This document shows positions 1 through 64,000 of a stretch of DNA of 64,000 bases, in pieces; positions within the stretch are counted from its first letter, which is position 1; each line of letters starts with the position of its first letter. The notes beneath the pieces were generated by a model. It saw only the letters and a list, made by a program, of their open reading frames with translations, made no database searches and was not told the origin of the DNA. Both the position numbers and the translations under genes were made by a program. Source of the stretch: a virus (lineage: Duplodnaviria; Caudoviricetes); IMG/VR virus record IMGVR_UViG_3300049846_001081; one strand, written 5' to 3'.

Positions 1-153
1 CAGGATTTGGAATTAATTCACTTGGCAGATAACGAAAGACGTTTTGAACCAGAAGATTTATACCAATCTTCCTATTATCTTATGATGGAAGAATGTCACC
101 CTCTTATGTTTGAAGTGGAACTGGAAAACCCAGAAATGTTACCTGTTGATTAA
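1..153 (+). CDS. 3' end of hypothetical protein (truncated by window edge)
   Basis: Open frame 1 from base 1 to TAA at 151-153 (QDLELIHLAD...EMLPVD*). Confidence 0.6.
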   Translation, partial: QDLELIHLADNERRFEPEDLYQSSYYLMMEECHPLMFEVELENPEMLPVD

Positions 154-154
154 T

Positions 155-227
155 GCCCTTGTAGCTCAGATGGTAGAGCACCGCTTTTGTAAAGCGGTTG
201 TCGCAAGTTCAAGTCTTGTCGGGGGCT
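155..227 (+). tRNA. trnT: tRNA-Thr (anticodon UGU), no encoded CCA
   Basis: Cloverleaf: acceptor GCCCTTG/CGGGGGC, D-stem GCTC/GAGC, anticodon arm CCGCT-TTTGTAA-AGCGG, T-arm GCAAG-TTCAAGT-CTTGT. Confidence 0.95.
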
Positions 228-249
228 CTTGAGTTCTATAAAACTCCAA

Positions 250-444
250 ATGTCATTAATTTCACAAAGAGATAGGCAACTTGCCATTGAAGCATTAGAA
301 TATTACCGTGATGATGCTTTAAGAAAAGAAGAAGCATTTAAAGAACTTGGTGTAACTGATGTTCAACTCAATGATACTTTTATGATGGAACTGAATGCTC
401 TTATAAATTGGATTAAACTGGAACATTTCAAAAATGAAAATTAA
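250..444 (+). CDS. Hypothetical protein (64 aa)
   Basis: ORF track 229-444 uses a TTG; ATG at 250 is the more plausible start. Confidence 0.6.
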   Translation: MSLISQRDRQLAIEALEYYRDDALRKEEAFKELGVTDVQLNDTFMMELNALINWIKLEHFKNEN

Positions 445-607
445 TCTTTGGTATTGTAAGGATATGAATCAATGGCGTTGGACTCTTACTGATGATGTAA
501 GACCTGTTGTTAGGCAAGAATCAGGACAACAACCAAATCTTCGTGATGCTATGAATGATGTAGCGAATACTGTAGAATATATGTTAGAATGCAAACAAAG
601 TGAGTAA
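434..607 (+). CDS. Small hypothetical protein (57 aa)
   Basis: Manual translation MKINLWYCKDMNQWRWTLTD...ECKQSE*; overlaps the upstream ORF end and fills the gap before the next gene. Confidence 0.6.
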   Translation: MKINLWYCKDMNQWRWTLTDDVRPVVRQESGQQPNLRDAMNDVANTVEYMLECKQSE

Positions 608-616
608 AAATACTTA

Positions 617-1240
617 ATGAAATCGGATTTTTACATAGATAGGGTAGGTAAAGAAGAAATCAAAGAACTTCTTTATACCTATCATTATCTTAAAGACGAA
701 TCTAAAGATTTTAAATCTGGTTTCAATTATGGACTTTACCGCAACTCATTCACAGACATCCTTAATATTGGCGGGTGTCTTGGTGCTTGCATTTTTACTG
801 GTCTCCCAGTTCCAGAGATTGCAGTAGGGGCATTTGGTTTACAGAGAAATCAGCAAGAAGGAATATACGAATTATCACGTCTCTGTATTCACCCCGATTT
901 GCAAAAAGAGGAATATAATATCACATCTTGGTTTGTTAGTCGTTGCATTAGGAGGTTTAGGAAAGATGCCACAGTTCGTGCTATTCTTAGTTACGCTGAC
1001 TCTGATCACCACACTGGAACTATATACAGAGCTTGCAATTTTCAATACTACGGTCTGACAGATCCCAAAAAAGATTTTTACTATGCTGACGGCACAAAAC
1101 ATTCTAGGGGTAGCATTAGAGGTGTTGATGGTGAGTGGAGGGATCGCTCTCGTAAACATCGGTATCTTATGGTGTTTGATAAAGAACTCAAAAAACGCTT
1201 GACATGGAAAGAGGAGAAGTGGTATAATAATCAGGTGTGA
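617..1240 (+). CDS. Mom-like (GNAT-fold) DNA adenine-modification protein
   Basis: Motifs YELSRLC, ILSYAD and GTIYRACNFQYYG match the Mu Mom family pattern (ELxRL, SYAD, GxIYxAxNxxYxG). Confidence 0.7.
   Translation: MKSDFYIDRVGKEEIKELLYTYHYLKDESKDFKSGFNYGLYRNSFTDILNIGGCLGACIFTGLPVPEIAVGAFGLQRNQQEGIYELSRLCIHPDLQKEEYNITSWFVSRCIRRFRKDATVRAILSYADSDHHTGTIYRACNFQYYGLTDPKKDFYYADGTKHSRGSIRGVDGEWRDRSRKHRYLMVFDKELKKRLTWKEEKWYNNQV
1199..1228 (+). promoter_or_regulatory. Sigma70-like promoter inside the 3' end of the Mom-like gene
   Basis: TTGACA (1199-1204), 18-nt spacer, TATAAT (1223-1228) with extended -10 TG at 1220-1221. Confidence 0.7.
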
Positions 1241-1252
1241 AGGAAGTGCATT

Positions 1253-1284
1253 AAGAGGAGATCCTTATGGGTCTCCTCTTTTTT
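1253..1284 (+). terminator. Rho-independent terminator
   Basis: Stem AAGAGGAGATCC / GGGTCTCCTCTT (one G-U), TTAT loop, followed by a T run. Confidence 0.85.
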
Positions 1285-1290
1285 CGTATG

Positions 1291-1297
1291 ATAAATA
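1291..1297 (+). promoter_or_regulatory. T4-like late promoter
   Basis: ATAAATA just downstream of the terminator and 31 nt before the giant structural gene. Confidence 0.7.
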
Positions 1298-1328
1298 ATC
1301 CATAACGGAAACTATAAGCACTAATAAA

Positions 1329-4300
1329 ATGGGTCTCTCTCGTTTAGACAATTTTCTGAAGTCAGTTCGCGGTACAATAATTTACGTTGATCCTAGTTCT
1401 CTTGATTCAACAGACAGTATTGAAAATCAAGGAAACTCATTAACACGCCCATTTAAAACCATACAACGTGCTCTGATAGAAGCATCAAGATTTTCATATC
1501 AGCGCGGATTAAACAATGATAGATTTGGCAAAACAACAATTCTTCTATATCCGGGAGATCATATTGTAGATAACCGCCCAGGATGGATTCCTGATGGATC
1601 AAATAACTTTAAATTGAGAGATGGAACTACTTCAAATGATTTTCCACCTTTTGATTTAACAACTAATTTTGATTTAACCGTATCAAATAATGCTCTTTAC
1701 AAACTGAATAGTATTCATGGTGGAGTAATTGTTCCTCGTGGTACTTCAATCGTTGGATTAGACCTTCGTAAAACAAAAATTCGTCCAAAGTATGTACCAG
1801 ATCCAACAAATGATAATATCCAAAGATCTGCTATTTTCCGTGTAACTGGTGGGTGCTACTTCTGGCAGTTCTCTCTATTTGATGCTGATCCAAACGGTCA
1901 GTGTTATATTGATTATACTTCTAACTTATTTGTCCCTAATTTTTCTCATCACAAATTAACGTGCTTTGAATATGCAGACGGCACAAATGACGTAAATATT
2001 GTTGATCCTTTTATTGGATCATACTCAACAGATCGTACAGATCTTGATATGTATTATGAGAAGGTTGGTCTTGCTTATGGACAATCTTCAGGTCGTCCTA
2101 TTGAACCTGATTATCCAAGTTCTGGTCTAGATATTCAATCAAAAATTGATGAATATCGTATTGTTGGACCAACTGGTGGTGAAGTTGGGATTACAAGCAT
2201 TAAATCTGGTGATGGTATAACCGCAACCACATCAATCACCGTTACCACTGCATCCACTGTATCAGGATTGGATGTTGATACTGCATTTAGAATTCGTAAT
2301 GTTTCTGAATCTGCTTATAATGGTCAGTTTGTTGTTACTGAAAGAATAGATGATACTAACTTTAAATATCAAGTACAGAATTCACCATCTATCGCTCTTC
2401 CCAGCGTAACAAGTGCATCATTGACTTTATCTTCGGATACTGTTACTTCAGCATCTCCATATATCTTTAACATCTCTCTACGTTCTGTGTATGGAATGTG
2501 TGGTGTTCTTGCTGACGGTGATAAGGCAAGTGGATTTAAGTCAATGGTTATTGCCCAATTTACGGGTATTGGACTACAAAAAGATGATAAAGCTTTTGTT
2601 GTGTATAACTCAACAACTGGTGTTTATGATGATAACACACAATCTGGAAATGAAACGATAAGCACAAATTCAAGAGCAATCTTTAAACCCTCTTATCGCA
2701 ATTTCCACATTAAAACAATCAATGAAGCGTTCATTCAAAACGTTTCTATCTTTGCAATTGGATATGCAGAACATTTCTCTACCGAAAGTGGCGGTGACCA
2801 GTCTGTTACAAACTCCAACTCCAATTTTGGTGCAAAAGCACTTGTTGCGTCAGGATTTAGGAAAAATGCATTCCCTCAAGATGATCTGGGATATATTACT
2901 CATATTATTCCACCTAAAGAATTACCACTTACGGAAACTGCACTTGAATTTAATGCAATTGATGTAAACAAAACGGTTGGTGTTGCTTCTACCGCACATC
3001 TATATCTTTATGCTCAAACAAATATAGATGTTCCACCAGAAAATGTGTTAGATGGATATAGAATTGGTGCAAGAGAAAATGATGCGCTTAAAGTTCTTGT
3101 TTCTTCTGGTGGATCTGTAACAGAGTACAGTGCTCGTATTGTAATGCCTGGATCTCAATCCAGTTCTGAAAAGAAATTTACTGTAGCGCGTGTTGGAACA
3201 GCAAACAGTGTTACTGATAACAATACTTTAAATTTAACTAATAATCACACATTCTTTAACGGAGAGTCTGTAAGAGTTGTTAGTGATGATGGACAACTTC
3301 CTGATGGATTAGTATCAAATACTGTCTATTATGCGATTACATCAACGGTTGATGTTGGGTTAAGTGCAAATCAACTCAAACTTGCAAAAACAGAAACAGA
3401 TTCAACCGTTGCAACAAATGCAATTACGTTCAACAACAAAGGTGGTGTTTTATCTGTAGTCAGTAGAGTTTCTGATAAAAACTCTGGAGATATTGGACAT
3501 CCTATACAATTTGATAGTACAAATAATCAATGGTATGTTAAGGTTGCAACTGCTACCACGGAAAATTCTATCTATCCTACAATTGTTGGTCTTGGATCAA
3601 CTTCTCTTGGCGAAGCAACAACAAGAACTTATATTAAGCGTAAACAAGATAATCGCACATCCATTGATACACTTTATCGCATAAGATATGTAATTCCAAA
3701 GAGCACTGGAGCAACTGTTGCAAGACCACCAAGCGACGCATTTATTATTCAGGAGTCTAATACATCAATTGGCGCAACTGATGCCGAAATCCAAACTTAT
3801 TTTGGAAGTGGAACTTTAGGTAATGTCAATCAACAGAGAAACTTTAGATTTGTTGCAAATGCTGAATGGACGGCAAATACTGCAAAAATTACAACAGAAC
3901 TTCCACACAATTTAATCGTTGGATCCCAGGTTGAACTTGTAAACATTAAGAGTACAAATAACCTTACTGGTATCGCAAATACAGGATTTAACAGAACTTA
4001 TACTGTTAGTGGAATTAGTAGTGCAAAACAATTTAGTGTTGGATTATCAACTGATCCAGGAACTTTTACAAGTGATACTTCCGCAAGAACAACTGCTCTA
4101 CCATACTTTAAGAGAAAGCAGTACAAAGACACGTATTATGTTTATAGAACTCAAGAAGCACAAAAGTATGTTGCTGGACAACAAGACGGCATTTATTATG
4201 TAACCATACTAAATGCATCTAATAGTCCGACTGTTGCTCCATTTACTGATGAGAAATTCTCTCAACCAGTTAAAGAACTTTATCCTCAAATTAATCGTGA

Positions 4301-7196
4301 TAATCCAGAATCAGATCCTGATGAAACAAGAAGTGCTGCTTCATCCTCACTTATCGGTGAAGTTGTAGTTAATGATGTTCGTAACAGTATTACAAAGGAA
4401 ACGATTACAAAGTTCTTAAGAGACTCTGATGTTGGTGTTGGTATTACAGACATTTTCTCAAGCGATACTGGAATTGCTCACACAATCTTTACAAGTATTG
4501 ATCATGGACTGAATAGAATTGTAAGAGTTAGCATTACAAATGCTGGTGCAGGATACACTGGAACTGCAGGTAGTAGCACTTACAATGCAAGCTTAGTAGG
4601 ATTTGCTGGATCAACCACCGGTCAACATGCAACAGCCAAGATTACTGTTGATGCATCAGGTTCTATCACTGATGTCAAGATCATGGACGGTGGTTCTGCA
4701 TATGGAATTGGTAACACTCTTGCAGTTGTTGGTGTTGCCACTTATGCACCATTTACACAAGCGGTCGTTACTGTAGCAGATGTTTATGATAACGTTGGAG
4801 ATACTGTAAGAATTTCTGGTGTTTCTTCTGAGACAAATGCTACCTACAACAATGTTTACAGAATTACTGATATTCAAGTAGGTGCTGCAAAGAGTTTCTC
4901 TGTTACTTCAACCAGTGCTGTTGGATCTGGAGTTGTATCTGGTGTTGGTGTAACCAATACTGCAAATGCATTTGTATATCTAACTGGAGAAGCAATTCGT
5001 ATCAGTTCCCTTGTCTATAATAACATAACAGGAATTGCTACTGTAACTTCAGTCAATAATCATGGACTTAAAGTAGATAGCAAAGTTCGTGTCGTTGGTG
5101 CGAATGAAAGTCTATACAATGGAGATTTCGTAGTAACTGAAAATGTAAGTAATACTTCCTTTAAGATCAACGTTGGTGCTTCTGCAAATGCACCAACAGC
5201 AACAGGAACTTTATTTGCATATCGTGAAGGTATTACCTCTAATGATGGTGTAATTACTGTAGATAATGAAAACTTAAATGGTAGAATGAATACCATTTAT
5301 GCTGGAATTACCACCACACTTTCAACTCCAGTTATTAATGCTACAACTGATCAAATCAATGTCACTTCACCAATTAATCTTGATCTCAATATTGGTGACT
5401 ATTTGATGATTGATGATGAAATCATGAGAATTAAAACAACAACTGCCACCAGCAGTGTAACTGGTGTTACTAACCCAATTACTGTTTTCCGTGGTGTTTT
5501 TGGAAGTAAAGCAACAACTCATTCTGCTGGAGCAGTTGTTAGAAGAATTCAAATTAAACCAATTGAATTAAGAAGACATTCCATCATTCGTGCATCAGGT
5601 CATACGTTTGAATATGTTGGATTTGGTCCTGGTAATTATTCAACTGCATTCCCAGACAAGCAAGATCGTCAGATCTCTGCACAAGAAGAACTTCTTTCAC
5701 AATCAACAAGAAAGAATGGTGGTATTAACTTCTACACTGGAATGAATGACCGTGGTATTTCATACTCCGGTAATAAAAAGATGAGTTCCATTACTGGATT
5801 AGAAGAAATCTTTGATACTCCAATTCAAACGATTACTGGTGAAGACATTGGAACTCAACAAGGGTTAAATGTAATTAACCCAACTGAAGGATCTTTTGTA
5901 CGTTCAATTCGTGTTGAAGGTGGTTCTGATGGCAAAGCTACATCTGAGTTTAATGGACCAGTAATCTTTAGTAACAAAATAACTTCTACCTCAACAAAGG
6001 GTGTTGAAGCATTCTCACTATTCTTGCAAGGTGACTCAACTGTTTCTAGAAAGTATACAGTTGGCATTGCAACACCAGCTCTTGCAGGAAACCCAGGAGA
6101 TATCATTTATCTTGATAACCCAAGTAAAGGTGGATATGTTGGATGGATTTATACAACCGATAATGATTGGTATCGCTTTGGTGCTATTAGTCTTTCTAAG
6201 ACACTCAACATCGGACTTTTTGACCAAGTTGGAATTGCAACAACTTCTCCAGGAAATTCAAAACTTCTGGTTGGTTCTGGATCCACTCAATTCTCTGTTG
6301 ATGGAAATGGTGGTGTTGGTATTGGAACTACCGCAAACAATTATGCATTACACGTTATTGGTGGAACAAATATTGTTGGAACAGTAACTGCAACTTCATT
6401 CTCGGGTGATGGTAGTTTACTTGTAAACCTAAATGCAAGTGCTACTGGATGGACAAATATTACTGGTGGAATTTACAATACAAATCTAAACAATGTAGGT
6501 ATTGGCACATCTGTTCCAAGATTTAATCTTGAACTTGGTAATGTTGGAACTTCATCAACATCATTGTACGTTAATGGAGAAGCAAAGTTTGTTGGAATTA
6601 TTACTACAAATCACTTATTTGTCAGTGGTATTACAACTATAGTTGGAAATTATAGTATACAAAATTCTTCTGGTAGAATTACTGCTGGTATTATCACATC
6701 TTCTACTTTAGTTGTTGGTACATCTGGTACAACAATTACTACAAGTGGTCCTTCCGTTGGTATTGGAACTACAGTACCAAGAGCAAAATTAGATATTGAA
6801 GGTCATACAAGATTAAAGACATATTCTGAAAATGTTGAGTATCTTTCCATTGCTTCTAATATTGTAATTGTTGATCTTTCTAAAGCACAATCATTCATTT
6901 GTACAGCAACAAGTGACATTAATGAATTCACTTTGATAAATGCGCCTTCTGGATCAACACAGTTTACAATTAGAATTGATCAAGATACAACAGGTGGAAG
7001 AACTGTTGGTATTGATACATTTAAAACTGCTGGTGGTGTAACGATTCCAGTTTATTGGCCTGGTGGAGGAGTTCTTCCAATTATAACTCCAACCGCAAGT
7101 AGATCTGATATTTACACATTCAAAACATTTGATGGTACAAACATTACGAGTTCTGGATTGTATGGAATAGTTGTGGGTCAAAACTTTGCTAACTGA
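1329..7196 (+). CDS. Giant virion structural / tail fibre-like protein (1955 aa)
   Basis: N-terminal YVDP...RPFKTIQRAL motif typical of beta-helix proteins; repeated HGL..V.V.G..YNG.F.V modules; GIGTT fibre repeats; Thr/Gly/Ser rich; late promoter upstream. Confidence 0.75.
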   Translation: MGLSRLDNFLKSVRGTIIYVDPSSLDSTDSIENQGNSLTRPFKTIQRALIEASRFSYQRGLNNDRFGKTTILLYPGDHIVDNRPGWIPDGSNNFKLRDGTTSNDFPPFDLTTNFDLTVSNNALYKLNSIHGGVIVPRGTSIVGLDLRKTKIRPKYVPDPTNDNIQRSAIFRVTGGCYFWQFSLFDADPNGQCYIDYTSNLFVPNFSHHKLTCFEYADGTNDVNIVDPFIGSYSTDRTDLDMYYEKVGLAYGQSSGRPIEPDYPSSGLDIQSKIDEYRIVGPTGGEVGITSIKSGDGITATTSITVTTASTVSGLDVDTAFRIRNVSESAYNGQFVVTERIDDTNFKYQVQNSPSIALPSVTSASLTLSSDTVTSASPYIFNISLRSVYGMCGVLADGDKASGFKSMVIAQFTGIGLQKDDKAFVVYNSTTGVYDDNTQSGNETISTNSRAIFKPSYRNFHIKTINEAFIQNVSIFAIGYAEHFSTESGGDQSVTNSNSNFGAKALVASGFRKNAFPQDDLGYITHIIPPKELPLTETALEFNAIDVNKTVGVASTAHLYLYAQTNIDVPPENVLDGYRIGARENDALKVLVSSGGSVTEYSARIVMPGSQSSSEKKFTVARVGTANSVTDNNTLNLTNNHTFFNGESVRVVSDDGQLPDGLVSNTVYYAITSTVDVGLSANQLKLAKTETDSTVATNAITFNNKGGVLSVVSRVSDKNSGDIGHPIQFDSTNNQWYVKVATATTENSIYPTIVGLGSTSLGEATTRTYIKRKQDNRTSIDTLYRIRYVIPKSTGATVARPPSDAFIIQESNTSIGATDAEIQTYFGSGTLGNVNQQRNFRFVANAEWTANTAKITTELPHNLIVGSQVELVNIKSTNNLTGIANTGFNRTYTVSGISSAKQFSVGLSTDPGTFTSDTSARTTALPYFKRKQYKDTYYVYRTQEAQKYVAGQQDGIYYVTILNASNSPTVAPFTDEKFSQPVKELYPQINRDNPESDPDETRSAASSSLIGEVVVNDVRNSITKETITKFLRDSDVGVGITDIFSSDTGIAHTIFTSIDHGLNRIVRVSITNAGAGYTGTAGSSTYNASLVGFAGSTTGQHATAKITVDASGSITDVKIMDGGSAYGIGNTLAVVGVATYAPFTQAVVTVADVYDNVGDTVRISGVSSETNATYNNVYRITDIQVGAAKSFSVTSTSAVGSGVVSGVGVTNTANAFVYLTGEAIRISSLVYNNITGIATVTSVNNHGLKVDSKVRVVGANESLYNGDFVVTENVSNTSFKINVGASANAPTATGTLFAYREGITSNDGVITVDNENLNGRMNTIYAGITTTLSTPVINATTDQINVTSPINLDLNIGDYLMIDDEIMRIKTTTATSSVTGVTNPITVFRGVFGSKATTHSAGAVVRRIQIKPIELRRHSIIRASGHTFEYVGFGPGNYSTAFPDKQDRQISAQEELLSQSTRKNGGINFYTGMNDRGISYSGNKKMSSITGLEEIFDTPIQTITGEDIGTQQGLNVINPTEGSFVRSIRVEGGSDGKATSEFNGPVIFSNKITSTSTKGVEAFSLFLQGDSTVSRKYTVGIATPALAGNPGDIIYLDNPSKGGYVGWIYTTDNDWYRFGAISLSKTLNIGLFDQVGIATTSPGNSKLLVGSGSTQFSVDGNGGVGIGTTANNYALHVIGGTNIVGTVTATSFSGDGSLLVNLNASATGWTNITGGIYNTNLNNVGIGTSVPRFNLELGNVGTSSTSLYVNGEAKFVGIITTNHLFVSGITTIVGNYSIQNSSGRITAGIITSSTLVVGTSGTTITTSGPSVGIGTTVPRAKLDIEGHTRLKTYSENVEYLSIASNIVIVDLSKAQSFICTATSDINEFTLINAPSGSTQFTIRIDQDTTGGRTVGIDTFKTAGGVTIPVYWPGGGVLPIITPTASRSDIYTFKTFDGTNITSSGLYGIVVGQNFAN

Positions 7197-7207
7197 GGTA
7201 AAGTAAA

Positions 7208-9673
7208 ATGAAACAAACTACACTGGATCTTAACGGACCAATTCTTTCTTTCGTAACTAATCCAGTTGGAGTTGCTTCAACTGGTGTGACTTCTGGAACG
7301 GGAAGTGGAATTGTCACTTTTACTGGTATCGCGACGGCAACATTTCCAACACAAACACCAGAAAATCCAGCTTCAAATACAGGTATCATTACTTATCGTT
7401 GGTATGAAGTTGGAGTTGGTGCGTTATCTGATAATGAATATGTAACTGGAACCGCAACCACATCATTAACATTGTCTAGATTAATCACTCCAAATGATCA
7501 CAATCGCCAATTTTATTTGACGGCAGACTACATCCCATCTGCTTATCAATCATCAACTCCCGTAACTGCTGGAACAGCACGTTCAACCGGAAATGCTATT
7601 AATGAACCAGTTAGTTCTGGTATTGGCACAGTTACGGTTTACCCACTTTTAGAAATTGTCGCGGAACCAACTGATAAACAAGCGGCGAGAAATGGATGTG
7701 TTACTTTTACTGTTGATGCTGGTCTTACTGATTCAAGATTTGGTGATGTTAGTTATCAATGGTATGTTAATGGAAATGCCGTAGATGATGGTGTAGTTAC
7801 AGAAACTACAACTACATCAACAACAACCGTTGGTTTTCAAAGTTATACCTTCACAAGTGATGGCAATATCACTTTACCATCTGATGCTACAAGTGTTGAA
7901 CTTACTGTTGCTGGAGCTTCTGGAGGTAGAGGTGGTAATGATTCTGGAGGATCAGGAAATGCTGGCGCTTTAGGTAGAATTGGAAGACATTATTATTCTA
8001 GTGGAGCAAGAACTCTAACTTTTAGAATTGGTAGAAAGGGAAATGATGGAACCACTGGTAATCAAAATGCTGGAGGTGCTGGTGGGGCAAGTAGTTATGC
8101 TAGAGGAGGAGATGGTGGTGGAGCTGGACCAAATGGATCCTCTGGTGGTGGAGGTGGTGGTGGTGGAGCCACTGCAGTCTATGATTCGGTAAAGGGTGGA
8201 TATACCATTGTCGCAGCTGGCGGTGCTGGTGGCGGTGGTGGTTCTTTAAATGCTTCTGCTAATACTTACATTGGTGTTTTGGGAACAGGTGGTGGTCTTG
8301 GATTTGGTAGAGCAAGAGCTGCTATGGAAGGTGGATATGATTCACCCAAACCAGGAACTCCTGGGGGAACTGCTTCTAATGACGGTGGGGGCGGTGGCGG
8401 AGGAGGCGCTGGTGCTCAACCAAGTAATTTCTCTCCTCATGCTGAGGGAGGACCTGCCGGACAGGATAATGTTTCTGGTGGTCAAGGTGGAGCTGGTGGT
8501 GCTAGTGGTCATGATAGTAGATATGCTACATTTTACTATAATGGATATGGAATTGATGGTGATGGATACGTAAGTATTAGTTTTAATGGAACTGCATCTG
8601 TTCCAACTACAACAACTAGAAAAACTACAGTCACTGGATCAAAAACACCATCGTTAACACTATGCTCTGATACTGTTGGTGTACAAACTGTTTTTGTAAG
8701 AATATCAAATCCACTAGCAGTGAATAGTCCGTTAGATTCTATTATCGTTGACTTTGCAACTTTATCAACGGCAATTCAATACAAGGTTCAAGTTGAAGCA
8801 ATTGGGATAACAAATAATGCTACTGTGTCAAACATTGATTTATTTAATGGTGAATATACTTTCTCTAAGACATCTCAAGATGTTGAAAATCCAGAGAGGT
8901 CAATTAATTACTATAGTTTTTACTCTCCAGACAAAGATATAACTGTTGAGATGGATTTGTATGGAGGAAAAGGATCTAATAATGGAATCTATGTTGGTGG
9001 AGAAGGCGGATTTTCAAGGATTAGATTTACTATGCAAAGAAATGTTGAATATGTAATCTCTGGTCTGAATGATGAAGTTAATGCACCTTTCCTTTATAGA
9101 AAAGGTCAATTAATTGCTTGTGTTGGTGGAGGTGGTAATGCGGGAAGTATAGGCAATGGTGGTTTTGGTGGTGGAATAGGGATATCAGGTCAGAATGGAT
9201 TTGGTAGGGGTGGTGGAAATGGTGGAATTTCTTATGCTTCTGGAACATTGCCATCAGATGGTGTTTATGGATCATTAACTACACTAGAGTCTGAAAGTCC
9301 AGATACAAATGCATCATCTCCAGACGGTGGTAGAGTTATTCCTTGTGCAAGAGGAGTTTACTGGAGAAACGAAGGATTCACTGCATGTCAAGATGTAGGA
9401 ACTTCTCAGTTTATATTGGATGATGGTACTGTAGTTGCTAATACTGGTTCAGTTACTAGAGGATTTAAGGCTGGTTACGACATAACTCAAACTGCAGGAT
9501 CTGCAATTGGTAATGGTGGTAATGGTGGATCTGGAGCAACTGGTGGTGATGGTGGTGATAATGCAGGTGGTGGTGGAGGTAGCGGATACACTGATGGATC
9601 TGTAACTTTGGTAAATTCAACTTTAGGTGGTAGCACTGGAAATGCTAGAGTTATTATGCGAGTAGTAAGTTAA
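7208..9673 (+). CDS. Structural protein with Ig-like domains and two glycine-rich domains (821 aa)
   Basis: Ig-type TYRWY/SYQWY strands; two long GGxG-rich segments resembling polyglycine-II adhesin domains. Confidence 0.65.
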   Translation: MKQTTLDLNGPILSFVTNPVGVASTGVTSGTGSGIVTFTGIATATFPTQTPENPASNTGIITYRWYEVGVGALSDNEYVTGTATTSLTLSRLITPNDHNRQFYLTADYIPSAYQSSTPVTAGTARSTGNAINEPVSSGIGTVTVYPLLEIVAEPTDKQAARNGCVTFTVDAGLTDSRFGDVSYQWYVNGNAVDDGVVTETTTTSTTTVGFQSYTFTSDGNITLPSDATSVELTVAGASGGRGGNDSGGSGNAGALGRIGRHYYSSGARTLTFRIGRKGNDGTTGNQNAGGAGGASSYARGGDGGGAGPNGSSGGGGGGGGATAVYDSVKGGYTIVAAGGAGGGGGSLNASANTYIGVLGTGGGLGFGRARAAMEGGYDSPKPGTPGGTASNDGGGGGGGGAGAQPSNFSPHAEGGPAGQDNVSGGQGGAGGASGHDSRYATFYYNGYGIDGDGYVSISFNGTASVPTTTTRKTTVTGSKTPSLTLCSDTVGVQTVFVRISNPLAVNSPLDSIIVDFATLSTAIQYKVQVEAIGITNNATVSNIDLFNGEYTFSKTSQDVENPERSINYYSFYSPDKDITVEMDLYGGKGSNNGIYVGGEGGFSRIRFTMQRNVEYVISGLNDEVNAPFLYRKGQLIACVGGGGNAGSIGNGGFGGGIGISGQNGFGRGGGNGGISYASGTLPSDGVYGSLTTLESESPDTNASSPDGGRVIPCARGVYWRNEGFTACQDVGTSQFILDDGTVVANTGSVTRGFKAGYDITQTAGSAIGNGGNGGSGATGGDGGDNAGGGGGSGYTDGSVTLVNSTLGGSTGNARVIMRVVS

Positions 9674-9680
9674 CTAAATA
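9674..9680 (+). promoter_or_regulatory. Late promoter (CTAAATA variant)
   Basis: CTAAATA immediately after the stop codon, upstream of the fibre gene. Confidence 0.5.
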
Positions 9681-9707
9681 CTTAAAATTCAACGGGGACA
9701 GTGAACC

Positions 9708-11621
9708 GTGTCAATCAATAAGAATTTTGTAGTCAAGAATGGTTTTGAAGTAGCAACCAATCTTGTTTTTGCAAATGCTGATACCAAAAAGGTTGGTATT
9801 GGTTCTACGAATCCAGAAAGAACATTAGACGTTCGTGGTGGAATAGGTGCAACAGATCTTTATGTGATTGGAGTTGCAACTGCTACCAATCAATTACATG
9901 TTGGCGTAGGGGGAACAACATTAATTGGTATTGGTGGTTCTGTTGGTATTGGAACAGCAATTCCATCATATCTTTTAGATATTCGTTCACCAGTTAGCAC
10001 TGGTCAAACAGCACTTTATGTTAAAGGTGATGTTTATATCACTGGTGATTTGACAGTTGATGATATTACATTTGATGATGCAACACTTACTGATTTGACG
10101 GTTACTAATCAAACCACAAGTCAACAACTTACAGTATCCACGGCAACCACTACACAACATCTCAAAGTCACTGGTGTTTCTACTTTTGTAGGATTTTCTA
10201 CATTTAATAGTAGTGTTTATATTGCTGGTATTACTACTTTTGCAAATTATGCACAATTTCTTGATAGTCAATCATTATACTTTGGAAATGGTGCTGACCT
10301 AAACATCTATCATGATGGATCTAATAGTTATATTCAAGAACAGGGACAAGGAAGTCTTTATATTCAAAGCACTAGTGGAAGCATTAATATCCGTACCAAC
10401 AGTACAGAGAATGCAGTTGTTGCAAATCAAGATGGTTCAGTAGAACTTTATTATGATAATGCGAAAAAGTTTGAAACATTAGGTGTTGGAGCATCAGTTA
10501 GTGGAACACTTTTTACAAATCAGTTAAATTCATCTGGTATTGCAACTGCATCTGCATATTATATTGATGGCACATCCATTATCAGTAATTCAAAACAACT
10601 ACAGAATATTTCTTCTCTTGATGCAACAACAACAGCAACAATTGAAGCAGCAATCGCAAATGCACCGAACACATTTACTGACCTAACAGTAACTGGTATT
10701 ACCACTTTAGGAACTGTAAAAGTTTCTTCTGGTATCATCACTGCAACATCTGGTATCGTCACTTATTATGGTGACGGTTCATACTTAACTGGAAATGCAA
10801 GAAATCTAACTGCAACGATTGGTATCAGAACTGAAGGTGCTGTTCTTGGTTATGGTGTTTCATTCTTAGATTTAAGAGGAGCAGGAGTTTCTACTGCATA
10901 TTACAATTCTGCTGTTGGTATTGCGACCATTTTCTTCCAAGGAGGAGGTGGAAGTGGTGGTGCATCCATTGGTATTGGCACAACACCTGGAGAAGCTGGA
11001 TTCCCAGTTGGAGTTGTAACTGCAGGAAATCTTTGGTATAATAGTTCAATAGGAAGATTATTCATTTATTATAATGATGGATCCTCATCTCAGTGGGTAG
11101 ATGCTGCACCATTTAATGTTGCGGGAACATATCTCAGTAAGTTTGGTGATAATATACTTGCTGGTCTTGGTGTAACTGTTGGAGCCGCAAGTACGCCAAG
11201 TGTTTATTTTACGGGAGATGCTACAACAGGTTTCTTCTCTCCATCTGCAGGAAACTTTAATATTGTATCAGTTGGATCAACAATCCTAAACATTAATTCA
11301 AATGGTATTAAGGTAACTGGTATTGCAACAGCAACTGACTTTGATGCACTATCTGATATCAACTATAAAGAAAACATCGTAACAGTTAGTGATGCACTTT
11401 CAAAGGTAGATCAACTTCGTGGTGTGAGATTTGACTGGAAAGAAAGTGGTTTGCCTTCCTATGGTGTAATTGCACAAGAACTTCAAGAAGTCCTTCCAGA
11501 ATTAGTTCATGGAAATGAACCTAAAACTGTAAATTATAATGGTATCATTGGTGTGTTGATTGAAGCGATTAAAGAACTTAAAGTAGAGGTTGAAGACCTT
11601 AAGAATCAACTAAATAAGTAA
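9708..11621 (+). CDS. Tail fibre with C-terminal intramolecular chaperone (peptidase S74-like) domain
   Basis: GTG start; NKNFVVKNG N-terminus; GIGT fibre repeats; C-terminal SDINYKENI...GVIAQEL...VNYNGIIGVLIEAIKEL plus coiled coil. Confidence 0.85.
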   Translation: MSINKNFVVKNGFEVATNLVFANADTKKVGIGSTNPERTLDVRGGIGATDLYVIGVATATNQLHVGVGGTTLIGIGGSVGIGTAIPSYLLDIRSPVSTGQTALYVKGDVYITGDLTVDDITFDDATLTDLTVTNQTTSQQLTVSTATTTQHLKVTGVSTFVGFSTFNSSVYIAGITTFANYAQFLDSQSLYFGNGADLNIYHDGSNSYIQEQGQGSLYIQSTSGSINIRTNSTENAVVANQDGSVELYYDNAKKFETLGVGASVSGTLFTNQLNSSGIATASAYYIDGTSIISNSKQLQNISSLDATTTATIEAAIANAPNTFTDLTVTGITTLGTVKVSSGIITATSGIVTYYGDGSYLTGNARNLTATIGIRTEGAVLGYGVSFLDLRGAGVSTAYYNSAVGIATIFFQGGGGSGGASIGIGTTPGEAGFPVGVVTAGNLWYNSSIGRLFIYYNDGSSSQWVDAAPFNVAGTYLSKFGDNILAGLGVTVGAASTPSVYFTGDATTGFFSPSAGNFNIVSVGSTILNINSNGIKVTGIATATDFDALSDINYKENIVTVSDALSKVDQLRGVRFDWKESGLPSYGVIAQELQEVLPELVHGNEPKTVNYNGIIGVLIEAIKELKVEVEDLKNQLNK

Positions 11622-11640
11622 AAGCCGAGTGTAAACGAAG

Positions 11641-12489
11641 ATGGCAATTAAGATTTCGGGAACTACTGTTATTGATGACAGTAGAAATCTAATTAATATT
11701 AACTCCGGTTTGGGAGTTGGTATTCAATCTGCCGGAACAGTTGTTGGTTCTGGAATTACTACTCTTAACTTTGTAGGAACTGGAAACACTTTTGCCGTAA
11801 GTGGTGGGACCGTAAATATCAGTATTTCTGGTGGAGGTGGTGGAGGTTCTGGATTATTCAATACAGGAATTACAAGTTCCATTGGATTTGCAGTTACTAC
11901 TACAATGGGAACTGCATATAGTGCATCAGGAACTGTTGTAATTCACTCAATTCATGTAACAAATATTGATGGAACGAGCAGTGCAGACATTAGTGGTCAG
12001 ATGTATGCTGGTGCATATTCATTAGCAAATACTGTTCCTGTTCCTGCTGGTTCATCGGTTGAACTATTAAAACAACCAAAGGTACTAGCAACAGGGCAAA
12101 CTATTCAATTACAAGCAAGTGCTGATGGTGATTTACATGCAACAATTGCCATAGAACCACAAACTTCAGGATCTGCATATATTGGTGTTGGTACTGATAT
12201 TGACACTGCAGCAACATATACTGATTTATGGACTGCAACAGCAAATTCAGTATTACAAAGTATTCTTCTCGCAAATGATGATGGAACAAGTGATGTAAAA
12301 GCAAGAGTTGTTTGGACTGATGGAAGTAATAATATTATTGGTTACTATTGTTATGATATGGTGATCCCTGCTGATGCAACGGTAGAGATTCTTGAGCAAC
12401 CAAAGTTCTTACCTATTGGTTATAAGGTTCGTGTTTATGCAAACCAAGCAAATAGATTAGAAGCAATTCTTTCAGCAAAAACTGCTTGA
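11641..12489 (+). CDS. Virion structural protein with a duplicated C-terminal beta-sandwich
   Basis: MAIKISGTTVIDDSRN N-terminus; two related halves (IHSIHVTN..VPAGSSVELLKQPK and LQSILLAN..IPADATVEILEQPK). Confidence 0.6.
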   Translation: MAIKISGTTVIDDSRNLININSGLGVGIQSAGTVVGSGITTLNFVGTGNTFAVSGGTVNISISGGGGGGSGLFNTGITSSIGFAVTTTMGTAYSASGTVVIHSIHVTNIDGTSSADISGQMYAGAYSLANTVPVPAGSSVELLKQPKVLATGQTIQLQASADGDLHATIAIEPQTSGSAYIGVGTDIDTAATYTDLWTATANSVLQSILLANDDGTSDVKARVVWTDGSNNIIGYYCYDMVIPADATVEILEQPKFLPIGYKVRVYANQANRLEAILSAKTA

Positions 12490-12501
12490 TAGGAGAATAT
12501 C

Positions 12502-13644
12502 ATGGCAACTTTTAAAAAGGGCGTATGGGATTTACAGCAGGTAAGGGATCAATATCTTGATGGTGTATGGACTTATGAATCTCCAGAAAGAGCATTATAT
12601 ACCTTTGGTAATAATTCTTCTGGAGAATTAGGACAAAATAATATAACACAATATTCATCACCTGTTCAAATTCCAGGAGTACAATGGATTGCTGTTTCGG
12701 GATCTTACAATTCATCTTCTGGATTGAAATCTGACGGAACTTTATGGACATGGGGATTAAATCCAGTTGGTCAATTAGGACTTAATAATACACAAAGAAT
12801 ATCATCACCAACACAAATTCCGGGAACACAGTGGGCAAAAATTGAGGGAGGAAATGGTGCTATATTTTCTATTAAAACTGATGGAACATTATGGGCATGG
12901 GGAGCAAATTATTCTGGACAATTAGGAATTAACTTATCAACCGGTACTTATCGCTCTTCTCCCGTTCAAATTCCAGGAACACAATGGAGTTTAGTTAGCA
13001 ATAATAGAACACAAACACTTGGTTTAAAAACTGATGGAACATTATGGGCATGGGGTGGATCTGATCAGGGACAATTAGGACAAAACGAAATAGCAAACCA
13101 ATATTCATCGCCAAGACAAATTCCAGGAACACAATGGAATTCTATTTCTAGTGCTTATTTTAGATCATATGCAACCAAAACTGATGGAACATTGTGGGCA
13201 TGGGGTAGAGGTGCATATGGAATGTTGGGTCAAAATGATCAGACACAATATTCATCACCAAGGCAAATTCCAGGAACACAATGGTCTTCAGTTCCATTAT
13301 CAATGTCTTATAACGCATTTGCATTCAAAAATGATGGAACTTTATGGGCTCTTGGTGGATATGGTGAATATGGAAGATTAGGACAGAATAATACAACATC
13401 ACGTTCGTCACCAGTTCAAATTCCGGGAACACAATGGAATTCTTTCTCTGGATCCTATTATGTTTCGGTAGCAACAAAAACTGACGGAACCGCTTGGTCT
13501 TGGGGTCGCAACTATTCTGGATATCTTGGACACGGTGATAGAATAGATAAATCATCCCCAACACAAATACCAGGAACACAATGGACGAGTGTTGGTGTGG
13601 GCGGATATACTGCAGGATTCACATTCCTACTTAAAAACCCATAA
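12502..13644 (+). CDS. RCC1/BLIP-II-like 7-bladed beta-propeller protein
   Basis: Seven repeats SSPxQIPG(T/V)QW...KxDGTLWxWG..GxLG after a short N-terminal peptide. Confidence 0.85.
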   Translation: MATFKKGVWDLQQVRDQYLDGVWTYESPERALYTFGNNSSGELGQNNITQYSSPVQIPGVQWIAVSGSYNSSSGLKSDGTLWTWGLNPVGQLGLNNTQRISSPTQIPGTQWAKIEGGNGAIFSIKTDGTLWAWGANYSGQLGINLSTGTYRSSPVQIPGTQWSLVSNNRTQTLGLKTDGTLWAWGGSDQGQLGQNEIANQYSSPRQIPGTQWNSISSAYFRSYATKTDGTLWAWGRGAYGMLGQNDQTQYSSPRQIPGTQWSSVPLSMSYNAFAFKNDGTLWALGGYGEYGRLGQNNTTSRSSPVQIPGTQWNSFSGSYYVSVATKTDGTAWSWGRNYSGYLGHGDRIDKSSPTQIPGTQWTSVGVGGYTAGFTFLLKNP

Positions 13645-13661
13645 TACATAACTAATAAACT

Positions 13662-13669
13662 TATAAATA
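13662..13669 (+). promoter_or_regulatory. T4-like late promoter
   Basis: Perfect TATAAATA 21 nt upstream of the ATG at 13691. Confidence 0.75.
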
Positions 13670-13690
13670 CTTTTAAAGTTTCACATACCG

Positions 13691-14404
13691 ATGAAAATAT
13701 TCAAGTTCTTATCAGTAGATGCAAAAACTGGTATCTCAGTAGAAATTGAAAGACCTCTAGAAGGTCCAACTGCACCTAATTTACCTGGAATCGGTAAAGT
13801 TTTCTATTTTGGTGGTTGGATGTATGCGACAGTAGATGATAGTGCAGTAGCAGAACCAGAAAATTATATTTTTGAAATTACTCAAGAAGAGTTTGATAAC
13901 GTAATTCAGGTTGAATTTGATGCTTCTAAATCAAGAAGAATTGCTGACGCCTATGAAGAGGAAAAAGGAATTCGTTCAGCACTTTTTGGTAAGTATCATG
14001 AGTCTGCCTCAGTCGCTGGAGTTTATAAATATGAGCAAGCAAAAGCAGTTTTAGCAGATCCAACTGCTGATGCACCTGATGTAGAAGCAGAAGCAGACGC
14101 TAGAGGTGTTGCTGTTGCAATCATTGCACAAAGAATTGTTGATAACCATGAAGCATTTAGATTAACCGAAGCAAAACTTGCTGGTCTTCGTGGTAAAATT
14201 GTTGATAGACTAACTGAATTGACTTTTGATGAAACTGATGTACTTGGAAGTTGGGAAGAACTATCAGAAAGACAAGAAGTGATTGGAACTCATGAAGATG
14301 GACCTGCTAATGGAGCAGGTGGAAGACCTGAAGGAAATGAAGTTAAGGTTGGATACTATTCTCCAAGTCTAGGTTTAAGGTGGGAATGGTTGAATAAGGG
14401 TTGA
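13691..14404 (+). CDS. Putative tail fibre assembly/chaperone-like protein (237 aa)
   Basis: Helical segment EQAKAVLAD...EAEADARG...IAQRIV...KLAGLRGK resembles phage tail-assembly chaperones; lies between two propeller genes. Confidence 0.4.
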   Translation: MKIFKFLSVDAKTGISVEIERPLEGPTAPNLPGIGKVFYFGGWMYATVDDSAVAEPENYIFEITQEEFDNVIQVEFDASKSRRIADAYEEEKGIRSALFGKYHESASVAGVYKYEQAKAVLADPTADAPDVEAEADARGVAVAIIAQRIVDNHEAFRLTEAKLAGLRGKIVDRLTELTFDETDVLGSWEELSERQEVIGTHEDGPANGAGGRPEGNEVKVGYYSPSLGLRWEWLNKG

Positions 14405-14408
14405 TGAT

Positions 14409-15542
14409 ATGATTACATCAACTACGAGTGGTGTTTGGGAACTTGATGAAGTTTATGCGAAGCGTAATGCTGAAAGGTGGAGACCTGGGATTGCTACTTA
14501 TGAATTGTGGGCATGGGGAGTTAATAATAATGGTGAACTAGCTCAAAATAATTTAACATATAGATCATCACCTGTTCAAATTCCAGGAACACAGTGGAAT
14601 GATGTTGCTTTTGGATATAACTCCACACTTGCATCAAAAACTGATGGAACATTATGGGCATGGGGATATAATTATTATGGAGAAGTCGGTGTAAATAATA
14701 GGACTAGATATTCATCACCAGTACAAATTCCAGGAACACAATGGAATAAAACTGTAGCAGGACTATATTATGTTGGTGCGTCAAAAACTGATGGAACTTT
14801 ATGGATGTGGGGGTATAATAATACCGGACAACTTGGACTTGGTGATAAGGTAACATATTCATCACCAGTTCAAGTTCCAGGTACTCAATGGAATAATTTT
14901 GCTGCTGGAATGTATGGATATTATTTAATGGCGGCAACCAAAACTGATGGAACTTTGTGGGTATGGGGTAGAGGAGTTAGTGGTGAAACGGGACAAAATG
15001 ATAGAATAAATCGTTCTTCACCAATACAAGTTCCTGGAACACAATGGTCTTTTATTAATGCTGGCACTGGTATATCTGCAACAAAAACTGATGGAACATT
15101 GTGGACATGGGGAGAAAATAATTATGGTCAATTAGGAATTAATGATGTAATATATCGTTCATCACCAGTTCAAGTTCCAGGAACACAGTGGAATAAAGTT
15201 TTTACTGGATACAACACTTTTGGGATTAAAACTGATGGAACATTATGGGCATGGGGATATAATGCTGCGGGAGAGCTAGGTCAAAATAATTTAACATATA
15301 GATCATCACCTGTTCAAATTCCAGGAACAGAATGGAATATTGTCGTTGCTGGATACAATCACTCTGCTGCAACAAAAACAGATGGAACTTTATGGACATG
15401 GGGAGCAAATGCTTATGGTACGAGTGGACAAAATGATCTTGTAACTCGTTCATCACCAACACAAGTTCCTGGAACGCAATGGAGTACAATAAATGGTGAT
15501 ATATATTCATATTTTGCAACTAAACAAATATTTACATATTAA
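14409..15542 (+). CDS. RCC1/BLIP-II-like 7-bladed beta-propeller protein
   Basis: Seven PGT(Q/E)W repeats with KTDGTLWxWG motifs. Confidence 0.85.
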   Translation: MITSTTSGVWELDEVYAKRNAERWRPGIATYELWAWGVNNNGELAQNNLTYRSSPVQIPGTQWNDVAFGYNSTLASKTDGTLWAWGYNYYGEVGVNNRTRYSSPVQIPGTQWNKTVAGLYYVGASKTDGTLWMWGYNNTGQLGLGDKVTYSSPVQVPGTQWNNFAAGMYGYYLMAATKTDGTLWVWGRGVSGETGQNDRINRSSPIQVPGTQWSFINAGTGISATKTDGTLWTWGENNYGQLGINDVIYRSSPVQVPGTQWNKVFTGYNTFGIKTDGTLWAWGYNAAGELGQNNLTYRSSPVQIPGTEWNIVVAGYNHSAATKTDGTLWTWGANAYGTSGQNDLVTRSSPTQVPGTQWSTINGDIYSYFATKQIFTY

Positions 15543-15548
15543 CAACAC

Positions 15549-16136
15549 ATGAATCCTTTTGAACTTATTATTATTCAACCGAATATTATACCGCAACATC
15601 ACATTCAAGAACTTCTTCAATTAACCAATCAACCAACATCAAGTGCAACTGTTGGTTCTGGTGAAGAAAAAATAGAAAAAGAAACAAGACATACATTATG
15701 GTATCCAATACCTTATCCCATGTTGCAGAATTTAACATCTGCAACAATGTCTTGCTATCAATCATTTATTCATTCAAAGTATAACTCCACAGTCAAAAAC
15801 ATAGAACCAACGCAGTTTCTAGGATATCCTATCGGCGGTCACTATATAGAACATAATGATAGCGAAAACTTTGAAGGAGGAAAGTGGGTTAGAATTGCTC
15901 CAAGAGACATTTCTATCCTGTATTACCTTAATGATGAATATACTGGTGGAGAACTAGAATTCACAAAATTGGGATTGACGATTAGACCTCAAAGAGGTAT
16001 GATGATAGCATTCCCATCTTATAAAGAGTTTGCTCATAAGGTACATCCAGTCAAATCTGGTGTTCGTTATTCATTGGTCACATGGTTAGAGACAGAGAAG
16101 AAAGTTTATGACACTATACGAAGAGAAAGGATTTGA
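15549..16136 (+). CDS. 2OG-Fe(II) oxygenase, prolyl-4-hydroxylase-like
   Basis: HND iron motif, ISILYYLNDEYTGGELEF, FPS..HKVHPVKSGVRYSLVTW. Confidence 0.9.
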   Translation: MNPFELIIIQPNIIPQHHIQELLQLTNQPTSSATVGSGEEKIEKETRHTLWYPIPYPMLQNLTSATMSCYQSFIHSKYNSTVKNIEPTQFLGYPIGGHYIEHNDSENFEGGKWVRIAPRDISILYYLNDEYTGGELEFTKLGLTIRPQRGMMIAFPSYKEFAHKVHPVKSGVRYSLVTWLETEKKVYDTIRRERI

Positions 16137-16689
16137 GGTTGTTCCTCATTTTATTCCTCCATTTTTTGCACAATATCTAAGAAATTATTTTGATTTGCTA
16201 AGAGTAAATGATCAGATCCCAAATAAAGGTGATGAACAAGTAGAAAAATCACTTGGGATTTATGGTGACCCAGCATTTGATATGCTAATGTTAATGTCTC
16301 TACCTAAAGTGGAAGAAGTTGTTGGAAAGAAACTTCTTCCAACTTATACCTATGCCAGAATTTATTTCAATGGCGCTGGGTTGCTTCCACATGTGGATCG
16401 TGAAGAATGTGAGCACTCTGTTTCTCTCTGTCTTGGTGGTGAATATAATTCTCTATGGCCATTGTGGTTTAAGAATGAGAACACAGATCCTGAATACGCA
16501 GCGATGAGTGAAGGAGATGCTGTAATCTATAAAGGAAATAAAGTTCATCATTGGCGTGATGAATTTGAAGGAGTAACACAATTTCAAGTATTCATGCATT
16601 ATGTTGAAGCAGAAGGTGAATACAAGAATAAGTTATTTGATACAAGACCCTACATTGGACTGCCTGCTGGAACTAAAACTGAGTATTGA
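16108..16689 (+). CDS. 2OG-Fe(II) oxygenase
   Basis: YARIY..LLPHVDR.ECEHSVSLCL, GDAVIYKG..HHWR, QVFMHYV. Confidence 0.85.
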   Translation: MTLYEEKGFEVVPHFIPPFFAQYLRNYFDLLRVNDQIPNKGDEQVEKSLGIYGDPAFDMLMLMSLPKVEEVVGKKLLPTYTYARIYFNGAGLLPHVDREECEHSVSLCLGGEYNSLWPLWFKNENTDPEYAAMSEGDAVIYKGNKVHHWRDEFEGVTQFQVFMHYVEAEGEYKNKLFDTRPYIGLPAGTKTEY

Positions 16690-16691
16690 AG

Positions 16692-17984
16692 ATGATCCAA
16701 CAACTGATTATTGAACTGAGTGAAAAAGGTGAACCAAAAGCAGCAAAAGAATTAGCAAAGGCATATCTCAAACATTCACCAGACCCTGAGATAATAAATC
16801 TGCTTGGTAAACTGCATCATGATGATAAAGAATTTGATAAAGCATTAGAATGTATGAATGCATTGCAGGAATCTCCTGGTGTAATCATCAACAAAGCAAA
16901 GTGTCTTTATTATCTACGACGAGCACCAGAAGCAGAGAAACTTCTTCTTAAACTTCCAAAAGAAGTTAGAGAAGATCCTTTGACGCAGATTGATCGCTCA
17001 CTTTATACGACTGCACAAGGTAAGTTTGATTTAAGCAAGAGAATTCTTGAACCACTTGCAGATACCATTCCACAGGCTGCATTTAATTATGGATGGTTTT
17101 TGTTGAATGATGACTTCTTAAAGGGTTATGAATACATTCGTGCAGGTGCAAAGTTAAGAGTATGGGGGCATGAATGGTTACTGAAAGAAAAGTATGGAAT
17201 TGATGAAGACCAACGTTGGAATGGAGAAGAAGTAGATACGATTGCATACTATCTTGAAGGTGGTATGGGTGATGAGATGATTTTTATTCGTTATGCAAAT
17301 CATTTTAAAAAATATTGCAAGACTCTTAAGATCTTCTGCACCAAATCCACCAAACCATTGTTTGAAGCATGTGGATATGAAAATGTCTATCTACATGAAG
17401 ATATTGTAAGAACCAAATGGACAAAGTTTGTTCCTGCAATGTCTGCACCATATTTTCTGGGTCTTTCTGGTCCTTGTGAAGGTGTAGAATTTCCTTATCT
17501 ACAAAAGCAAGCAAATCCAGTTCCTGAGATGAATGAAGTCGCAAAGGGACGCAAGAAGATTTGTATTCGTTGGAAAGGAAATCCACAATTTGAACATGAC
17601 CAATTCCGTAGTATTCCAATTGAAAAACTACTTGGATTGGATAAGTTTGGTCAGTTGTTTTCTATTCAAATTGAAGATAGTGACTTACCAAAAAATGCAC
17701 CAGTATGGGATTTAAGTCATCTAATTCATAACTGGAATGATACTTATGATATCTTTGCAGAAAGTGATTTAATTATCACATCTTGTACTGCGACTGCACA
17801 TCTTGCTGGTGCGATGGGCAAGAGACTGATTGTAATGCCTCCTTTGGTTCCTTATATTCCTTGGGCATCTGAGAGTATTAAATGGTATGGTGATAATGTG
17901 ACTGTCTTAAAACAAATGGAATACAACAGTTGGGATAAGACAATTGAAAAACTTTATGAGGTCATGGAAAATGAGATTTCATAG
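16692..17984 (+). CDS. TPR-containing GT-B (GT9-like) glycosyltransferase
   Basis: N-terminal TPR-like helices; EGGMGDEMIFIRYA, ICIRWKGNP, FSIQ and DLIITSCTATAHLAGAMGK motifs. ATG at 16692 (track uses TTG at 16686). Confidence 0.75.
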   Translation: MIQQLIIELSEKGEPKAAKELAKAYLKHSPDPEIINLLGKLHHDDKEFDKALECMNALQESPGVIINKAKCLYYLRRAPEAEKLLLKLPKEVREDPLTQIDRSLYTTAQGKFDLSKRILEPLADTIPQAAFNYGWFLLNDDFLKGYEYIRAGAKLRVWGHEWLLKEKYGIDEDQRWNGEEVDTIAYYLEGGMGDEMIFIRYANHFKKYCKTLKIFCTKSTKPLFEACGYENVYLHEDIVRTKWTKFVPAMSAPYFLGLSGPCEGVEFPYLQKQANPVPEMNEVAKGRKKICIRWKGNPQFEHDQFRSIPIEKLLGLDKFGQLFSIQIEDSDLPKNAPVWDLSHLIHNWNDTYDIFAESDLIITSCTATAHLAGAMGKRLIVMPPLVPYIPWASESIKWYGDNVTVLKQMEYNSWDKTIEKLYEVMENEIS

Positions 17985-18666
17985 TTTTTATACAGAAAAT
18001 CTTCCAGAACAAATTATTCATGATCACCAAAAGTGTTGTGAAAAAGTAGGAGTTGAAGTTTATTATCATAAGTATCCTGAGTTTGAAACCTATGATGATG
18101 CATTTTTTGCTCATGGTGATTTCATGACGAAAATGATGCAAGAAGAAACAGATGATGTTGTTTGTTTTCTTGATGTAGATTGTCTACCTACCAATAAGGA
18201 CATTCTTTTCGCTGGTTATCAATGGGCAAAAGAAAATCATTCTTTCGTTGGTAATGCACAAAACATTTCTCACATGCAGTTGAGAAACTATCTTTATTCT
18301 GCACCAGGTCTCACGCTTCTATCTAAAAAAGGTTGGGAAAGAGTTGGAAGTCCAAGCCTCCGTGCGTTTCATCAAAATGACACCTTGATTGATACCATTC
18401 ATATTGTAAGTTTAAGAGCAGACCAAATTGCAATGGATTATCAATTGATGTATCCAGTTGGATTTGATGGTGATGAAGAATCACCATCACGTCTTGGAAG
18501 TTATGGTTATTATGGAAAAGGAACATTATATCCTGCATCATGGCACTACTTTAGAATTAGTGACTTTATTGGAAAAGAAAATCTTCCTGAGTTGTGGACA
18601 AAGAGAGTTGATGATATAATGAATGGTAGGCAAATTATTCCAAGATATACGTCAAGATATTATTGA
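17971..18666 (+). CDS. GT-A-like glycosyltransferase (DxD)
   Basis: VCFLDVDCLP DxD motif; paralog of 19270-19932. ATG at 17971 is preferred over TTG at 17944. Confidence 0.55.
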   Translation: MRFHSFYTENLPEQIIHDHQKCCEKVGVEVYYHKYPEFETYDDAFFAHGDFMTKMMQEETDDVVCFLDVDCLPTNKDILFAGYQWAKENHSFVGNAQNISHMQLRNYLYSAPGLTLLSKKGWERVGSPSLRAFHQNDTLIDTIHIVSLRADQIAMDYQLMYPVGFDGDEESPSRLGSYGYYGKGTLYPASWHYFRISDFIGKENLPELWTKRVDDIMNGRQIIPRYTSRYY

Positions 18667-18667
18667 G

Positions 18668-19273
18668 ATGAATATTGAAACATATAGTTTATTTCCAACT
18701 AACATTGTAAGAACTGATTTCAAAGGTTTCATTACCCCAGAAGATCATTCTGCAATGATGCAAAGTGTTGATATGTTAATTGAGAATGGCGTTTATACTG
18801 ATAATGAACTGACCCCAAAGTATCAAACATCAGTAATTCTATTTCATGAAGATGCTCCACCAATCTGGCAGAAGTTAAAGCAAACATTTTATCAAGCATG
18901 TCATAATTATTTGCAAGCAACACCAGGATTTACTGGAAATCAGAATGCACTGGAGTTCACTGGTGCAGGTGCATGGTGTTACAAAGGATGGAAATCTTTA
19001 AATGCAAAAGAAACAAATCCATGGCACAATCACAATCCATCATTTCTTTCTGGTGTTTATTATCTAAAAGTTCCTGGTGATTGGTCTGTTGGTGGAACAG
19101 AATTTCATGATCCACGTACAGCACCAGCACACGGAAATCAAAATCAGTGCATTGCACCACAAGAATATACTTGGATTATTTTTCCTGGTTGGTTATCACA
19201 CAAAAGCAATTATGTTGATACTGAAGAACCACGCTATGTAATAGCCGCAAATATGTATGTAAAAGTCAAATGA
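18668..19273 (+). CDS. 2OG-Fe(II) oxygenase (TIGR02466-like)
   Basis: Starts with LFPT; HNH..LSGVYYLKVP; IIFPGWLSH; RYVIAAN. Confidence 0.8.
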   Translation: MNIETYSLFPTNIVRTDFKGFITPEDHSAMMQSVDMLIENGVYTDNELTPKYQTSVILFHEDAPPIWQKLKQTFYQACHNYLQATPGFTGNQNALEFTGAGAWCYKGWKSLNAKETNPWHNHNPSFLSGVYYLKVPGDWSVGGTEFHDPRTAPAHGNQNQCIAPQEYTWIIFPGWLSHKSNYVDTEEPRYVIAANMYVKVK

Positions 19274-19932
19274 AAAGAGCAATTTTTACTTTCTATAATC
19301 TATCAATTGATAAAGAGGTTATACGACTTCAACATGAAGTGATTCAGAAGTTAAACAAAACTGCTGACTTTCTTCCTTTATGTTCTCAAACGCATGGTGA
19401 GGAAGTTATTCATCCAGATGGTGTTGAATATGGATTTCATCAACTGTTTCAAGAGTATGATACAGTTTTGCTTTTAGATGTTGACTGTATTCCCTTAAAT
19501 CAATATGCACTTGAGTATACCTTTGAACAAGCAGAAAGTGGCAAGTTGATTGGTAATGCACAGATTGGTGCTCATCTACAAAATCCAGAACATCTATATG
19601 TTGCTCCATCAGCATTTTGTCTTACACGAAAAATGTTTGAGGACTTTGGAAGACTTACATTTAAACCCGATCATTATCATGCAGATACCTGTGGATTCTA
19701 TACGCTTGAAGCAGAAAAGCGTGGAGTAGAAGTAGAATTTTATATGCCCACACATTTCCAACGACCACCAAGAAATGCTGTATGGGATTTAGGTCAAGGT
19801 CGTGGTCAGTATGGTATTGGTACTACATATTCAAATCATCTTGGTGTGAATATGTTCTATCATCTATTTGAAAGTCGTCTAAATGTATATAATTGTCTGT
19901 TCTACGATAAATGTGAGGAGTTACTGAAATGA
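19270..19932 (+). CDS. GT-A-like glycosyltransferase (DxD)
   Basis: LLLDVDCIPL, LIGNAQ and YVAPSAFCL shared with 17971-18666. Confidence 0.55.
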   Translation: MKRAIFTFYNLSIDKEVIRLQHEVIQKLNKTADFLPLCSQTHGEEVIHPDGVEYGFHQLFQEYDTVLLLDVDCIPLNQYALEYTFEQAESGKLIGNAQIGAHLQNPEHLYVAPSAFCLTRKMFEDFGRLTFKPDHYHADTCGFYTLEAEKRGVEVEFYMPTHFQRPPRNAVWDLGQGRGQYGIGTTYSNHLGVNMFYHLFESRLNVYNCLFYDKCEELLK

Positions 19933-20528
19933 ATACTTATCTTGATGCATGTGTAGAAAATCCAAGAACATTAGACCTTGGAAATGATATGTATGCCATT
20001 GAATTCTGGAAACCAGAATTTTGTAAAGAGTTAATCAACATTGCAGAAAATATTGAAGGAGGGTTTCAGAGTCAACCAGGAGACCCTGTATACGGTCAGG
20101 AGATACGTATCAGTAGGATTAGTGATTTATTCTATTTAAATTACTGTGAGCACTGGAAACGTGTTGTATCGCCGTTTCTTGATGAGAAGATTGGCATGTC
20201 TAGTGAACAGTGGTTTGTTGGGTGGAAAGTTCCTTTTATTATCAAATACACAATGGATGGTCAGAGAGGTCTTCGTCCTCATGCTGATGATAGTTTATAT
20301 ACGGGCACAATTAAACTAAATGATGAATACACTGGTGGTGAACTGATTTATCCACGTCAAAAGTTCAGTAATAAAGATGTCCCAGTTGGTACAATGATTC
20401 TTGCTCCATCAATGATTACTCATGTTCATTATAGTAGTGAACTTGAAAGTGGAACGAAGTATTCTTTTGTATCTTGGACGAAACTAAATAGGAAAGATAG
20501 CGGTATAAACTACTCAGAAGTACAATGA
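19929..20528 (+). CDS. 2OG-Fe(II) oxygenase, procollagen lysyl-hydroxylase (PLOD)-like
   Basis: FIIKYTMDGQRGLRPHADDSLYTGTIKLN..YTGG..P..ITHVH...SGTKYSFVSW parallels the PLOD catalytic domain pattern (FVVRY..Q.SLRPHHD.S..T.NIALN, P.RLTH.H). Confidence 0.75.
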   Translation: MNTYLDACVENPRTLDLGNDMYAIEFWKPEFCKELINIAENIEGGFQSQPGDPVYGQEIRISRISDLFYLNYCEHWKRVVSPFLDEKIGMSSEQWFVGWKVPFIIKYTMDGQRGLRPHADDSLYTGTIKLNDEYTGGELIYPRQKFSNKDVPVGTMILAPSMITHVHYSSELESGTKYSFVSWTKLNRKDSGINYSEVQ

Positions 20529-21679
20529 GTATAAGAAAGAACACCTGGAATTTAAGTGGACATTATGATTTAACCAATAGTGGGTTGAATAGTTATGTTG
20601 GTGAAAATCAAATATTTTTTTGGGGAATCAATAATTATGGACATTTGGGAGTAAATGATAGAGTAGCACGTTCGTCACCAGTACAACTTCCGGGAACACA
20701 GTGGTCTTCATCAAGTTCTTCACTTTTACAATCTCTTGCAACTAAATCTGATGGAACTTTATGGTCTTTTGGTTTAGATCAGTTTGGTCAACAAGGACAA
20801 AATACTCAGGGAATTAGTAGGTCATCACCAACTCAAATTCCCGGAACACAATGGAGCACTGGTAGAAATAAAATATCTGCAGGAAATCATCCAAATGGTG
20901 CAATCAAAACAGATGGAACACTATGGATGTGGGGATATAATGACGGAGGAGATCTTGGTCAAAATAGTGTAGTTAGATATTCATCACCAGTTCAAGTTCC
21001 TGGAACACAATGGAATTCAATTTCTTTAGCTAAACCAACTACAGGTGGAGCAGTCATAGCAACAAAAACTGACGGAACTCTGTGGGGATGGGGAGGAAAT
21101 TATAACGGTGGACTGGGACAAAATGAAGGAACTGCAAACTATTCATCACCAAGACAAATTCCAGGAACACAATGGAGTTTAGCACTATCAACATATAATG
21201 GTTTTAGAGCTACTAAAACTGATGGAACTTTATGGGTCTGTGGTAGTAATACATTAGGACAATTAGGACAAAATAATCTAGTAACATATTCATCACCAAT
21301 TCAAGTTCCAGGAACGCAATGGGATTTAACAACTTCATCTGTTGATAAAGAAATGAATATATTGCGTAAAACTGATGGAACATTATGGACATTTGGGGAA
21401 AATGCATATGGTGGATTAGGTTTAAATAGTACTATCTTGCGTTCTTCACCAACACAAATACCAGGAACACAATGGGCAATAGCATCTACACATGTTTATG
21501 GTGGTACAGCAGTTAAAACTGATAACACTTTATGGTTATGGGGTTACGCATATCATGGAAATTTGGGACAAAACAATGTAATATATCGTTCATCACCAGT
21601 TCAAATTCCTGGAACACAATGGGGTTATAAATTACCTGATGCTTGCGGATTCTCTCCATCTGCCTTCATATTGCAATAA
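20525..21679 (+). CDS. RCC1/BLIP-II-like 7-bladed beta-propeller protein
   Basis: Seven PGTQW repeats; ATGA overlap with the upstream oxygenase. Confidence 0.85.
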   Translation: MSIRKNTWNLSGHYDLTNSGLNSYVGENQIFFWGINNYGHLGVNDRVARSSPVQLPGTQWSSSSSSLLQSLATKSDGTLWSFGLDQFGQQGQNTQGISRSSPTQIPGTQWSTGRNKISAGNHPNGAIKTDGTLWMWGYNDGGDLGQNSVVRYSSPVQVPGTQWNSISLAKPTTGGAVIATKTDGTLWGWGGNYNGGLGQNEGTANYSSPRQIPGTQWSLALSTYNGFRATKTDGTLWVCGSNTLGQLGQNNLVTYSSPIQVPGTQWDLTTSSVDKEMNILRKTDGTLWTFGENAYGGLGLNSTILRSSPTQIPGTQWAIASTHVYGGTAVKTDNTLWLWGYAYHGNLGQNNVIYRSSPVQIPGTQWGYKLPDACGFSPSAFILQ

Positions 21680-21685
21680 TAAATA
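21679..21685 (+). promoter_or_regulatory. Late promoter
   Basis: ATAAATA upstream of the sulfotransferase gene. Confidence 0.6.
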
Positions 21686-21707
21686 ACAACAAACAGAATT
21701 TTACATC

Positions 21708-22541
21708 ATGCAACAACTTCATTACTGCCTGGGTCTGCCCAGGACTTGCTCTTCAGTGATTATGAACATCCTGAATGAGAATCCAAGATTTTTCACAACA
21801 GGTACATGTCCTTTACCATATCTCGTGAGTGCTTGCAGAGACATCTCCACACAAGTCAGCGAGTTCATTGCTCTAGATAAGGACGTACTCAATGATGCAT
21901 ACCTCAACTTCCTGCGACAAGGGTTTCGTGGGTGGTTTGAGAGTATGACAGATAAACCTGTTGTAGTTTCAAAGTCAAGAGTGTGGGCAGAATATCTGTC
22001 ACATACTTTTGCACTCAATCCAAATTCAAAGTATCTCTACATTGTAAGAGACCTTCGTGATATCATTTGTTCTTTTGAGAATCTTCTTCATAAGTATCCT
22101 AATATTACGATTGGTGATACTCAAATGCCTTTCCAACATAATACGTTTGAAAAGCGTATGGAGTTGTATTGTACTGATGGAATGGCAAATCTTGGAAGAC
22201 CTTTGCATATGCTTCCTCATGTAATGGAAGTTGCACAGAGACATCCAGAGAACTTCTTCTTCTTGAGGCATGAGGATTTCAATGAGAATCCAAGAGGAAC
22301 TTTCCAACTCATTTACCAGTGGTTAGGTGAAGAATACTTTGAGCATGATTTTGAGAATATTCCAAAACCTGATTACTATGAGCATGATACTGTTTATCGC
22401 TCAATGGTAACTCACAAAACAGGAACAAAACTAAAAAAACTTGAACCACGTTGGCCAAAGATGATGACTCCTGAGCAATCACACCTGGTCGTTCAAAATA
22501 ACCTTTCATTCTATCAACAGTTCTATCCTGAATTTGTATGA
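21708..22541 (+). CDS. Sulfotransferase family protein
   Basis: PAPS-binding loop GLPRTCSS, KSRVW, 3'-phosphate motif VRDLRDIICSF, LRHEDF..NP. Confidence 0.8.
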   Translation: MQQLHYCLGLPRTCSSVIMNILNENPRFFTTGTCPLPYLVSACRDISTQVSEFIALDKDVLNDAYLNFLRQGFRGWFESMTDKPVVVSKSRVWAEYLSHTFALNPNSKYLYIVRDLRDIICSFENLLHKYPNITIGDTQMPFQHNTFEKRMELYCTDGMANLGRPLHMLPHVMEVAQRHPENFFFLRHEDFNENPRGTFQLIYQWLGEEYFEHDFENIPKPDYYEHDTVYRSMVTHKTGTKLKKLEPRWPKMMTPEQSHLVVQNNLSFYQQFYPEFV

Positions 22542-23197
22542 ACTTTTTGAATTCATATGATACTAATGTAGAAAGTGCATATATCATTACTCTTCCCAAT
22601 AGCGAAACATCACAGAGACTTACACAGCAGTGTGTGGCGTCCTGTGAGGCAGTAGGACAATCCTATAAACTATGGGAAGGGTTTGATGGTAGTTCTGGTG
22701 AAATTCAAGTACCAAAACACCTAGAAGGACAAGCATTTATTAATTTCTTGCGTCTTCATAATCAATTGATGACGCCCACACAAATTGCTTGTTTTTATAG
22801 TCACTATTCTTTATGGTGCATGTGTGTTGATATTGACCGACCAATTGTAATTCTGGAACACGATGCAGTCATGGAAAGACCATATCTGTTTCATAAGTTT
22901 CATAGTAATGTTGTTTATCTTGGGTCAAGTGAACAAAAGTTTAAAGATTGGGAGATTATTTCTATACCACCTCATGCAACAGATCATAATGGTTTATATC
23001 GTTTCATCTGTCGTGCTCATGCATATGCGATTGACCCATTCGTAGCAAAGAACATGATTTCGTATGTAATTCAACAAGGTATCACAACAACCTTGGATGT
23101 AATTCTACGTGCTGATATTATTCCTATCGTTCAAGATGGACTTTATGCTTATGATAACAATCATGGTCTTTCAACAATTCATAAGGAGTGGGTATGA
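22538..23197 (+). CDS. Glycosyltransferase family 25-like
   Basis: AYIITL, IACFYSHYSLW, IVILEHDA, RAHAYAI and LDV motifs. Confidence 0.8.
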   Translation: MNFLNSYDTNVESAYIITLPNSETSQRLTQQCVASCEAVGQSYKLWEGFDGSSGEIQVPKHLEGQAFINFLRLHNQLMTPTQIACFYSHYSLWCMCVDIDRPIVILEHDAVMERPYLFHKFHSNVVYLGSSEQKFKDWEIISIPPHATDHNGLYRFICRAHAYAIDPFVAKNMISYVIQQGITTTLDVILRADIIPIVQDGLYAYDNNHGLSTIHKEWV

Positions 23198-23724
23198 ATA
23201 CATTAGAAATTCAAAAGGTAAAGAAAGAACTTCCAGTCTTTACAACAATTCTTGATGACCACGTAGAGATGAATCGGTATCTTAAACAAGTTATTCTAGA
23301 ACACCGTCATCTGAATCCAGAAACAAATGAAAGTAATGTAAAAGCCTGGCATTCAAGTTGGGTTACGCATCAAGAAAATCCAAAGTTTCAACCTTTCATT
23401 GACCTTGTGTTAAGTGCTTGTTCTTTTGTATCAAAGGGATATTTTGAACAAGATATGAAGTTTAAATGTTTTAATATGTGGGCAATGCAATATGAGAAAG
23501 GTGAGTATGCGATAAGGCACTCACACTATCCAAGTGACTTTGCTTGTGCATATTATGTGGATGTAGAACCAGGATGTTCTCCAATTATTTTTGAAGGTGA
23601 ATTAAAGGTTTATCCACAAAACGGTATGTTAGTATTATTTCCTGCATTATTGCACCATGAAGTTCCACCGACTGATGCGCGAAGAATGGTTATTTCCATG
23701 AATATTGATAAAGAATATGTCTGA
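23194..23724 (+). CDS. 2OG-Fe(II) oxygenase (TIGR02466-like)
   Basis: WAMQY..GEYAIRHSH, AYYVDV, LFPALLHHEVP, RMVISMN; AAGGAG RBS precedes ATG 23194. Confidence 0.8.
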   Translation: MNTLEIQKVKKELPVFTTILDDHVEMNRYLKQVILEHRHLNPETNESNVKAWHSSWVTHQENPKFQPFIDLVLSACSFVSKGYFEQDMKFKCFNMWAMQYEKGEYAIRHSHYPSDFACAYYVDVEPGCSPIIFEGELKVYPQNGMLVLFPALLHHEVPPTDARRMVISMNIDKEYV

Positions 23725-24580
23725 TATTCATATCGTTACAAGAACATGCGACCGCAGTTCAATTCAAAGTAATCGCATTGTGAATAAAACAGAATGTACA
23801 CTTCGGTGCGTTTACTCTGTCTTAAAGAATATGCAGAACTTGGCGAATGTGCATTATCATATTATTGATGATATGTCCAGTGACTACTTAAGAAAAAGTA
23901 TGGTAGATCTGTGCTTATTATACAAACAGAGTGTAAGTTTTAATTTTCTTGGACCCAGGGAAACTGATGGACAAAATCCACATCAGGCTTCTAGGCATTC
24001 AGTAAAAGTCGCATATGATTACATCTACGCATTACCTGATGATGACTTTGTTTATATTGTAGATGATGACCATTTGCATCAAGACAATGCAATTTCTACA
24101 ATGATTTCTGCATGGGAATATCTTCAGCAAGTCACTCCAGAAGAAACTGATGTTGGTATCTTCCCTCAATGTTTTGTTCAGTTGTTTCCTTACCTAGGAA
24201 ATAACTATGCTCATACTTATGTTCGTCCATGCTACGTCATTCCAACACCGGTTGGTTTTTATCGCACAACATGGTATACTCATGAAACGTTCATGATAAA
24301 AGCCAAGATCTTTAAAAAATACAAAAACATTTTTGATACATTGGTTACGACAGGAAGTGACCCTGCAATTTGGGAAGGAAATACAATTTCTAAAGTATGG
24401 GAACGTGATGACTTCATGATGTTCATGCCTCTTCACCCTTCCGTTATGCACATGTCTGTCTCACAAGACAAACCCTTTTATTGGTCTAAAGAAGACGTAA
24501 TTCATCTTTGGGAAAATAACAAAACACCCTTTTCTTTACCCGAAAATTCATATCTTAATTTAAATGAGGTAATCCTATAA
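23717..24580 (+). CDS. GT-A (GT2-like) glycosyltransferase
   Basis: IIDDMS and VYIVDDDHLH motifs. Confidence 0.6.
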   Translation: MSDIHIVTRTCDRSSIQSNRIVNKTECTLRCVYSVLKNMQNLANVHYHIIDDMSSDYLRKSMVDLCLLYKQSVSFNFLGPRETDGQNPHQASRHSVKVAYDYIYALPDDDFVYIVDDDHLHQDNAISTMISAWEYLQQVTPEETDVGIFPQCFVQLFPYLGNNYAHTYVRPCYVIPTPVGFYRTTWYTHETFMIKAKIFKKYKNIFDTLVTTGSDPAIWEGNTISKVWERDDFMMFMPLHPSVMHMSVSQDKPFYWSKEDVIHLWENNKTPFSLPENSYLNLNEVIL

Positions 24581-25305
24581 TGATTGTAGAAAATCCAGTT
24601 ACGATTGCAAATGATGTTCCCATCATTGACCCATATGAAGGATTTGATTTCACACAATATCCTTTTGATGTAACAGCATTCTGGGATTATTTTGGTGGCA
24701 GAACACCAACAAACAATCCAGATGATAACTCTCCAGTTTTTGAGAAACTGATTAGTGAAGTTAAACCACAACTGATTTTAGAAGTAGGAAGTTATAAAGG
24801 TAAGAGTGCTATTCATATGGCAAATCTTACTAAGAAGTATCAAATTCTTGCAAAGGTTGTTTGTATTGATACGTTTCTTGGATCTGCAGAGCATTATTTC
24901 TGCAATGAGGACCTTAAACGTTTAAATGGATATCCAATGCTTTACTATCAGTTTCTTGCAAATGTGATGCACACAAACAATCAAGATGTGATTGTTCCTA
25001 TTCCTTTGGATAGTTTAAGTGAGTATCGTATTCTAAAAGAAAATGGTACAAAAGCAGATATGATTTTTATTGATGCTGGGCACTTCTATGAAAGTGTTGC
25101 ACTTGATATCAAACTTTACTGGGAATTGCTGAAACCAGGTGGTGTAATGCTTGGTGATGATTATTGTGAAAAGACTTGGCCAGATGTAATTCGTGCAGTT
25201 CATGAATTCTTTCCACATGATCAAGTATTCACTGAAGATAATAAGTGGTGGGTTTATAAAAAAGTAGAACCTGTTAATGTTCCAAATAAATCTTGGAGTT
25301 GGTGA
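24580..25305 (+). CDS. Class I SAM-dependent methyltransferase (Methyltransf_24-like)
   Basis: LEVGSYKGKS, IDTFLGS, DMIFIDAGHFYE, LLKPGGVMLGDDY. Confidence 0.9.
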   Translation: MIVENPVTIANDVPIIDPYEGFDFTQYPFDVTAFWDYFGGRTPTNNPDDNSPVFEKLISEVKPQLILEVGSYKGKSAIHMANLTKKYQILAKVVCIDTFLGSAEHYFCNEDLKRLNGYPMLYYQFLANVMHTNNQDVIVPIPLDSLSEYRILKENGTKADMIFIDAGHFYESVALDIKLYWELLKPGGVMLGDDYCEKTWPDVIRAVHEFFPHDQVFTEDNKWWVYKKVEPVNVPNKSWSW

Positions 25306-25901
25306 TGTTTAATCATATTCATTTAAAAAATCCTGGTGTAACCACAAGTGTTCTTCCACCACAAATCTTTCATGAAGTTATGAAAGAGATAAAAGAAATT
25401 GAGCATAATGATCATGGTTATCTCAAGATGAATAATCAACTTGCGGGTCAAATTTCAAGAGAATATCAATTACAAAAATCTCAGGAATTTATTAATCCAT
25501 TTTTAAAACAAATGGCTACAGAATATGCAAACCATTTTGATTATTATCCGAATCATTATTTTGATGTAGAAAGTCTATGGGTAAACTTTCAAAGAAAGAC
25601 TGAATATAATCCTATTCATAATCATGATGGGTTACTGAGTTTTGTATGTTGGATGCAAATTCCTTATCATCTTCAAGATGAGTATAGTGTTCAACACAGT
25701 CAGAACTCCAACATGAAAGCAGCATCCACATTTCAATTTGTTTATTCCAGTATTCTTGGAAATATTATCAATGAAAAACTTGAAGTAGATCAAGATTGGG
25801 TAGGAAGAATTGTAATGTTCCCCAGTAAACTTCTTCATACTGTTTATCCATTTTTTACAAGTGATGAGTATCGCATTTCAGTAGCAGGAAATATTTCATG
25901 A
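25305..25901 (+). CDS. 2OG-Fe(II) oxygenase
   Basis: WVNFQRKTEYNPIHNHDGLLSFVCWMQIP, MFPSKLLHTVYPF, RISVAGN. Confidence 0.8.
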   Translation: MFNHIHLKNPGVTTSVLPPQIFHEVMKEIKEIEHNDHGYLKMNNQLAGQISREYQLQKSQEFINPFLKQMATEYANHFDYYPNHYFDVESLWVNFQRKTEYNPIHNHDGLLSFVCWMQIPYHLQDEYSVQHSQNSNMKAASTFQFVYSSILGNIINEKLEVDQDWVGRIVMFPSKLLHTVYPFFTSDEYRISVAGNIS

Positions 25902-26524
25902 AAAAGATTATTCACATTGTAAACATTGGGGATTTCTTTCCAGAACTTTTTGCAATGACTTTTCCTACCGTGCAAGCATATGCACAAAGGAATGGATATG
26001 TGATTAATCTAATTACAGAAAGAAAGTTTCCCGATTTTCATATCAACTATGAAAAGATGCAAGTATGGGAAGATGGTAAAGACGCTGATGTAAATCTTCT
26101 GGTGGATGCTGATGTATTGATTCACCCTGGATTTCCTGATGTAGTTAACATTGTTCCTCCACATCATATTGGATTTAATGATAACTATCATGCGAGTACA
26201 AAGTTTCATACTAATCATTATTTTCTTCGTGATGGTCGTGATGTAGGCATTGCATCAAACTTTGTGGTATCTTATCGGTCTACGCATGACCTATGGAAAC
26301 CACTGACGATTACACCAGCACAAGGACGACGCATTACATTTGTGCGTGAAGGAGATATTGATGAATATTGTATTTCTCAAAACATGGCAAAGTATGGGTT
26401 AAGATATACAGGTATTACTTGGGAACCTTGGCAACGTGAGTTTCTTATACATACAGGAACAGGTGATAGAGCACTTGCACTGAAAATGGCTAATGAAGCA
26501 TTGAACAAATGGAAAAATCTATAG
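25898..26524 (+). CDS. Putative GT-A-like glycosyltransferase
   Basis: YAQRNGY followed by LLVDADVLI DxD motif; genomic context. Confidence 0.5.
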   Translation: MKKIIHIVNIGDFFPELFAMTFPTVQAYAQRNGYVINLITERKFPDFHINYEKMQVWEDGKDADVNLLVDADVLIHPGFPDVVNIVPPHHIGFNDNYHASTKFHTNHYFLRDGRDVGIASNFVVSYRSTHDLWKPLTITPAQGRRITFVREGDIDEYCISQNMAKYGLRYTGITWEPWQREFLIHTGTGDRALALKMANEALNKWKNL

Positions 26525-27609
26525 ATATTGGCTTTTTTGCTACATTAGCAAAAAGAATCGCTGTTAAAAATTATTCAAGACAATCTGTAGAAGCAGGAAT
26601 AGAAGTTCTTGAATTTGCACGACAGTTGTTTCCTTCACCAGAAGATCAAAAAAGATTTAATTGGGAAGTCGCACATCTACAAACACAAAACGCTGACTTT
26701 AAGGAACTGCAAAGAATTTTTCATGCGGAAAGAATGAATTCATCTCCGTGGGGATCTTACTGTATTCAGTATAAAAAACCAATTTGGGATGGAATTCCTG
26801 AGCAAGGAAAAACAATTCTAATGGTCGGTGAAGGTGGTTTTGGTGATGAGATTACAGCATCAAAGTTTTCTTATAATTTTAAGCAAAAAGGAATGAAAGT
26901 AATTTTTGCAACAAATTATAAGTCACTGAAGTCATCTTTAGAAAGAATTCCAACCATTGATAATGTTATAATGGTTGATGAAATTCAAAACTTTGACGAT
27001 TATGATTATTGGATTCCTTCCGTAGAATCACCATTAGCATTGAATATAGATCAAGAAGATGTACCAACTCACCAGTATCTTTTTGCGCCAGAACAATATC
27101 TAACAAAGTGGAAGTATATCATACCAGAAAGTAATAAACTTAGAGTGGGAATACGTTGGTCTGGAAATAAAGATTATGGAAATCCAGCAAATATTGCAGT
27201 TCCATATGAATATTTTAATGAATTAACTTCAATTCCAAATGTTGAAATATATTCTCTACAAAGAGATGATGGAGTTGAAGACATTCCAACAACATCAAAA
27301 ATTATTCCATTGCATAATCAGTTGGAAACATGGGAAGATACTTTCGCTGCGGTTTCTCAATTGGACTTGGTGATATCTGGTTCCACATGCATACCAATCA
27401 TTTCCGCAGGTCTAAATAAAGAAACTTGGGCAGTTCTTCATCTGTGGAGATTTACTCAATGGATGGGAACGGAAACGAAACCTTTCTTATTTGGTGATAA
27501 TGTTACATGTTATAGGCAAAGTAAAGTTGATAGTTGGAATGAACCTTTTGAAAGATTGAGAGAAGACTTATATGCAAAAGCAACACAGAAAAAACTTGAT
27601 CGTAGTTGA
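26509..27609 (+). CDS. GT-B (GT9-like) glycosyltransferase, paralog of 16692-17984
   Basis: EGGFGDEI, VGIRWSGN, YSLQ, QLDLVIS motifs. Confidence 0.7.
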   Translation: MEKSIDIGFFATLAKRIAVKNYSRQSVEAGIEVLEFARQLFPSPEDQKRFNWEVAHLQTQNADFKELQRIFHAERMNSSPWGSYCIQYKKPIWDGIPEQGKTILMVGEGGFGDEITASKFSYNFKQKGMKVIFATNYKSLKSSLERIPTIDNVIMVDEIQNFDDYDYWIPSVESPLALNIDQEDVPTHQYLFAPEQYLTKWKYIIPESNKLRVGIRWSGNKDYGNPANIAVPYEYFNELTSIPNVEIYSLQRDDGVEDIPTTSKIIPLHNQLETWEDTFAAVSQLDLVISGSTCIPIISAGLNKETWAVLHLWRFTQWMGTETKPFLFGDNVTCYRQSKVDSWNEPFERLREDLYAKATQKKLDRS

Positions 27610-28189
27610 TAACTTTTACGGATATCCAGATCAAGTAAGAGATTATGCATTAAGTGTTGAATATGAACCTGGTGGAAAAAGAAATTGGCCAGGGCGTGAT
27701 AGTATTGATGAACATGGAAAGGAAGAACTGACTGAGATGATCAGTCAAGTTGTAGGACAAAAACTTACAACAAAGTCTTGCAATAAGTGTTCTTATTTTA
27801 GAAGAACCAAAGTTGGTGAGTACGGGACACAGGATATTCACTTTGACCCAAATCCAGGATTAGTCTGGGCAGGTATCATTTACTTAACACCAACATTTCA
27901 TCCAACTGGCGGAACAAAGTTTTGGAAGCATCGTGAATTTGGATGGGAATTTGCACCAAATCAAGAACAGGCTGCGAAGTGTGGTATACATTCCCATCAA
28001 GATATGGTAAACTTCTTTAATACCGATGGAAAAGATCGTGATAAGTGGATAGAAACAGATAATATTTCTTTTAAGTATAATCGTTTAGTAATGTTCAACC
28101 CATTCATGTTTCATTCAAATGGTGAGTGGTTTGGAACTGATGACCAATCAGCAAGATTAGTTCAACTTCTATTTTTCCATGCAACATAA
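27572..28189 (+). CDS. 2OG-Fe(II) oxygenase (DUF6445-like)
   Basis: VVDNFYGYPDQVR, WPGRDS, IHFD, AGIIYLTP..GGTKFW, YNRLVMF..FHS, RLVQLLF. Confidence 0.75.
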   Translation: MQKQHRKNLIVVDNFYGYPDQVRDYALSVEYEPGGKRNWPGRDSIDEHGKEELTEMISQVVGQKLTTKSCNKCSYFRRTKVGEYGTQDIHFDPNPGLVWAGIIYLTPTFHPTGGTKFWKHREFGWEFAPNQEQAAKCGIHSHQDMVNFFNTDGKDRDKWIETDNISFKYNRLVMFNPFMFHSNGEWFGTDDQSARLVQLLFFHAT

Positions 28190-28811
28190 ATTAGCAATCT
28201 TTTATCATCTCTATCAGACAGACACCGCACAATTCATTTACCAACAACAGATGCATCGGTTGTATACATCTGGTTTGGTTGATGCCGTTGAATTTATTCA
28301 TATTGGTATTAGTGGAGAACATGAGTTGTTCTCTAAACCAAGAAATGCGATCGTTCAACACAATGAATTCACCGGTGATGAAGGTGGAACGATGGTTTCT
28401 ATGATGGAATTCATCATGAAAAACCCCGATTATAAAGTATTATTCTTTCATGGAAAGGGTGCAAGTAAGAATGATATGTATCATCCACAACTTCAAGCAT
28501 GGCGTTTGTTTATGGAATACTATGTAATTGATAAGTGGAAGCAATGTTTATTCCATCTGGATGAATACAATTGTGTTGGTGTAAAAGTTAGACAAGAACC
28601 ACTTCCACACTTCAGTGGTAATTTCTGGTGGGCAAATTCAGATTATCTACAAACACTTAATCATGACTTTTTGTTTACTCGTGGATTTGAAAGAAAAGTA
28701 GACCGCGAATTGTGGATTGGAACTGGTGATTTCAAACCAAAGGATTTGCATCCCATTGATATCAATCTAAGTATGCACGAAACAATCTATACAGAAGACA
28801 ATTATCTATGA
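28179..28811 (+). CDS. Hypothetical protein, possibly glycan-related enzyme
   Basis: VLFFHGKG and HFSGNFWWANSDY motifs; function inferred only from context. Confidence 0.45.
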   Translation: MQHKLAIFYHLYQTDTAQFIYQQQMHRLYTSGLVDAVEFIHIGISGEHELFSKPRNAIVQHNEFTGDEGGTMVSMMEFIMKNPDYKVLFFHGKGASKNDMYHPQLQAWRLFMEYYVIDKWKQCLFHLDEYNCVGVKVRQEPLPHFSGNFWWANSDYLQTLNHDFLFTRGFERKVDRELWIGTGDFKPKDLHPIDINLSMHETIYTEDNYL

Positions 28812-29581
28812 TTAATGTTCTTGACTATTCCAGATTGAATTCAGAATTTATCAATGCAAAGCCTTTTCATCATGTTGTGATGGATAATTTCTTTGATGAA
28901 GAAACTGCATTAGCAATTAGTCATGAATTTCCAGATTATCATTCAGATGTTTGGTATGTTTACAACAATCCATTAGAAAAGAAAAGAGCATGTAATTCTT
29001 GGAATACATTTTCCAGGAATACTTATTCCATATTTTGTTATTTAAATTCACCAGAATTCATATCAAAGTTAAAGAAGATTACTGGAATTAAAAAACTTTA
29101 TCCAGACATTGGATTGCACGGTGGTGGTATGCACATTCATGGTCAAGGAGATAAGTTAAATGTGCATCTTGATTATTCCATTCATCCAAAACTTAAACTT
29201 CAAAGAAAGTTAAATCTTATCATTTACCTTGGGGAAAACTGGAACCCAGAATGGGGTGGGCAATTAGAATTTTGGTCGCCAGATAAAAAACAATGTGTGA
29301 CTTCAATTGATACATTGTTTAATCGTGCAGTCATCTTTGATACAACACAAAATTCTTATCACGGATTGCCAAGTCCTTTGAAATGCCCAGACAATTACTA
29401 TCGTAAAAGTATTGCAGTTTATTATCTTACGGAACCAGAAAGAAATTGCCCAACACATTCAAAGGCAATTTATATTCCAACAGAAGAGCAGAAAAACAAT
29501 CCAGAAATTCAGGAGATGATTCGGAAAAGAGCAAGTATATTAACAGTCAATCAAGTATACCAATCTCTACCTAATAAATAG
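28808..29581 (+). CDS. 2OG-Fe(II) oxygenase (P4H-like, Oxy_3 type)
   Basis: GGGMHIH..GDKLNVHLD, RKLNLIIYL, WGGQLEFW, FNRAVIF, SYHG, RKSIAVYY. Confidence 0.9.
   Translation: MINVLDYSRLNSEFINAKPFHHVVMDNFFDEETALAISHEFPDYHSDVWYVYNNPLEKKRACNSWNTFSRNTYSIFCYLNSPEFISKLKKITGIKKLYPDIGLHGGGMHIHGQGDKLNVHLDYSIHPKLKLQRKLNLIIYLGENWNPEWGGQLEFWSPDKKQCVTSIDTLFNRAVIFDTTQNSYHGLPSPLKCPDNYYRKSIAVYYLTEPERNCPTHSKAIYIPTEEQKNNPEIQEMIRKRASILTVNQVYQSLPNK
29574..29580 (+). promoter_or_regulatory. Late promoter
   Basis: ATAAATA at the end of the oxygenase gene, upstream of the first array gene. Confidence 0.6.
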
Positions 29582-29610
29582 AAAAAGCAACTAGACGTAT
29601 AATAGTCATA

Positions 29611-31317
29611 ATGTCTCAGACAAAAGTTCAACTAGTAGCACCAGTAGGAATTGTAACTGCATCTGGAGTTAATGTCAGTGGAACGATTACTGCTACTAGT
29701 TACTCGGGAAGTGGAGCAAACTTAACTGGAGTTGGTGTAGGTACAACTGCAAGCGTTAATACATCAGGTATTATAACGGCAGTAAGTTTTTTTGGTAATG
29801 GTGCAAATTTAAGTGGTGTTGGACTTGGATCAACTGCAAGTGCATCAACCACTGGTATCGTCACCGCATCAAAGTTTGTAGGAAGTGGTATAGGTTTAAC
29901 AAATATTGGTGGACCAATTGGTGCAATCATTTATAAACCAGCAGTTGGATCATCCAATGTTGGAGTAACCACAAATATTGAAATTACATTTAGTAAACCA
30001 ATTCAAGCGGGCGTAGGAACAATTACATTAAGAACTGGAAGTGCGTCAGGTACAATTGTTGAAAGTTTTGATGTCACATCCAGCAATCGTCTTACAATCA
30101 GCACTGCAAAACTTACAATTGACCCAACCAGTGATTTGAACGAAAGCACAACATACTATGTTGTATTACCATCAGGAGTGCTTAAGGATACTTATGTTGG
30201 TATTTCAAGTAATGTTTTAATTGATACCTATAGTTTTACAACACAAGCATTTAATTATGAACTGTTTATGTGGGGATATGGCAATTATGGACAATTAGGA
30301 CAAAATGATAGAACACCACGTTCATCACCAACACAAATACCAGGAACACAGTGGTCTTTTGTTGCGAATAGTTATTTACAAACAAATGCAATCAAAACTG
30401 ATGGTACATTATGGGTATGGGGATATGGCGCTTATGGCGCATTAGCACAAAATGATCAGGTAAATCGTTCATCACCAGTTCAACTTCCAGGAACGCAGTG
30501 GGAACAAATTACAGGTGGATATTTGCATAGCTTGGCAAAGAAATCCGATGGAACTTTATGGGCATGGGGTATTGGTCTATATGGACAACTTGGACAAAAT
30601 AATACAACATATTATTCATCACCAGTACAAATTCCAGGAACACAGTGGAATCAATTGTTTTCTAATGGATATGCAGCAAACTTTAGCATTGCAAGCAAAA
30701 CTGATGGTACATTATGGGCATGGGGATATGGCGCTACTGGAAGATTGGGATTAAATAATACCATAGACCGTTCATCACCAGTACAACTCCCAGGAACACA
30801 ATGGAATACTACAAACAAATATTCAATATCTATTGGAAATGGTCATGTTCTTGCATTAAAAACTGATGGAACATTATGGTCATGGGGTTATAGTTCTTAT
30901 GGTGTTTTGGGTTTAAATAATCAAGTACAGTACTCATCGCCAATTCAAATTCCAGGAACACAATGGAGTGAGTGTAATGCAGGCGGTTATGGTAGCATGG
31001 CAATCAAATCTGATGGAACATTATGGGTGTGGGGAAGAAATGATTATGGTCAAGTGGGCATTAATGATGTAATACCACGTTCATCACCAATTCAAATCCC
31101 AGGAACACAGTGGACTAAACCAAATTCCGGAAATATCAGTTCAAGATCTCTAAAAACTGATGGAACTTTATGGATGTGGGGATATAATAATTTCGGAACA
31201 TTAGGACAAAATGACTTAACACATTATTCATCACCAAGACAAATTCCAGGAACACAATGGTATTTTGAATCAGGAGAAGTTTATGAATCATTTGCAATCA
31301 AACAAATCATACCATAA
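29611..31317 (+). CDS. Fibre-Ig-RCC1 propeller protein, type A N-terminus (MSQTKVQL)
   Basis: GIITAxxFxG fibre repeats, SbsA/Big_5-like Ig domain (NIEITFSKPI..GTITLRTGSA..TYYVVLP), seven PGTQW blades. Confidence 0.85.
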   Translation: MSQTKVQLVAPVGIVTASGVNVSGTITATSYSGSGANLTGVGVGTTASVNTSGIITAVSFFGNGANLSGVGLGSTASASTTGIVTASKFVGSGIGLTNIGGPIGAIIYKPAVGSSNVGVTTNIEITFSKPIQAGVGTITLRTGSASGTIVESFDVTSSNRLTISTAKLTIDPTSDLNESTTYYVVLPSGVLKDTYVGISSNVLIDTYSFTTQAFNYELFMWGYGNYGQLGQNDRTPRSSPTQIPGTQWSFVANSYLQTNAIKTDGTLWVWGYGAYGALAQNDQVNRSSPVQLPGTQWEQITGGYLHSLAKKSDGTLWAWGIGLYGQLGQNNTTYYSSPVQIPGTQWNQLFSNGYAANFSIASKTDGTLWAWGYGATGRLGLNNTIDRSSPVQLPGTQWNTTNKYSISIGNGHVLALKTDGTLWSWGYSSYGVLGLNNQVQYSSPIQIPGTQWSECNAGGYGSMAIKSDGTLWVWGRNDYGQVGINDVIPRSSPIQIPGTQWTKPNSGNISSRSLKTDGTLWMWGYNNFGTLGQNDLTHYSSPRQIPGTQWYFESGEVYESFAIKQIIP

Positions 31318-31330
31318 ATACCTAAAAAAC
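31314..31330 (+). promoter_or_regulatory. Late promoter within conserved intergenic element
   Basis: ATAAATACCTAAAAAAC. Confidence 0.75.
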
Positions 31331-31334
31331 GATA

Positions 31335-33518
31335 ATGGCTTTAAACTTTCCTGATAGTCCTGCATTAAATGAACTATATACTGACCCAACCACAGGATTT
31401 ACATATCAGTGGAATGGAGAAGTTTGGAAAAGTGCTGTATTATCAAATCCAGATTCTATTAAAGAACTTACGGATATCTCAGCATCATTTAATGGAAGTA
31501 CTCAAACATTTGCACTGAGTATTTCTGGTGCTTCAGTTACGCCAGTCAATGCACAACAACTTATCATTAATCTTGGTGGTGTCATTCAAAATGCAGGAAC
31601 TGATTATACCGTATCAGGAAGTAATATTACCTTTACAACAGCACCAGCATCAGGTCTTTCATTCACTGGATTGTTTGTTGGTTCTGCAATTTCATTAAAT
31701 TCTGTTGCAAGTAATTCAGTAGAACCACAAGACCTTACAACTGGTGGACCCACATGGAATACTGCTGGTGGTGTTAGAATTTCTGGTGTTGCAACAATTT
31801 CTAATACTGGTTCTGCAACTACTGCATTATATGTTGCTGGTGGTGCAAGAATCACTGGTATTCTGACTGTTGGTTCATCAAGTGTTACGATTGATGGAAC
31901 AAATGATTCTATTAAAGTCGGTACTGGTCTTACTGTTAATGCATCGGGAATTACTGCAGGTATAATTACAGCAACTACTTTCTATGGTGATGGAAGTAGT
32001 CTTGCTGGTGTTGGTGTAGGCACAACCGCAAGTATCAATACAACAGGAATTATTACTGCATCATATTTCTATGGAAGTGGTATAGGTATTACAAATGCTG
32101 GTCCTTTAGGTAGAATTTCACCTATCACTTACTCTCCTGGTATTGGTCAAACAAACGTAGGACTTACAACTAATATTGTCATCACATTCAATAAACCATT
32201 AGTTGCATCTTCTGGAACGATTACTTTAAGAACTGATAGTGCTACTGGTGCAATTATTGAAAGCTTTGATGTTGGTACTAGTTCTTCTATTAGTATCAGT
32301 GGTGGTGTTTTGACTGTGAATCCAACTAGTGATTTGGTTGGTTTCACAACTTATTTCCTTGTAGTGCCAGAAGGATGTTATAAAGATAAGTTAAACAGTA
32401 GCACGAATGCTGGTATTACAACTTATAGTTTTACTACACAGCAGTTGAATTTTACTTTATTTGCTGTTGGTGATGGTCAATATGGCCAATTAGATAATAA
32501 CATATCTGATACGACAGGTCATCGTTCATCACCAGTACAAATTCCAGGAACTCAATGGGGCACAGTTAATTTTGATTATATATTCAGTGCTGCATTGAAA
32601 ACTGATGGGACTTTATGGACTTGGGGAAATAATGTTGAAGGACAACTAGGTCATAACAGTCAAGGTATTGATCGTTCATCACCAACACAGGTTCCAGGAA
32701 CACAATGGAATAAATTATCAACTGATCAATATCATGTTTTTGCAATTAAAAATGATGGAACTTTGTGGGGTATTGGTGGCAGAAATCAAGTAGGAGAATT
32801 GGGGCAAAACTTTACTGGATCACGTTCTTCACCGGTCCAAATTCCAGGAACACAATGGTCTGAAATTTCGGGGCAATTAAATAGTGAAGTCGCTCTTAAA
32901 ACTGATGGAACGTTGTGGTCATGGGGAATTGGATCTAATGGGTGCTTAGCACAAAATAATACAACACAATATTCGTCACCAAGACAAATTCCAGGAACAC
33001 AGTGGACAAATATTTACTCAGGAAATCTTGGATCAGTAGCAAAAAAAACTGATGGAACTTTTTGGATATGGGGAGCAAATCAATATGGACAATTGGGATT
33101 AAATGATCAAGTAAATCGTTCATCACCAATACAACTTCCGGGAACACAATGGAGTGCTTTTTCTTTAGGTTATACATCTGCACTGGGAGTTAAAACTGAT
33201 GGAACTTTATGGGCATGGGGATATAACACAAATTATGGCGCATTAGGTTTAAATGATGTAGTTCACAGATCATCGCCAACACAAATTCCAGGAACACAAT
33301 GGAATAAAGTAAATGCTCATTATTATAGATCATATGCAACAAAAACAGATAATACTTTATGGGCATGGGGATACAATAATCGTGGGCAATTGGGACAAAA
33401 TGATGTTGTATCATATTCATCTCCAAGACAAATTCCAGGGACTCAATGGGTAGATCCATTTGCAAAAACACCTTACGCTGGATTTCATAACCATGCTTTG
33501 TTTATAAAGAATGAATAA
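31335..33518 (+). CDS. Fibre-Ig-RCC1 propeller protein, type B N-terminus (MALNFPDSP)
   Basis: NFPDSP..TYQWNG..FNGSTQTF..GGVIQ..DYT N-terminal module, Ig domain, seven blades. Confidence 0.85.
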   Translation: MALNFPDSPALNELYTDPTTGFTYQWNGEVWKSAVLSNPDSIKELTDISASFNGSTQTFALSISGASVTPVNAQQLIINLGGVIQNAGTDYTVSGSNITFTTAPASGLSFTGLFVGSAISLNSVASNSVEPQDLTTGGPTWNTAGGVRISGVATISNTGSATTALYVAGGARITGILTVGSSSVTIDGTNDSIKVGTGLTVNASGITAGIITATTFYGDGSSLAGVGVGTTASINTTGIITASYFYGSGIGITNAGPLGRISPITYSPGIGQTNVGLTTNIVITFNKPLVASSGTITLRTDSATGAIIESFDVGTSSSISISGGVLTVNPTSDLVGFTTYFLVVPEGCYKDKLNSSTNAGITTYSFTTQQLNFTLFAVGDGQYGQLDNNISDTTGHRSSPVQIPGTQWGTVNFDYIFSAALKTDGTLWTWGNNVEGQLGHNSQGIDRSSPTQVPGTQWNKLSTDQYHVFAIKNDGTLWGIGGRNQVGELGQNFTGSRSSPVQIPGTQWSEISGQLNSEVALKTDGTLWSWGIGSNGCLAQNNTTQYSSPRQIPGTQWTNIYSGNLGSVAKKTDGTFWIWGANQYGQLGLNDQVNRSSPIQLPGTQWSAFSLGYTSALGVKTDGTLWAWGYNTNYGALGLNDVVHRSSPTQIPGTQWNKVNAHYYRSYATKTDNTLWAWGYNNRGQLGQNDVVSYSSPRQIPGTQWVDPFAKTPYAGFHNHALFIKNE

Positions 33519-33523
33519 ATTGG

Positions 33524-33540
33524 ATAAATACCTAAAAAAC
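33524..33540 (+). promoter_or_regulatory. Late promoter within conserved intergenic element
   Basis: ATAAATACCTAAAAAAC. Confidence 0.75.
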
Positions 33541-33544
33541 GATA

Positions 33545-35716
33545 ATGGCAATAAATTTTCCTGATAGTCCTTCATTAAACGATATTTTCACTGATGAAAC
33601 TTCTGGGTTTACATATCAGTGGGATGGTGAAGTATGGAAAAGTTATGTTGACCCAACGATTGGAAACGTCACAAAGTTAGATGACATCAGTGGTTCATTT
33701 AATGGAATAACATCATCATTTGCACTGACTGTAAACAGTAGTCCTGCAACTGCAGATTTAGATCCAGCAAAAATTATCTTAAGTTTGGGTGGTGTTGTAC
33801 AAAATCCAGTACAAGATTACACAATCAGTGGCACAACCCTTACATTTACAACAGCACCAGCAGTTGGTCTTTCGTTTTTTGCATCATTTTATGAAACTGG
33901 CATCAATAAAAATTATATTTCTTCTAATACAATTTCTCCATCAAATCTTACCACTGGTGGATTTTCTTGGAACACTGGTGGTGACTTATATATCAGTGGT
34001 GTTTCTACAGTCTCTAATACTGGAACCGCAACTACAGCACTTTATGTTTCTGGAAATGCTAGAGTTGCAGGTATTCTAACGGTAGGATCTTCTAGTATTA
34101 CAATTGATGGAACAAATAATAGAATTACAGGCACAGGAATTACAATCAGCAGTGGTGGTATTGTAGGTGTTGCAATTACTGCGACTAGTTATTTTGGTGA
34201 TGGAGTAAATCTTGTTGGTGCGGGAATAGGTACACAAACAAGCATTAACACATCGGGTATCATTACTGCATCTAAGTTTTCTGGTGATGCAACATATATC
34301 ACTGATGTTGGTGGAATTTTAGATGCGATTGTTTATAGTCCAGGTGTTGGAGTTACTAATGTATCTCTTACATCAAATATTATTCTTACATTTAATAAAC
34401 CAATCAAAGCCAACACTGGTACAATTACATTAAGAACTGGCAGTGCATCAGGTACTATTGTAGAGAGTTATGATATTACATCAAGTAGTAATTTAACAAT
34501 CAGTGGTGCAAAGTTAACAATTGACCCAACTAGTTCTTTAAGTGGATTCACAACTTATTTTGTTGTTGTACCAGCAGGAACTGTTAAAGATTTGTATAAC
34601 ACTGGAAGTAGTGCAGTAATTGATGATTATAGTTTTATAACCACACAACCAAATTTTCAATTATTCGCTTGGGCAAGCAATAATGCTGGTCAATTGGGTC
34701 AAAACAGTACAACATATTATTCATCACCAATACAAATTCCAGGAACACAGTGGAATCAGATTAGTGCAGGTGATGGTCAAGCTTCATATGGAATAAAAAG
34801 TGACAATACTTTGTGGTCATGGGGATATAATCAGTATGGAGATTTAGGTCAAAATAATAAAACAAATTATTCCTCACCAATACAAATTCCAGGAACACAG
34901 TGGTCTTACATAGAAGGAGGAGCTAATCATGCACTTGCGACAAAAACTGATGGAACTTTGTGGGTATGGGGTGCTAATATTAATGGAAGATTAGGTCAAA
35001 ATTCACTCAATGATCACAAATCATCACCAGTGCAAGTTCCAGGAACACAGTGGAAAACAGTGAGAGGTGGAGTGTCTGGGGGGAGTTTTCAATCATTAGC
35101 AATCAAAACTGATGGAACACTATGGGCATGGGGAAGAAATCAACAAGGAAATCTTGGACAAAATAATATTGTAGATGCATCATCACCAGTTCAAATTCCT
35201 GGCACTCAATGGAGTTACGCAGATAGTGGACTTCAACAATCATTCGCACTTAAAACTGATGGAACATTATGGGTATGGGGATATAATCACAGAGGTCAAA
35301 TAGGAGATAACTCCACTATTAATAAGTCATCACCAACACAACTTCCAGGAACATCATGGAATTCTGTTAGTTGTGCATATCTTCAAGGTTATGCAATTAA
35401 AACTGACGGAACATTATGGTCTTGGGGATTTAATTATGGTGGAGGTCTTGGATTAAATCAACCCGGAGGATTTGCTACAGATGTATCCTCACCAACACAA
35501 ATCCCAGGAACACAATGGAAGGGTGTTGATGGAGGATTGTATAGATTCCTTGCAACCAAAACGGATAATACACTCTGGGCAGCAGGAAGAAGTTATGGTG
35601 GAAACAATGGACAGAATAATGCGATTGATTATTCATCACCAATTCAAGTTCCAGGAACACAGTGGTCTTCCGTAAGTAATGGAAATAATCAATCATTGGC
35701 AATCAAACAAACATAA
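33545..35716 (+). CDS. Fibre-Ig-RCC1 propeller protein, type B
   Basis: MAINFPDSP N-terminus, Ig domain, seven blades. Confidence 0.85.
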   Translation: MAINFPDSPSLNDIFTDETSGFTYQWDGEVWKSYVDPTIGNVTKLDDISGSFNGITSSFALTVNSSPATADLDPAKIILSLGGVVQNPVQDYTISGTTLTFTTAPAVGLSFFASFYETGINKNYISSNTISPSNLTTGGFSWNTGGDLYISGVSTVSNTGTATTALYVSGNARVAGILTVGSSSITIDGTNNRITGTGITISSGGIVGVAITATSYFGDGVNLVGAGIGTQTSINTSGIITASKFSGDATYITDVGGILDAIVYSPGVGVTNVSLTSNIILTFNKPIKANTGTITLRTGSASGTIVESYDITSSSNLTISGAKLTIDPTSSLSGFTTYFVVVPAGTVKDLYNTGSSAVIDDYSFITTQPNFQLFAWASNNAGQLGQNSTTYYSSPIQIPGTQWNQISAGDGQASYGIKSDNTLWSWGYNQYGDLGQNNKTNYSSPIQIPGTQWSYIEGGANHALATKTDGTLWVWGANINGRLGQNSLNDHKSSPVQVPGTQWKTVRGGVSGGSFQSLAIKTDGTLWAWGRNQQGNLGQNNIVDASSPVQIPGTQWSYADSGLQQSFALKTDGTLWVWGYNHRGQIGDNSTINKSSPTQLPGTSWNSVSCAYLQGYAIKTDGTLWSWGFNYGGGLGLNQPGGFATDVSSPTQIPGTQWKGVDGGLYRFLATKTDNTLWAAGRSYGGNNGQNNAIDYSSPIQVPGTQWSSVSNGNNQSLAIKQT

Positions 35717-35732
35717 TAAATACCTAAAAAAC
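35716..35732 (+). promoter_or_regulatory. Late promoter within conserved intergenic element
   Basis: ATAAATACCTAAAAAAC. Confidence 0.75.
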
Positions 35733-35733
35733 G

Positions 35734-37452
35734 ATGAGCCAAAATAAAGCACAACTTATTGCGCCAGTTGGAATATTTACTGCATCAGGTATTAATGCAA
35801 CTGGTGTAGTAACTGCTTCTAGTTTTATTGGTGATGGTTCACAACTTCAGGGTGTAGGTATTGGAACTACTGGAAGTGTTAACTCTTCTGGTATTATCAC
35901 TGCATCTGCTTTTTATGGGGATGGTTCAAATCTTACTGGTATCACACTTTTAGGTCCAACAAATAGTTTAAACACATCAGGTATCATCACTGCAGGGAGT
36001 TTTTATGGTGATGGTGTTGGTATTACAAATATTGGTGGTCCATTAGATGCAATTTCTTATTCTCCAGCAATTGGATCAACAAATATATCTTTAACAACAA
36101 ATATCGTCATTACATTTAATAAACCCATTGCTGGATCAGCCGCAACAGCAGGTATTGCATCAGTTACATTAAGAACTGGAAGTGCATCAGGAACTATTGT
36201 AGAAACTTTTGATGTTGCAACGAGTACTGCTTTAAGTATTAGTGGTGGTGTATTGACAATTGACCCAACTAGTTCTTTAAGTGGATTCACAACTTATTTT
36301 GTTGTTGTACCAGCGGGAACATTTGAAGATACTTTGGATAGTAGTAGTAATGTTGGTATTACAACTTATAGTTTTACAACGATACAACCAAATTATGAGT
36401 TGTATTCATCTGGGGTGAACTCGTATGGACAGTTAGGTACTGGTGATGCAATACCACGTTCATCACCAGTGCAAATTCCAGGAACACAATGGAAATCAAT
36501 CAACAATGGATATTATGATGTAACTTCCGTAAAAACTGATGGAACATTGTGGGCATGGGGTTATAATGGAACTGGAGGATTAGGATTAAATGATGTAGTA
36601 CATCGTTCATCACCTGTACAAGTTCCAGGAACACAGTGGGCATGGGTTGTAATGGGTTATCAACCTACAATGGCAACCAAAACTAATGGAACTTTATGGT
36701 CATGGGGTTATAATTTATACGGACAACTAGGACAAAATAGTATAATAAATCGTTCATCACCAATTCAAATTCCAGGTACGCAGTGGGATTATTCTGACAG
36801 AAAAAAAATATCTATGGGAGACTATGCCATTTTTTCTCCAATGGCATTAAAAACTGATGGTACATTATGGACATGGGGTTATAATTACCATGGACAATTG
36901 GGTCAAAATAATGTAGTAAATTATTCATCACCAGTTCAAGTTCCGGGAACACAATGGTCAAAAGTATCGTCTGGGGGAGCAAATTTTGCACTTAAAAGCG
37001 ATGGAACATTATGGACATCCGGAATTAATGCCAGTGGATCATTGGGTCAAAATAATAAAGTATATTATTCATCACCAGTTCAAATTCCAGGAACACAATG
37101 GAATGATGTTGATGCTAATAGATATGCTGTCATGGCAACAAAAACCGATGGAACTCTATGGTCATGGGGAAGAAATCCTGTAGGTCAATTGGGTCAAAAT
37201 AATTTAACCAGATATTCTTCTCCTGTACAAATTCCAGGAACACAATGGGCATCATTCTCACAAAACTACTATAGTGCTAATGCAACAAAAACTGATGGAA
37301 CTTTATGGGCATGGGGAGCCAATTCTAATGGTGAGTTGGGTCAAAATAATATAACATATTATTCTTCACCAGTTCAAATTCCAGGAACTCAGTGGAAATA
37401 TTCAGCAGATTCTGGAACACTTTATACTTTATTTGTTATTAAGGAATCATAA
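35734..37452 (+). CDS. Fibre-Ig-RCC1 propeller protein, type A
   Basis: MSQNKAQL N-terminus, Ig domain, seven blades. Confidence 0.85.
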   Translation: MSQNKAQLIAPVGIFTASGINATGVVTASSFIGDGSQLQGVGIGTTGSVNSSGIITASAFYGDGSNLTGITLLGPTNSLNTSGIITAGSFYGDGVGITNIGGPLDAISYSPAIGSTNISLTTNIVITFNKPIAGSAATAGIASVTLRTGSASGTIVETFDVATSTALSISGGVLTIDPTSSLSGFTTYFVVVPAGTFEDTLDSSSNVGITTYSFTTIQPNYELYSSGVNSYGQLGTGDAIPRSSPVQIPGTQWKSINNGYYDVTSVKTDGTLWAWGYNGTGGLGLNDVVHRSSPVQVPGTQWAWVVMGYQPTMATKTNGTLWSWGYNLYGQLGQNSIINRSSPIQIPGTQWDYSDRKKISMGDYAIFSPMALKTDGTLWTWGYNYHGQLGQNNVVNYSSPVQVPGTQWSKVSSGGANFALKSDGTLWTSGINASGSLGQNNKVYYSSPVQIPGTQWNDVDANRYAVMATKTDGTLWSWGRNPVGQLGQNNLTRYSSPVQIPGTQWASFSQNYYSANATKTDGTLWAWGANSNGELGQNNITYYSSPVQIPGTQWKYSADSGTLYTLFVIKES

Positions 37453-37465
37453 ATATCTAAAAAAC
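37449..37465 (+). promoter_or_regulatory. Late promoter within conserved intergenic element
   Basis: ATAAATATCTAAAAAAC. Confidence 0.75.
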
Positions 37466-37466
37466 C

Positions 37467-39161
37467 ATGAGTCAATCTAAAGCACAACTTACAAACCCAT
37501 TAGGAACTGTAGATCTCAGTGGTTTAAATGCAACTGGTGTGGTTACTGCTACAACATTTAAAGGTGATGGAACTGCTTTAACTGGTATTGCACTCACGGG
37601 AAATATCAATACAACAGGTATCATTACCGCAGGTAAATTTTATGGTAGTGGAGCAAACCTAACTGGCGTTGGATTAGGAACACAAAGTAGCATTAATACT
37701 ACGGGAATTATCACCGCAGGTAAGTTCTATGGTGATGGTTCAGGGTTGACTAATATTGGTGGTGCTTTTACAGTCTTAACTTATCAACCAAATATTAGTT
37801 CAACAAATGTAGGATTAACAACAAATATTATTCTCACATTTAATAAACCAATTAAGAAAGGAACTGGTACAATCACCTTAAGAACTGGTAGTGCATCAGG
37901 TACGGTTGTAGAGAGTTATGATGTATCTACCAGTAGTAATTTAAGTATCAATGGTGGTGTATTAACGATTGATCCTACTTCTTCTTTAAGTGGATTAACA
38001 ACTTATTTTGTTGTTGTACCAGCAGGAACTGTTAAAGATGTATATAGCGTGGACAATAATAGTTTAATTGATACTTATAGTTTTACCACACAACAGTTGA
38101 ATTTTGAATTATGGGCATGGGGATTTAATGCATACGGAAACCTGGGTCAAAATAATTACACACAATATTCATCACCAAGACAAATTCCAGGAACACAATG
38201 GACTAAAGTTTCTTATGATTACATTGGCCCAGTTTTGGCAACAAAAACTGATGGAACTTTATTTGCCTGGGGAAATAATGGTAGTGGTGAATTGGGTCAA
38301 AATGATGTAACGCCACAATTATCTCCTGTACAGATTCCAGGAACACAATGGAATAATATTTGTGCAGGATATAATACAGGACTAGCAACAAAAACTGATG
38401 GAACTTTGTGGGTATGGGGAAATAATGGTAATGGTAATTTGGGACTTAATAATGTAGTAGCACGTTCATCGCCAGTTCAAATTCCGGGAACACAATGGGA
38501 ATATGTTCAAGGTTCAGATTACAGTGCCAGCACTATAGCAACAAAAACGGACGGGACTTTATGGGTTTGGGGAGATAATGGTGCCGGAAAGTTAGGTCAA
38601 AATAACTTAACACAATATTCATCACCAATTCAAGTTCCAGGAACACAATGGAATGGAGCATACATGAATATTGCGTATCCTACATATGTTGGCAAAACTG
38701 ATGGAACTTTGTGGGCGTGGGGATATAATTCTGATGGCCAATTAGGACAAAACAACATAATACCACGTTCATCACCAGTGCAAATTCCAGGAACACAATG
38801 GACAGGTGATATTGGTACTGGGTATATTCATGTACTTGCAGTAAAAGGTGATGGAACATTATGGTCATGGGGATATAATGGTAGTTCAAGATTAGGTGAT
38901 GGAACAACAACATCACGTTCATCACCAGTGCAAATTCCAGGAACACAGTGGAGTAAAGTTGAAGGTGGATACAATCATAGTGCTGCATTAAAAAATGATG
39001 GAACTTTTTGGGCATGGGGCGAAAATACCTATGGTCAGGCGGGAAAAAATAATACTACAGCATCAACAACACCAGTTCAAGGTGCAACGAATGCAAGTGG
39101 ATTTATTGATATTGCAGGAAGAATTTATAGTGCGTTGGCAATCAAACAAGTAGCACCATAA
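37467..39161 (+). CDS. Fibre-Ig-RCC1 propeller protein, type A
   Basis: MSQSKAQL N-terminus, Ig domain, six PGTQW blades plus one divergent last blade. Confidence 0.85.
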   Translation: MSQSKAQLTNPLGTVDLSGLNATGVVTATTFKGDGTALTGIALTGNINTTGIITAGKFYGSGANLTGVGLGTQSSINTTGIITAGKFYGDGSGLTNIGGAFTVLTYQPNISSTNVGLTTNIILTFNKPIKKGTGTITLRTGSASGTVVESYDVSTSSNLSINGGVLTIDPTSSLSGLTTYFVVVPAGTVKDVYSVDNNSLIDTYSFTTQQLNFELWAWGFNAYGNLGQNNYTQYSSPRQIPGTQWTKVSYDYIGPVLATKTDGTLFAWGNNGSGELGQNDVTPQLSPVQIPGTQWNNICAGYNTGLATKTDGTLWVWGNNGNGNLGLNNVVARSSPVQIPGTQWEYVQGSDYSASTIATKTDGTLWVWGDNGAGKLGQNNLTQYSSPIQVPGTQWNGAYMNIAYPTYVGKTDGTLWAWGYNSDGQLGQNNIIPRSSPVQIPGTQWTGDIGTGYIHVLAVKGDGTLWSWGYNGSSRLGDGTTTSRSSPVQIPGTQWSKVEGGYNHSAALKNDGTFWAWGENTYGQAGKNNTTASTTPVQGATNASGFIDIAGRIYSALAIKQVAP

Positions 39162-39174
39162 ATATCTAAAAAAC
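39158..39174 (+). promoter_or_regulatory. Late promoter within conserved intergenic element
   Basis: ATAAATATCTAAAAAAC. Confidence 0.75.
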
Positions 39175-39178
39175 GATA

Positions 39179-41323
39179 ATGGCAATAAACTTTCCTGATA
39201 GTCCATCGTTAAATGAAATCTTTGCTGATGCCACTACTGGATTCACATATCAGTGGAATGGAACTGTTTGGGTAAATTATAATGTTTCTACGCCTGCAAA
39301 GATACAAGAACTTGATGATATTAGTGGATCATTTAATGGTTCAACACAAACTTTTTCATTAACAGTATCAAGTGGTGCAGTCACTCCAGTAAAGCCAGAT
39401 CAATTAATCATCAATATCGGTGGTGTTGCACAGAATCCAGGTGTTGACTATACATTATCAGGAAGTAATATTACCTTTACAACTGCACCCACAGCAGGAT
39501 TAAGTTTTTATGGTGTATTGTTAGGTGGATCAACAAGTATTACTTCAGTAGAATCAGGGACAGTAAGACCAGATTCATTTACAACTGGTGGTCCTACATG
39601 GAATACTGGTGGAGATTTAAAAGTTACTGGTGTTACAACGATTGCAAACACTGGTTCTGCAAGTACAGCACTTTATGTTTCAGGAAATGCTAGAATTACT
39701 GGAATTGTAACTGTTGGATCATCAAGTATTACAATTGATGGATCAAATAATTCAATTAAGGTAGGGACTGGTGCAACATTAAATGCATCAGGAATTACTG
39801 TTGGTATTATTACTGGTAAGTTCTATGGTAATGGTAGTGGATTATCAAATGTAGGTGTAGGTACAACAGGAAGTATTAATACATCTGGTATTGTTACTGC
39901 ATCAAGTTTTTATGGTGATGGTTCAGGACTTACAAATCTTGGTGGACCATTATCTGTTTTAACTTATCAACCAAGTATTGGTGCAACAAATATTGATTTA
40001 AATCCAACCATTGTCCTTACATTCAATAAACCAATTAAAGCAAACACAGGTACAATTACCTTAAGAACTGGTAGTGCATCCGGTGCAATTATAGAGAGTT
40101 ATTCCGTTGGTACAGGTTCTTCAGTAACAATTAGTGGCGGTGTTTTAACAATTACACCTACAGTAACTTTAGGCGTAGGAGTTACTCATTACTTGGTTAT
40201 CCCATCTGGTGCTTATAAAGATGATTTTGAAAGTTCTTCAAATTCTTTAATTGATAATTATTATTTTAAAACCGTAGATTCAGTATATCAGTTGTTTGCA
40301 TGGGGAACTGATGGTCAAGGACAGTTGGGTCAAAATAATGCAGGAAATCGTTCATCACCAATTCAAATTCCGGGAACACAATGGTCTAAAGTTACTGCAT
40401 ATTATCATGTCACAGCAACAAAAACTGATGGAACTTTATGGACTTGGGCACAAAATAGTAATGGCCAATTGGGACAAAATGATGTACAAAGGAGGTCATC
40501 ACCAACACAAGTTCCAGGAACCCAATGGAATGCTATTAGTGCGGGATATACGCATACTTTTGCAACCAAAACAGATGGTACTTTATGGGTATGGGGAAGA
40601 AATAATGTTGGAGAATTAGGAAAAAATAATAAAACATATTATTCATCACCAGTTCAAATTCCAGGAACACAGTGGAATAATATATCTGCTTCAATATTTT
40701 ATTCATTAGCAACTAAAACTGATGGAACTCTATGGGCATGGGGTTCGTCTGGTAGTGGTCAATTGGCACAAAATAATGTAACATATTATTCATCACCAGT
40801 TCAAATTCCAGGAACACAATGGAATAAACCTTTTACTGGATATGTATGGTCAGGAGCAACCAAAACAGATGGTACTTTATGGGCATGGGGTTATAATCCA
40901 ACAGGTGTCGCAGGTCAAAATGATAGAATAGATTATTCATCACCAAGACAAGTTCCAGGAACACAATGGAACAATGTTTCAGCAGGATATTATCATGTCT
41001 TAGCAACAAAAACTGACGGAACCTTGTGGGCATGGGGTAGTGAGGGTGATGGATCTGTTGGTCAAAATAATAATGTAAGATACTCATCACCAGTTCAAAT
41101 TCCAGGAACATCATGGGTATTAACTGATGATAGTGGTAGTGGATATACTTCTTTAGCAAGAAAAACTGATGGAACCTTATGGGCATGGGGTAAAAATGGT
41201 TCAGGACAATTGAGCACAAATGATGGAGTAGCACGTTCATCACCAACACAAATTCCAGGAACACAATGGAATGCAACTTCTCAAGGATACGCAAGTTGTT
41301 TTGTAATCAAGTCGCCAATATAA
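39179..41323 (+). CDS. Fibre-Ig-RCC1 propeller protein, type B
   Basis: MAINFPDSP N-terminus, Ig domain, seven blades. Confidence 0.85.
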   Translation: MAINFPDSPSLNEIFADATTGFTYQWNGTVWVNYNVSTPAKIQELDDISGSFNGSTQTFSLTVSSGAVTPVKPDQLIINIGGVAQNPGVDYTLSGSNITFTTAPTAGLSFYGVLLGGSTSITSVESGTVRPDSFTTGGPTWNTGGDLKVTGVTTIANTGSASTALYVSGNARITGIVTVGSSSITIDGSNNSIKVGTGATLNASGITVGIITGKFYGNGSGLSNVGVGTTGSINTSGIVTASSFYGDGSGLTNLGGPLSVLTYQPSIGATNIDLNPTIVLTFNKPIKANTGTITLRTGSASGAIIESYSVGTGSSVTISGGVLTITPTVTLGVGVTHYLVIPSGAYKDDFESSSNSLIDNYYFKTVDSVYQLFAWGTDGQGQLGQNNAGNRSSPIQIPGTQWSKVTAYYHVTATKTDGTLWTWAQNSNGQLGQNDVQRRSSPTQVPGTQWNAISAGYTHTFATKTDGTLWVWGRNNVGELGKNNKTYYSSPVQIPGTQWNNISASIFYSLATKTDGTLWAWGSSGSGQLAQNNVTYYSSPVQIPGTQWNKPFTGYVWSGATKTDGTLWAWGYNPTGVAGQNDRIDYSSPRQVPGTQWNNVSAGYYHVLATKTDGTLWAWGSEGDGSVGQNNNVRYSSPVQIPGTSWVLTDDSGSGYTSLARKTDGTLWAWGKNGSGQLSTNDGVARSSPTQIPGTQWNATSQGYASCFVIKSPI

Positions 41324-41326
41324 ATA
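41319..41326 (+). promoter_or_regulatory. Late promoter
   Basis: TATAAATA followed by CTTAAAAAAC, a variant of the array element. Confidence 0.75.
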
Positions 41327-41340
41327 CTTAAAAAACAACA

Positions 41341-41676
41341 ATGACCGTACCTGCAGTCAATATTATAATTGAAAAAGGAACTGATTTTGAAGCAATATAT
41401 AATGTCACAAATAATGATAGTTCTGTTTATTCACTAACAAATCAAACAGCGACTGCAAAGATTCGTAAGCACCCTACCGCAACTTCATCTAAATCATTTA
41501 CAACAACAATTACAGTGGCAACTGGTGAAATTAAGATTTCAATGGGTTCAACTGTAACTGCAGATTTGACTGCTGGTAGAAATTATTATGATGTGATTCT
41601 TACACATGCAACAACTGGTAAAAAAGTAAAAATCTTTGAAGGAACAGCACTCGTTCACGACACGGTATCTGTATGA
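41341..41676 (+). CDS. Small virion structural protein (all-beta, 111 aa)
   Basis: NIIIEKGTDF..ATAKIRK..LTAGRNYYDVIL..KIFEG pattern typical of myovirus tail/baseplate adaptors; late promoter. Confidence 0.6.
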   Translation: MTVPAVNIIIEKGTDFEAIYNVTNNDSSVYSLTNQTATAKIRKHPTATSSKSFTTTITVATGEIKISMGSTVTADLTAGRNYYDVILTHATTGKKVKIFEGTALVHDTVSV

Positions 41677-41987
41677 CTTACAAAGTATCTGTTTCAAATA
41701 ACAGTTATTCAGTTAAGCAAGCATCTTCTCCACAATTTAAGGTATCGGCAATTCTAGGATCAGGAGCATCAGAAGTGGCAAATCTATCAGACCTAGATGA
41801 CGTAAACGTATCTGGAGTTCAGAATGGATATGTTCTGACTTATAATGCATCTACCGGACAGTTTGTAACAGTTGATCCGGATACAGTTCTTTCAAATGCT
41901 GTCACTGGTGGACTACCAACTGACTTTGTTGATAAACTAGATGTAGACCTTGATGATAAGATTGATTTAGATGCAGGGGGTTTCTAA
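41673..41987 (+). CDS. Small structural protein (104 aa)
   Basis: LSDLDDV..GYVLTYN fibre-associated motif; ends in LDAGGF. Confidence 0.55.
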   Translation: MTYKVSVSNNSYSVKQASSPQFKVSAILGSGASEVANLSDLDDVNVSGVQNGYVLTYNASTGQFVTVDPDTVLSNAVTGGLPTDFVDKLDVDLDDKIDLDAGGF

Positions 41988-41991
41988 ATCA

Positions 41992-41998
41992 ATAAATA
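41992..41998 (+). promoter_or_regulatory. Late promoter
   Basis: ATAAATA upstream of the fibre gene at 42021. Confidence 0.65.
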
Positions 41999-42020
41999 AT
42001 AAAAAAGTGTATAAAGAAAG

Positions 42021-44120
42021 ATGGCAGCTCCTGTTTTACAGTTTAAGAGAGGTCTTCTTGCTAATCTCCCTGGACTGAGGGTAGGTGAACCTGGATTTAC
42101 AACCGATTCTTACGACCTCTATGTTGGTATTGATAGTACCACAACTAATAATAAATTCTTTGGTTCACATAGATATTGGACTAAAGGAACTGCCTCTACA
42201 GGTAGCGGTGTAAACTTTGTAGAAGGTACAACAAACGGGACGCAGTATATTACCCTTAAGGGACCAGATAATTTATCAGGTATTACAACTTATACCTTCC
42301 CAGCAACTCCAACTGCTGATTACTTCCTAAAGACTAATGCAAGTGGTGACCTGTCCTGGGCAGCAGTCACATTAAATTCTTTTGCTGGTATTGTTACCTT
42401 TACTGATACTACAGATAATACATTAGGTAATGCAAATACTGGTTCCGTTCAGTTTGATGGTGGTGTTGGTATTGAAAAGAATCTAACAGTTGGTGGTAAT
42501 CTTAACGTTCAAGGGTATTCAGAGTTTGTAGGAGTTGCTACATTCAAGGGTGGTACAATCAACCTTGGTGATAGCACTGGTGATGATATCAATGTTGGTG
42601 GTGAATTCGTTTCTGGTTTATTCCCTAACACCACTGCAACCTACGATCTTGGTGATGGATCAAGACAGTGGAGACACGGTAACTTCTCTGGTATTGTAAC
42701 TGCATCAGCTGGCGCTGTTATTGATGCTCTCCGTATTGGTATTACCGCAACTAATGAAATTGATACTTCAAGTGGTGCTTTAATTTTAGATTCTGCTTCT
42801 GGTCAAACAACAATTGATGACAATCTTTCTGTTACTGGTATTGCAACGGTAACAGGTGCATTTGTCGCAAATGGAAACGTAACTCTTGGTGATGCCGCTG
42901 GCGATACAGTTACTGTGAATGGAACTGCCACTTTTGGTCAAACGATCACTGGCACAATTTCAACTGCAACCAGAGCAACTTTAGTTGATACTACTTCAAC
43001 AACAACGAATGCATCATATTATGTTCCTTTTGTTGATACACTTGGTGGAGAAAATGGAGAAACTCTACGTGTCGGCATTGGATTATCTATCAATCCTTCA
43101 ACTGGTGCTGTTGGTGTTGCAAGTGTTTTGAGTGTTGGTACTGGAACAAATTCCTACATTAAAGCAGGTGGTGGTTCCAATGCAATGTTCATTTATTCAA
43201 ATGGAAACGTATCATTCCAAGGGACCATTGGTGCATCTCAAATTAATGGAGCAGCTGGTAATAAAGTTGTCGGACTTGCTGGAAGTGATGCATCTTTTGT
43301 AAATAACGTATCTATTGCTGGCATTGCTACCGTTGGAACTGGTGTTGGAATTACTCAATTCTCATCTTCAGTATCTACAGGAACATCAACTTCTTCTGTT
43401 CCAACATCATCGGCAGTTATCAATTATGTTGGAACTCAAATTGCAGCGGTTGATTTAACAACAGGTATTGCTGGTGATAGTGGAACTGGAACCGTCAATA
43501 CATCACAAACACTCACAGTTGCCGGTACTGCAGGAGAGATTGAAACTTCTGCATCAAGTCAAACAATTACTATTGGACTTCCAAATACTGTCATCGTTGG
43601 AACTGCATTAAGTGCCCCAACACTCTTAACAGCAACTTTACAACATCGTAATGGAACACAAGCTGCGACGATTGATACTTCTGGTAATATCACTGCATCA
43701 CAGAACTTAACTGTTACTGGAAACCTTTACGTTAATGGTTCCACAACACAGGTCAATACATCTTCAATGACTGTTGAAGATCGTACCATTGAACTTGGAC
43801 AAGTTGATGGTTCTGCTCCTTCATCAGCAACTACCTGGGATCTTGGAGTTCTATTTAACTACAACTCATCAGGTGCAAAGAAGTCTGGTGTTATTTGGGA
43901 ACACGCTAGTGGAAGATTTAAGTTTGGTTCTCAAGTCTCTGATGGTGGTGGAACTGACAATGATAGTCCACAGATTACAATCACAGATAATACTGGATAT
44001 GCATCAATTGAAATCAAGTCTCTGTGGATTAATGACTGTGCAGGGACTCATGAAGTTATTTCATGTTCTGGAACAACCAGATCTCTGAATGATATTACAA
44101 TTGACTGTGGTACTTTCTGA
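42021..44120 (+). CDS. Tail fibre protein (699 aa)
   Basis: LQFKRG..LRVGEPGFTTD N-terminal attachment motif; LYVNGSTTQVNT..VEDRTIELG module; ends in IDCGTF. Confidence 0.75.
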   Translation: MAAPVLQFKRGLLANLPGLRVGEPGFTTDSYDLYVGIDSTTTNNKFFGSHRYWTKGTASTGSGVNFVEGTTNGTQYITLKGPDNLSGITTYTFPATPTADYFLKTNASGDLSWAAVTLNSFAGIVTFTDTTDNTLGNANTGSVQFDGGVGIEKNLTVGGNLNVQGYSEFVGVATFKGGTINLGDSTGDDINVGGEFVSGLFPNTTATYDLGDGSRQWRHGNFSGIVTASAGAVIDALRIGITATNEIDTSSGALILDSASGQTTIDDNLSVTGIATVTGAFVANGNVTLGDAAGDTVTVNGTATFGQTITGTISTATRATLVDTTSTTTNASYYVPFVDTLGGENGETLRVGIGLSINPSTGAVGVASVLSVGTGTNSYIKAGGGSNAMFIYSNGNVSFQGTIGASQINGAAGNKVVGLAGSDASFVNNVSIAGIATVGTGVGITQFSSSVSTGTSTSSVPTSSAVINYVGTQIAAVDLTTGIAGDSGTGTVNTSQTLTVAGTAGEIETSASSQTITIGLPNTVIVGTALSAPTLLTATLQHRNGTQAATIDTSGNITASQNLTVTGNLYVNGSTTQVNTSSMTVEDRTIELGQVDGSAPSSATTWDLGVLFNYNSSGAKKSGVIWEHASGRFKFGSQVSDGGGTDNDSPQITITDNTGYASIEIKSLWINDCAGTHEVISCSGTTRSLNDITIDCGTF

Positions 44121-44141
44121 AATTGAATCTATAATCTAAAT

Positions 44142-44170
44142 AGAGGGAGTTTATATCTCCCTCTTTTTTT
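44142..44170 (+). terminator. Rho-independent terminator overlapped by a CTAAATA late promoter (44136-44142)
   Basis: AGAGGGAG-TTTATAT-CTCCCTCT followed by six T. Confidence 0.75.
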
Positions 44171-44338
44171 ATGACTGACGATGATCTGAAAGCAGTTCTT
44201 GCAAAATATCAACAGAAAGCATTTGAATTGTTCAATCAAAATATTGTTCTTGAGACGCAAGTAGAACAATTGAATAAAACAATTGAACAGTTACGAAAAC
44301 CAAAGAAAACATCAACCAAGGAAGAGGATTTCCAATAA
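44171..44338 (+). CDS. Small coiled-coil protein (55 aa)
   Basis: Manual translation MTDDDLKAVLAKYQQKAFELFNQNIVLETQVEQL...EEDFQ*. Confidence 0.65.
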   Translation: MTDDDLKAVLAKYQQKAFELFNQNIVLETQVEQLNKTIEQLRKPKKTSTKEEDFQ

Positions 44339-44393
44339 ATAATAAAAACTCTTATATAAGAGTTCTACGGTTTATACCATCATATGAGGTTGA

Positions 44394-46793
44394 ATGGCAA
44401 ATCCAATCATTAAGATTAAGAGATCGGCTGTTGCCGGTAAAATTCCCACGACGACAAGTTTGGAACTTGGGGAATTAGCCATTAACACATATGATGGTAA
44501 AGTTTATATTGAACAAGACCAAGGAGCTGTTGGCGTAGGAACTACGATCATAGTAGTTAATCCTTGGTCTGTAGGAACAGGAACAGATACATATAACACA
44601 TATTTTACTGCCGGTAATGTTGGTGTTGGAACCACAAATCCAGGATCAAAACTTACTATTAATGGTGCAGTACAAATACAACAAGATTCTGGTTCTAATA
44701 ATAGACTCATTTTTAGAGGACAACCTGGATCTTCTTATCGTTGGAATATTGATAACTATTCATCCTCCAATGAATTTAGAATTTTTAGAGAAGATGATGC
44801 TACTGCGGCAAATGGATTTGCTCCCTTTAGTATTAGCACTACAGGTACTTTAACTGCTAATAAATTTTCTGGTGATGGTTCATTACTAACTAATCTTCCT
44901 AGTAGCGGTGGTTCATCACAATGGGTTACAACATCAGTAGGTATTCATACACTTTCTAATGTTGGAATAGGAACCACAAATCCAACATCAAAACTTACTG
45001 TTTCTGGTAATGCTTCAATTACTGGTATACTTACAGCAGACCAAGTATACACATCAAATAATGGTAACGGACAAAATATAAGAATAGGTGATGATTTTTG
45101 GTTGGGTGATGTTAATGTAGCAGATACTACACGTTTTTCTGGTGCTCAAGATAGCACCAGAGCGTTTGTTATTTTTGGTAGTTCTGATGCTGTTGCATTG
45201 GGAAGAACTGGAACAGGTCCTTTATATTATGGGGGAAATTTTAATGTTGCGGGCGTAATTACAGCGTCAAGTTTCTCTGGCAATGCTTCAAGTGCTACTT
45301 ATGCGACTTCATCGGGAATAGCAACTTATGCTACAACAGCAGGAGTTTCTACATCAGTCATAGGTGGAATTGCATCTGTTACTTCTTTGAGTGTTTCTGG
45401 TTTTGCTACTGCAACTGAATTTGATATTTCTGGAAGTACAAATACCTTAAACGCTGGCGGACTTTCTGTTGGTTTTGGAACATTTAATGAGAATATTGCT
45501 GTATCCGGAGTTACTAGATCTCAACATCTTTTTATTACTGGTGTCTCTACATTCCAAGGCACTGTAAATTTAGGCGATGCTATTACAGACCAGATTATAT
45601 ACACTGGTAGAATAAACAGTGATATTATTCCACTATCCGATAATAATGTTGATGTAGGAACAACTTCAAATCGCTGGAGATCTGTTAACGTTGGTAGTCT
45701 TATCAGAACATCCAACTTACTAGTCACTGGAGTTACCACTGTAACTGGTATCACCACAACTCAACATCTGAGAGTTACTGGATTTACTACTGTTTCCAAT
45801 GCATCCATTACTGGTGTTGCAACTGTTGGATCTAACTTAGCAGTTGCTGGAGTTACAACAACTCAACACCTAAGAGTAACTGGATTTACTACTGTTTCCA
45901 ATGCATCCATTACTGGTGTTGCAACTGTTGGATCTAACTTAGCAGTTGCTGGAGTTACAACAACTCAACACCTTCAAATAACTGGCGTTTCAACTTTTGC
46001 AGGCATTGCTACACATACAGCATCCATTTTTGGAACTCAAGCAAATTTCAGCGGTATTGTTACTGCAACTGAATTTGATATTTCCGGAAGTACAAATACT
46101 TTAAATGCTGGTGGTCTCAATGTTGGTGTTGCTACCCTAGGCACTCTTACAGTAACTGGTGTCACTACAACTCAACACTTTAGAGCAACTGGTGTTTCCA
46201 CCGTAGTTAATTTGAATGCTACAGGAATTATCACCGCATCCAGTGGTATTCAAGGCATTGGAATTTATTCAGGTGGAACGTCAATATCCACCGGTATCAT
46301 TACTGCATTAAATTTTGTTGGATCTGGAAATACTTTTGCAGTTGTTGGGAATAGAGTTGATATTAGTATTTCTGGTGGTGGTTCACAAGTTAGTGTAAGT
46401 ACAGTTGCACCAACATCACCAACAGAAGGATCTTTATGGTACAACACAAATCTAGGAAGAACATTTGTATATTATGATGATGGATCATCACAACAATGGG
46501 TTGATGTTGCACCATTCAATCAGGGTGGAACAAATTCTACCGTCACAGTAAGTTCTTCTGCACCAACATCACCAGTTGAAGGACAACTTTGGTATAGCAC
46601 ACTGTTAGCAAGAACATTCATTTATTATAGTGATGGGACATCATCACAGTGGGTTGACGCGGCACCATTTAACACACAAACTGTCAATAAAACTCTAACG
46701 ATTGGGACAAGATCAACCGCAGGAACATTAACACTTGTTGGAACTGGATTAACAATTTCCCTTCGTTCAGGTGTTGGCACAGCGAGTTTCTAA
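44394..46793 (+). CDS. Tail fibre protein (799 aa) with internal repeats
   Basis: IKIKRS..LELGELAINTYDGK N-terminus; TTQHLxVTG repeats; duplicated C-terminal APTSP.EG.LWY...QWVD.APFN module. ATAAATA at 44335-44341. Confidence 0.8.
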   Translation: MANPIIKIKRSAVAGKIPTTTSLELGELAINTYDGKVYIEQDQGAVGVGTTIIVVNPWSVGTGTDTYNTYFTAGNVGVGTTNPGSKLTINGAVQIQQDSGSNNRLIFRGQPGSSYRWNIDNYSSSNEFRIFREDDATAANGFAPFSISTTGTLTANKFSGDGSLLTNLPSSGGSSQWVTTSVGIHTLSNVGIGTTNPTSKLTVSGNASITGILTADQVYTSNNGNGQNIRIGDDFWLGDVNVADTTRFSGAQDSTRAFVIFGSSDAVALGRTGTGPLYYGGNFNVAGVITASSFSGNASSATYATSSGIATYATTAGVSTSVIGGIASVTSLSVSGFATATEFDISGSTNTLNAGGLSVGFGTFNENIAVSGVTRSQHLFITGVSTFQGTVNLGDAITDQIIYTGRINSDIIPLSDNNVDVGTTSNRWRSVNVGSLIRTSNLLVTGVTTVTGITTTQHLRVTGFTTVSNASITGVATVGSNLAVAGVTTTQHLRVTGFTTVSNASITGVATVGSNLAVAGVTTTQHLQITGVSTFAGIATHTASIFGTQANFSGIVTATEFDISGSTNTLNAGGLNVGVATLGTLTVTGVTTTQHFRATGVSTVVNLNATGIITASSGIQGIGIYSGGTSISTGIITALNFVGSGNTFAVVGNRVDISISGGGSQVSVSTVAPTSPTEGSLWYNTNLGRTFVYYDDGSSQQWVDVAPFNQGGTNSTVTVSSSAPTSPVEGQLWYSTLLARTFIYYSDGTSSQWVDAAPFNTQTVNKTLTIGTRSTAGTLTLVGTGLTISLRSGVGTASF
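45777..45973 (+). repeat. 102-bp-period tandem duplication (34 codons)
   Basis: 45777-45871 is identical over 95 bp to 45879-45973. Confidence 0.9.
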
Positions 46794-46815
46794 ATACATT
46801 TAAGAGATAAGAACC

Positions 46816-47244
46816 ATGGCAAATAGATTTCCTCTCATTTTCAATTCATCAGCAAATCAAATTCAAGAATTAGCAGCATCTGATAATCTTGACTTGTCTT
46901 CAAGTGGAATTACAGGTGTTACAACAATTACTGCTACTTCTACAGTAACTGCTGCCGACTTTAATTCAACTTCTGATCAAAACTTAAAGGATAATATCAG
47001 AACAATTGAAAACGCACTTGATAAAGTTTCAAGTATCAATGGTGTATTGTTTGAATGGAAATCAACAGGTGATACTTCTGCAGGTGTAGTCGCACAAGAA
47101 GTTGAAAAGGTATTACCTGAAGTTGTTAAAGATATGGATGGAAAGACAGTAAATTATAACGGATTGATTGGATTATTGATTGAAGCTATCAAGGAACAAC
47201 AAGCACAAATAGAAGAACTTAAGTCACAAATCAACAACCAGTAG
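46816..47244 (+). CDS. Short protein consisting mostly of an S74-like intramolecular chaperone domain
   Basis: SDQNLKDNI..GVVAQEVE..VNYNGLIGLLIEAIKE; CTAAATA late promoter at 46790-46796. Confidence 0.85.
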   Translation: MANRFPLIFNSSANQIQELAASDNLDLSSSGITGVTTITATSTVTAADFNSTSDQNLKDNIRTIENALDKVSSINGVLFEWKSTGDTSAGVVAQEVEKVLPEVVKDMDGKTVNYNGLIGLLIEAIKEQQAQIEELKSQINNQ

Positions 47245-47300
47245 ACAGTTTAAGAACTGGCACACCATACCCCGAAACTGGGTTCTTGGCACCCTATAAT
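47244..47300 (+). promoter_or_regulatory. Early-type promoter with upstream dyad and no recognisable -35
   Basis: GACAGTT-TAAG-AACTGGC (47244-47261) and TATAAT (47295-47300). Confidence 0.55.
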
Positions 47301-47321
47301 AGTTGGAGACACACAAAACCG

Positions 47322-47426
47322 ATGCGGTTCTCCAACCTGGACAGATTGATTTTTGTCACATCCTTCCTAGTTTTTATGAACTGGGGTGTTAGAATCTGTA
47401 ACGTAGCAATCAATGCAGTATTCTGA
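47322..47426 (+). CDS. Small hydrophobic peptide (34 aa)
   Basis: MRFSNLDRLIFVTSFLVFMNWGVRICNVAINAVF*; TGATG overlap with the next gene. Confidence 0.5.
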   Translation: MRFSNLDRLIFVTSFLVFMNWGVRICNVAINAVF

Positions 47427-47881
47427 TGCTTACATTATACACCAGTGGGTACAACTATAGCAAGCGTAGGTGTGCTGATGCTGTAGACTGGTTCATTCAA
47501 AAGTATCTTCCCAAACACAAACTAGAAATCAACATCATTCATCGTGGATTAGCACGAGAAGGAGTTTATGGTTGGTGTACTGTTCTTGATTGTAACTATC
47601 GCCCTCGTGAGTTTGAGATTGAACTTCATAACCAAATGAACACTGACTTATACCTTCAGACCCTCTTTCATGAACTCTGGCACGTTTATCAACACGTTAT
47701 GGGTAATCTAAAGGATAAGCACGGCAAACGCCTCTGGAGGGGCATAGACTACACGCAGACGGACTATGAAGACCAACCATGGGAGATTGAAGCACGACAG
47801 ATGGAAGAACAACTCTACAATGAATACCTAGGAATCAATGACTTTGTTTATTCTTTCCCCAATCGCTTGACACAACCCTGA
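47426..47881 (+). CDS. HEXXH zinc metallopeptidase-like protein
   Basis: EFEIEL..TLFHELWHVYQH..PWEIEA motif. Confidence 0.7.
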   Translation: MLTLYTSGYNYSKRRCADAVDWFIQKYLPKHKLEINIIHRGLAREGVYGWCTVLDCNYRPREFEIELHNQMNTDLYLQTLFHELWHVYQHVMGNLKDKHGKRLWRGIDYTQTDYEDQPWEIEARQMEEQLYNEYLGINDFVYSFPNRLTQP

Positions 47882-47895
47882 TAACTCTGTACAAT
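47867..47895 (+). promoter_or_regulatory. Sigma70-like early promoter
   Basis: TTGACA-N17-TACAAT. Confidence 0.75.
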
Positions 47896-47919
47896 GACCT
47901 TTGTGGAGGTTGAAAAACT

Positions 47920-48138
47920 ATGATCTCAATGAAAACTCCTAAGACCAAGAAACAATTCGTAACCGTCACACCCCTAAGTTCCAAGGCAAAGAATCGCTTT
48001 GTGAATATTATGGATTCACTTCATTCTTGTGAGGTGGAGCAGGAAACTACGGATAAGTTCTTCTTAGTTTCTATCAATCGTCAATACTGCTTTTGGATTC
48101 AAAAAACTGGTAACGAACACTGGAAAATCGAGAAATGA
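47920..48138 (+). CDS. Hypothetical protein
   Basis: ORF track; downstream of promoter, GGAGG RBS. Confidence 0.65.
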   Translation: MISMKTPKTKKQFVTVTPLSSKAKNRFVNIMDSLHSCEVEQETTDKFFLVSINRQYCFWIQKTGNEHWKIEK

Positions 48139-48506
48139 AAAAACTTCTTCTGATTGCGACTCTTCTGTTTTCCTCTCCTGTATTTGCTCAGGAGACGAAG
48201 ACTTATCGCCCTTTCCGTTATGAAAGTCCTTGTATTTTGGAGGCAGGTATTCAAACCTATCCTGATACTTGCGTAATAGTTGAAACCCGCGAAAAGGGTG
48301 GAGCACTTCGCACTCGCAACATTTATTCAAATAAACATGCTCTGACAATCAAAGGTCGCTTTGATAAAGAGAAAGGATATATGACTTGGGACAGTCATAA
48401 TAAGTTTGAATACAAATGGGAATACAAAGTTGGTGGAAATCAGGAACTTGGTGCTTGGACTTATGTAATGCCTGGGTTCTTAGTTCAAAACATAAGTTGG
48501 GATTAA
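48135..48506 (+). CDS. Hypothetical exported protein
   Basis: Signal peptide-like MKKLLLIATLLFSSPVFA. Confidence 0.65.
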   Translation: MKKLLLIATLLFSSPVFAQETKTYRPFRYESPCILEAGIQTYPDTCVIVETREKGGALRTRNIYSNKHALTIKGRFDKEKGYMTWDSHNKFEYKWEYKVGGNQELGAWTYVMPGFLVQNISWD

Positions 48507-48557
48507 TTATTAAAGCTTTATAAACTGTATTAAATAGTGTTAGAATAGGATATTACT

Positions 48558-48728
48558 ATGGTTGTTCTAGTTGCATCAACCATTATCACTTGCTCTCAAG
48601 CAATGAATGTTATTAATCGTGTTCAAAGAGTTGTTGGATTAACCGAAGTTCAAAAAACAGAAATAGTCCAAGAAATCCGTAAAGTTATTCCTTTTTGTCC
48701 CGTTACAGTTAAAACAAATGGAAAATGA
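48558..48728 (+). CDS. Small hypothetical protein (56 aa)
   Basis: Manual translation MVVLVASTIITCSQ...KTNGK*; AGGA RBS. Confidence 0.5.
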   Translation: MVVLVASTIITCSQAMNVINRVQRVVGLTEVQKTEIVQEIRKVIPFCPVTVKTNGK

Positions 48729-48891
48729 GTCACAAGAAGTTAAGTGGAATCGTGGACTTGATTTGTTCATAGAATCAGTTCATAAACCAGATCATGAACT
48801 TCGCCAATGTGCTCACAATCAAAAGTGTTTTAATGAACTCATGGAAGTTCGTGAACACGTTCTAGATTATCTTAAAACCATAAGAAGATGA
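48718..48891 (+). CDS. Small hypothetical protein (57 aa)
   Basis: Manual translation MENESQEVKWNRGLDLFIESV...LKTIRR*; coupled to both neighbours. Confidence 0.55.
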   Translation: MENESQEVKWNRGLDLFIESVHKPDHELRQCAHNQKCFNELMEVREHVLDYLKTIRR

Positions 48892-49124
48892 GTTATTATG
48901 TCTGGTTTGTTGTGTTTTCAGTGGTGGCATATTTCATCTTAACCGATGAAAGTGCCGCTGCTGGTTTTTATTATCTAACAAGAATCATTAAAAACAAATA
49001 TTTGGTATTTCAATGGTGGTTGATTCATAATCCAGCAACACCCTGGGCGCGATATTCAATGTGGAGACGCTCAAATAAACTTGCAAAGGAGTTGATGGAT
49101 GAGTTAGAATCTAGAAATAAATAA
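48888..49124 (+). CDS. Hypothetical membrane protein
   Basis: Hydrophobic N-terminus; ATGA overlap. Confidence 0.6.
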   Translation: MSYYVWFVVFSVVAYFILTDESAAAGFYYLTRIIKNKYLVFQWWLIHNPATPWARYSMWRRSNKLAKELMDELESRNK

Positions 49125-49144
49125 TCATTATCTGAATAATACAT

Positions 49145-49462
49145 ATGCTCTCAACTCAATATCGTCTGCGTGTGGAAGCAATTTGCGAGAAGATTGTCAA
49201 GGGAGAAACAGTAGAGTTAAGTGAAATGATCTGGGTTGAGAAGTTAGCGAAGGCAAATAGGAGTGCCTCTACTCTTTTAAGGCAAGCAAGAAGAAAAGCG
49301 GCAAATCCTGATATGCAAGAGGGTGGTCTTGATGATTTTATGAACGCTTTGGATCTTGGAGATCCTGATCCATCAAATCATCGCAGTCGCTTTGAAAGTG
49401 CTGATGATATTATAGACTTCTTTAGTCGTGATAATGAAGGAGACTGGAAGCAACGTGATTAA
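49145..49462 (+). CDS. Hypothetical protein (105 aa)
   Basis: ORF track; ATAAATA at 49117-49123 upstream. Confidence 0.7.
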   Translation: MLSTQYRLRVEAICEKIVKGETVELSEMIWVEKLAKANRSASTLLRQARRKAANPDMQEGGLDDFMNALDLGDPDPSNHRSRFESADDIIDFFSRDNEGDWKQRD

Positions 49463-49491
49463 TAAAATAAATATCTAAAAAATATTAATTA

Positions 49492-50523
49492 ATGGGAACG
49501 TTTAGTAAAGTTTTAAAATATAAAAAACCAACTCTTCCCATTGACGAGAAGATAAAGAAACTTGATGTTGAGTTGAAGAAAACTCTTGGTGAGGCTATTA
49601 CAAATAGCACACAAGGACTTTATGTTGTAACTGGATTTGAACCTGGTGATCCTGCAATTCCAGAAGTTCCTGCAGTTCCAGCAGTTCCTCCAACATATGA
49701 AAATGTAACTGGAGGACTTTCTAATACAAATGATTTTGTGTGGGGAGATCAGGGAGATGGAAGTAATCCAAATGCTCCAGTTAATATACCTTCTAACTTA
49801 TATACAACTTATAATGGGGAACAAGTAGCAGCACTGAGAACACCAGAAGTTGATCATGGAGAAGGTGTTACTCCACTTGCATTTATATATCATGGTAGAG
49901 CAATTTCTAGTCAAGTTCTTGGTTTTTTGAGTGATAGTGGATTTACTGGGGTTGTTCAAAGTGGAGTATTTACAACTCCAGGTCCATATACAGATCTTCA
50001 ACAAGCGTATCTAGATGCTTGGAATAATTTTGGGGAAAGTGGAATATATCAATATTATACGACAAAAACAATATATCTTTGGGGATCATTAGATTGTCTT
50101 TTTGGATCTTGTTTTGGTGGTTCAGCGTATTCTCCATCTAATCTAACGAATACTAGCACTCCAAAAGCAGACCGTGCTTTGTATGCTTATACAATGGTAA
50201 TACCAACGGATGCAAATGGTAATCCCTTACCAAACAGAATAATGACAGATCCAGGTTCTCCAGAAATTCCTGCAATTCCTGGTGTTCCTGAAGGTCCTCC
50301 TAAACCTGTTGTTATAAGTAGAAATGCATTAGGTGATCCTAATTATTATCCCGGACCCGTTCAAGTTGCGGGATTGACTCCACTTGAAGCTGCGGCACTT
50401 GTTGATATTGTTAGGAAGTCTCCTCCTGGACCAACTAGAACTAATGCAATAAATCAATTGTATCAGGGTTTGCCTGGCGCTAAAAATCAACAACTTCTCA
50501 ACAATCTTATTCGTGGAATATAA
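49492..50523 (+). CDS. Late-expressed hypothetical protein with Pro-rich linkers (343 aa)
   Basis: ATAAATATCTAAAAAA at 49467-49482; basic N-terminus; PAIPEVPAVPAVPP and PEIPAIPGVPEGPP segments. Confidence 0.65.
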   Translation: MGTFSKVLKYKKPTLPIDEKIKKLDVELKKTLGEAITNSTQGLYVVTGFEPGDPAIPEVPAVPAVPPTYENVTGGLSNTNDFVWGDQGDGSNPNAPVNIPSNLYTTYNGEQVAALRTPEVDHGEGVTPLAFIYHGRAISSQVLGFLSDSGFTGVVQSGVFTTPGPYTDLQQAYLDAWNNFGESGIYQYYTTKTIYLWGSLDCLFGSCFGGSAYSPSNLTNTSTPKADRALYAYTMVIPTDANGNPLPNRIMTDPGSPEIPAIPGVPEGPPKPVVISRNALGDPNYYPGPVQVAGLTPLEAAALVDIVRKSPPGPTRTNAINQLYQGLPGAKNQQLLNNLIRGI

Positions 50524-50960
50524 TGGAAAAAATAATTCATAAAGGAAAAGAAGTTACCTTAGATAACATAACATTAGAAGATATTGAGGAATTGTTTGAG
50601 TTTGATAAAACTATTCTGCTTAATCATAGATTGAGATTGGGTCAAGAATATATTGATACTCATTTTCCAGAAAATCAAAAGTTATTCAAAAAAGTTCAAC
50701 AATCAATTAAAAGAAATATCAAACTTACAGATCCAAAGACTTTTAAGAATGTTAAAGATACACCATCATTTGGTAAGTTACTTTCTGTTGATTACATCAA
50801 TCAAATTGATAGACCAAAAAAGAAGTTGAAGTTGCAGAGCAGAAATAAAAAAACAGCAGCAAGATTTATAAAAAAACCTAGAAAAAAATCTGCGATGGAG
50901 TTAATTGATGCCAAAATAATTCAATTAGAAAAAGATATGAAAAAGACTGGACTTGCATAG
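50523..50960 (+). CDS. Basic hypothetical protein (145 aa)
   Basis: ORF track; coupled to the upstream gene. Confidence 0.6.
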   Translation: MEKIIHKGKEVTLDNITLEDIEELFEFDKTILLNHRLRLGQEYIDTHFPENQKLFKKVQQSIKRNIKLTDPKTFKNVKDTPSFGKLLSVDYINQIDRPKKKLKLQSRNKKTAARFIKKPRKKSAMELIDAKIIQLEKDMKKTGLA

Positions 50961-51016
50961 TCCAATTTAAAAACCGTCCATTTACCCTTGACTTTCGCGG
51001 TCAGGGGTTTTATAGT
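50961..51016 (+). promoter_or_regulatory. Early promoter with upstream dyad and overlapping hairpin
   Basis: TCCAATT-TAAA-AACCGTC (50961-50978); TTGACT (50988-50993)-N17-TATAGT (51011-51016). Confidence 0.75.
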
Positions 51017-51039
51017 ATGTGTATTGAAACGCCTTCACA

Positions 51040-51462
51040 ATGACTTACAACGCAGAAGTTCAATTCAAGTTTGATGCCACCTGGACTCCCAGTTATAATT
51101 CTTCGTTTTCTGATGACGACTTTATTCCTGAAGAGCACTATTTGATTACTGCTCCTGCTGCTGACTTGAACGCAAAGCAGTATTTCAAACTGTTTGAGAA
51201 GTTTATGCTTTGTGTTGGTATGTGTCCCGCAAGTATTCGTAGTGGTGCAATGTCATTGGTCTTTAATGATTTTGTGACTGAAGAAGAACAACGTAAGGTT
51301 TGTAAAGAATACGAACTGACGATGGATGAAGACCTTGAAGATAAGTTCAAGGAGTGGAAAGTGCGGGATGAAGAGATTGCCCGTTTGATGAAAGCACCTA
51401 AAGGTCCAATGGGAACTGTGTTGAGTGAAGAGGAACTGACGAACCTGGAAGAAGGGCAATGA
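51040..51462 (+). CDS. Hypothetical protein
   Basis: ORF track; first gene after the early promoter. Confidence 0.7.
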   Translation: MTYNAEVQFKFDATWTPSYNSSFSDDDFIPEEHYLITAPAADLNAKQYFKLFEKFMLCVGMCPASIRSGAMSLVFNDFVTEEEQRKVCKEYELTMDEDLEDKFKEWKVRDEEIARLMKAPKGPMGTVLSEEELTNLEEGQ

Positions 51463-51749
51463 AACTGATTTCATTCAAACATCGTGAGGATTATGGACAC
51501 GAGTGGTATGTTCAAGTTCTTCATACCAAACGATGGGCACTTCTTCAGACATCAGTTTCTTGGAATGATTATGCTGGTTGGCCTTACATCCAAATCAAAT
51601 CTGGAACTGGAACTCTTTTGAGTATTATGTTCTGGGTGTATAGGTTTGGATTTGATATTGGTGTCTGTGAGCACACTTGGAACTTTGAGTATCTGAAAGA
51701 CCTTGATGAAGACTTTGCCAAAGATTTGGATAAATGGAGTGAAGAATGA
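51459..51749 (+). CDS. Hypothetical protein
   Basis: ORF track; ATGA overlap. Confidence 0.65.
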   Translation: MKLISFKHREDYGHEWYVQVLHTKRWALLQTSVSWNDYAGWPYIQIKSGTGTLLSIMFWVYRFGFDIGVCEHTWNFEYLKDLDEDFAKDLDKWSEE

Positions 51750-52006
51750 GGTTCCGTAACATAGAGTTCCGTTGGAGTAAATGCAACAACAAGTATGAAC
51801 TCGTCAAGTGGAATCAACGCAATGGTTCCGTAGAAGAGACTTGTTATGTGATTGCTTTCTTTGATAAAGGTTCAGAGTGTTATGATATGAGAACCATAGG
51901 TGATAGGTTCTTTGAGGATAAAGATGCTTGGGTTGTTGGTAAGTATGGTCTGGAGTTTTTAAATGAAGTCTTTGAGATTGAAAGGATTGAAGAGGAACTG
52001 AAATGA
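51746..52006 (+). CDS. Hypothetical protein
   Basis: ORF track; ATGA overlap. Confidence 0.65.
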   Translation: MRFRNIEFRWSKCNNKYELVKWNQRNGSVEETCYVIAFFDKGSECYDMRTIGDRFFEDKDAWVVGKYGLEFLNEVFEIERIEEELK

Positions 52007-52209
52007 CTGAACGAGCACAAAGAGTAAAAGAAGCATTTTGGGGAAACACAGAATATCCAGATGACCTTGATGAATGCAACCTTGCTAATGCTCTCCGTGA
52101 GGTTGTTATTGAAGTGATACTTAAGTATATGCAGTATGCTGAATGGGAAATAGTCAATAAAATTATGGAAGATATTAACGAACTTGCTGATGAATTGGAG
52201 GCACTATGA
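52003..52209 (+). CDS. Hypothetical protein
   Basis: ORF track; GAGG RBS, ATGA overlap. Confidence 0.6.
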   Translation: MTERAQRVKEAFWGNTEYPDDLDECNLANALREVVIEVILKYMQYAEWEIVNKIMEDINELADELEAL

Positions 52210-52433
52210 AAAACTTTGATGGAATTGATTGGGCAGTTTTGTTTGTATTTTTTATTGCAATCGTTGCTGGTGCTATCATCAGCTATGATGCCCAACAACA
52301 ACGAGTATTATTCCAACAAACATACAATAAAAACTTGGAGTGTCGTCAAGCACTCAAAGACCAAACAGTAGTAAGAGTGAATGAGATTTGTGGAACTGTT
52401 CCACAAATCAAAGATTTTACAGGAGGAAACTGA
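52206..52433 (+). CDS. Hypothetical membrane-anchored protein
   Basis: N-terminal TM segment WAVLFVFFIAIVAGAII. Confidence 0.6.
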   Translation: MKNFDGIDWAVLFVFFIAIVAGAIISYDAQQQRVLFQQTYNKNLECRQALKDQTVVRVNEICGTVPQIKDFTGGN

Positions 52434-52434
52434 A

Positions 52435-52635
52435 ATGACTAATTATAATGATGATTTCTTTGGAATTATTGTTCTATTTGTTCTTATTGCGTCTTTTATG
52501 GGTATGTTGGTATTTGCTCACGGAGAAGGATATAAAAGGGGAGTGGATGAAACTCTTGTTTTGTGTATGGAAAACGCAAAGGATTGTAAAATCAAGTATG
52601 ATTATTTGAAGTTGGAGGAGCAGAAGGGATTATGA
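52435..52635 (+). CDS. Hypothetical membrane-anchored protein
   Basis: GGAGG RBS before ATG 52435; one TM segment. Confidence 0.6.
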   Translation: MTNYNDDFFGIIVLFVLIASFMGMLVFAHGEGYKRGVDETLVLCMENAKDCKIKYDYLKLEEQKGL

Positions 52636-52802
52636 TATTAAAAATCCTCAAGTTCTTATTCTCAAAAGAAATTGAAGTTGCTCCTGGTGTTTTTTGGTTA
52701 GGTGGAGTATTATATGAGAACCGCAATAAACCAACAACACCACCACCACTCAAATGGAAAACTGCCGAATTGGTAAATGTAGAGGAGATTGAAAATGATT
52801 GA
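52632..52802 (+). CDS. Mini-gene (56 aa)
   Basis: Manual translation MILKILKFLFSK...TAELVNVEEIEND*. Confidence 0.5.
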   Translation: MILKILKFLFSKEIEVAPGVFWLGGVLYENRNKPTTPPPLKWKTAELVNVEEIEND

Positions 52803-52968
52803 ACTTCGTATCGTTGAGAATGAACTGGGAATGAAACCAGATATTCAGTATCGTCATCATATGCTTAGAGTTGATGCAAATGGAGCATTATGCCCACCTC
52901 CATATGAGTATGTGTGGAGTGAATGGAGAACTGCCGAATATGTGAAGGCAGAGGAGATTGAAAAGTGA
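52795..52968 (+). CDS. Mini-gene (57 aa)
   Basis: Manual translation MIELRIVENELG...TAEYVKAEEIEK*; GAGGAG RBS. Confidence 0.6.
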   Translation: MIELRIVENELGMKPDIQYRHHMLRVDANGALCPPPYEYVWSEWRTAEYVKAEEIEK

Positions 52969-53111
52969 GTATTCTTGAAGATTTTAGAACTTGGTTGTGG
53001 ATTATGAAAAATAACTATAACCCACATATGAGTGAATATTTTTTCAATCGTGTTGGTTCTAACCTTCCAGAACAAACATTTATAAAAGCAGAGGAGATTG
53101 AAAATGATTGA
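52965..53111 (+). CDS. Mini-gene (48 aa, GTG start)
   Basis: Manual translation ending FIKAEEIEND*; GAGGAG RBS. Confidence 0.5.
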   Translation: MSILEDFRTWLWIMKNNYNPHMSEYFFNRVGSNLPEQTFIKAEEIEND

Positions 53112-53259
53112 AATTCAAAAGAACTACAAACTCACACTCACAGAGCAACAAGCAAAAGAACTCTACTGGATTTTGAAAGATGTAAATTTGGATGTTGATA
53201 ATGAGTTGAAACTTGTTTATCACGAACTCAAAAAACTCTTTGATAGTGGTATCCGATGA
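53104..53259 (+). CDS. Mini-gene (51 aa)
   Basis: Manual translation MIEIQKNYKLTLTEQQAKELY...DSGIR*; GAGGAG RBS. Confidence 0.6.
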   Translation: MIEIQKNYKLTLTEQQAKELYWILKDVNLDVDNELKLVYHELKKLFDSGIR

Positions 53260-53417
53260 AAACTTTTATTGCTTATCTACTTAAATTGCCACTTTATTTT
53301 GTGTCTTTATATGGTATCGCAGCACTCACAGGATTTTCAATTTGGTGGTGTATTCCAATCTGCACCGTGATTGGTTTGTCTTATGAAATTGGTGAGATGG
53401 TGAGGAAAAGGCAATGA
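53256..53417 (+). CDS. Small membrane protein (53 aa)
   Basis: Manual translation MKTFIAYLLKLPLYFVSLYGIAALTGFSIWWCIP...; ATGA overlaps at both ends. Confidence 0.55.
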   Translation: MKTFIAYLLKLPLYFVSLYGIAALTGFSIWWCIPICTVIGLSYEIGEMVRKRQ

Positions 53418-53632
53418 AAAAGTATCGTATCAAAAAAGAAACTTATAATGATACTACAAAGTATTATCCACAAGAGAAATTTTTGTATTCTTGGTATAAT
53501 ATCTTTGCCTATGAGGTTTATTTTGATGGTGGATACGATACTCTAGAAGAAGCACGGAAACAACTTTGTGAGTATTGTAGAGAACCTGTGGTAGAATACC
53601 TTGACTTTGACCCTACGAGGGATTGTAAATGA
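53414..53632 (+). CDS. Hypothetical protein
   Basis: ORF track; coupled. Confidence 0.6.
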   Translation: MKKYRIKKETYNDTTKYYPQEKFLYSWYNIFAYEVYFDGGYDTLEEARKQLCEYCREPVVEYLDFDPTRDCK

Positions 53633-53919
53633 ACGAAACACTCAATAAGAACCTCACACTCATTCAAGAGGTTGCTAACAAAGCCCTGGAACTTCATAAG
53701 AATTCAACAGAACGATTTGGTGGTGTAAATTATGCTGACCTACGAGTGGTGGATGTATGGGTGAAGTATAGTATTCACGAAGAGGATTTGGAGTATGGTG
53801 TGCTGATTGAAGAATGCTCACCAACTGCTTATGATTTACAGGATTATATGGTAGAATACCTGAAAGAAAACCTTCCTGATTATTTGAAGGATTTAGTAGA
53901 TGTGGTGACTGCTTGGTAA
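53629..53919 (+). CDS. Hypothetical protein
   Basis: ORF track; coupled. Confidence 0.6.
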   Translation: MNETLNKNLTLIQEVANKALELHKNSTERFGGVNYADLRVVDVWVKYSIHEEDLEYGVLIEECSPTAYDLQDYMVEYLKENLPDYLKDLVDVVTAW

Positions 53920-53921
53920 TT

Positions 53922-54128
53922 ATGACTGAAAGAAAACCTATACAAATCTCTGGTGATATGGTATTGTGTTCTGATAATACCTTATGGAAACTTGATGGTG
54001 GTTGGTGGGAAAAACTTGCTCCCATTCCTACTGATGAAGAATATGAAGCACAACAAGATGCACGATTGGAATGGAATAACAAATATATGGAAGCACTATA
54101 CGAACGAGGTAGTTTGGGTAAAAAATGA
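53922..54128 (+). CDS. Hypothetical protein
   Basis: ORF track 53913-54128; ATG at 53922 preferred. Confidence 0.55.
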   Translation: MTERKPIQISGDMVLCSDNTLWKLDGGWWEKLAPIPTDEEYEAQQDARLEWNNKYMEALYERGSLGKK

Positions 54129-54505
54129 CTGAATTTCAACCAAAACCACAACATCCAGAAGAAGTTGCTGATGGACTTCGTAATGCTTTTATACAAGCAA
54201 AGGAAGATGGAGTGTTTGATGAACCAGAGCATTATGATGAAGTAGAGTGGGATGAGAATGACAATACACCAAACCTCCAAAAGATTATTGATAAAATGGT
54301 AGAGGAACGTAAAGCACAAAAACTCTATAATATCCTGAAAGATAGATGGTGTTTTTCCGAAGATGCTTGTGAAGAAATTGTAGAGGCAGTTGCTGAATGG
54401 TTGCCGAAAGAACAAAATGCTTCTGGTTCTCAAAATGTGAATACTGAATTACTTGTTGATGGTTTCAACAACTGTCTTGAAAAAATTAAAGGGATGCTAC
54501 GATGA
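54125..54505 (+). CDS. Hypothetical protein
   Basis: ORF track; coupled. Confidence 0.65.
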   Translation: MTEFQPKPQHPEEVADGLRNAFIQAKEDGVFDEPEHYDEVEWDENDNTPNLQKIIDKMVEERKAQKLYNILKDRWCFSEDACEEIVEAVAEWLPKEQNASGSQNVNTELLVDGFNNCLEKIKGMLR

Positions 54506-55107
54506 CCGAACATAATCTCCCAGTTCCTGATGATTTGCCTTATCTAAATCTATCTCAAAGTGAATTGGATGAATTGAGAAAATCAAAGAAAGAATTAACG
54601 GAATACGGCAAACAGAGGTTGAGAGAACTTATCTACAAACAGGATATGCACAAAATGGAAGATGCTGCAAAAGACCTTGTTCTTGAAAATCTTACGCACG
54701 AAGAAATGTTGGAAATTGCTGAAAAAAGAGAGGCAGAGAACAAGGCACTTGATGCTCTGGATAAACTTTATGAGAAGCACGGTGATGCTATGCTGAAACT
54801 TGCTGAGATCGAAAAAGAAGAATGGGAACGCAAAGAACGCAGTGATACTGTCCTTCGACGATATAATCACTTCTACAACGAAGAATGTTCTGGGTTGCCT
54901 CACGGAACACCAATTACTCCGGAACATATGCAGGCAATCACACTAGAATGTGCTGTTGATGCTCTTATGTGCGAAAATCTGAATGTAGAGTATAATGTGA
55001 TTGCGATTGATGACATCAAAGATTTGATTGCACGATTGTATCAACAGAGTAATGAGTTCCTGAAACGAGTACAAGAGTTCAAAGATAGTGCTGATGGAGT
55101 AGCATAA
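54502..55107 (+). CDS. Hypothetical helical protein (201 aa)
   Basis: ORF track; charged coiled-coil character. Confidence 0.7.
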   Translation: MTEHNLPVPDDLPYLNLSQSELDELRKSKKELTEYGKQRLRELIYKQDMHKMEDAAKDLVLENLTHEEMLEIAEKREAENKALDALDKLYEKHGDAMLKLAEIEKEEWERKERSDTVLRRYNHFYNEECSGLPHGTPITPEHMQAITLECAVDALMCENLNVEYNVIAIDDIKDLIARLYQQSNEFLKRVQEFKDSADGVA

Positions 55108-55295
55108 TGAACATTACATTTAAACAGCATATTCTATTGTTAGCAGGGCTTACATTGTTGTGTGATGAAGCTGCAAAAGTGAATAATACAGAAATGCAAC
55201 ACGAAATCTTGAAACTATCTGATATTATTCAAGAATATGCTGAAAGGAAGCAAAGAGCAGATGAACGACGGGAGAAGAAAAATGAAACTCTGTAA
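55107..55295 (+). CDS. Hypothetical protein
   Basis: ORF track; TAATG coupling. Confidence 0.55.
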   Translation: MNITFKQHILLLAGLTLLCDEAAKVNNTEMQHEILKLSDIIQEYAERKQRADERREKKNETL

Positions 55296-55497
55296 GGATT
55301 GTAAGTATTATCGTAAGGATTGGTTCTCTCATCTTATGGGGATGGGACACCGACACGATACTTGCACTTCTCCTAATACTTCCACAAATCTTATAACTGG
55401 TAATGAGAACAGATTTTGTGATATGTTGAGAGCAGAACGATGGGAAAAACTTGATTATTCTTGTGGACCTGATGGTAAGTTCTGGGAGGCAAAATGA
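55282..55497 (+). CDS. Cys-rich small protein
   Basis: CKDCKYY...C...C...SCGPDGKFWE; ATG at 55282. Confidence 0.6.
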   Translation: MKLCKDCKYYRKDWFSHLMGMGHRHDTCTSPNTSTNLITGNENRFCDMLRAERWEKLDYSCGPDGKFWEAK

Positions 55498-55688
55498 CTA
55501 AACTAGTAAGGTGGGAAGAAAACCCAGACGAAATCGTGCTGGAAGAGGTGGAGATGTTTCACCTGGAAAGTATGAACGAACGGAGTTTGTGGGTGGGTAT
55601 TTACACACAAGACAAAAAGATTTACCACTTGAATATTCACGCAGATGGTGATAAACTAAATTATTATTGGAGCGATGAAACGCCGTGA
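55494..55688 (+). CDS. Hypothetical protein
   Basis: ORF track; GGAGG RBS. Confidence 0.6.
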   Translation: MTKLVRWEENPDEIVLEEVEMFHLESMNERSLWVGIYTQDKKIYHLNIHADGDKLNYYWSDETP

Positions 55689-56041
55689 GATTTGAAAACC
55701 CAACAAAATGGGAACTCTTCCTTGATGGTTTCCGTAATGTCTTGTATATTCTTGACTGTTATGATGATGGTGATGAATGGGGATATGATGAGTTCTGGGA
55801 GAGTTTGAGTATTGGTTGGTTTCAAGAGTATATCTATCCTTATGATGATGGATACGTTCCAACTATCAGTCCAGAACGTAGGTTGAGATTAGGACAAGAA
55901 CCAGAAAGGATTATTGTATCTGCAGAAGCATATGATGAACTTGTGCGACGAATCAATGAACCACCAGATCCTGCTGTGGTAGAACGAATTAAAGAAATTA
56001 TGAATCGTAAAGCCCCTTGGGATGATGACCGAGAAATCTAA
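55685..56041 (+). CDS. Hypothetical protein with DUF1778 (TacA/AtaR antitoxin)-like C-terminus
   Basis: C-terminal RIIVSAEAYDELVRRINEPPDP resembles the I.LS...F..F...L..PP.P motif of DUF1778 antitoxins. Confidence 0.45.
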   Translation: MRFENPTKWELFLDGFRNVLYILDCYDDGDEWGYDEFWESLSIGWFQEYIYPYDDGYVPTISPERRLRLGQEPERIIVSAEAYDELVRRINEPPDPAVVERIKEIMNRKAPWDDDREI

Positions 56042-56198
56042 GATCTTCTATAACATTTGGTGCTGTGCATATCAACGCAGGGGACTATATAGAGGAACTG
56101 ATAGGGAACATAGAGAGCACGAAACTGTGCGAATGTGTCTTGATATGAAAGATGTGAAGTTCTACCAGTTTGATACAGAGAAACCGCGATATGTCTAA
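56025..56198 (+). CDS. Small hypothetical protein (57 aa)
   Basis: Manual translation MTEKSKIFYNIWCCAYQRR...EKPRYV*. Confidence 0.5.
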   Translation: MTEKSKIFYNIWCCAYQRRGLYRGTDREHREHETVRMCLDMKDVKFYQFDTEKPRYV

Positions 56199-56568
56199 GA
56201 AACCAACAAAAACTACATTAAACTGGTGGGAATATTGGATCGGTCATTGCTGGATGATGGGGTGGCAAAATATTCGTGGATCTTTTCGTATCTGGAGAGA
56301 TCTAATGACCGGTAATTATAATGATTATGCACTGATGTGGTATGATGATCCTTATGAGGAATGTGTTAGTTGGTTCTGGGGAACTCTTGGTGATGATGAT
56401 ACTTTACCTAAAGAATTTCTTGAAGGATTGTTAGTTCAAGTAGCACAAATTGAAAGTGGTGAAGTGAAACCAGTTCCATTTACTAGAGAAATGTTTGATG
56501 AACTTGAAGACCTTGTGGGTGATATTGAAGTAAACCTTAATGAAAAGTTAGATGATGACAATCTTTGA
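56191..56568 (+). CDS. Hypothetical protein
   Basis: ORF track 56170-56568; ATG at 56191 preferred. Confidence 0.6.
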   Translation: MSKKPTKTTLNWWEYWIGHCWMMGWQNIRGSFRIWRDLMTGNYNDYALMWYDDPYEECVSWFWGTLGDDDTLPKEFLEGLLVQVAQIESGEVKPVPFTREMFDELEDLVGDIEVNLNEKLDDDNL

Positions 56569-56743
56569 TTTGGTTCAGGATGAACGTAGATATGGTTGGG
56601 TTGTAGATAAACGCTATGACTGGATCAATATGTTGATGACAATGCAGAAGAAGAAACCACAACGATTTAAAGAGTTTCAGTACACAAATGCCACAATTTA
56701 TCATTACATAGATAGAGTACAGATGGAACAAACTTATGAGTGA
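56552..56743 (+). CDS. Hypothetical protein
   Basis: ORF track. Confidence 0.55.
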   Translation: MMTIFDLVQDERRYGWVVDKRYDWINMLMTMQKKKPQRFKEFQYTNATIYHYIDRVQMEQTYE

Positions 56744-57209
56744 AGTAACGTTCAAGAAGCACAGAGTATTCCGTGAAACAGACGCAGTTGTTTTCTATGA
56801 TATATCAGTTGAGCATTCAAACGCTCAGGATCTCGTTGTTCATACTGGTCCTGCTATCAGTCCTCCTGATGATATTGTAGGAGCAAAACAATTTTATATT
56901 CATTATCACCAGGTAGATCATAATCGTGTTCTGTCTGGACTTCGCACGTTTGAACTTGTAAATCCTGAGTGGAGATACCCATATCATATCGTTCATCTTA
57001 ATCGTTCTTCTGGTGCATTAGTCATTCCTAAGATGACTTATCATCGTTCATATTCTGGTGAAGATGGATCTATCGTGATTAACCAAGCAATCCGCGATGA
57101 TGAGTTTAATCCAGAGACAGAGTTTATTCCAGTATCTGCTGCACAAAATCAAGAACTTTATCGCATTCTTGCACATGAAAAACCGGTGATTCATACGCTT
57201 GGAGAATAA
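56736..57209 (+). CDS. Cupin-like hypothetical protein (157 aa)
   Basis: HYHQVDHNRVLSG..FELV...LVIPKMTYHRS pattern fits a His-liganded cupin beta-barrel. Confidence 0.5.
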   Translation: MSEVTFKKHRVFRETDAVVFYDISVEHSNAQDLVVHTGPAISPPDDIVGAKQFYIHYHQVDHNRVLSGLRTFELVNPEWRYPYHIVHLNRSSGALVIPKMTYHRSYSGEDGSIVINQAIRDDEFNPETEFIPVSAAQNQELYRILAHEKPVIHTLGE

Positions 57210-57211
57210 CT

Positions 57212-57607
57212 ATGGGTATGTTTGATTATGTGCGTTCTTCATATAATCTGGGAGAACAATTCACAAATGTAGAGTGTCAGACAAAAGATATTGAAGAGGG
57301 ATATAGTGGAACAATGTCTCACTTCTGGATAGATCCTGCTGGTTATTTGTGGTGTGGTGATTATAAAGGAACATCAACATTTGAAACTATTGAAAAGGAC
57401 GATCCACGCTATAGTTCCAAACATCTATTCCTAAACTATGAGTGGGTTCCTACGGGTCAACGTGGAAGGTATCACGTTCATCCGATTACAAAATATGTTG
57501 AAATATATCCAGCACAATGGGATGGATTGTGGGAAGATTGGCCTCGCTGTAGATTGCACTTTAAACATGGTAAGTTAATGGATTTTGAGGATGTTACTGG
57601 GCGATGA
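57212..57607 (+). CDS. Conserved-type phage hypothetical protein (MGMFD family)
   Basis: MGMFDYV..QTKDI N-terminal pattern. Confidence 0.6.
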   Translation: MGMFDYVRSSYNLGEQFTNVECQTKDIEEGYSGTMSHFWIDPAGYLWCGDYKGTSTFETIEKDDPRYSSKHLFLNYEWVPTGQRGRYHVHPITKYVEIYPAQWDGLWEDWPRCRLHFKHGKLMDFEDVTGR

Positions 57608-57732
57608 GTGATAAAGTAAAAGTAGTCACTATGCTGAGTGTCCTAGTGGCACTTGACCTGTGTATCATTGGTGGGATATTATGGAAGGGTCACGCAAATT
57701 TCCCTGAACTCATCAAGCATCTACATCAATGA
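57604..57732 (+). CDS. Small membrane peptide (42 aa)
   Basis: Manual translation with one TM segment; ATGA overlaps. Confidence 0.45.
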   Translation: MSDKVKVVTMLSVLVALDLCIIGGILWKGHANFPELIKHLHQ

Positions 57733-58190
57733 AGGAATTTGACTATGCCCTGGACTACAAGGTTCTGGACTTCACACTTCCAGAGAATCGCAAACTTTAT
57801 CGCATTGCACGAGGGGAGCAAGGCGTATTATTGGTGCGCCCTTATACTGACGACATTTGCGCTCATTGGAGATTTGTAGATGTGGTTACTGCTCGTAAAT
57901 CTTCTGCTAAGATATACGAAATGTATCAAGATTATAAACGACAGAAGGATTTCATTGGAATGGATATGGCACGGAAATTCCTTGAGATGGGATTCACTCG
58001 CGCCAGACGGTACGCGAATCATAGTAGTGGACGGAAATATGATAAGACTGGAAAGGTACGTCCTCAAGAAATAGATTGGAAAACAAATGAAAAAGCACAA
58101 GCAGCACAAATCTTCAAAGAGGTGAGAGATAAAGTTGCTTATGATCCAGAGTATCAACAAATGCGTAAAGCATGGAGAGCATCAGAGTGA
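57729..58190 (+). CDS. DUF4385 family protein
   Basis: YRIARGEQGVLLVRPY, HWRF, DFIGMDMARKFLEMGFTRARRYANH. Confidence 0.8.
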   Translation: MKEFDYALDYKVLDFTLPENRKLYRIARGEQGVLLVRPYTDDICAHWRFVDVVTARKSSAKIYEMYQDYKRQKDFIGMDMARKFLEMGFTRARRYANHSSGRKYDKTGKVRPQEIDWKTNEKAQAAQIFKEVRDKVAYDPEYQQMRKAWRASE

Positions 58191-58504
58191 TTAGTACAGA
58201 ACTATTCCCATACGAAACCTTCCCCATTCGTCTTGAGTTTGGTGAGAAGAAGAACACTACAGTGTCTTATTTTCAGTGTCAGGAACACCTTGACAAATAC
58301 CTAGAAAGGTATAAACTGGATAAGAGAACTATTAAACTTGATTATCGTGATGGAGAACCCTCTAAACCCAGTCAAAAACGTAAGAGAAGTGTGGAACAAA
58401 AACCTGAACCAAAAAGTAAAGGAAGTGTTGGTACAGGTAAAAAACGAACCACCCGCTTGGATTCCACTAGAAACACTACTAGCACTACAAAGCGTAAAAA
58501 ATGA
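58187..58504 (+). CDS. Hypothetical protein with basic C-terminal tail
   Basis: ORF track 58172-58504; GTG at 58187 overlaps the upstream stop. Confidence 0.6.
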   Translation: MISTELFPYETFPIRLEFGEKKNTTVSYFQCQEHLDKYLERYKLDKRTIKLDYRDGEPSKPSQKRKRSVEQKPEPKSKGSVGTGKKRTTRLDSTRNTTSTTKRKK

Positions 58505-58662
58505 CTGAAGAAACAAAACTTATTCTGGGACTGATGCAGATTGATAATCTGACTTCGCTTCTGGAAGGCAACGAATATGAAAAGTTTTTGTGTAGTCATC
58601 TCATTTCAATTCAAGTAGAACTCAATAGGCAATTAAGTCATTATGGAAAAACAATTGATTGA
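58501..58662 (+). CDS. Small hypothetical protein (53 aa)
   Basis: Manual translation MTEETKLILGLMQIDNL...GKTID*. Confidence 0.55.
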   Translation: MTEETKLILGLMQIDNLTSLLEGNEYEKFLCSHLISIQVELNRQLSHYGKTID

Positions 58663-58855
58663 TGATGCTTTCTATGTGGAGCAAAAGAAATGGGGAACAT
58701 GGGACTCTTACGATAAAGAAGGAAAGTGTATCGTAACGTCACTGACTGAAGAGGAATGTGTAAGGGCAACCAGATTTCTTCTCAAGGGAAGACAAGAGGG
58801 ATTTGATGAAACTGCTCATATAAAATATGATGGAGTAGTTGGTGGAAAATTATGA
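58643..58855 (+). CDS. Hypothetical protein
   Basis: ORF track; ends in YDGVVGGKL. Confidence 0.6.
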   Translation: MEKQLIDDAFYVEQKKWGTWDSYDKEGKCIVTSLTEEECVRATRFLLKGRQEGFDETAHIKYDGVVGGKL

Positions 58856-59256
58856 CTCAAAGTGTTTACAAGACAGAACTTTATCGTAACCCCAAAATAC
58901 AAATTAAAAGATCACCAGTTCAAGGTTGGGGAATGTTTGCAAATGAACCTCTCAAAAAGTATGAACTTTTAGAGGAATCTCCAATTATTATTATTGGGCA
59001 AGAAGAACTTGCAAATCCACATAATCTTGGTAGATATTTTGCCACTATTAAAGACGGGAGAGTTTTCATAAGTTTGGGTTCTGGTGTTTTGTATAATCAT
59101 TCTCTCACACCTAATGTTGAATGGTATATTGATGGAGTTAATCTGACTCAGAACTATTACACATTAAGAGACATTGAAGTTGGCGAAGAACTTTTTTCAT
59201 GCTATAATCCAAATATAACTTTTGAAGAACAAAATGGCAATCAGATCGTTCACTGA
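58852..59256 (+). CDS. SET-domain protein (putative lysine methyltransferase)
   Basis: SPVQGWGMFA, LYNHSLTPNV and LRDIEVGEELFSCY match the SET GxG, NHSxxPN and ELxxxY motifs. Confidence 0.85.
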   Translation: MTQSVYKTELYRNPKIQIKRSPVQGWGMFANEPLKKYELLEESPIIIIGQEELANPHNLGRYFATIKDGRVFISLGSGVLYNHSLTPNVEWYIDGVNLTQNYYTLRDIEVGEELFSCYNPNITFEEQNGNQIVH

Positions 59257-59688
59257 TAAAAATGGTAACGTTTGGGAATGGAAAGAAACTCCCGAAGTTC
59301 TAGAAGCACTTAAAAACTTTCACGCAGGAGATTATCAAGGTCCTCTTTATGCTCCACATCCTGATTTGAATAATGAAAATAAGACTAACACCTAATCAAC
59401 AGATGTGGGCTAATATCTTTCGTTGTGCTGTAGAACGTTCTAATCTTTACTTCGCAGATAAAGATCTAGATAGACACGCAAGAGAGCACACTACAGTTGT
59501 ATTAGCACTTCAAAAAGGAGAACAGTTTTGGAAGGAACTCCTGTAGAACAACCCTATCACGTTCTTGATCCTACGACTCCTTGGTATGAATGGATGTCAT
59601 ATCTTGAGTGTTGTCAGAGTTTGAACATAAAACCTAGCATGAATAGATTTCTTGCCTATAATAGATACTATAAATCCGTTATAGAGGA

Positions 59689-59910
59689 ATGAATTTTTTA
59701 CGCTGGTTGTTTTCTCCCACCGACAAAGAAATGTGTGAAGAGACTAATATCTACTCCATCCTTCTTGATCTACAAGAAAGAGTAGAAGTATTAGAGGCAG
59801 AGAACATTGAAACCACAAATACTCTTTATGAACTTATGAATTCTATTGATGCAGTTGATGCACGTATAGATATTCTGACTTTAGAAAAGTGGAAAGAGAA
59901 AGATGTATAA
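59689..59910 (+). CDS. Hypothetical coiled-coil protein
   Basis: ORF track; AGAGG RBS. Confidence 0.65.
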   Translation: MNFLRWLFSPTDKEMCEETNIYSILLDLQERVEVLEAENIETTNTLYELMNSIDAVDARIDILTLEKWKEKDV

Positions 59911-59916
59911 TAAATA
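59910..59916 (+). promoter_or_regulatory. Late promoter 1 of nuclease cassette
   Basis: ATAAATA. Confidence 0.6.
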
Positions 59917-59918
59917 GA

Positions 59919-59978
59919 TTGTCTGTTGGTACTGCAATTCTCTACAGACAAGATTAGGTGCTCCTGTGAGCACCTTTT
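59919..59978 (+). ncRNA. Candidate ~60-nt small RNA (hairpin plus terminator)
   Basis: Stem TTGTCTGT (59919-59926)/ACAGACAA (59944-59951) with a 17-nt loop, then a terminator; bases 59922-59936 are complementary to 60005-60019. Expression is not shown. Confidence 0.4.
59956..59978 (+). terminator. Rho-independent terminator
   Basis: AGGTGCTC-CTGT-GAGCACCT followed by TTT. Confidence 0.7.
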
Positions 59979-59993
59979 CTACTATGAACTTTA

Positions 59994-60000
59994 ATAAATA
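59994..60000 (+). promoter_or_regulatory. Late promoter 2 of nuclease cassette
   Basis: ATAAATA 25 nt upstream of the ATG at 60026. Confidence 0.7.
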
Positions 60001-60025
60001 ATAATGCAGTACCAATAGAATAGAA

Positions 60026-60772
60026 ATGACTAAAAAAAGTCCAAGAATATACACGTATAAAATTACTTTTGAAGAAGTTCCATATTATTACTATGGAGTA
60101 AAAAAAGAAAAATATTTTAATCAAAAATATTTTGGTTCTCCTATAACACATAAATGGTGCTGGAAATTTTATACGCCAAAGAAACAGATATTAGAAGTGT
60201 TTGATTATACTGATGAAGGATATTGTAAAGCATTTGAAGTTGAAAAAAGACTAATTAAACCAGTTCTAAATGATAAGTGGTGCCTAAATGAAAATGTTGG
60301 TGGAGTTATATCTTTATCTTCTTTAAGAAAAGTAGGTGAAAATCATTTCAAAAATGGTACAGGTTGTTTTTGTCTATCTAAAGAAGAAAGAACAGAACTG
60401 AGTAAAGAAATTGTTGAAAAGAATAGAAAAAATAAAATCGGATTATTTGGTATGAACAAGAAACAAGTACTTGATGCTGCCAAACTAGGAGGACAGAAAA
60501 GTTTTGAAATGAAAACAGGAGTTTTTTCATTAACGAAAGAAGAAAGAAAGGAATTAAATCAAAAACTTAAAGAAGAAAAAAGAGGAATTTATGGAATAAG
60601 TAAAGAAAGAAGAGAAGAAATTGGTAGAGTGTCTGGAAAAAAATCTGCAAAGATAATAAATTCTCAAAAGTGGGAATGTTCTGAAACTGGTTATATATCA
60701 ACGCCTGCAGGTCTTACGCATTATCAAAAATCAAGAGGTATAGATACTTCCAAAAGAAATAGGATTAAGTAA
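60026..60772 (+). mobile_element. Free-standing GIY-YIG-like (Seg-type) homing endonuclease gene
   Basis: IYTYKIT..YYYYG, YFGS, AFEVEKRLI and LNENVGG in the N-terminus; four KxG(I/V/L/C)(F/Y)xxxKxxR-like repeats; A-rich; flanked by an ATGTAT direct repeat. Confidence 0.7.
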
Positions 60773-60955
60773 ATGTATGAAAATCAAAGTAATTTTGAAA
60801 AAGCACTCTTGCTATTTTGCAATAGAGTTGATATAATATGTGCTATGGAGATGTCTAACAAAATTGATGCTGACTCTGCTTACAAAAATATTAAGGCTGA
60901 ACTTAAAGAACTCAAACGAATCCGCAAACAACTCAAAAAAGACGCGGATTTGTGA
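60773..60955 (+). CDS. Hypothetical protein
   Basis: ORF track. Confidence 0.6.
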   Translation: MYENQSNFEKALLLFCNRVDIICAMEMSNKIDADSAYKNIKAELKELKRIRKQLKKDADL

Positions 60956-61070
60956 TAAATGTGGTGTTGTAAAACCTCTTGACAAAGATCACTATCAAGT
61001 GGTAAAGTATTTTCGTGATGGTTTCTCTTACTATTGCCACGACTGTTCTAAACCTAAACCCAGAGATTGA
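60867..61070 (+). CDS. Zn-ribbon-like small protein
   Basis: CDKC...YYCHDC; start codon uncertain. Confidence 0.55.
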   Translation: MLTLLTKILRLNLKNSNESANNSKKTRICDKCGVVKPLDKDHYQVVKYFRDGFSYYCHDCSKPKPRD

Positions 61071-61072
61071 TT

Positions 61073-61501
61073 ATGGACTATAAAAAGTATTCACTTGAAA
61101 ATCTTGAAAACTGGATGCATGATGCACTTTCTTGTAGTGAAGCATCGTCGCAAGAGATTTATGATGTGATTAAAAATGTCGTGAGTGAAAACTACTACAT
61201 TTACAAAGATCATACTGAAAGGTGTTATGAACTTCTTGCACTACTGAATGGTAATGGTAAAAAAGTACAACTTGATTTTGATGTTGAGGCAATTAGAGAA
61301 GCAGGTGGATATGAATGGACTCCAGCATTATCAAACGATAAAGTTGTAAAGTGGCAACTTCCTGTTGAGGTTGATGGTGCAAGTGGGGAATACTTTGTTC
61401 AGTTTCCTGATGATCTCTTAAAGGCAACAAATCTAAAGGAAGGAGATCAAGTTCAGTGGATAAATCAAGGTGATGGTTCTTATCTATTGCGTAAAGTATA
61501 A
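61073..61501 (+). CDS. Protein with C-terminal AbrB/MazE-like DNA-binding domain
   Basis: GEYFVQFPDDLLKATNLKEGDQVQWINQGDGSYLLRKV. Confidence 0.7.
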   Translation: MDYKKYSLENLENWMHDALSCSEASSQEIYDVIKNVVSENYYIYKDHTERCYELLALLNGNGKKVQLDFDVEAIREAGGYEWTPALSNDKVVKWQLPVEVDGASGEYFVQFPDDLLKATNLKEGDQVQWINQGDGSYLLRKV

Positions 61502-61695
61502 TGGAAACCCTCCAATTTCTTGCTCCCATTCTTGGTGGTCTTTGTATCAATAATTTTATGGAAAAACAAGGAGATTTTTGTAATTTTAGACAAGAACCAC
61601 CATCTGTGGTAAAATACTATGAACCTGGAAAGTCCTGTTATGTAAATGGGACATTTTACACTAAATGTGAGGATAGATTAAATGGCATTAAGTAA
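61501..61695 (+). CDS. Hypothetical protein
   Basis: ORF track. Confidence 0.55.
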   Translation: METLQFLAPILGGLCINNFMEKQGDFCNFRQEPPSVVKYYEPGKSCYVNGTFYTKCEDRLNGIK

Positions 61696-61909
61696 GCAAA
61701 CACTAGATCACCTTTTGGAGGCAGAATCACATCTTCGTGCTGCAATCAAGTCCGCTGCCATAAATGAAAAACCATTAGTAGTTAAGCAATTATCACAACT
61801 TCTTCTTGATGTGGAACAATGTAAGAAGTTTGAGGAGATTATGGATATTCTGGAGAACAGAAAACCAGGTAGTCGTGGTAGTTTTGGTTCATTCTTTGAT
61901 GAAGATTAA
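61682..61909 (+). CDS. Hypothetical protein
   Basis: ORF track. Confidence 0.65.
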   Translation: MALSKQTLDHLLEAESHLRAAIKSAAINEKPLVVKQLSQLLLDVEQCKKFEEIMDILENRKPGSRGSFGSFFDED

Positions 61910-61998
61910 GAACTGTAAAGCAATCCCGAAGAGATTATTAAATGTCTAGATAGTTTATGTTGATATGCTAATATATCTGGGTACTCGGGAGCAAAACA

Positions 61999-62163
61999 AT
62001 GACACTTTCATCAGATAACAAAAAAAATCTATCAGACTCTGAGTGGAATGAAATGAACGCTCTTCGTAAAGCAATCAATGATCGTCCACAAGCAGTTCAT
62101 CCAGATAAAATGGAAGAGTTCACTGCTTACCTTGTGCGAAGTTTGCGAGAAATGGGCAATTAA
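61999..62163 (+). CDS. Small hypothetical protein (54 aa)
   Basis: Manual translation MTLSSDNKKNLSDSEWNEMNALRKAINDRPQAVHPDKMEEF...; GGGAG RBS. Confidence 0.6.
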   Translation: MTLSSDNKKNLSDSEWNEMNALRKAINDRPQAVHPDKMEEFTAYLVRSLREMGN

Positions 62164-62210
62164 ATAAGTGTCATAGGGTGCTGGACAAGCACCCTTTTTT
62201 GATATATACT
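62155..62210 (+). promoter_or_regulatory. Early promoter with upstream dyad and overlapping terminator hairpin
   Basis: GGCAATT-AAAT-AAGTGTC (62155-62172); TGGACA (62182-62187)-N17-TATACT (62205-62210); hairpin AGGGTGCT/AGCACCCT plus T run. Confidence 0.65.
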
Positions 62211-62231
62211 GTTTTGAGAATAACAAATCTA

Positions 62232-62648
62232 ATGAATCTTAAAGCAGTTTTAATTGCTAGTCTAATTACATTACCTTTTCCTGCATTTGCTCAACAAACT
62301 AACATCTATTCTGTTTGTACTAATTACCAAGAAAACTATACTCCTGGGTATTATGATCAATATGGTAATTATATTCAAGGAAATGTAAATACACAACGTT
62401 ATAATGTTCAGTGTGGAACTGGTACATACTATCGTCCTAATGGTGGGGCAGTATATCAATCTCCAGTCACTGCACCTGTAGCGCAACCTGGATATGGTAG
62501 AGGTTACTGTTCTCCAGCAAGAACCACTCTTGGTGGTTTGCTTGGTGGAGGGATTGCTGCGTCAGTTTCTAAAAAGAATGCTTGGAGTTGGGCTATTCCT
62601 CTTGGTGCAGTATTGGGAACTGGTGTAGCAAATGCCACATGCTATTAA
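62232..62648 (+). CDS. Exported protein with glycine-zipper C-terminus
   Basis: Signal peptide ending PAFA; TTLGGLLGGGIAA...IPLGAVLGTGVA. Confidence 0.65.
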   Translation: MNLKAVLIASLITLPFPAFAQQTNIYSVCTNYQENYTPGYYDQYGNYIQGNVNTQRYNVQCGTGTYYRPNGGAVYQSPVTAPVAQPGYGRGYCSPARTTLGGLLGGGIAASVSKKNAWSWAIPLGAVLGTGVANATCY

Positions 62649-62694
62649 AGTTACTCACCTCCAAAGTGTCTTAGTAATGTAAGCACGCAACACA

Positions 62695-63105
62695 ATGGCA
62701 ACTCGCTCACGCATCGGTCTTGAACTTGCTGATGGTTCTATTCTCTCCGCATATGCACACTGGGATGGTTATCCTGAGTGGATGGGTCGTATTCTTCGCA
62801 CTCATTACAATACCAAAGATAAAGTTGCTGAACTGATTGATGGTGGTGATATGAGTTCTCCTTGGACTAATGCTGGTTTCAATAATGAAACTGTTGAACA
62901 AGGTCCACTGTATTATTCTCAACGTGGTGATAATTGCCCTCCTCGCCTTGATGCTGATCTGTGTGAGTATCTTCTGCCCGATAACAGCGAAGAGTTTGCA
63001 TATGTCTTTAGCAGTGGTGAGTGGGTGTGCTATAATATGAATCAGTTTGATGATACCAAACTTCCCGAAGTTGTTGAGATTCCCTCTGGAGCACTTGCTG
63101 TATGA
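62695..63105 (+). CDS. Conserved-type phage hypothetical protein
   Basis: MATRSRIG...YAHWDGYP pattern. Confidence 0.7.
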   Translation: MATRSRIGLELADGSILSAYAHWDGYPEWMGRILRTHYNTKDKVAELIDGGDMSSPWTNAGFNNETVEQGPLYYSQRGDNCPPRLDADLCEYLLPDNSEEFAYVFSSGEWVCYNMNQFDDTKLPEVVEIPSGALAV

Positions 63106-63263
63106 TTAGTAAGAAGTATATTATTACTGGACTAATTGGTTTTGCTGTCATTCTTGGGTGGAATGTATTTCTAATTCAGCGTGATGAGCGACTTTATGAT
63201 GCTTACTATCGTGCTAAAGCGATAGAGAACCTGAAAAGTCCTCCAAGCGATAAGATTCGGTGA
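63102..63263 (+). CDS. Small membrane-anchored protein (53 aa)
   Basis: Manual translation MISKKYIITGLIGFAVILGWNVFL...; ATGA overlap. Confidence 0.5.
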   Translation: MISKKYIITGLIGFAVILGWNVFLIQRDERLYDAYYRAKAIENLKSPPSDKIR

Positions 63264-63579
63264 TTTACTTTCTTATTATTTCAGCAGGATTTGGATGGTG
63301 CTTTTTTGTACTGTTTTCTAAACACTTTGATTACCTAGACGATCGCAAACGCAAATGATTTCAAAACGTATCCGAGAACTGATTATGAAAGCTGAACGTG
63401 AAAAGATTGCCCGCGAATTTTGGGAGGAAATTGAGCGGGAAGCAGCAAAACTTGAAGTAACAGTTGACTATTACCTTGCAGAGTTTTACTGATGACTTTT
63501 ATTCTTGGAGTTGGAGTTGGTATTCTTTTAACTATCGGATACGCAATCTTATCAGTTGCATCTGATGCTGATGATGTGA

Positions 63580-63608
63580 TTGACAATGAATACAAAAAAG
63601 ACTAAACT
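63580..63608 (+). promoter_or_regulatory. Sigma70-like early promoter
   Basis: TTGACA-N17-TAAACT, followed by a GAGG RBS. Confidence 0.65.
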
Positions 63609-63631
63609 TAAGAGGTAAATTACACAAACAA

Positions 63632-63874
63632 ATGGCACAAAAGTTTCTTTACATCGTTGATCATTATGTTCCTTTTCCTTCTTCTGAGTATGGTGGACTG
63701 TGGAATGTAATTGCAGAAGATGATGACGAATGTTTTGATTTGATTTCCGCAGAGGATAATGGTAATTTTTACGAAAAGTTTTATAGCAATCTGAGAGAAA
63801 ACATCCTCAATGCAAGAACTTATGCCCTTGCCGAAGATTTTGATTCTGTTGTTGTTGAGTCTTTTACCACTTGA
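63632..63874 (+). CDS. Hypothetical protein
   Basis: ORF track; downstream of promoter and RBS. Confidence 0.7.
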   Translation: MAQKFLYIVDHYVPFPSSEYGGLWNVIAEDDDECFDLISAEDNGNFYEKFYSNLRENILNARTYALAEDFDSVVVESFTT

Positions 63875-64000
63875 TGATTGACACCTCACTAAATCGCCTT
63901 GAGTTTAACCTCAAGGAACAGTATCAAGATCGTATCAACTATCTTCAACAAAAGATTACGGAGCAACAACATGAAATCTTGCGACTCCAAGAACAAATCA

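Follow-up and report, generated by a model that had tools for sequence, protein, structure and literature searches.

The window, meaning the whole stretch of DNA analysed here (64,000 nucleotides of the IMG/VR virus record IMGVR_UViG_3300049846_001081, Caudoviricetes), contains nine genes, g1 to g9, whose products are all matched by the Pfam RCC1 family PF00415 (9/9 proteins, E = 5e-35 to 1e-53) and, at 147–238 bits, by PF25390 (Table 1). Each gene displays seven copies of the blade motif SSPxQIPGTQW at a spacing of 48–57 residues, the seventh copy of g8 being degenerate (TTPVQGATNAS), and the seventh blade is closed by the N-terminal strand. Motif and Pfam matches together bear out the initial annotation, which had counted nine genes of seven blades each. 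A Big_5 Ig-like domain lies ahead of the propeller in six of the nine genes (g4–g9), and the anchors of these six fall into two classes, a short one of ~210 aa ('MSQ') and a long one of ~370 aa ('MAxNFPDSP'), each with Big_5 and then the C-terminal propeller. In g4, a repeat shaft (aa 1–101) is followed by Big_5 (aa 109–211) and the propeller (aa 214–568); in g5, the anchor occupies aa 1–373, with Big_5 within it at 265–368, and the propeller comes next. The three remaining proteins, g1–g3, are short and have no recognisable fibre anchor. The start of g1 is 12 nt downstream of an ORF at 11641–12489, which has CTAAATA at −31. Among the products of the enzyme island interleaved with the propeller genes, Pfam recognises at least five 2OG-Fe(II) oxygenases, a sulfotransferase, a GT25 glycosyltransferase, a methyltransferase, a TPR protein and a DUF6445 protein.

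Table 1. Coordinates of the propeller genes and associated features in the window.
Feature	Position	Strand	Description	Evidence or remarks
g1	12502..13644	+	RCC1 propeller only, 380 aa, ~27-aa N-terminal leader	Pfam RCC1/PF25390; 7 blade motifs
g2	14409..15542	+	RCC1 propeller only, 377 aa; protein used for folding	Pfam; AlphaFold2; Foldseek
Enzyme island	15549..29581	+	Lies between propeller genes; surroundings, outside the repertoire	Pfam; S-SRM01 arrangement syntenic
g3	20525..21679	+	RCC1 propeller only, 384 aa, inside the modification-enzyme island	Pfam; CTAAATA at −41
g4	29611..31317	+	Predicted short-anchor ('MSQ') fibre	Pfam Big_5 + RCC1; trimer model
Repeated intergenic cassette (example)	31314..31334	+	ATAAATA overlapping the upstream stop, then YCTAAAAAAC(G/C)(ATA) leader, ATG
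g5	31335..33518	+	Predicted long-anchor ('MALNFPDSP') fibre	Pfam; PHROG matches on anchor
g6	33545..35716	+	Predicted long-anchor fibre, 723 aa, Big_5 + propeller	Pfam; anchor orthogroup support 99
g7	35734..37452	+	Predicted short-anchor fibre, 572 aa	Pfam; anchor orthogroup support 97
g8	37467..39161	+	Predicted short-anchor fibre, 564 aa	Propeller lineage on long anchor in contig L023
g9	39179..41323	+	Predicted long-anchor fibre, 714 aa	Pfam; PHROG tail fibre + virion structural matches

Genes flanking the array match tail fibre and baseplate PHROGs, placing g4–g9 within the tail-fibre module. The long anchors themselves match PHROG tail fibre and virion structural families (E = 1e-10 to 1e-14), the PHROG search returned nothing for the short anchor, and anchors also match cyanophage proteins annotated as tail fibre or virion structural; a sequence search of the PDB gave no significant match to the anchors and hence no solved homologue. 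We modelled three copies of g4 residues 1–215 and obtained a trimer with an ipSAE of 0.43 (best control 0.00), a score read against a mark that was calibrated on two-copy rather than three-copy cases; 20 of 30 proteins solved as pairs attain this mark, as does 1 of 23 that were solved as single chains. Contacts agreed between runs to at least 93%, the partner pLDDT was at least 81 and the interface covered aa 11–101, from which we infer that the g4-type anchor is probably trimeric. The late motif ATAAATA is found 18–21 nt ahead of g5–g9 and of the ORF at 41341, and 37 nt ahead of g4; the intergenic cassette of motif and leader exemplified in Table 1 recurs ahead of g6, g7, g8, g9 and ORF 41341. 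As called from this consensus motif, g4–g9 are each predicted to have their own late promoter. A virion location and a role in receptor binding are suggested by the setting of the genes, their predicted late promoters, the homology of the anchors and the trimer model.

Alignment of the 54 complete blades shows that SSPxQIPGTQW and a second segment, KTDGTLWxWG, are near invariant and that the segments between them are of high entropy, with a mean pairwise blade identity of 55% (range 40–73%). The intervening segments had been described as rich in Y, N, S and G and different in every blade. The enrichment holds: Y makes up 8–9% of the variable segments against a background of 4.5%, N reaches 8.5% in V1 and 17.7% in V2 (background 6.2%), S is 14% in V1 and G is 17% in V2. 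The second half of the description is too strong for V2, which is just semi-variable because a conserved GxLGxN sits inside it. Near-identity of the constant segments at the DNA level, also claimed at the outset, is confirmed. The two DNA strings then quoted have two exact copies each and, at up to three mismatches, 40 and 38 copies, all on the plus strand within the nine genes, where shuffled sequences lead one to expect 0. Maximal exact repeats 20 nt or longer number 336 in positions 12400–41400, and the longest within the array are no more than 59 nt.

This conservation of synonymous sites in the constant segments exceeds codon bias. Codon homozygosity in SSPxQIPGTQW and KTDG is 0.65–1.0 against an expected 0.26–0.67, that of the conserved G and L of GxLGxN is at background, and the Thr codon differs by site, being ACA in PGT and ACT in KTD. 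The preferred scaffold codons are common to the window and to the related phages L004, L007 and L008. Between orthologues, dS is 0.38 in C1 and 0.75 in the anchors, and orthologous and non-orthologous blades do not differ in their synonymous mismatch within C1 (0.227 and 0.224). We infer that conversion, rather than selection at the nucleotide level, underlies the identity of the scaffold, although its synonymous conservation is common to several phages and could alternatively reflect a balance between mutation and selection that acts on nucleotides.

The AlphaFold2 model of g2 (pLDDT 92.6, pTM 0.86) comprises 28 blade strands (7 × 4) and an N-terminal helix at residues 12–23. Its Foldseek matches include the eukaryotic RCC1-like domains (RLDs) of UVR8, HERC, RPGR and RCC1, at TM scores of 0.79–0.84 and E values of 1e-24 to 1e-32; those of UVR8, HERC and RCC1 reach 0.81–0.84. 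BLIP-II (3qhy), which had been named as a reference fold, follows at rank 49 with a TMq of 0.56, well under the eukaryotic RLDs, and is thus the poorer reference. The likeness to UVR8, HERC1/2, RPGR and RCC1 lies in the seven-bladed fold, 18–27% identity and shared Pfam RCC1 repeats. The blades of cellular RLDs are probably far less uniform than those of the phage, which average 55% mutual identity. There is no reason to expect the GEF or chromatin-binding activity of RCC1 proper in a phage of a bacterium. Photoreception, suggested by the top match to UVR8, was rejected, the match reflecting the regular RLD fold; a reading of the blade sequences alone did not bring the UVR8 chromophore motif to notice. 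Strand topology would place the invariant turns, PGTQ and TDGT, on one face of the propeller, and the hairpin of V1 together with the long loop of V2 on the opposite face, the likely ligand face.

Four related phages have six anchor orthogroups in common (support 97–100) and behind these anchors the propellers are shuffled. Anchors on the synteny diagonal are 72–79% identical, and all propellers are 51–65% identical; for anchor pairs at 72–89% identity, the variable columns of the propellers are identical at 0.31–0.39, against a background of 0.35 ± 0.06. The g4 anchor falls into an orthogroup with L004_535 and L024_1025 (support 99) and the g4 propeller groups with L023_5493 and L024_8548. 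The anchors of g5 and its counterpart in contig L028 are 86% identical up to an abrupt break at aa ~372, beyond which the variable columns are at the background of 0.35, and g6 and L004 o3 have anchors at 79% identity with a variable-column identity of 0.39. The g8 propeller is 73% identical, blade by blade and including its odd loops and degenerate last blade, to that encoded at 7214–9382 of contig L023, where it sits on the other anchor class (long there, short in g8). Only g9 has both an anchor and a propeller orthologous to L004, its propeller forming a clade with L004 o6 (support 99; variable-column identity 0.50). AU tests reject congruent anchor and propeller trees (p = 1.1e-6 and 4.9e-6, for groups named after the trees had been seen). 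These relatives keep their stalks but swap their propellers, which would make the propellers probably interchangeable host-binding heads. In contig L029, for its part, both types of anchor are joined to distal domains other than RCC1.

Exact matches between the window and the related loci are at most 50 nt long and mostly in scaffold, except for one of 107 nt to L028 that covers the g5/g6 intergenic region and the start of g6; no loops common to phages at non-orthologous places were found among these matches. Megablast of the array against phages gave one 45-nt match and nothing else, and tblastn against the phage collection found matches in cyanophage, Clostridioides, Brevibacillus and a few others only. 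Among the contigs listed for X4, an independent run, long and similar ones covered the anchors (1–8 differences per 370–820 nt) and none covered the propellers; this fits head exchange, yet missing contig cover is no evidence. Apparent joints in contigs aligned from four runs proved to be cross-mapping of paralogues at 80% likeness and were discarded.

Exchange on a smaller scale is evident in the sister phage L004, where tracts of 83 and ~190 nt are common to non-orthologous blades and end in constant segments. The longest exact match there, 85 nt, exceeds the null maximum of 46, and 34 exact matches reach at least 30 nt where 14.5 ± 4.6 are expected. For the window itself, the same comparison (a column-shuffle null) gave 13 shared runs 30 nt or longer, where 14.7 ± 5.4 are expected, with a weak excess after re-phasing (maximum 43 nt, p = 0.013; p values of 0.013–0.023); no clear conversion tract was found by this test, and position-specific codon conservation explains the window's shared runs almost fully. 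Blades had been expected to cluster across genes, and the nucleotide tree of 54 blades did not return such clusters: it is an unresolved star with grouping neither by gene (39 changes against 39.8 shuffled) nor by position (34 against 35.5), and is therefore uninformative either way on blade shuffling. In L008, 43 of 46 blades read SSPVQIPGTTW, with T for Q and with their own codons, where the window has Q in 59 of 62, which indicates concerted evolution; the scaffold of S-SRM01 is again uniform but different from the window's. The initial proposal that blades and loops are swapped by recombination thus survives as whole-propeller exchange, as the L004 patches and as the L008 scaffold; blade-by-blade shuffling within the window genome is not supported.

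The pace of loop change is slow. In true propeller orthologues, loop dN/dS is 0.36–0.39, and these loops are under moderate purifying selection. The sister population L001–L006 differs at 1–3 positions in 12.9 kb across six metagenomes, and contigs of the freshwater runs X1 and X2 show 0 differences from the window, of which they may themselves be the source. No reverse transcriptase was seen among the annotated ORFs of the window, as had been noted at the outset, and the 64 kb contain no long near-identical repeat pair over a variable segment of the template/variable kind. Two apparent signs of rapid change were rejected. The loops of syntenic genes in L004 and the window, best-matched against each other, gave 8 of the 41 matches expected, which had suggested hypervariability, and V1 dN/dS of ~0.9–1.3 in anchor-orthologue pairs had suggested positive selection; both are discounted because most of these pairs are not propeller orthologues. 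The loops being conserved in orthologues and the sister population near-invariant, the diversity is therefore germline, old and cassette-exchanged rather than made on the fly, and to call it an antibody-like repertoire, as was first done, overstates the case.

We consider it probable that the nine genes form a paralogous family in a freshwater, T4-like cyanomyovirus and encode late binding proteins that are probably carried on the virion and whose diversity is evolutionary and not programmed. Six would be fibres with a trimerising N-terminal anchor, Big_5 and a seven-bladed RCC1-type C-terminal propeller, and three would be propellers with a short leader. The diversity would have three sources: old, diverged propeller lineages; homologous recombination that swaps whole propellers among anchor slots and among phages, at the conserved anchor/propeller junction (..YSFTTQQLNFELWAWG..) and the scaffold segments; and occasional conversion of short patches between blades. 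The same recombination, acting as concerted evolution, would hold the scaffold uniform down to synonymous sites.

Much of the pattern could also come from a static paralogue family produced by duplication and divergence, in which purifying selection and constraints on codons and nucleotides (translation, mRNA structure, folding) maintain identity at the DNA level and blade recombination plays no real role. Such a family accords with the position-specific codon frequencies that account for the window's shared runs, with the structureless blade tree, with preferred codons that persist across phages whose anchors stand at dS ~0.75 and with purifying selection on the loops of true orthologues. It leaves the incongruence of anchors and propellers unexplained, as it does the patch transfers in L004, and the scaffold variants found in nearly all blades of L008 and S-SRM01 would demand parallel change in more than 40 blades, which is very unlikely without homogenisation; we regard a purely static family as unlikely. 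Far less credible is a hypervariable system of the antibody or diversity-generating retroelement (DGR) type, with loops rewritten fast in populations by programmed recombination or mutagenic retrohoming. Its appeal comes from Y/N/S/G-rich loops on a fixed scaffold, which resemble engineered or DGR binders, and from the hundreds of short homologies in the array. The near-invariance of L001–L006, the loop dN/dS in true orthologues, the identity of the X1 and X2 contigs (subject to their possibly being the window's source), the short array repeats and the missing template/variable pair and reverse transcriptase all speak against it; this reading is largely refuted and we hold it to be extremely improbable.

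A different objection is that the propellers do not bind receptors at all, being internal or DNA-associated virion proteins, intracellular RCC1-mimic effectors or, for g1–g3, substrates or partners of the hydroxylase/glycosyltransferase island. Cellular RLDs are mostly protein-interaction domains, genes for modification enzymes lie in between the short genes both here and in S-SRM01, and RCC1-like phage proteins have been annotated 'DNA condensation' (PMC7247149). We nevertheless think this quite unlikely, since six of the nine propellers are fused C-terminally to a fibre-type anchor and Ig-like domain in the fibre module, distal domains exchanged at a junction that stays fixed are what receptor-binding tips show, and the same anchors bear other distal domains in L029.

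Paralogous binding proteins with exchangeable heads, the reading we prefer, have partial counterparts in known systems. In T-even, T7-like and lactococcal phages, tail fibres and receptor-binding proteins are built as mosaics of a conserved N-terminal anchor and an exchangeable C-terminal tip. The conserved anchors, the sharp breakpoints to unrelated distal domains and the alternative domains in L029 follow that plan, and the difference is that here a seven-bladed propeller of RCC1 type forms the tip and occurs nine times, with a repeat scaffold that adds ~14 homology blocks per gene; no characterised phage receptor-binding protein with an RCC1 tip was found in the literature searched. DGRs and cassette antigenic variation are functional analogues only: they share a fixed scaffold, localised variable binding residues and homology blocks that move variable segments, whereas the window has no reverse transcriptase or template repeat, no population hypervariability and loops conserved between orthologues.

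The freshwater cyanomyovirus S-SRM01 (Kyanoviridae, NC_070963) encodes gp335, gp337 and gp344, annotated 'regulator of chromosome condensation'. These three RCC1 genes are short and follow a fibre gene amid TPR, 2OG oxygenase, sulfotransferase and glycosyltransferase genes, much as g1–g3 are placed, and their blades are highly uniform. Its propellers are only 42% identical to the window's and have their own uniform scaffold (TPVTTFAGGTNWKQV / AAIKTDGTLWTWG); the part of that genome examined showed no RCC1 gene fused to a fibre, and the paper describing that phage does not discuss its RCC1 genes. Eleven RCC1-like 'DNA condensation' proteins of ~40 kDa are described for the Rak2-like jumbo coliphage phAPEC6, several of them detected in the virion by mass spectrometry, and a role in ordering DNA was suggested (Wagemans et al. 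2020, PMC7247149, Table 1). Their presence in particles is the sole analogy for a virion location of the window's proteins. Set beside each other by description, the two phages are alike in having many RCC1-type paralogues per genome, nine here and eleven there, but those of phAPEC6 are propeller-only proteins of a jumbo coliphage whereas here, in a T4-like cyanophage that shows signs of head exchange, six of nine are joined to a fibre anchor and an Ig-like domain. The array is accordingly not unique in kind, multi-copy RCC1-like virion proteins having been published for jumbo coliphages.

A bolder extension is that the invariant scaffold is kept identical in DNA as a set of recombination joints, making the array an evolvability device through which co-infecting phages or slots trade propellers or loops with no dedicated enzyme. 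We judge this improbable; if true, the phage would carry a cassette system, comparable in function to the cassette variation of pilin or VSG, able to retarget up to nine binding heads. Irrespective of this, the array would be a natural case of a recombination-homogenised repeat scaffold whose loops stay distinct, and it suggests a function for the recurrent phage genes annotated 'regulator of chromosome condensation' or 'DNA condensation'. How T4-like cyanophages recognise their hosts is little understood, with receptors assigned for few of their fibre genes, and the array offers a testable picture of it: six conserved fibre slots and three free propellers, each with a variable face that can be expressed for binding.

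All nine propeller ORFs (g1-g9) match the Pfam RCC1 and RCC1-like domains, and the six long ones (g4-g9) additionally contain a Big_5 Ig-like domain. Each carries seven copies of the constant segment C1 (SSPxQIPGTQW) spaced 48-57 residues apart, the seventh blade being closed by the N-terminal strand, and in an alignment of 54 complete blades both C1 and the second constant segment C2 (KTDGTLWxWG) are near invariant. The nine-gene, seven-blade repertoire described in the initial annotation is therefore real. The intervening parts had been called variable and rich in Y, N, S and G; these residues are enriched there and V1, which separates C1 from C2, is highly variable, but V2 (after C2) is only semi-variable around a GxLGxN motif. 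The AlphaFold2 model of g2 is a confident seven-bladed propeller (pLDDT 92.6) whose closest solved structures are UVR8, HERC1/2, RPGR and RCC1 (TM 0.79-0.84), whereas BLIP-II appears only at rank 49, such that the proposed BLIP-II/RCC1 fold is better described as RCC1-type. The strands of each blade follow the order SSPxQI, W-x5, x5-K and LWxWG. With antiparallel strands and loops on alternate faces, this topology would place the constant PGTQ and TDGT turns on one face of the propeller and the V1 hairpin tip and long V2 loop on the other. The leaders of the short genes (g1-g3) contain a weak common N-terminal motif, [GN][VT]W[DEN]L..[VH], which may serve as a docking peptide and in g2 (aa 12-23) is predicted to form a helix. 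An MSQ-class protein from a related contig with more motifs than one seven-bladed propeller would need (L007 in the table) could represent a tandem propeller or an extended one.

Coordinates and classes of features in the window and in related contigs (prefix L)
Location	Feature	Details
617-1240	ORF directly upstream of the giant fibre gene	matches Mom-like DNA modification protein and HNH/homing endonuclease PHROGs
1329-7196	1955-aa protein	64% identical to Synechococcus phage S-SM2 fibre
12502-12585, 14409-14495, 20525-20600	leaders of g1-g3	weak common motif
15549-29581	enzyme island between g2 and g4	at least five 2OG-Fe(II) oxygenases, sulfotransferase, GT25 glycosyltransferase, methyltransferase, TPR protein, DUF6445
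31314-31334, 33524-33544, 35716-35733, 37449-37466, 39158-39178, 41320-41340	intergenic cassette copies	ATAAATA, then YCTAAAAAAC, then ATG
39066-39161	seventh C1 copy of g8 (last blade), degenerate	TTPVQGATNASGF in place of SSPxQIPGTQW
45777-45973	95-nt exact direct repeat, copies 102 nt apart	within fibre-like gene 44394-46793; longest exact repeat of the window
L007:1814-4522	902-aa MSQ-class protein	11 SPxQxPG motifs
L029:2747-5083	both anchor types (MSVTKAQL, 338 aa; MALNFPDSP, 424 aa)	distal parts without RCC1 motif
	short anchor class (g4, g7, g8)	~210 aa, start MSQ.KAQL
	long anchor class (g5, g6, g9)	~370 aa, start MA.NFPDSP

The N-terminal anchors of the long proteins fall into two classes, both containing G-I-I-T-A-x-x-F-x-G-x-G-x-x-L-T-G repeats. 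A sequence search of solved structures returned no homologue of the anchors, and the long class matches PHROG tail-fibre and virion-structural families together with cyanophage proteins so annotated. When residues 1-215 of g4 were modelled as three copies, the score was 0.43, with 0.00 for the best control; among proteins of solved structure, 20 of 30 pairs and 1 of 23 single chains attained this mark. At least 93% of the model's contacts agree between runs, with a partner pLDDT of at least 81 and an interface formed by residues 11-101. In the cassette of the long genes an ATAAATA late-promoter motif lies 18-21 nt before the ATG, usually overlapping the preceding stop codon, and the same cassette recurs as a 59-nt exact repeat in the related contig L004. 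These predicted promoters would give each fibre gene its own late start.

Several related arrays were found among IMG/VR and JGI contigs. Contigs L001-L006 and L022 all belong to a single phage, whose six long genes are syntenic, and the array is stable within this population, with 1-3 base differences in 12.9 kb across six samples. Between phages, anchors in syntenic positions are 72-79% identical and those in other positions 50-64%; propellers are 51-65% identical in all-versus-all comparison. In the anchor tree, the window, L004, L023 and L024 each contribute one protein to every one of six orthogroups, all recovered with support 97-100. The propeller tree conflicts with the anchor tree, joining the head of g8, which has an MSQ anchor, to that of L023 7214-9382, which has an MA.NFP anchor (support 100); g4 to L023 5493-7196, the anchor orthologue of g8; and L028, with a g5-type anchor, to L004 o1. 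AU tests, on groups chosen with knowledge of the trees, rejected congruence both ways (p 1.1e-6 and 4.9e-6). The heads of g8 and L023 7214-9382 match blade by blade, odd loops and degenerate last blade included; conservation of this odd blade argues against decay as its cause and identifies it as an inherited trait of the head lineage. Along the anchor g5 and L028 share 86% identity, but at the junction, ..YSFTT.., the similarity breaks off abruptly and only the scaffold still matches. The anchors of L029 are evidently able to carry other distal domains too. Together, these sequence comparisons reveal conserved anchors on which entire propellers behave as interchangeable heads. In X4, an independent freshwater run compared over window positions 29000-42000, the listed long contigs cover anchor parts only (~98-99% identity) and one runs on to where the g4 propeller lies, its sequence there being dissimilar. 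This may point to a closely related strain bearing different heads, although contig data are no proof.

The constant segments had also been reported as near-identical in DNA. Allowing up to 3 mismatches, the two strings picked out for them are found 40 and 38 times (0 expected); each has only two exact occurrences. Conserved residues of C1 and of the first half of C2 are each encoded predominantly by one codon, far above window usage: Ser is TCA in 43/53 and 47/54 blades (28% background), Gly is GGA in 51/54 (42% background) and Lys is AAA in 54/54. Simple codon bias is a poor explanation, since Thr is ACA in PGT and ACT in KTD. The Gly and Leu of GxLGxN, equally conserved, use codons at background. 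Three diverged relatives use the same scaffold codons, and dS between syntenic orthologues is 0.38 in C1 versus 0.75 in anchors. Orthologous and non-orthologous blades do not differ in synonymous mismatch within C1 (0.227 and 0.224), so these sites hold no vertical signal, as would fit either homogenisation or site-specific nucleotide selection. Scaffold uniformity is also lineage-specific: in L008, 43 of 46 blades carry a C1 variant particular to that lineage, with T for Q and other codons for Ile and Thr, and the cultured relative S-SRM01, a Synechococcus phage, has a uniform scaffold that is different again, which indicates probable homogenisation among blades.

Direct traces of exchange below the level of whole heads are found in L004, where two tracts of 83 and ~190 nt, ending in C1 or C2, are common to non-orthologous blades of different genes. 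Against a null in which codons were shuffled within alignment columns, its longest shared run is 85 nt (null maximum 46) and runs of at least 30 nt number 34 (14.5 +/- 4.6). The null explains the window data, with 13 such runs against 14.7 +/- 5.4; re-phasing the units gave a weak excess (maximum 43 nt, p 0.013). The swapping by recombination put forward earlier is thus partly borne out by head exchange among relatives and by the L004 patches, but not by any clear conversion tract in the window genome. The larger reading, in which C1, C2 and the anchor/propeller junction YSFTTQQLNFELW act as recombination joints of an evolvability device, seems to us unlikely. V1 dN/dS in anchor-orthologue pairs is 0.66-1.35, most of these pairs being comparisons of heads that are not related. 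Between g8 and L023 7214, which are true propeller orthologues, dN/dS is 0.385 in V1, 0.36 in V2 and 0.10 in C1 and C2, with 0.2-0.3 in anchors; on average the loops are thus under purifying selection, although no other part is less constrained. With loops conserved in true orthologues, no hypervariation in the population, no reverse transcriptase among the annotated ORFs of the window and no clear conversion tract there, the description as an antibody-like repertoire is too strong.

All large ORFs of the window lie on the + strand. The giant S-SM2-like fibre, neighbours matching tail-fibre and baseplate PHROGs, the failure of the RCC1 array to match any of 50,697 phage records by megablast, and near-complete copies only in freshwater metagenome runs together identify the window, on genomic grounds, as a new freshwater T4-like cyanomyovirus. 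S-SRM01 has the enzyme genes in a syntenic arrangement, similarly interleaved with short propellers; the island enzymes may modify propellers or fibres post-translationally. The nearest experimental support for the presumed virion location comes from phAPEC6, which has RCC1-like proteins in its virion proteome (PMC7247149). The repertoire is unusual in size and regularity. We consider it reasonably likely that the nine are late-expressed binding proteins, probably carried in the virion; their propeller heads would be old lineages reshuffled by recombination, with the same process keeping the scaffold uniform.

What the first reader, a model, noticed from the sequence alone, without database searches (positions are those of the whole stretch)
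59909..60772. Nuclease cassette carrying its own small RNA complementary to the nuclease leader
Seen, in order: late promoter (59910), hairpin with a 17-nt loop, terminator (59956-59978), second late promoter (59994), 25-nt leader, then the GIY-YIG-like ORF. Bases 59922-59936 (TCTGTTGGTACTGCA) pair with 60005-60019 (TGCAGTACCAATAGA): 14 Watson-Crick pairs plus one G-U, ending 6 nt before the ATG. Both segments lie at the expected +1 of their promoters. Established: T4 homing-endonuclease genes are silenced by a cis hairpin over the RBS that late promoters bypass. Unlike that case, the antisense arm here has its own promoter, is displayed largely in a hairpin loop and is cut off by a terminator. 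Inference: a co-mobile, trans-acting antisense RNA that throttles a toxic nuclease (type I toxin-antitoxin-like control of a selfish element). A nuclease-associated RNA cofactor is a less likely alternative.
Basis: partly seen in the sequence, partly recalled or inferred. Interest (0 to 1): 0.8.

Follow-up and report, generated by a model that had tools for sequence, protein, structure and literature searches.

The report
Portable antisense leader of phage nucleases
A selfish nuclease gene in this freshwater T4-like cyanophage travels with a ~110-base control module whose upstream RNA arm pairs with the gene's own leader. This extends a known phage T4 trick, and the module probably also releases a small antisense RNA, which has not been shown.

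Summary
Bases 59922-59936 pair with 60005-60019 (14 Watson-Crick pairs plus one G-U).

One copy alone is not beyond chance. Comparison settles it: more than 100 distinct copies of the module occur in freshwater T4-like cyanophage contigs, in unrelated flanks. They stand in front of at least four homing-endonuclease families.

- The two arms are the most variable part of the module, yet stay paired.
- Mismatches are G-U 55 times and A-C once, so selection acts on + strand RNA.
- The local hairpin and the terminator also covary.
- The upstream TAAATA box is present in 102 of 104 copies, none of which was collected by means of that box. It looks like the phage's real late promoters.
- Empty sites in close relatives show that the box is the first inserted DNA.

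The cis part, a stem over the leader with a late promoter between the arms, is the known T4/Aeh1 mask. Dassa et al. 2009 noted it for cyanophage-like nucleases. The extra promoter, hairpin and terminator point to a discrete ~59-nt antisense RNA. Neither that RNA nor any action in trans is shown.

This scan has reported the same module in at least seven other genomes. Verdict: a new variant of a known kind.

The parts
59903..59908 (+). Left copy of the 6-bp target duplication ATGTAT. T59908 plus the first two inserted A's form the upstream gene's new TAA stop.
   Evidence: Empty sites in L147-L151 (upstream protein 96% identical) read ...ATGTATGAA..., with the upstream stop overlapping the downstream start.
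59909..59916 (+). P1, a late-promoter box (AATAAATA). These are the first inserted bases of the cassette.
   Evidence: TAAATA is present at this place in 102 of 104 modules that were collected without using it. In the window, NATAAATA or NCTAAATA occurs 23 times on the + strand and never on the - strand, mostly 20-60 nt before ORF starts. P1 is identical to P2.
59921..59949 (+). Hairpin S1: stem 59921-59926 with 59944-59949, 17-nt loop. Its 5' strand and the 5' half of its loop make up arm 1.
   Evidence: RNAfold of the predicted small RNAs gives this hairpin in essentially every allele. All 6 stem pairs show changes on both sides; covariation score 0.309 against 0.177 shuffled for S1 plus terminator.
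59922..59936 (+). Arm 1, complementary to the mRNA leader.
   Evidence: Non-Watson-Crick positions across the modules are G-U 55 times and A-C once.
59956..59980 (+). Intrinsic terminator: a 7-8 bp G+C-rich stem, a 4-nt loop and a U tract.
   Evidence: Terminator scan. 96% of cells paired, 5 of 7 pairs with changes on both sides, U tract invariant.
59921..59980 (+). Predicted small RNA of about 59 nt, from P1 +1 to the terminator U tract. The RNA itself is an inference and has not been observed.
   Evidence: Architecture. Predicted fold -23.9 kcal/mol, with loop bases 59930-59939 unpaired.
59993..60000 (+). P2, a late-promoter box lying between the two arms.
   Evidence: TATAAATA in 102 of 104 modules; box invariant in alignment A1.
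60005..60019 (+). Arm 2, at the 5' end of the predicted P2 mRNA. It ends 6 nt before the ATG.
   Evidence: Predicted small RNA-mRNA dimer ddG -14.9 kcal/mol, against -1.4 +/- 2.0 with arm 2 shuffled.
60026..60772 (+). Homing-endonuclease gene, 248 aa: a divergent GIY-YIG catalytic domain (about residues 1-95), helical repeats that look like NUMOD3 repeats (my reading; Pfam finds no NUMOD3 in this ORF), and a small C-terminal DNA-binding-like domain.
   Evidence: No Pfam hit; phrog_314 homing endonuclease, E = 0.0026. AF2 model of residues 1-100: pLDDT 86, beta-beta-alpha-beta-alpha. VIA Z = 7.0, rmsd 2.6-2.7 A over 80 residues to the I-TevI catalytic domain, followed by PD-T4-3 and the UvrC GIY-YIG domain. 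The nearest clusters in the ESM Atlas are SegE/GIY-YIG.
60773..60778 (+). Right copy of the ATGTAT duplication. It restores the start of the downstream DUF7219 gene.

Best explanation
The stretch 59909-60772 is a mobile homing-endonuclease cassette. It brings its own ~110-base, two-promoter RNA control module.

Shown from sequence and comparison:
- Arm 1 and arm 2 pair as + strand RNA.
- A late-promoter box (P2) lies between the arms, so P2 transcripts start at arm 2 and lack arm 1.
- An intrinsic terminator lies between arm 1 and P2.
- A second late-promoter box (P1) lies 5-6 nt before a conserved hairpin that displays arm 1.

Inferred mechanism:
1. Any RNA that enters from upstream and reads through the terminator closes the long stem over the Shine-Dalgarno-less leader and is not translated. 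This is the T4-type cis mask.
2. P1, and also upstream transcripts that stop at the terminator, yield a discrete arm-1 RNA. From P1 it would be about 59 nt: a 5' hairpin plus the terminator hairpin.
3. The open loop of that RNA seeds pairing with the first ~15 nt of the late P2 mRNA. This leaves about 6 free nt before the AUG, blocks 30S entry and throttles synthesis of the nuclease late in infection.

The hypervariable but matched arms make each RNA specific for its own cassette.
For: 1. Module copies. The module occurs in 46 loci found by nuclease homology and 97 found by a terminator-P2 pattern. That gives 104 distinct copies with an arm duplex of -14 kcal/mol or better and 54 arm alleles, in unrelated flanks.
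2. Covariation of the arms. 92% of cells are paired; the score is 0.472 against 0.166 shuffled. RNAalifold finds the same stem on its own, with 17 of 22 pairs compensatory.
3. Strand. G-U 55 against A-C 1 marks selection on + strand RNA.
4. P1. TAAATA is present in 102 of 104 copies that were not collected by it, and the spacing to the hairpin is fixed. In the window the box occurs 23 times on + and 0 times on -. In S-SRM01, ATAAATA occurs 90 times on + and 7 on -, and CTAAATA 21 and 7. Most stand before ORFs. NATAAATA is the published late promoter of cyanomyoviruses (PMC2984593).
5. Hairpin S1 covaries separately from arm 2, which a pure cis mask does not need.
6. The arm cores are the most variable region (1.48 and 1.49 bits). 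They vary more than the unpaired linkers (0.9-1.05 bits), yet stay 96% paired.
7. Cognate duplexes are -23.4 +/- 1.8 kcal/mol, non-cognate -10.4 +/- 4.5. In S-SRM01 each predicted RNA's best target among 125 late leaders is its own leader.
8. Predicted intermolecular ddG is -14.9 kcal/mol.
9. Empty sites place P1 inside the insert.
Against: - No RNA data show a discrete small RNA, its ends or its amount.
- The only RNA-library material, metatranscriptome contigs of relatives, runs across P2 from upstream. That fits read-through or carried-over DNA and gives no start or end.
- Everything except P1 and S1 is explained by the known cis mask.
- A quarter of P1 boxes are CTAAATA, whereas P2 is almost always the full TATAAATA, so P1 may be weak.
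- One box in the window (44135) is followed directly by a terminator with no evident product, so a box is not proof of a useful transcript.
- Co-resident cassettes always differ in their arms, but with 54 alleles that is expected by chance.
- The direction of the effect, repression, is inferred only from the position of the duplex.
Confidence: 0.5

Rival explanations
1. Cis mask only. The arms silence only transcripts that read through from upstream, exactly as for T4 I-TevI, segB and Aeh1 mobE. The terminator merely lowers read-through and helps bring the arms together. The P1 box and hairpin S1 serve other ends, such as a stop codon and a 3'-end structure for the interrupted upstream gene, or they are carried along by frequent recombination of the module. 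No small RNA has a function.
For: - The architecture of arm, late promoter, arm and start codon is the published mask. It was already seen in 15 of 16 cyanophage-like endonuclease leaders.
- The full-length MFE structure is the long stem, and so is the alignment consensus.
- RNA-library contigs of relatives do cross the terminator and P2.
- P1 is less close to the full consensus than P2.
- The TAA triplets inside the box do end the upstream ORF here and in several other loci.
Against: - It leaves unexplained why TAAATA is kept in 102 of 104 copies at a fixed 5-6 nt from the hairpin.
- It leaves unexplained why S1 covaries although it competes with the mask.
- It leaves unexplained why the paired arm cores vary more than the unpaired linkers.
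- These phages purge the box from non-promoter positions, so a retained box upstream of a terminator is expected to fire.
Confidence: 0.33
2. The small RNA exists but acts positively or on something else. Pairing with the 5' end of the late mRNA could protect the A/U-rich leader from host RNase E and stabilise the message. Alternatively the RNA has other targets.
For: The duplex lies at the very 5' end of the mRNA. RNA duplexes that protect transcripts from RNase E during cyanophage infection have been reported (my own knowledge: Stazic et al. 2011, not checked here). The leader alone is weakly structured.
Against: The duplex leaves only about 6 nt before the AUG of a leader without a Shine-Dalgarno sequence, a position that normally blocks initiation (inference). 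In S-SRM01 no other late leader is a strong target.
Confidence: 0.07
3. The RNA is a cofactor or guide of the nuclease.
For: A variable loop in a conserved scaffold next to a nuclease gene looks superficially like a guide RNA.
Against: The same arm alleles occur with unrelated nuclease families: 13 of 55 alleles are found with two or more ORF families. The only strong complement of the loop is the cassette's own leader. GIY-YIG and HNH homing endonucleases recognise DNA through protein domains (established knowledge).
Confidence: 0.03
4. A DNA-level inverted repeat: an invertible promoter segment, a protein operator or a recombination site flanking P2.
For: A 15-bp inverted repeat flanks a promoter-bearing 68-bp segment. 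One natural recombinant (L136) has a crossover inside the conserved core.
Against: Mismatches are G-U 55 times and A-C once, which is meaningless for DNA symmetry. All 97 pattern matches have the same orientation relative to the arms and the ORF. The cassette carries no recombinase.
Confidence: 0.02

Closest known systems
T4-type translational masks with a nested late promoter (I-TevI, I-TevII, I-TevIII, segB; mobE of Aeromonas phage Aeh1; also T4 genes e, soc, 49). Review: PMC2988022.
   Same: A stem sequesters the translation-initiation region of a homing-endonuclease gene. A late promoter inside the structure gives transcripts that lack the 5' arm. Expression is limited to late in infection.
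   Different: Here an intrinsic terminator lies inside the loop. A second late-promoter box precedes the 5' arm, and the 5' arm sits in its own covarying hairpin. The leader has no Shine-Dalgarno sequence. The module is a portable unit shared by several nuclease families.
Hairpins in the 5' UTRs of free-standing endonucleases in cyanophage-like 'fractured gene' loci (Dassa et al. 2009, PMC2677866).
   Same: [quoted passage not shown] They were read as a translational hairpin.
   Different: That paper does not mention a terminator (the word does not occur in it), and the passages read describe no upstream promoter, local hairpin, small RNA or arm hypervariability.
c4 antisense RNA of phages P1 and P7 (immI), and the CI RNA of phage P4. 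My own knowledge: Citron and Schuster 1990; not read here.
   Same: A small antisense RNA is encoded upstream of its target on the same strand. Complementarity comes from same-strand inverted repeats, and loop bases pair with the target's ribosome-binding region. Matched variation of the pairs creates specificity (P1/P7 heteroimmunity).
   Different: c4 is processed from the same transcript rather than made from its own promoter and terminator. It controls an antirepressor in temperate phages, not a nuclease in a lytic T4-like phage.
Type I toxin-antitoxin pairs with an adjacent antitoxin RNA that does not overlap the toxin gene (tisB/istR-1, shoB/ohsC, zor/orz), and IS10 RNA-OUT/RNA-IN. My own knowledge.
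   Same: A short structured RNA pairs with the 5' leader of a harmful or selfish gene and limits its translation. In IS10 a loop pairs with the 5' end of the mRNA.
   Different: No small toxic peptide is involved, there is no evidence of differential RNA stability or addiction, and the orientation is tandem rather than divergent or overlapping.
CfrI antisense RNA of cyanophage S-PM2 (Millard et al. 2010; summarised in PMC2984593 and PMC12197685).
   Same: A non-coding RNA linked to a homing-endonuclease gene in a T4-like cyanophage. The C-terminal third of the window's ORF resembles S-PM2p181, the gene next to F-CphI.
   Different: CfrI is a ~225-nt true antisense transcript from the opposite strand, spanning psbA and F-CphI. 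It is not a same-strand terminated hairpin RNA.
PeSL mobile regulatory cassettes of T4-type phages (Arbiol et al. 2010). My own knowledge, and named in earlier notes of this scan.
   Same: Short conserved regulatory modules that recur between genes and act as crossover points for swapping modules. Here the evidence is the recombinant L136 and the arm alleles shared between nuclease families.
   Different: PeSLs carry early promoters and stem-loops, not a late-promoter pair with a matched antisense arm.
Short RNAs made by a phage late promoter and an immediate terminator (lambda 6S RNA; StxS of Shiga-toxin phages, PMC7547250).
   Same: A late promoter followed closely by a terminator gives a small RNA with a regulatory role in trans.
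   Different: That belongs to an antitermination system of lambdoid phages, and the RNA acts on host targets.

Membership tests
T4-type translational mask with nested late promoter | The 3' arm of a stem covers the translation-initiation region just upstream of the start codon. | tested here: met
   Arm 2 (60005-60019) ends 6 nt before the ATG at 60026 and covers about 15 of the ~20 leader nt. The leader has no Shine-Dalgarno sequence.
T4-type translational mask with nested late promoter | A late promoter between the arms, so that late transcripts lack the 5' arm. | tested here: met
   P2 box at 59993-60000; TATAAATA in 102 of 104 modules. Arm 2 begins about 4 nt after the box, that is, at the predicted +1.
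T4-type translational mask with nested late promoter | The stem is conserved by compensatory change. | tested here: met
   92% of cells paired, 14 of 15 arm pairs with changes on both sides, score 0.472 against 0.166 shuffled; RNAalifold agrees.
T4-type translational mask with nested late promoter | Upstream early or middle transcripts run through both arms. | tested here: inconclusive
   A terminator lies between the arms. Metatranscriptome contigs of relatives cross it, but contigs show no transcript ends and DNA carry-over is possible.
Antisense small RNA with its own promoter and terminator, acting on the adjacent gene (like P1/P7 c4 or a type I antitoxin) | Own promoter. | tested here: inconclusive
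   The box is present in 102 of 104 copies, matches this phage's real late promoters and is purged elsewhere. Its activity was not measured.
Antisense small RNA with its own promoter and terminator, acting on the adjacent gene (like P1/P7 c4 or a type I antitoxin) | Own terminator and a stable fold that exposes the complementary bases. | tested here: met
   The terminator covaries and its U tract is invariant. The S1 hairpin covaries. Loop bases are predicted unpaired.
Antisense small RNA with its own promoter and terminator, acting on the adjacent gene (like P1/P7 c4 or a type I antitoxin) | A discrete RNA species is detected and regulates in trans. | not testable with these tools
   No transcriptome exists for any phage that carries the module. 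Only contigs of RNA libraries were available.
Type I toxin-antitoxin system | A toxin whose unchecked expression harms the carrier, an unstable antitoxin RNA and a stable toxin mRNA. | not testable with these tools
   Toxicity of the nuclease and the RNA half-lives are unknown. The resemblance is functional analogy only.
GIY-YIG homing endonuclease | GIY-YIG fold: a three-stranded sheet flanked by helices (beta-beta-alpha-beta-alpha). | tested here: met
   AF2 model of residues 1-100: pLDDT 86, strands 7-15, 21-28 and 51-59, helices 43-48 and 63-80. VIA Z = 7.0, rmsd 2.6-2.7 A, 80 residues aligned to I-TevI (1ln0, 1mk0). The top 7 rows are all described as GIY-YIG domains except PD-T4-3, which I take to be one (own knowledge).
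GIY-YIG homing endonuclease | Conserved motif and catalytic residues: Tyr of GIY, Tyr-x-Gly, Arg, Glu, Asn. | tested here: inconclusive
   Y11, Y22, G24, E73 and N88 are invariant and R7 and Y9 nearly so in 70 relatives. E73 and N88 are 15 residues apart, as are E75 and N90 of I-TevI (own knowledge). No equivalent of Arg27 was identified. Pfam GIY-YIG models do not score, and hhalign against the canonical GIY-YIG+NUMOD3 group found nothing.
PeSL-like mobile regulatory cassette | A conserved intergenic regulatory unit that recurs at many sites and mediates exchange of modules. | tested here: met
   104 distinct copies in unrelated flanks. The same arm allele occurs with different ORF families. 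The natural recombinant L136 has mismatched arms. Two different cassettes occupy the same site.

The most novel reading that the evidence does not exclude
The matched hypervariable arms are specificity determinants of small RNAs that act in trans. This would be an incompatibility or immunity-like code among competing homing-endonuclease cassettes. A resident cassette's RNA would silence an incoming cassette with the same arms. Selection would then drive the arms to diversify, as with P1/P7 c4 heteroimmunity or antisense-controlled plasmid incompatibility. The conserved core would serve as the crossover point at which nucleases are swapped.
Probability: 0.2. Interest if true: 0.8.

Novelty: new variant of a known kind. 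Interest (0 to 1): 0.6.

Why it matters
Homing endonucleases are the commonest selfish genes of large lytic phages. How they are kept harmless to their carrier is known from only a few T4 and Aeh1 cases, all of them cis hairpins.

It occurs in more than 100 copies across lake cyanophages.

If the P1-to-terminator RNA is real, it would be the first dedicated antisense small RNA that travels with a homing-endonuclease cassette in T4-like phages. The arm pairs would also be a natural set of mutually exclusive RNA-RNA pairs.

The idea can be tested directly in a cultured phage, S-SRM01, which has at least four modules with different arms.

Tried and rejected
- Near-identity search of the phage collection found nothing. 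The window's phage has not been deposited.
- No whole genome is held for the window.
- No Rfam family matches the module.
- Pfam gives nothing for the ORF. A profile search of PDB sequences gives nothing.
- The whole-protein AF2 model left the N-terminal domain below pLDDT 50. It was refolded alone with a deeper alignment.
- hhalign of the window's family against the canonical GIY-YIG+NUMOD3 group found no relation.
- RNA evidence: six runs hold only 4-7% of the sampled words. Laying four of them showed contigs of relatives at 80-95% identity, at low depth and with no information on starts or ends. This is no support either way.
- Search for a remote arm-1 partner of the mismatched recombinant L136: its contig is only 13 kb, and only its own arm 2 matched.
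- Whether co-resident cassettes avoid sharing arms: none of about 22 co-resident pairs is identical, but only about 0.7 identical pairs are expected by chance. The test has no power.
- Genome-wide target scan in S-SRM01: no second strong target.
- The original mobE papers (PMC1913452, PMC2655525) are not held; the review was used instead.
- The DNA-level readings (invertible promoter, operator) were rejected on the G-U against A-C asymmetry.
Full report
**What is in the window**

The window is part of a T4-like cyanomyovirus. It holds a long block of + strand structural genes, each preceded by NATAAATA or NCTAAATA, followed by a block of small genes. Earlier notes of this scan describe the genome as a freshwater T4-like cyanophage.

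- P1 box AATAAATA: 59909-59916.
- Hairpin S1: stem 59921-59926 with 59944-59949, 17-nt loop.
- Terminator: stem 59957-59963 with 59968-59974, then TTTTCT.
- P2 box AATAAATA: 59993-60000.
- Arm 2: 60005-60019.
- ATG: 60026.

The terminator scan and the repeat finder (15 nt, 93% complementary, 68 nt apart) agree. The single mismatch is a G-U pair. RNAfold of 59915-60040 closes the long stem around the terminator hairpin, at -38.8 kcal/mol with z = -6.0.

The '25-nt leader' is measured from the box. By the T4 rule (start at the sixth base after the box; my own knowledge) the leader is about 20 nt.

**Is it more than chance?**

Not on this copy alone. The 64-kb window holds 46 inverted pairs of 13 nt or more within 150 nt of each other, and a few are of similar quality. 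The comparative data decide the matter.

- The nearest deposited relatives of the ORF are in Synechococcus phages S-SRM01 (54% identity) and B3/B23 (43%). Their upstream regions have the same layout, with different but again complementary arms.
- A scan of IMG/VR with the protein gave 46 loci. Nearly all carry the module in unrelated flanks, and conservation begins exactly at the P1 box.
- A scan with a terminator-P2 pattern gave 97 more matches, all with the full module.
- After removing duplicates there are 104 distinct modules with an arm duplex of -14 kcal/mol or better, and 54 different arm-1 strings.

**Covariation**

The tests used a MAFFT alignment of 100 distinct modules (A1).
- Arms plus terminator: 92.1% of cells paired; covariation score 0.472, against 0.166 in shuffles (0 of 500 reach it) and at most 0.128 when the partner is slid. 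In the arm core, 41-49 sequences per pair have changes on both sides.
- RNAalifold, with no structure supplied, returns the same long stem and terminator. 17 of 22 pairs are compensatory.
- Local hairpin S1 plus terminator: 89.6% paired, score 0.309 against 0.177 shuffled. All six S1 pairs show changes on both sides.
- RNAfold of the predicted P1-to-terminator RNAs gives a 5' hairpin plus a terminator hairpin in essentially every allele.

So one 5' strand has two conserved, mutually exclusive partners: the 3' strand of S1 and the 3' part of arm 2.

**RNA or DNA?**

On the best ungapped diagonal, with equal penalties for every mismatch type, the positions that are not Watson-Crick are G-U 55 times and A-C once. 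Neutral decay of a DNA palindrome would give both types equally. The pairing is therefore selected in + strand RNA. This removes the invertible-promoter, operator and recombination-site readings. In addition, all 97 pattern matches have the same orientation.

**Is P1 a promoter?**

- None of the collecting steps used P1, yet TAAATA lies at the expected place in 102 of 104 modules. One exception is a partly decayed copy and the other a false module.
- The octamers are NATAAATA in 78 copies and NCTAAATA in 24.
- The spacing to the hairpin is fixed: a 5-nt spacer in the alignment. The hairpin therefore starts at the predicted +1.
- In the window, NATAAATA occurs 17 times and NCTAAATA 6 times on the + strand, and neither occurs on the - strand. 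About 17-23 per strand are expected from base composition (my calculation). Most lie 20-60 nt before ORF starts, including the CTAAATA boxes at 9673, 11609 and 46789.
- In the complete S-SRM01 genome, ATAAATA occurs 90 times on + and 7 on -, and CTAAATA 21 and 7.
- NATAAATA is the published late promoter of cyanomyoviruses (PMC2984593). A T4-type late promoter needs only this box (my own knowledge).

A retained box 50-60 nt upstream of a terminator is thus expected to give a short transcript. There are two caveats. P1 is further from the full consensus than P2, which is TATAAATA in 102 of 104 copies. And one box in the window (44135) lies directly before a terminator with no evident product.

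**Co-mobility**

Relatives whose upstream protein is 96% identical have an empty site. There the upstream stop overlaps the downstream start within ATGTATGA. The window reads ATGTAT, then the cassette from 59909 to 60772, then ATGTAT again. The P1 box is therefore the first inserted DNA, and the duplication rebuilds both flanking genes, as an earlier first-reader note proposed.

In L152 and L153 the same site holds a different cassette, with other arms and a junction 4 nt away.

**What the module serves**

The ORFs downstream of the module fall into several families:
- the window's family, 44 distinct copies;
- a group that is HNH-like by its N-terminal sequence and carries Pfam NUMOD3 repeats, 21 copies;
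- a group that is GIY-YIG-like by motif and carries NUMOD3 repeats, 16 copies;
- a fourth group, 10 copies;
- single copies with weak Pfam GIY-YIG or clear Pfam HNH matches.

Thirteen of 55 arm alleles occur with two or more ORF families. L136 is a natural recombinant: its arm 1 belongs to one allele, its arm 2 and nuclease to another, and the crossover lies in the conserved terminator-P2 core. Some copies are followed only by a decayed ORF (L082, L084).

The module is therefore a portable leader, not a partner of one protein. This argues against the RNA-cofactor idea.

**The window's protein**

Pfam, PDB sequence profiles and hhalign do not recognise it. A search of 1.84 billion cluster representatives found 332 relatives of the N-terminal 100 residues.

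With 70 of these relatives, AlphaFold gives a confident model: pLDDT 86, topology beta-beta-alpha-beta-alpha. Its best structural matches, in order, are:
- the I-TevI catalytic domain (Z = 7.0, rmsd 2.6-2.7 A, 80 residues);
- the restriction endonuclease PD-T4-3;
- the UvrC GIY-YIG domains.

Unrelated chains score Z of 4.1 or less. Nearest-cluster features in the ESM Atlas agree, pointing to SegE and GIY-YIG.

Y11, Y22, G24, E73 and N88 are invariant, and R7 and Y9 nearly so. No equivalent of the catalytic Arg was identified. I call it a divergent GIY-YIG homing endonuclease with helical repeats that look like NUMOD3 repeats. Its C-terminal third resembles S-PM2p181, the gene next to F-CphI.

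**How it most likely works**

Shown:
- The two arms pair as RNA.
- P2 lies between them.
- A terminator separates arm 1 from P2.
- Arm 1 has a promoter-like box and a hairpin of its own.

Known: a stem over the initiation region with a late promoter inside it is the T4/Aeh1 mask for homing endonucleases (PMC2988022). Dassa et al. 2009 saw such hairpins, often holding TATAAATA, in 15 of 16 leaders of cyanophage-like free-standing endonucleases (PMC2677866). That paper never uses the word terminator, and the passages read mention no upstream promoter or small RNA.

Inferred: transcripts that stop at the terminator, whether started at P1 or further upstream, are free carriers of arm 1. The P1 product would be about 59 nt, with its loop bases open. 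It is predicted to bind the first 14-15 nt of the P2 mRNA with ddG -14.9 kcal/mol, against -1.4 +/- 2.0 for shuffled arms. About 6 nt would remain free before the AUG of a leader that has no Shine-Dalgarno sequence, which should block initiation.

Three features are unexplained by a pure cis mask and fit a discrete RNA that acts in trans:
- the conserved P1 box;
- the covarying hairpin S1;
- arm cores that are the most variable region of the module (1.48 and 1.49 bits, against 0.9-1.05 for unpaired linkers) while staying 96% paired.

Cognate duplex energies are tightly set at -23.4 +/- 1.8 kcal/mol, and non-cognate ones average -10.4. In S-SRM01 each of the four predicted RNAs has its own leader as best target among 125 late leaders.

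**What is missing**

There is no direct RNA evidence. The metatranscriptome contigs that could be laid belong to relatives, run across P2 from upstream and carry no information on ends. No transcriptome is published for S-SRM01. The absence of shared arms among co-resident cassettes is expected by chance.

My odds:
- 0.5 for the combined cis mask plus trans small RNA;
- 0.33 for the cis mask alone;
- the rest for a positive or other role of the RNA, a nuclease cofactor, or DNA-level functions.

**Novelty**

The cis component is known. The two-promoter, terminator-containing form that predicts a co-mobile antisense RNA, and the hypervariable matched arms, are not in the papers I could read. Rfam has no such family.

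The nearest functional analogues are the same-strand antisense RNAs c4 of P1/P7 and CI of P4, and type I antitoxin RNAs (my own knowledge).

This scan has already reported the same module in at least seven other genomes, with the same partial verdict. My tests were run independently of those notes. The G-U asymmetry, the empty site, the entropy profile, the structure of the nuclease domain and the genome-wide target scan are, as far as the short notes I saw show, additions to them.

Noticed in passing
window 44135-44170: A TCTAAATA box is followed at once by a strong terminator-like hairpin and a T run, just after the stop of ORF 42021-44120. It is a late-promoter-like box with no room for a product. 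It serves as a caution that a box alone does not prove a useful transcript.
   Followed up: no
window 31313-41345: Six tandem genes of 560-730 aa start at 31335, 33545, 35734, 37467, 39179 and about 41341. Each is preceded by almost the same late box plus an A-rich leader without a Shine-Dalgarno sequence. Several share N-terminal coding sequence, which suggests a paralogous array of late, probably structural, genes.
   Followed up: no
window 59882-59911: The insertion junction creates a perfect TATAAT hexamer (59906-59911), with a weak -35 (TAGAAA) 18 nt upstream. If the host sigma-70 polymerase uses it, this copy could make the arm-1 RNA early as well. The feature is not conserved in other loci.
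   Followed up: partly
window 60840-61070: This ORF overlaps the DUF7219 gene in another frame. It matches the zinc-binding N-terminus of endonuclease VII / HNH families (phrog_1035, E = 7e-6). Its true start probably lies downstream of the listed GTG.
   Followed up: no
L136:280-420: A natural recombinant module. Arm 1 and the upstream flank are as in L055, L080 and L106, but arm 2 and the nuclease belong to another allele, so the arms no longer pair (-8.1 kcal/mol). The crossover lies in the conserved terminator-P2 core.
   Followed up: partly
L152 and L153, about 1700-1830: The same gene junction that is occupied in the window holds a different cassette, with other arms and a junction 4 nt upstream. 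This points to repeated, independent use of one target site.
   Followed up: partly
S-SRM01 (MW015081) 48434-62500 and about 192422: This cultured phage has four modules with four different arm alleles, in front of four different nuclease-like ORFs. A probable fifth module with a different terminator lies near 192422.
   Followed up: partly
L003 (S-PM2) 2638-3267: S-PM2p181, the gene directly after the homing endonuclease F-CphI and close to the annotated antisense RNA CfrI, shares the C-terminal domain of the window's nuclease (36% identity over 85 aa).
   Followed up: no
window 59982-59989: CTATGAAC lies between the terminator and P2. It aligns with TTATAAAC in a subclass of modules and looks like a decayed duplicate of the P2 box.
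   Followed up: no
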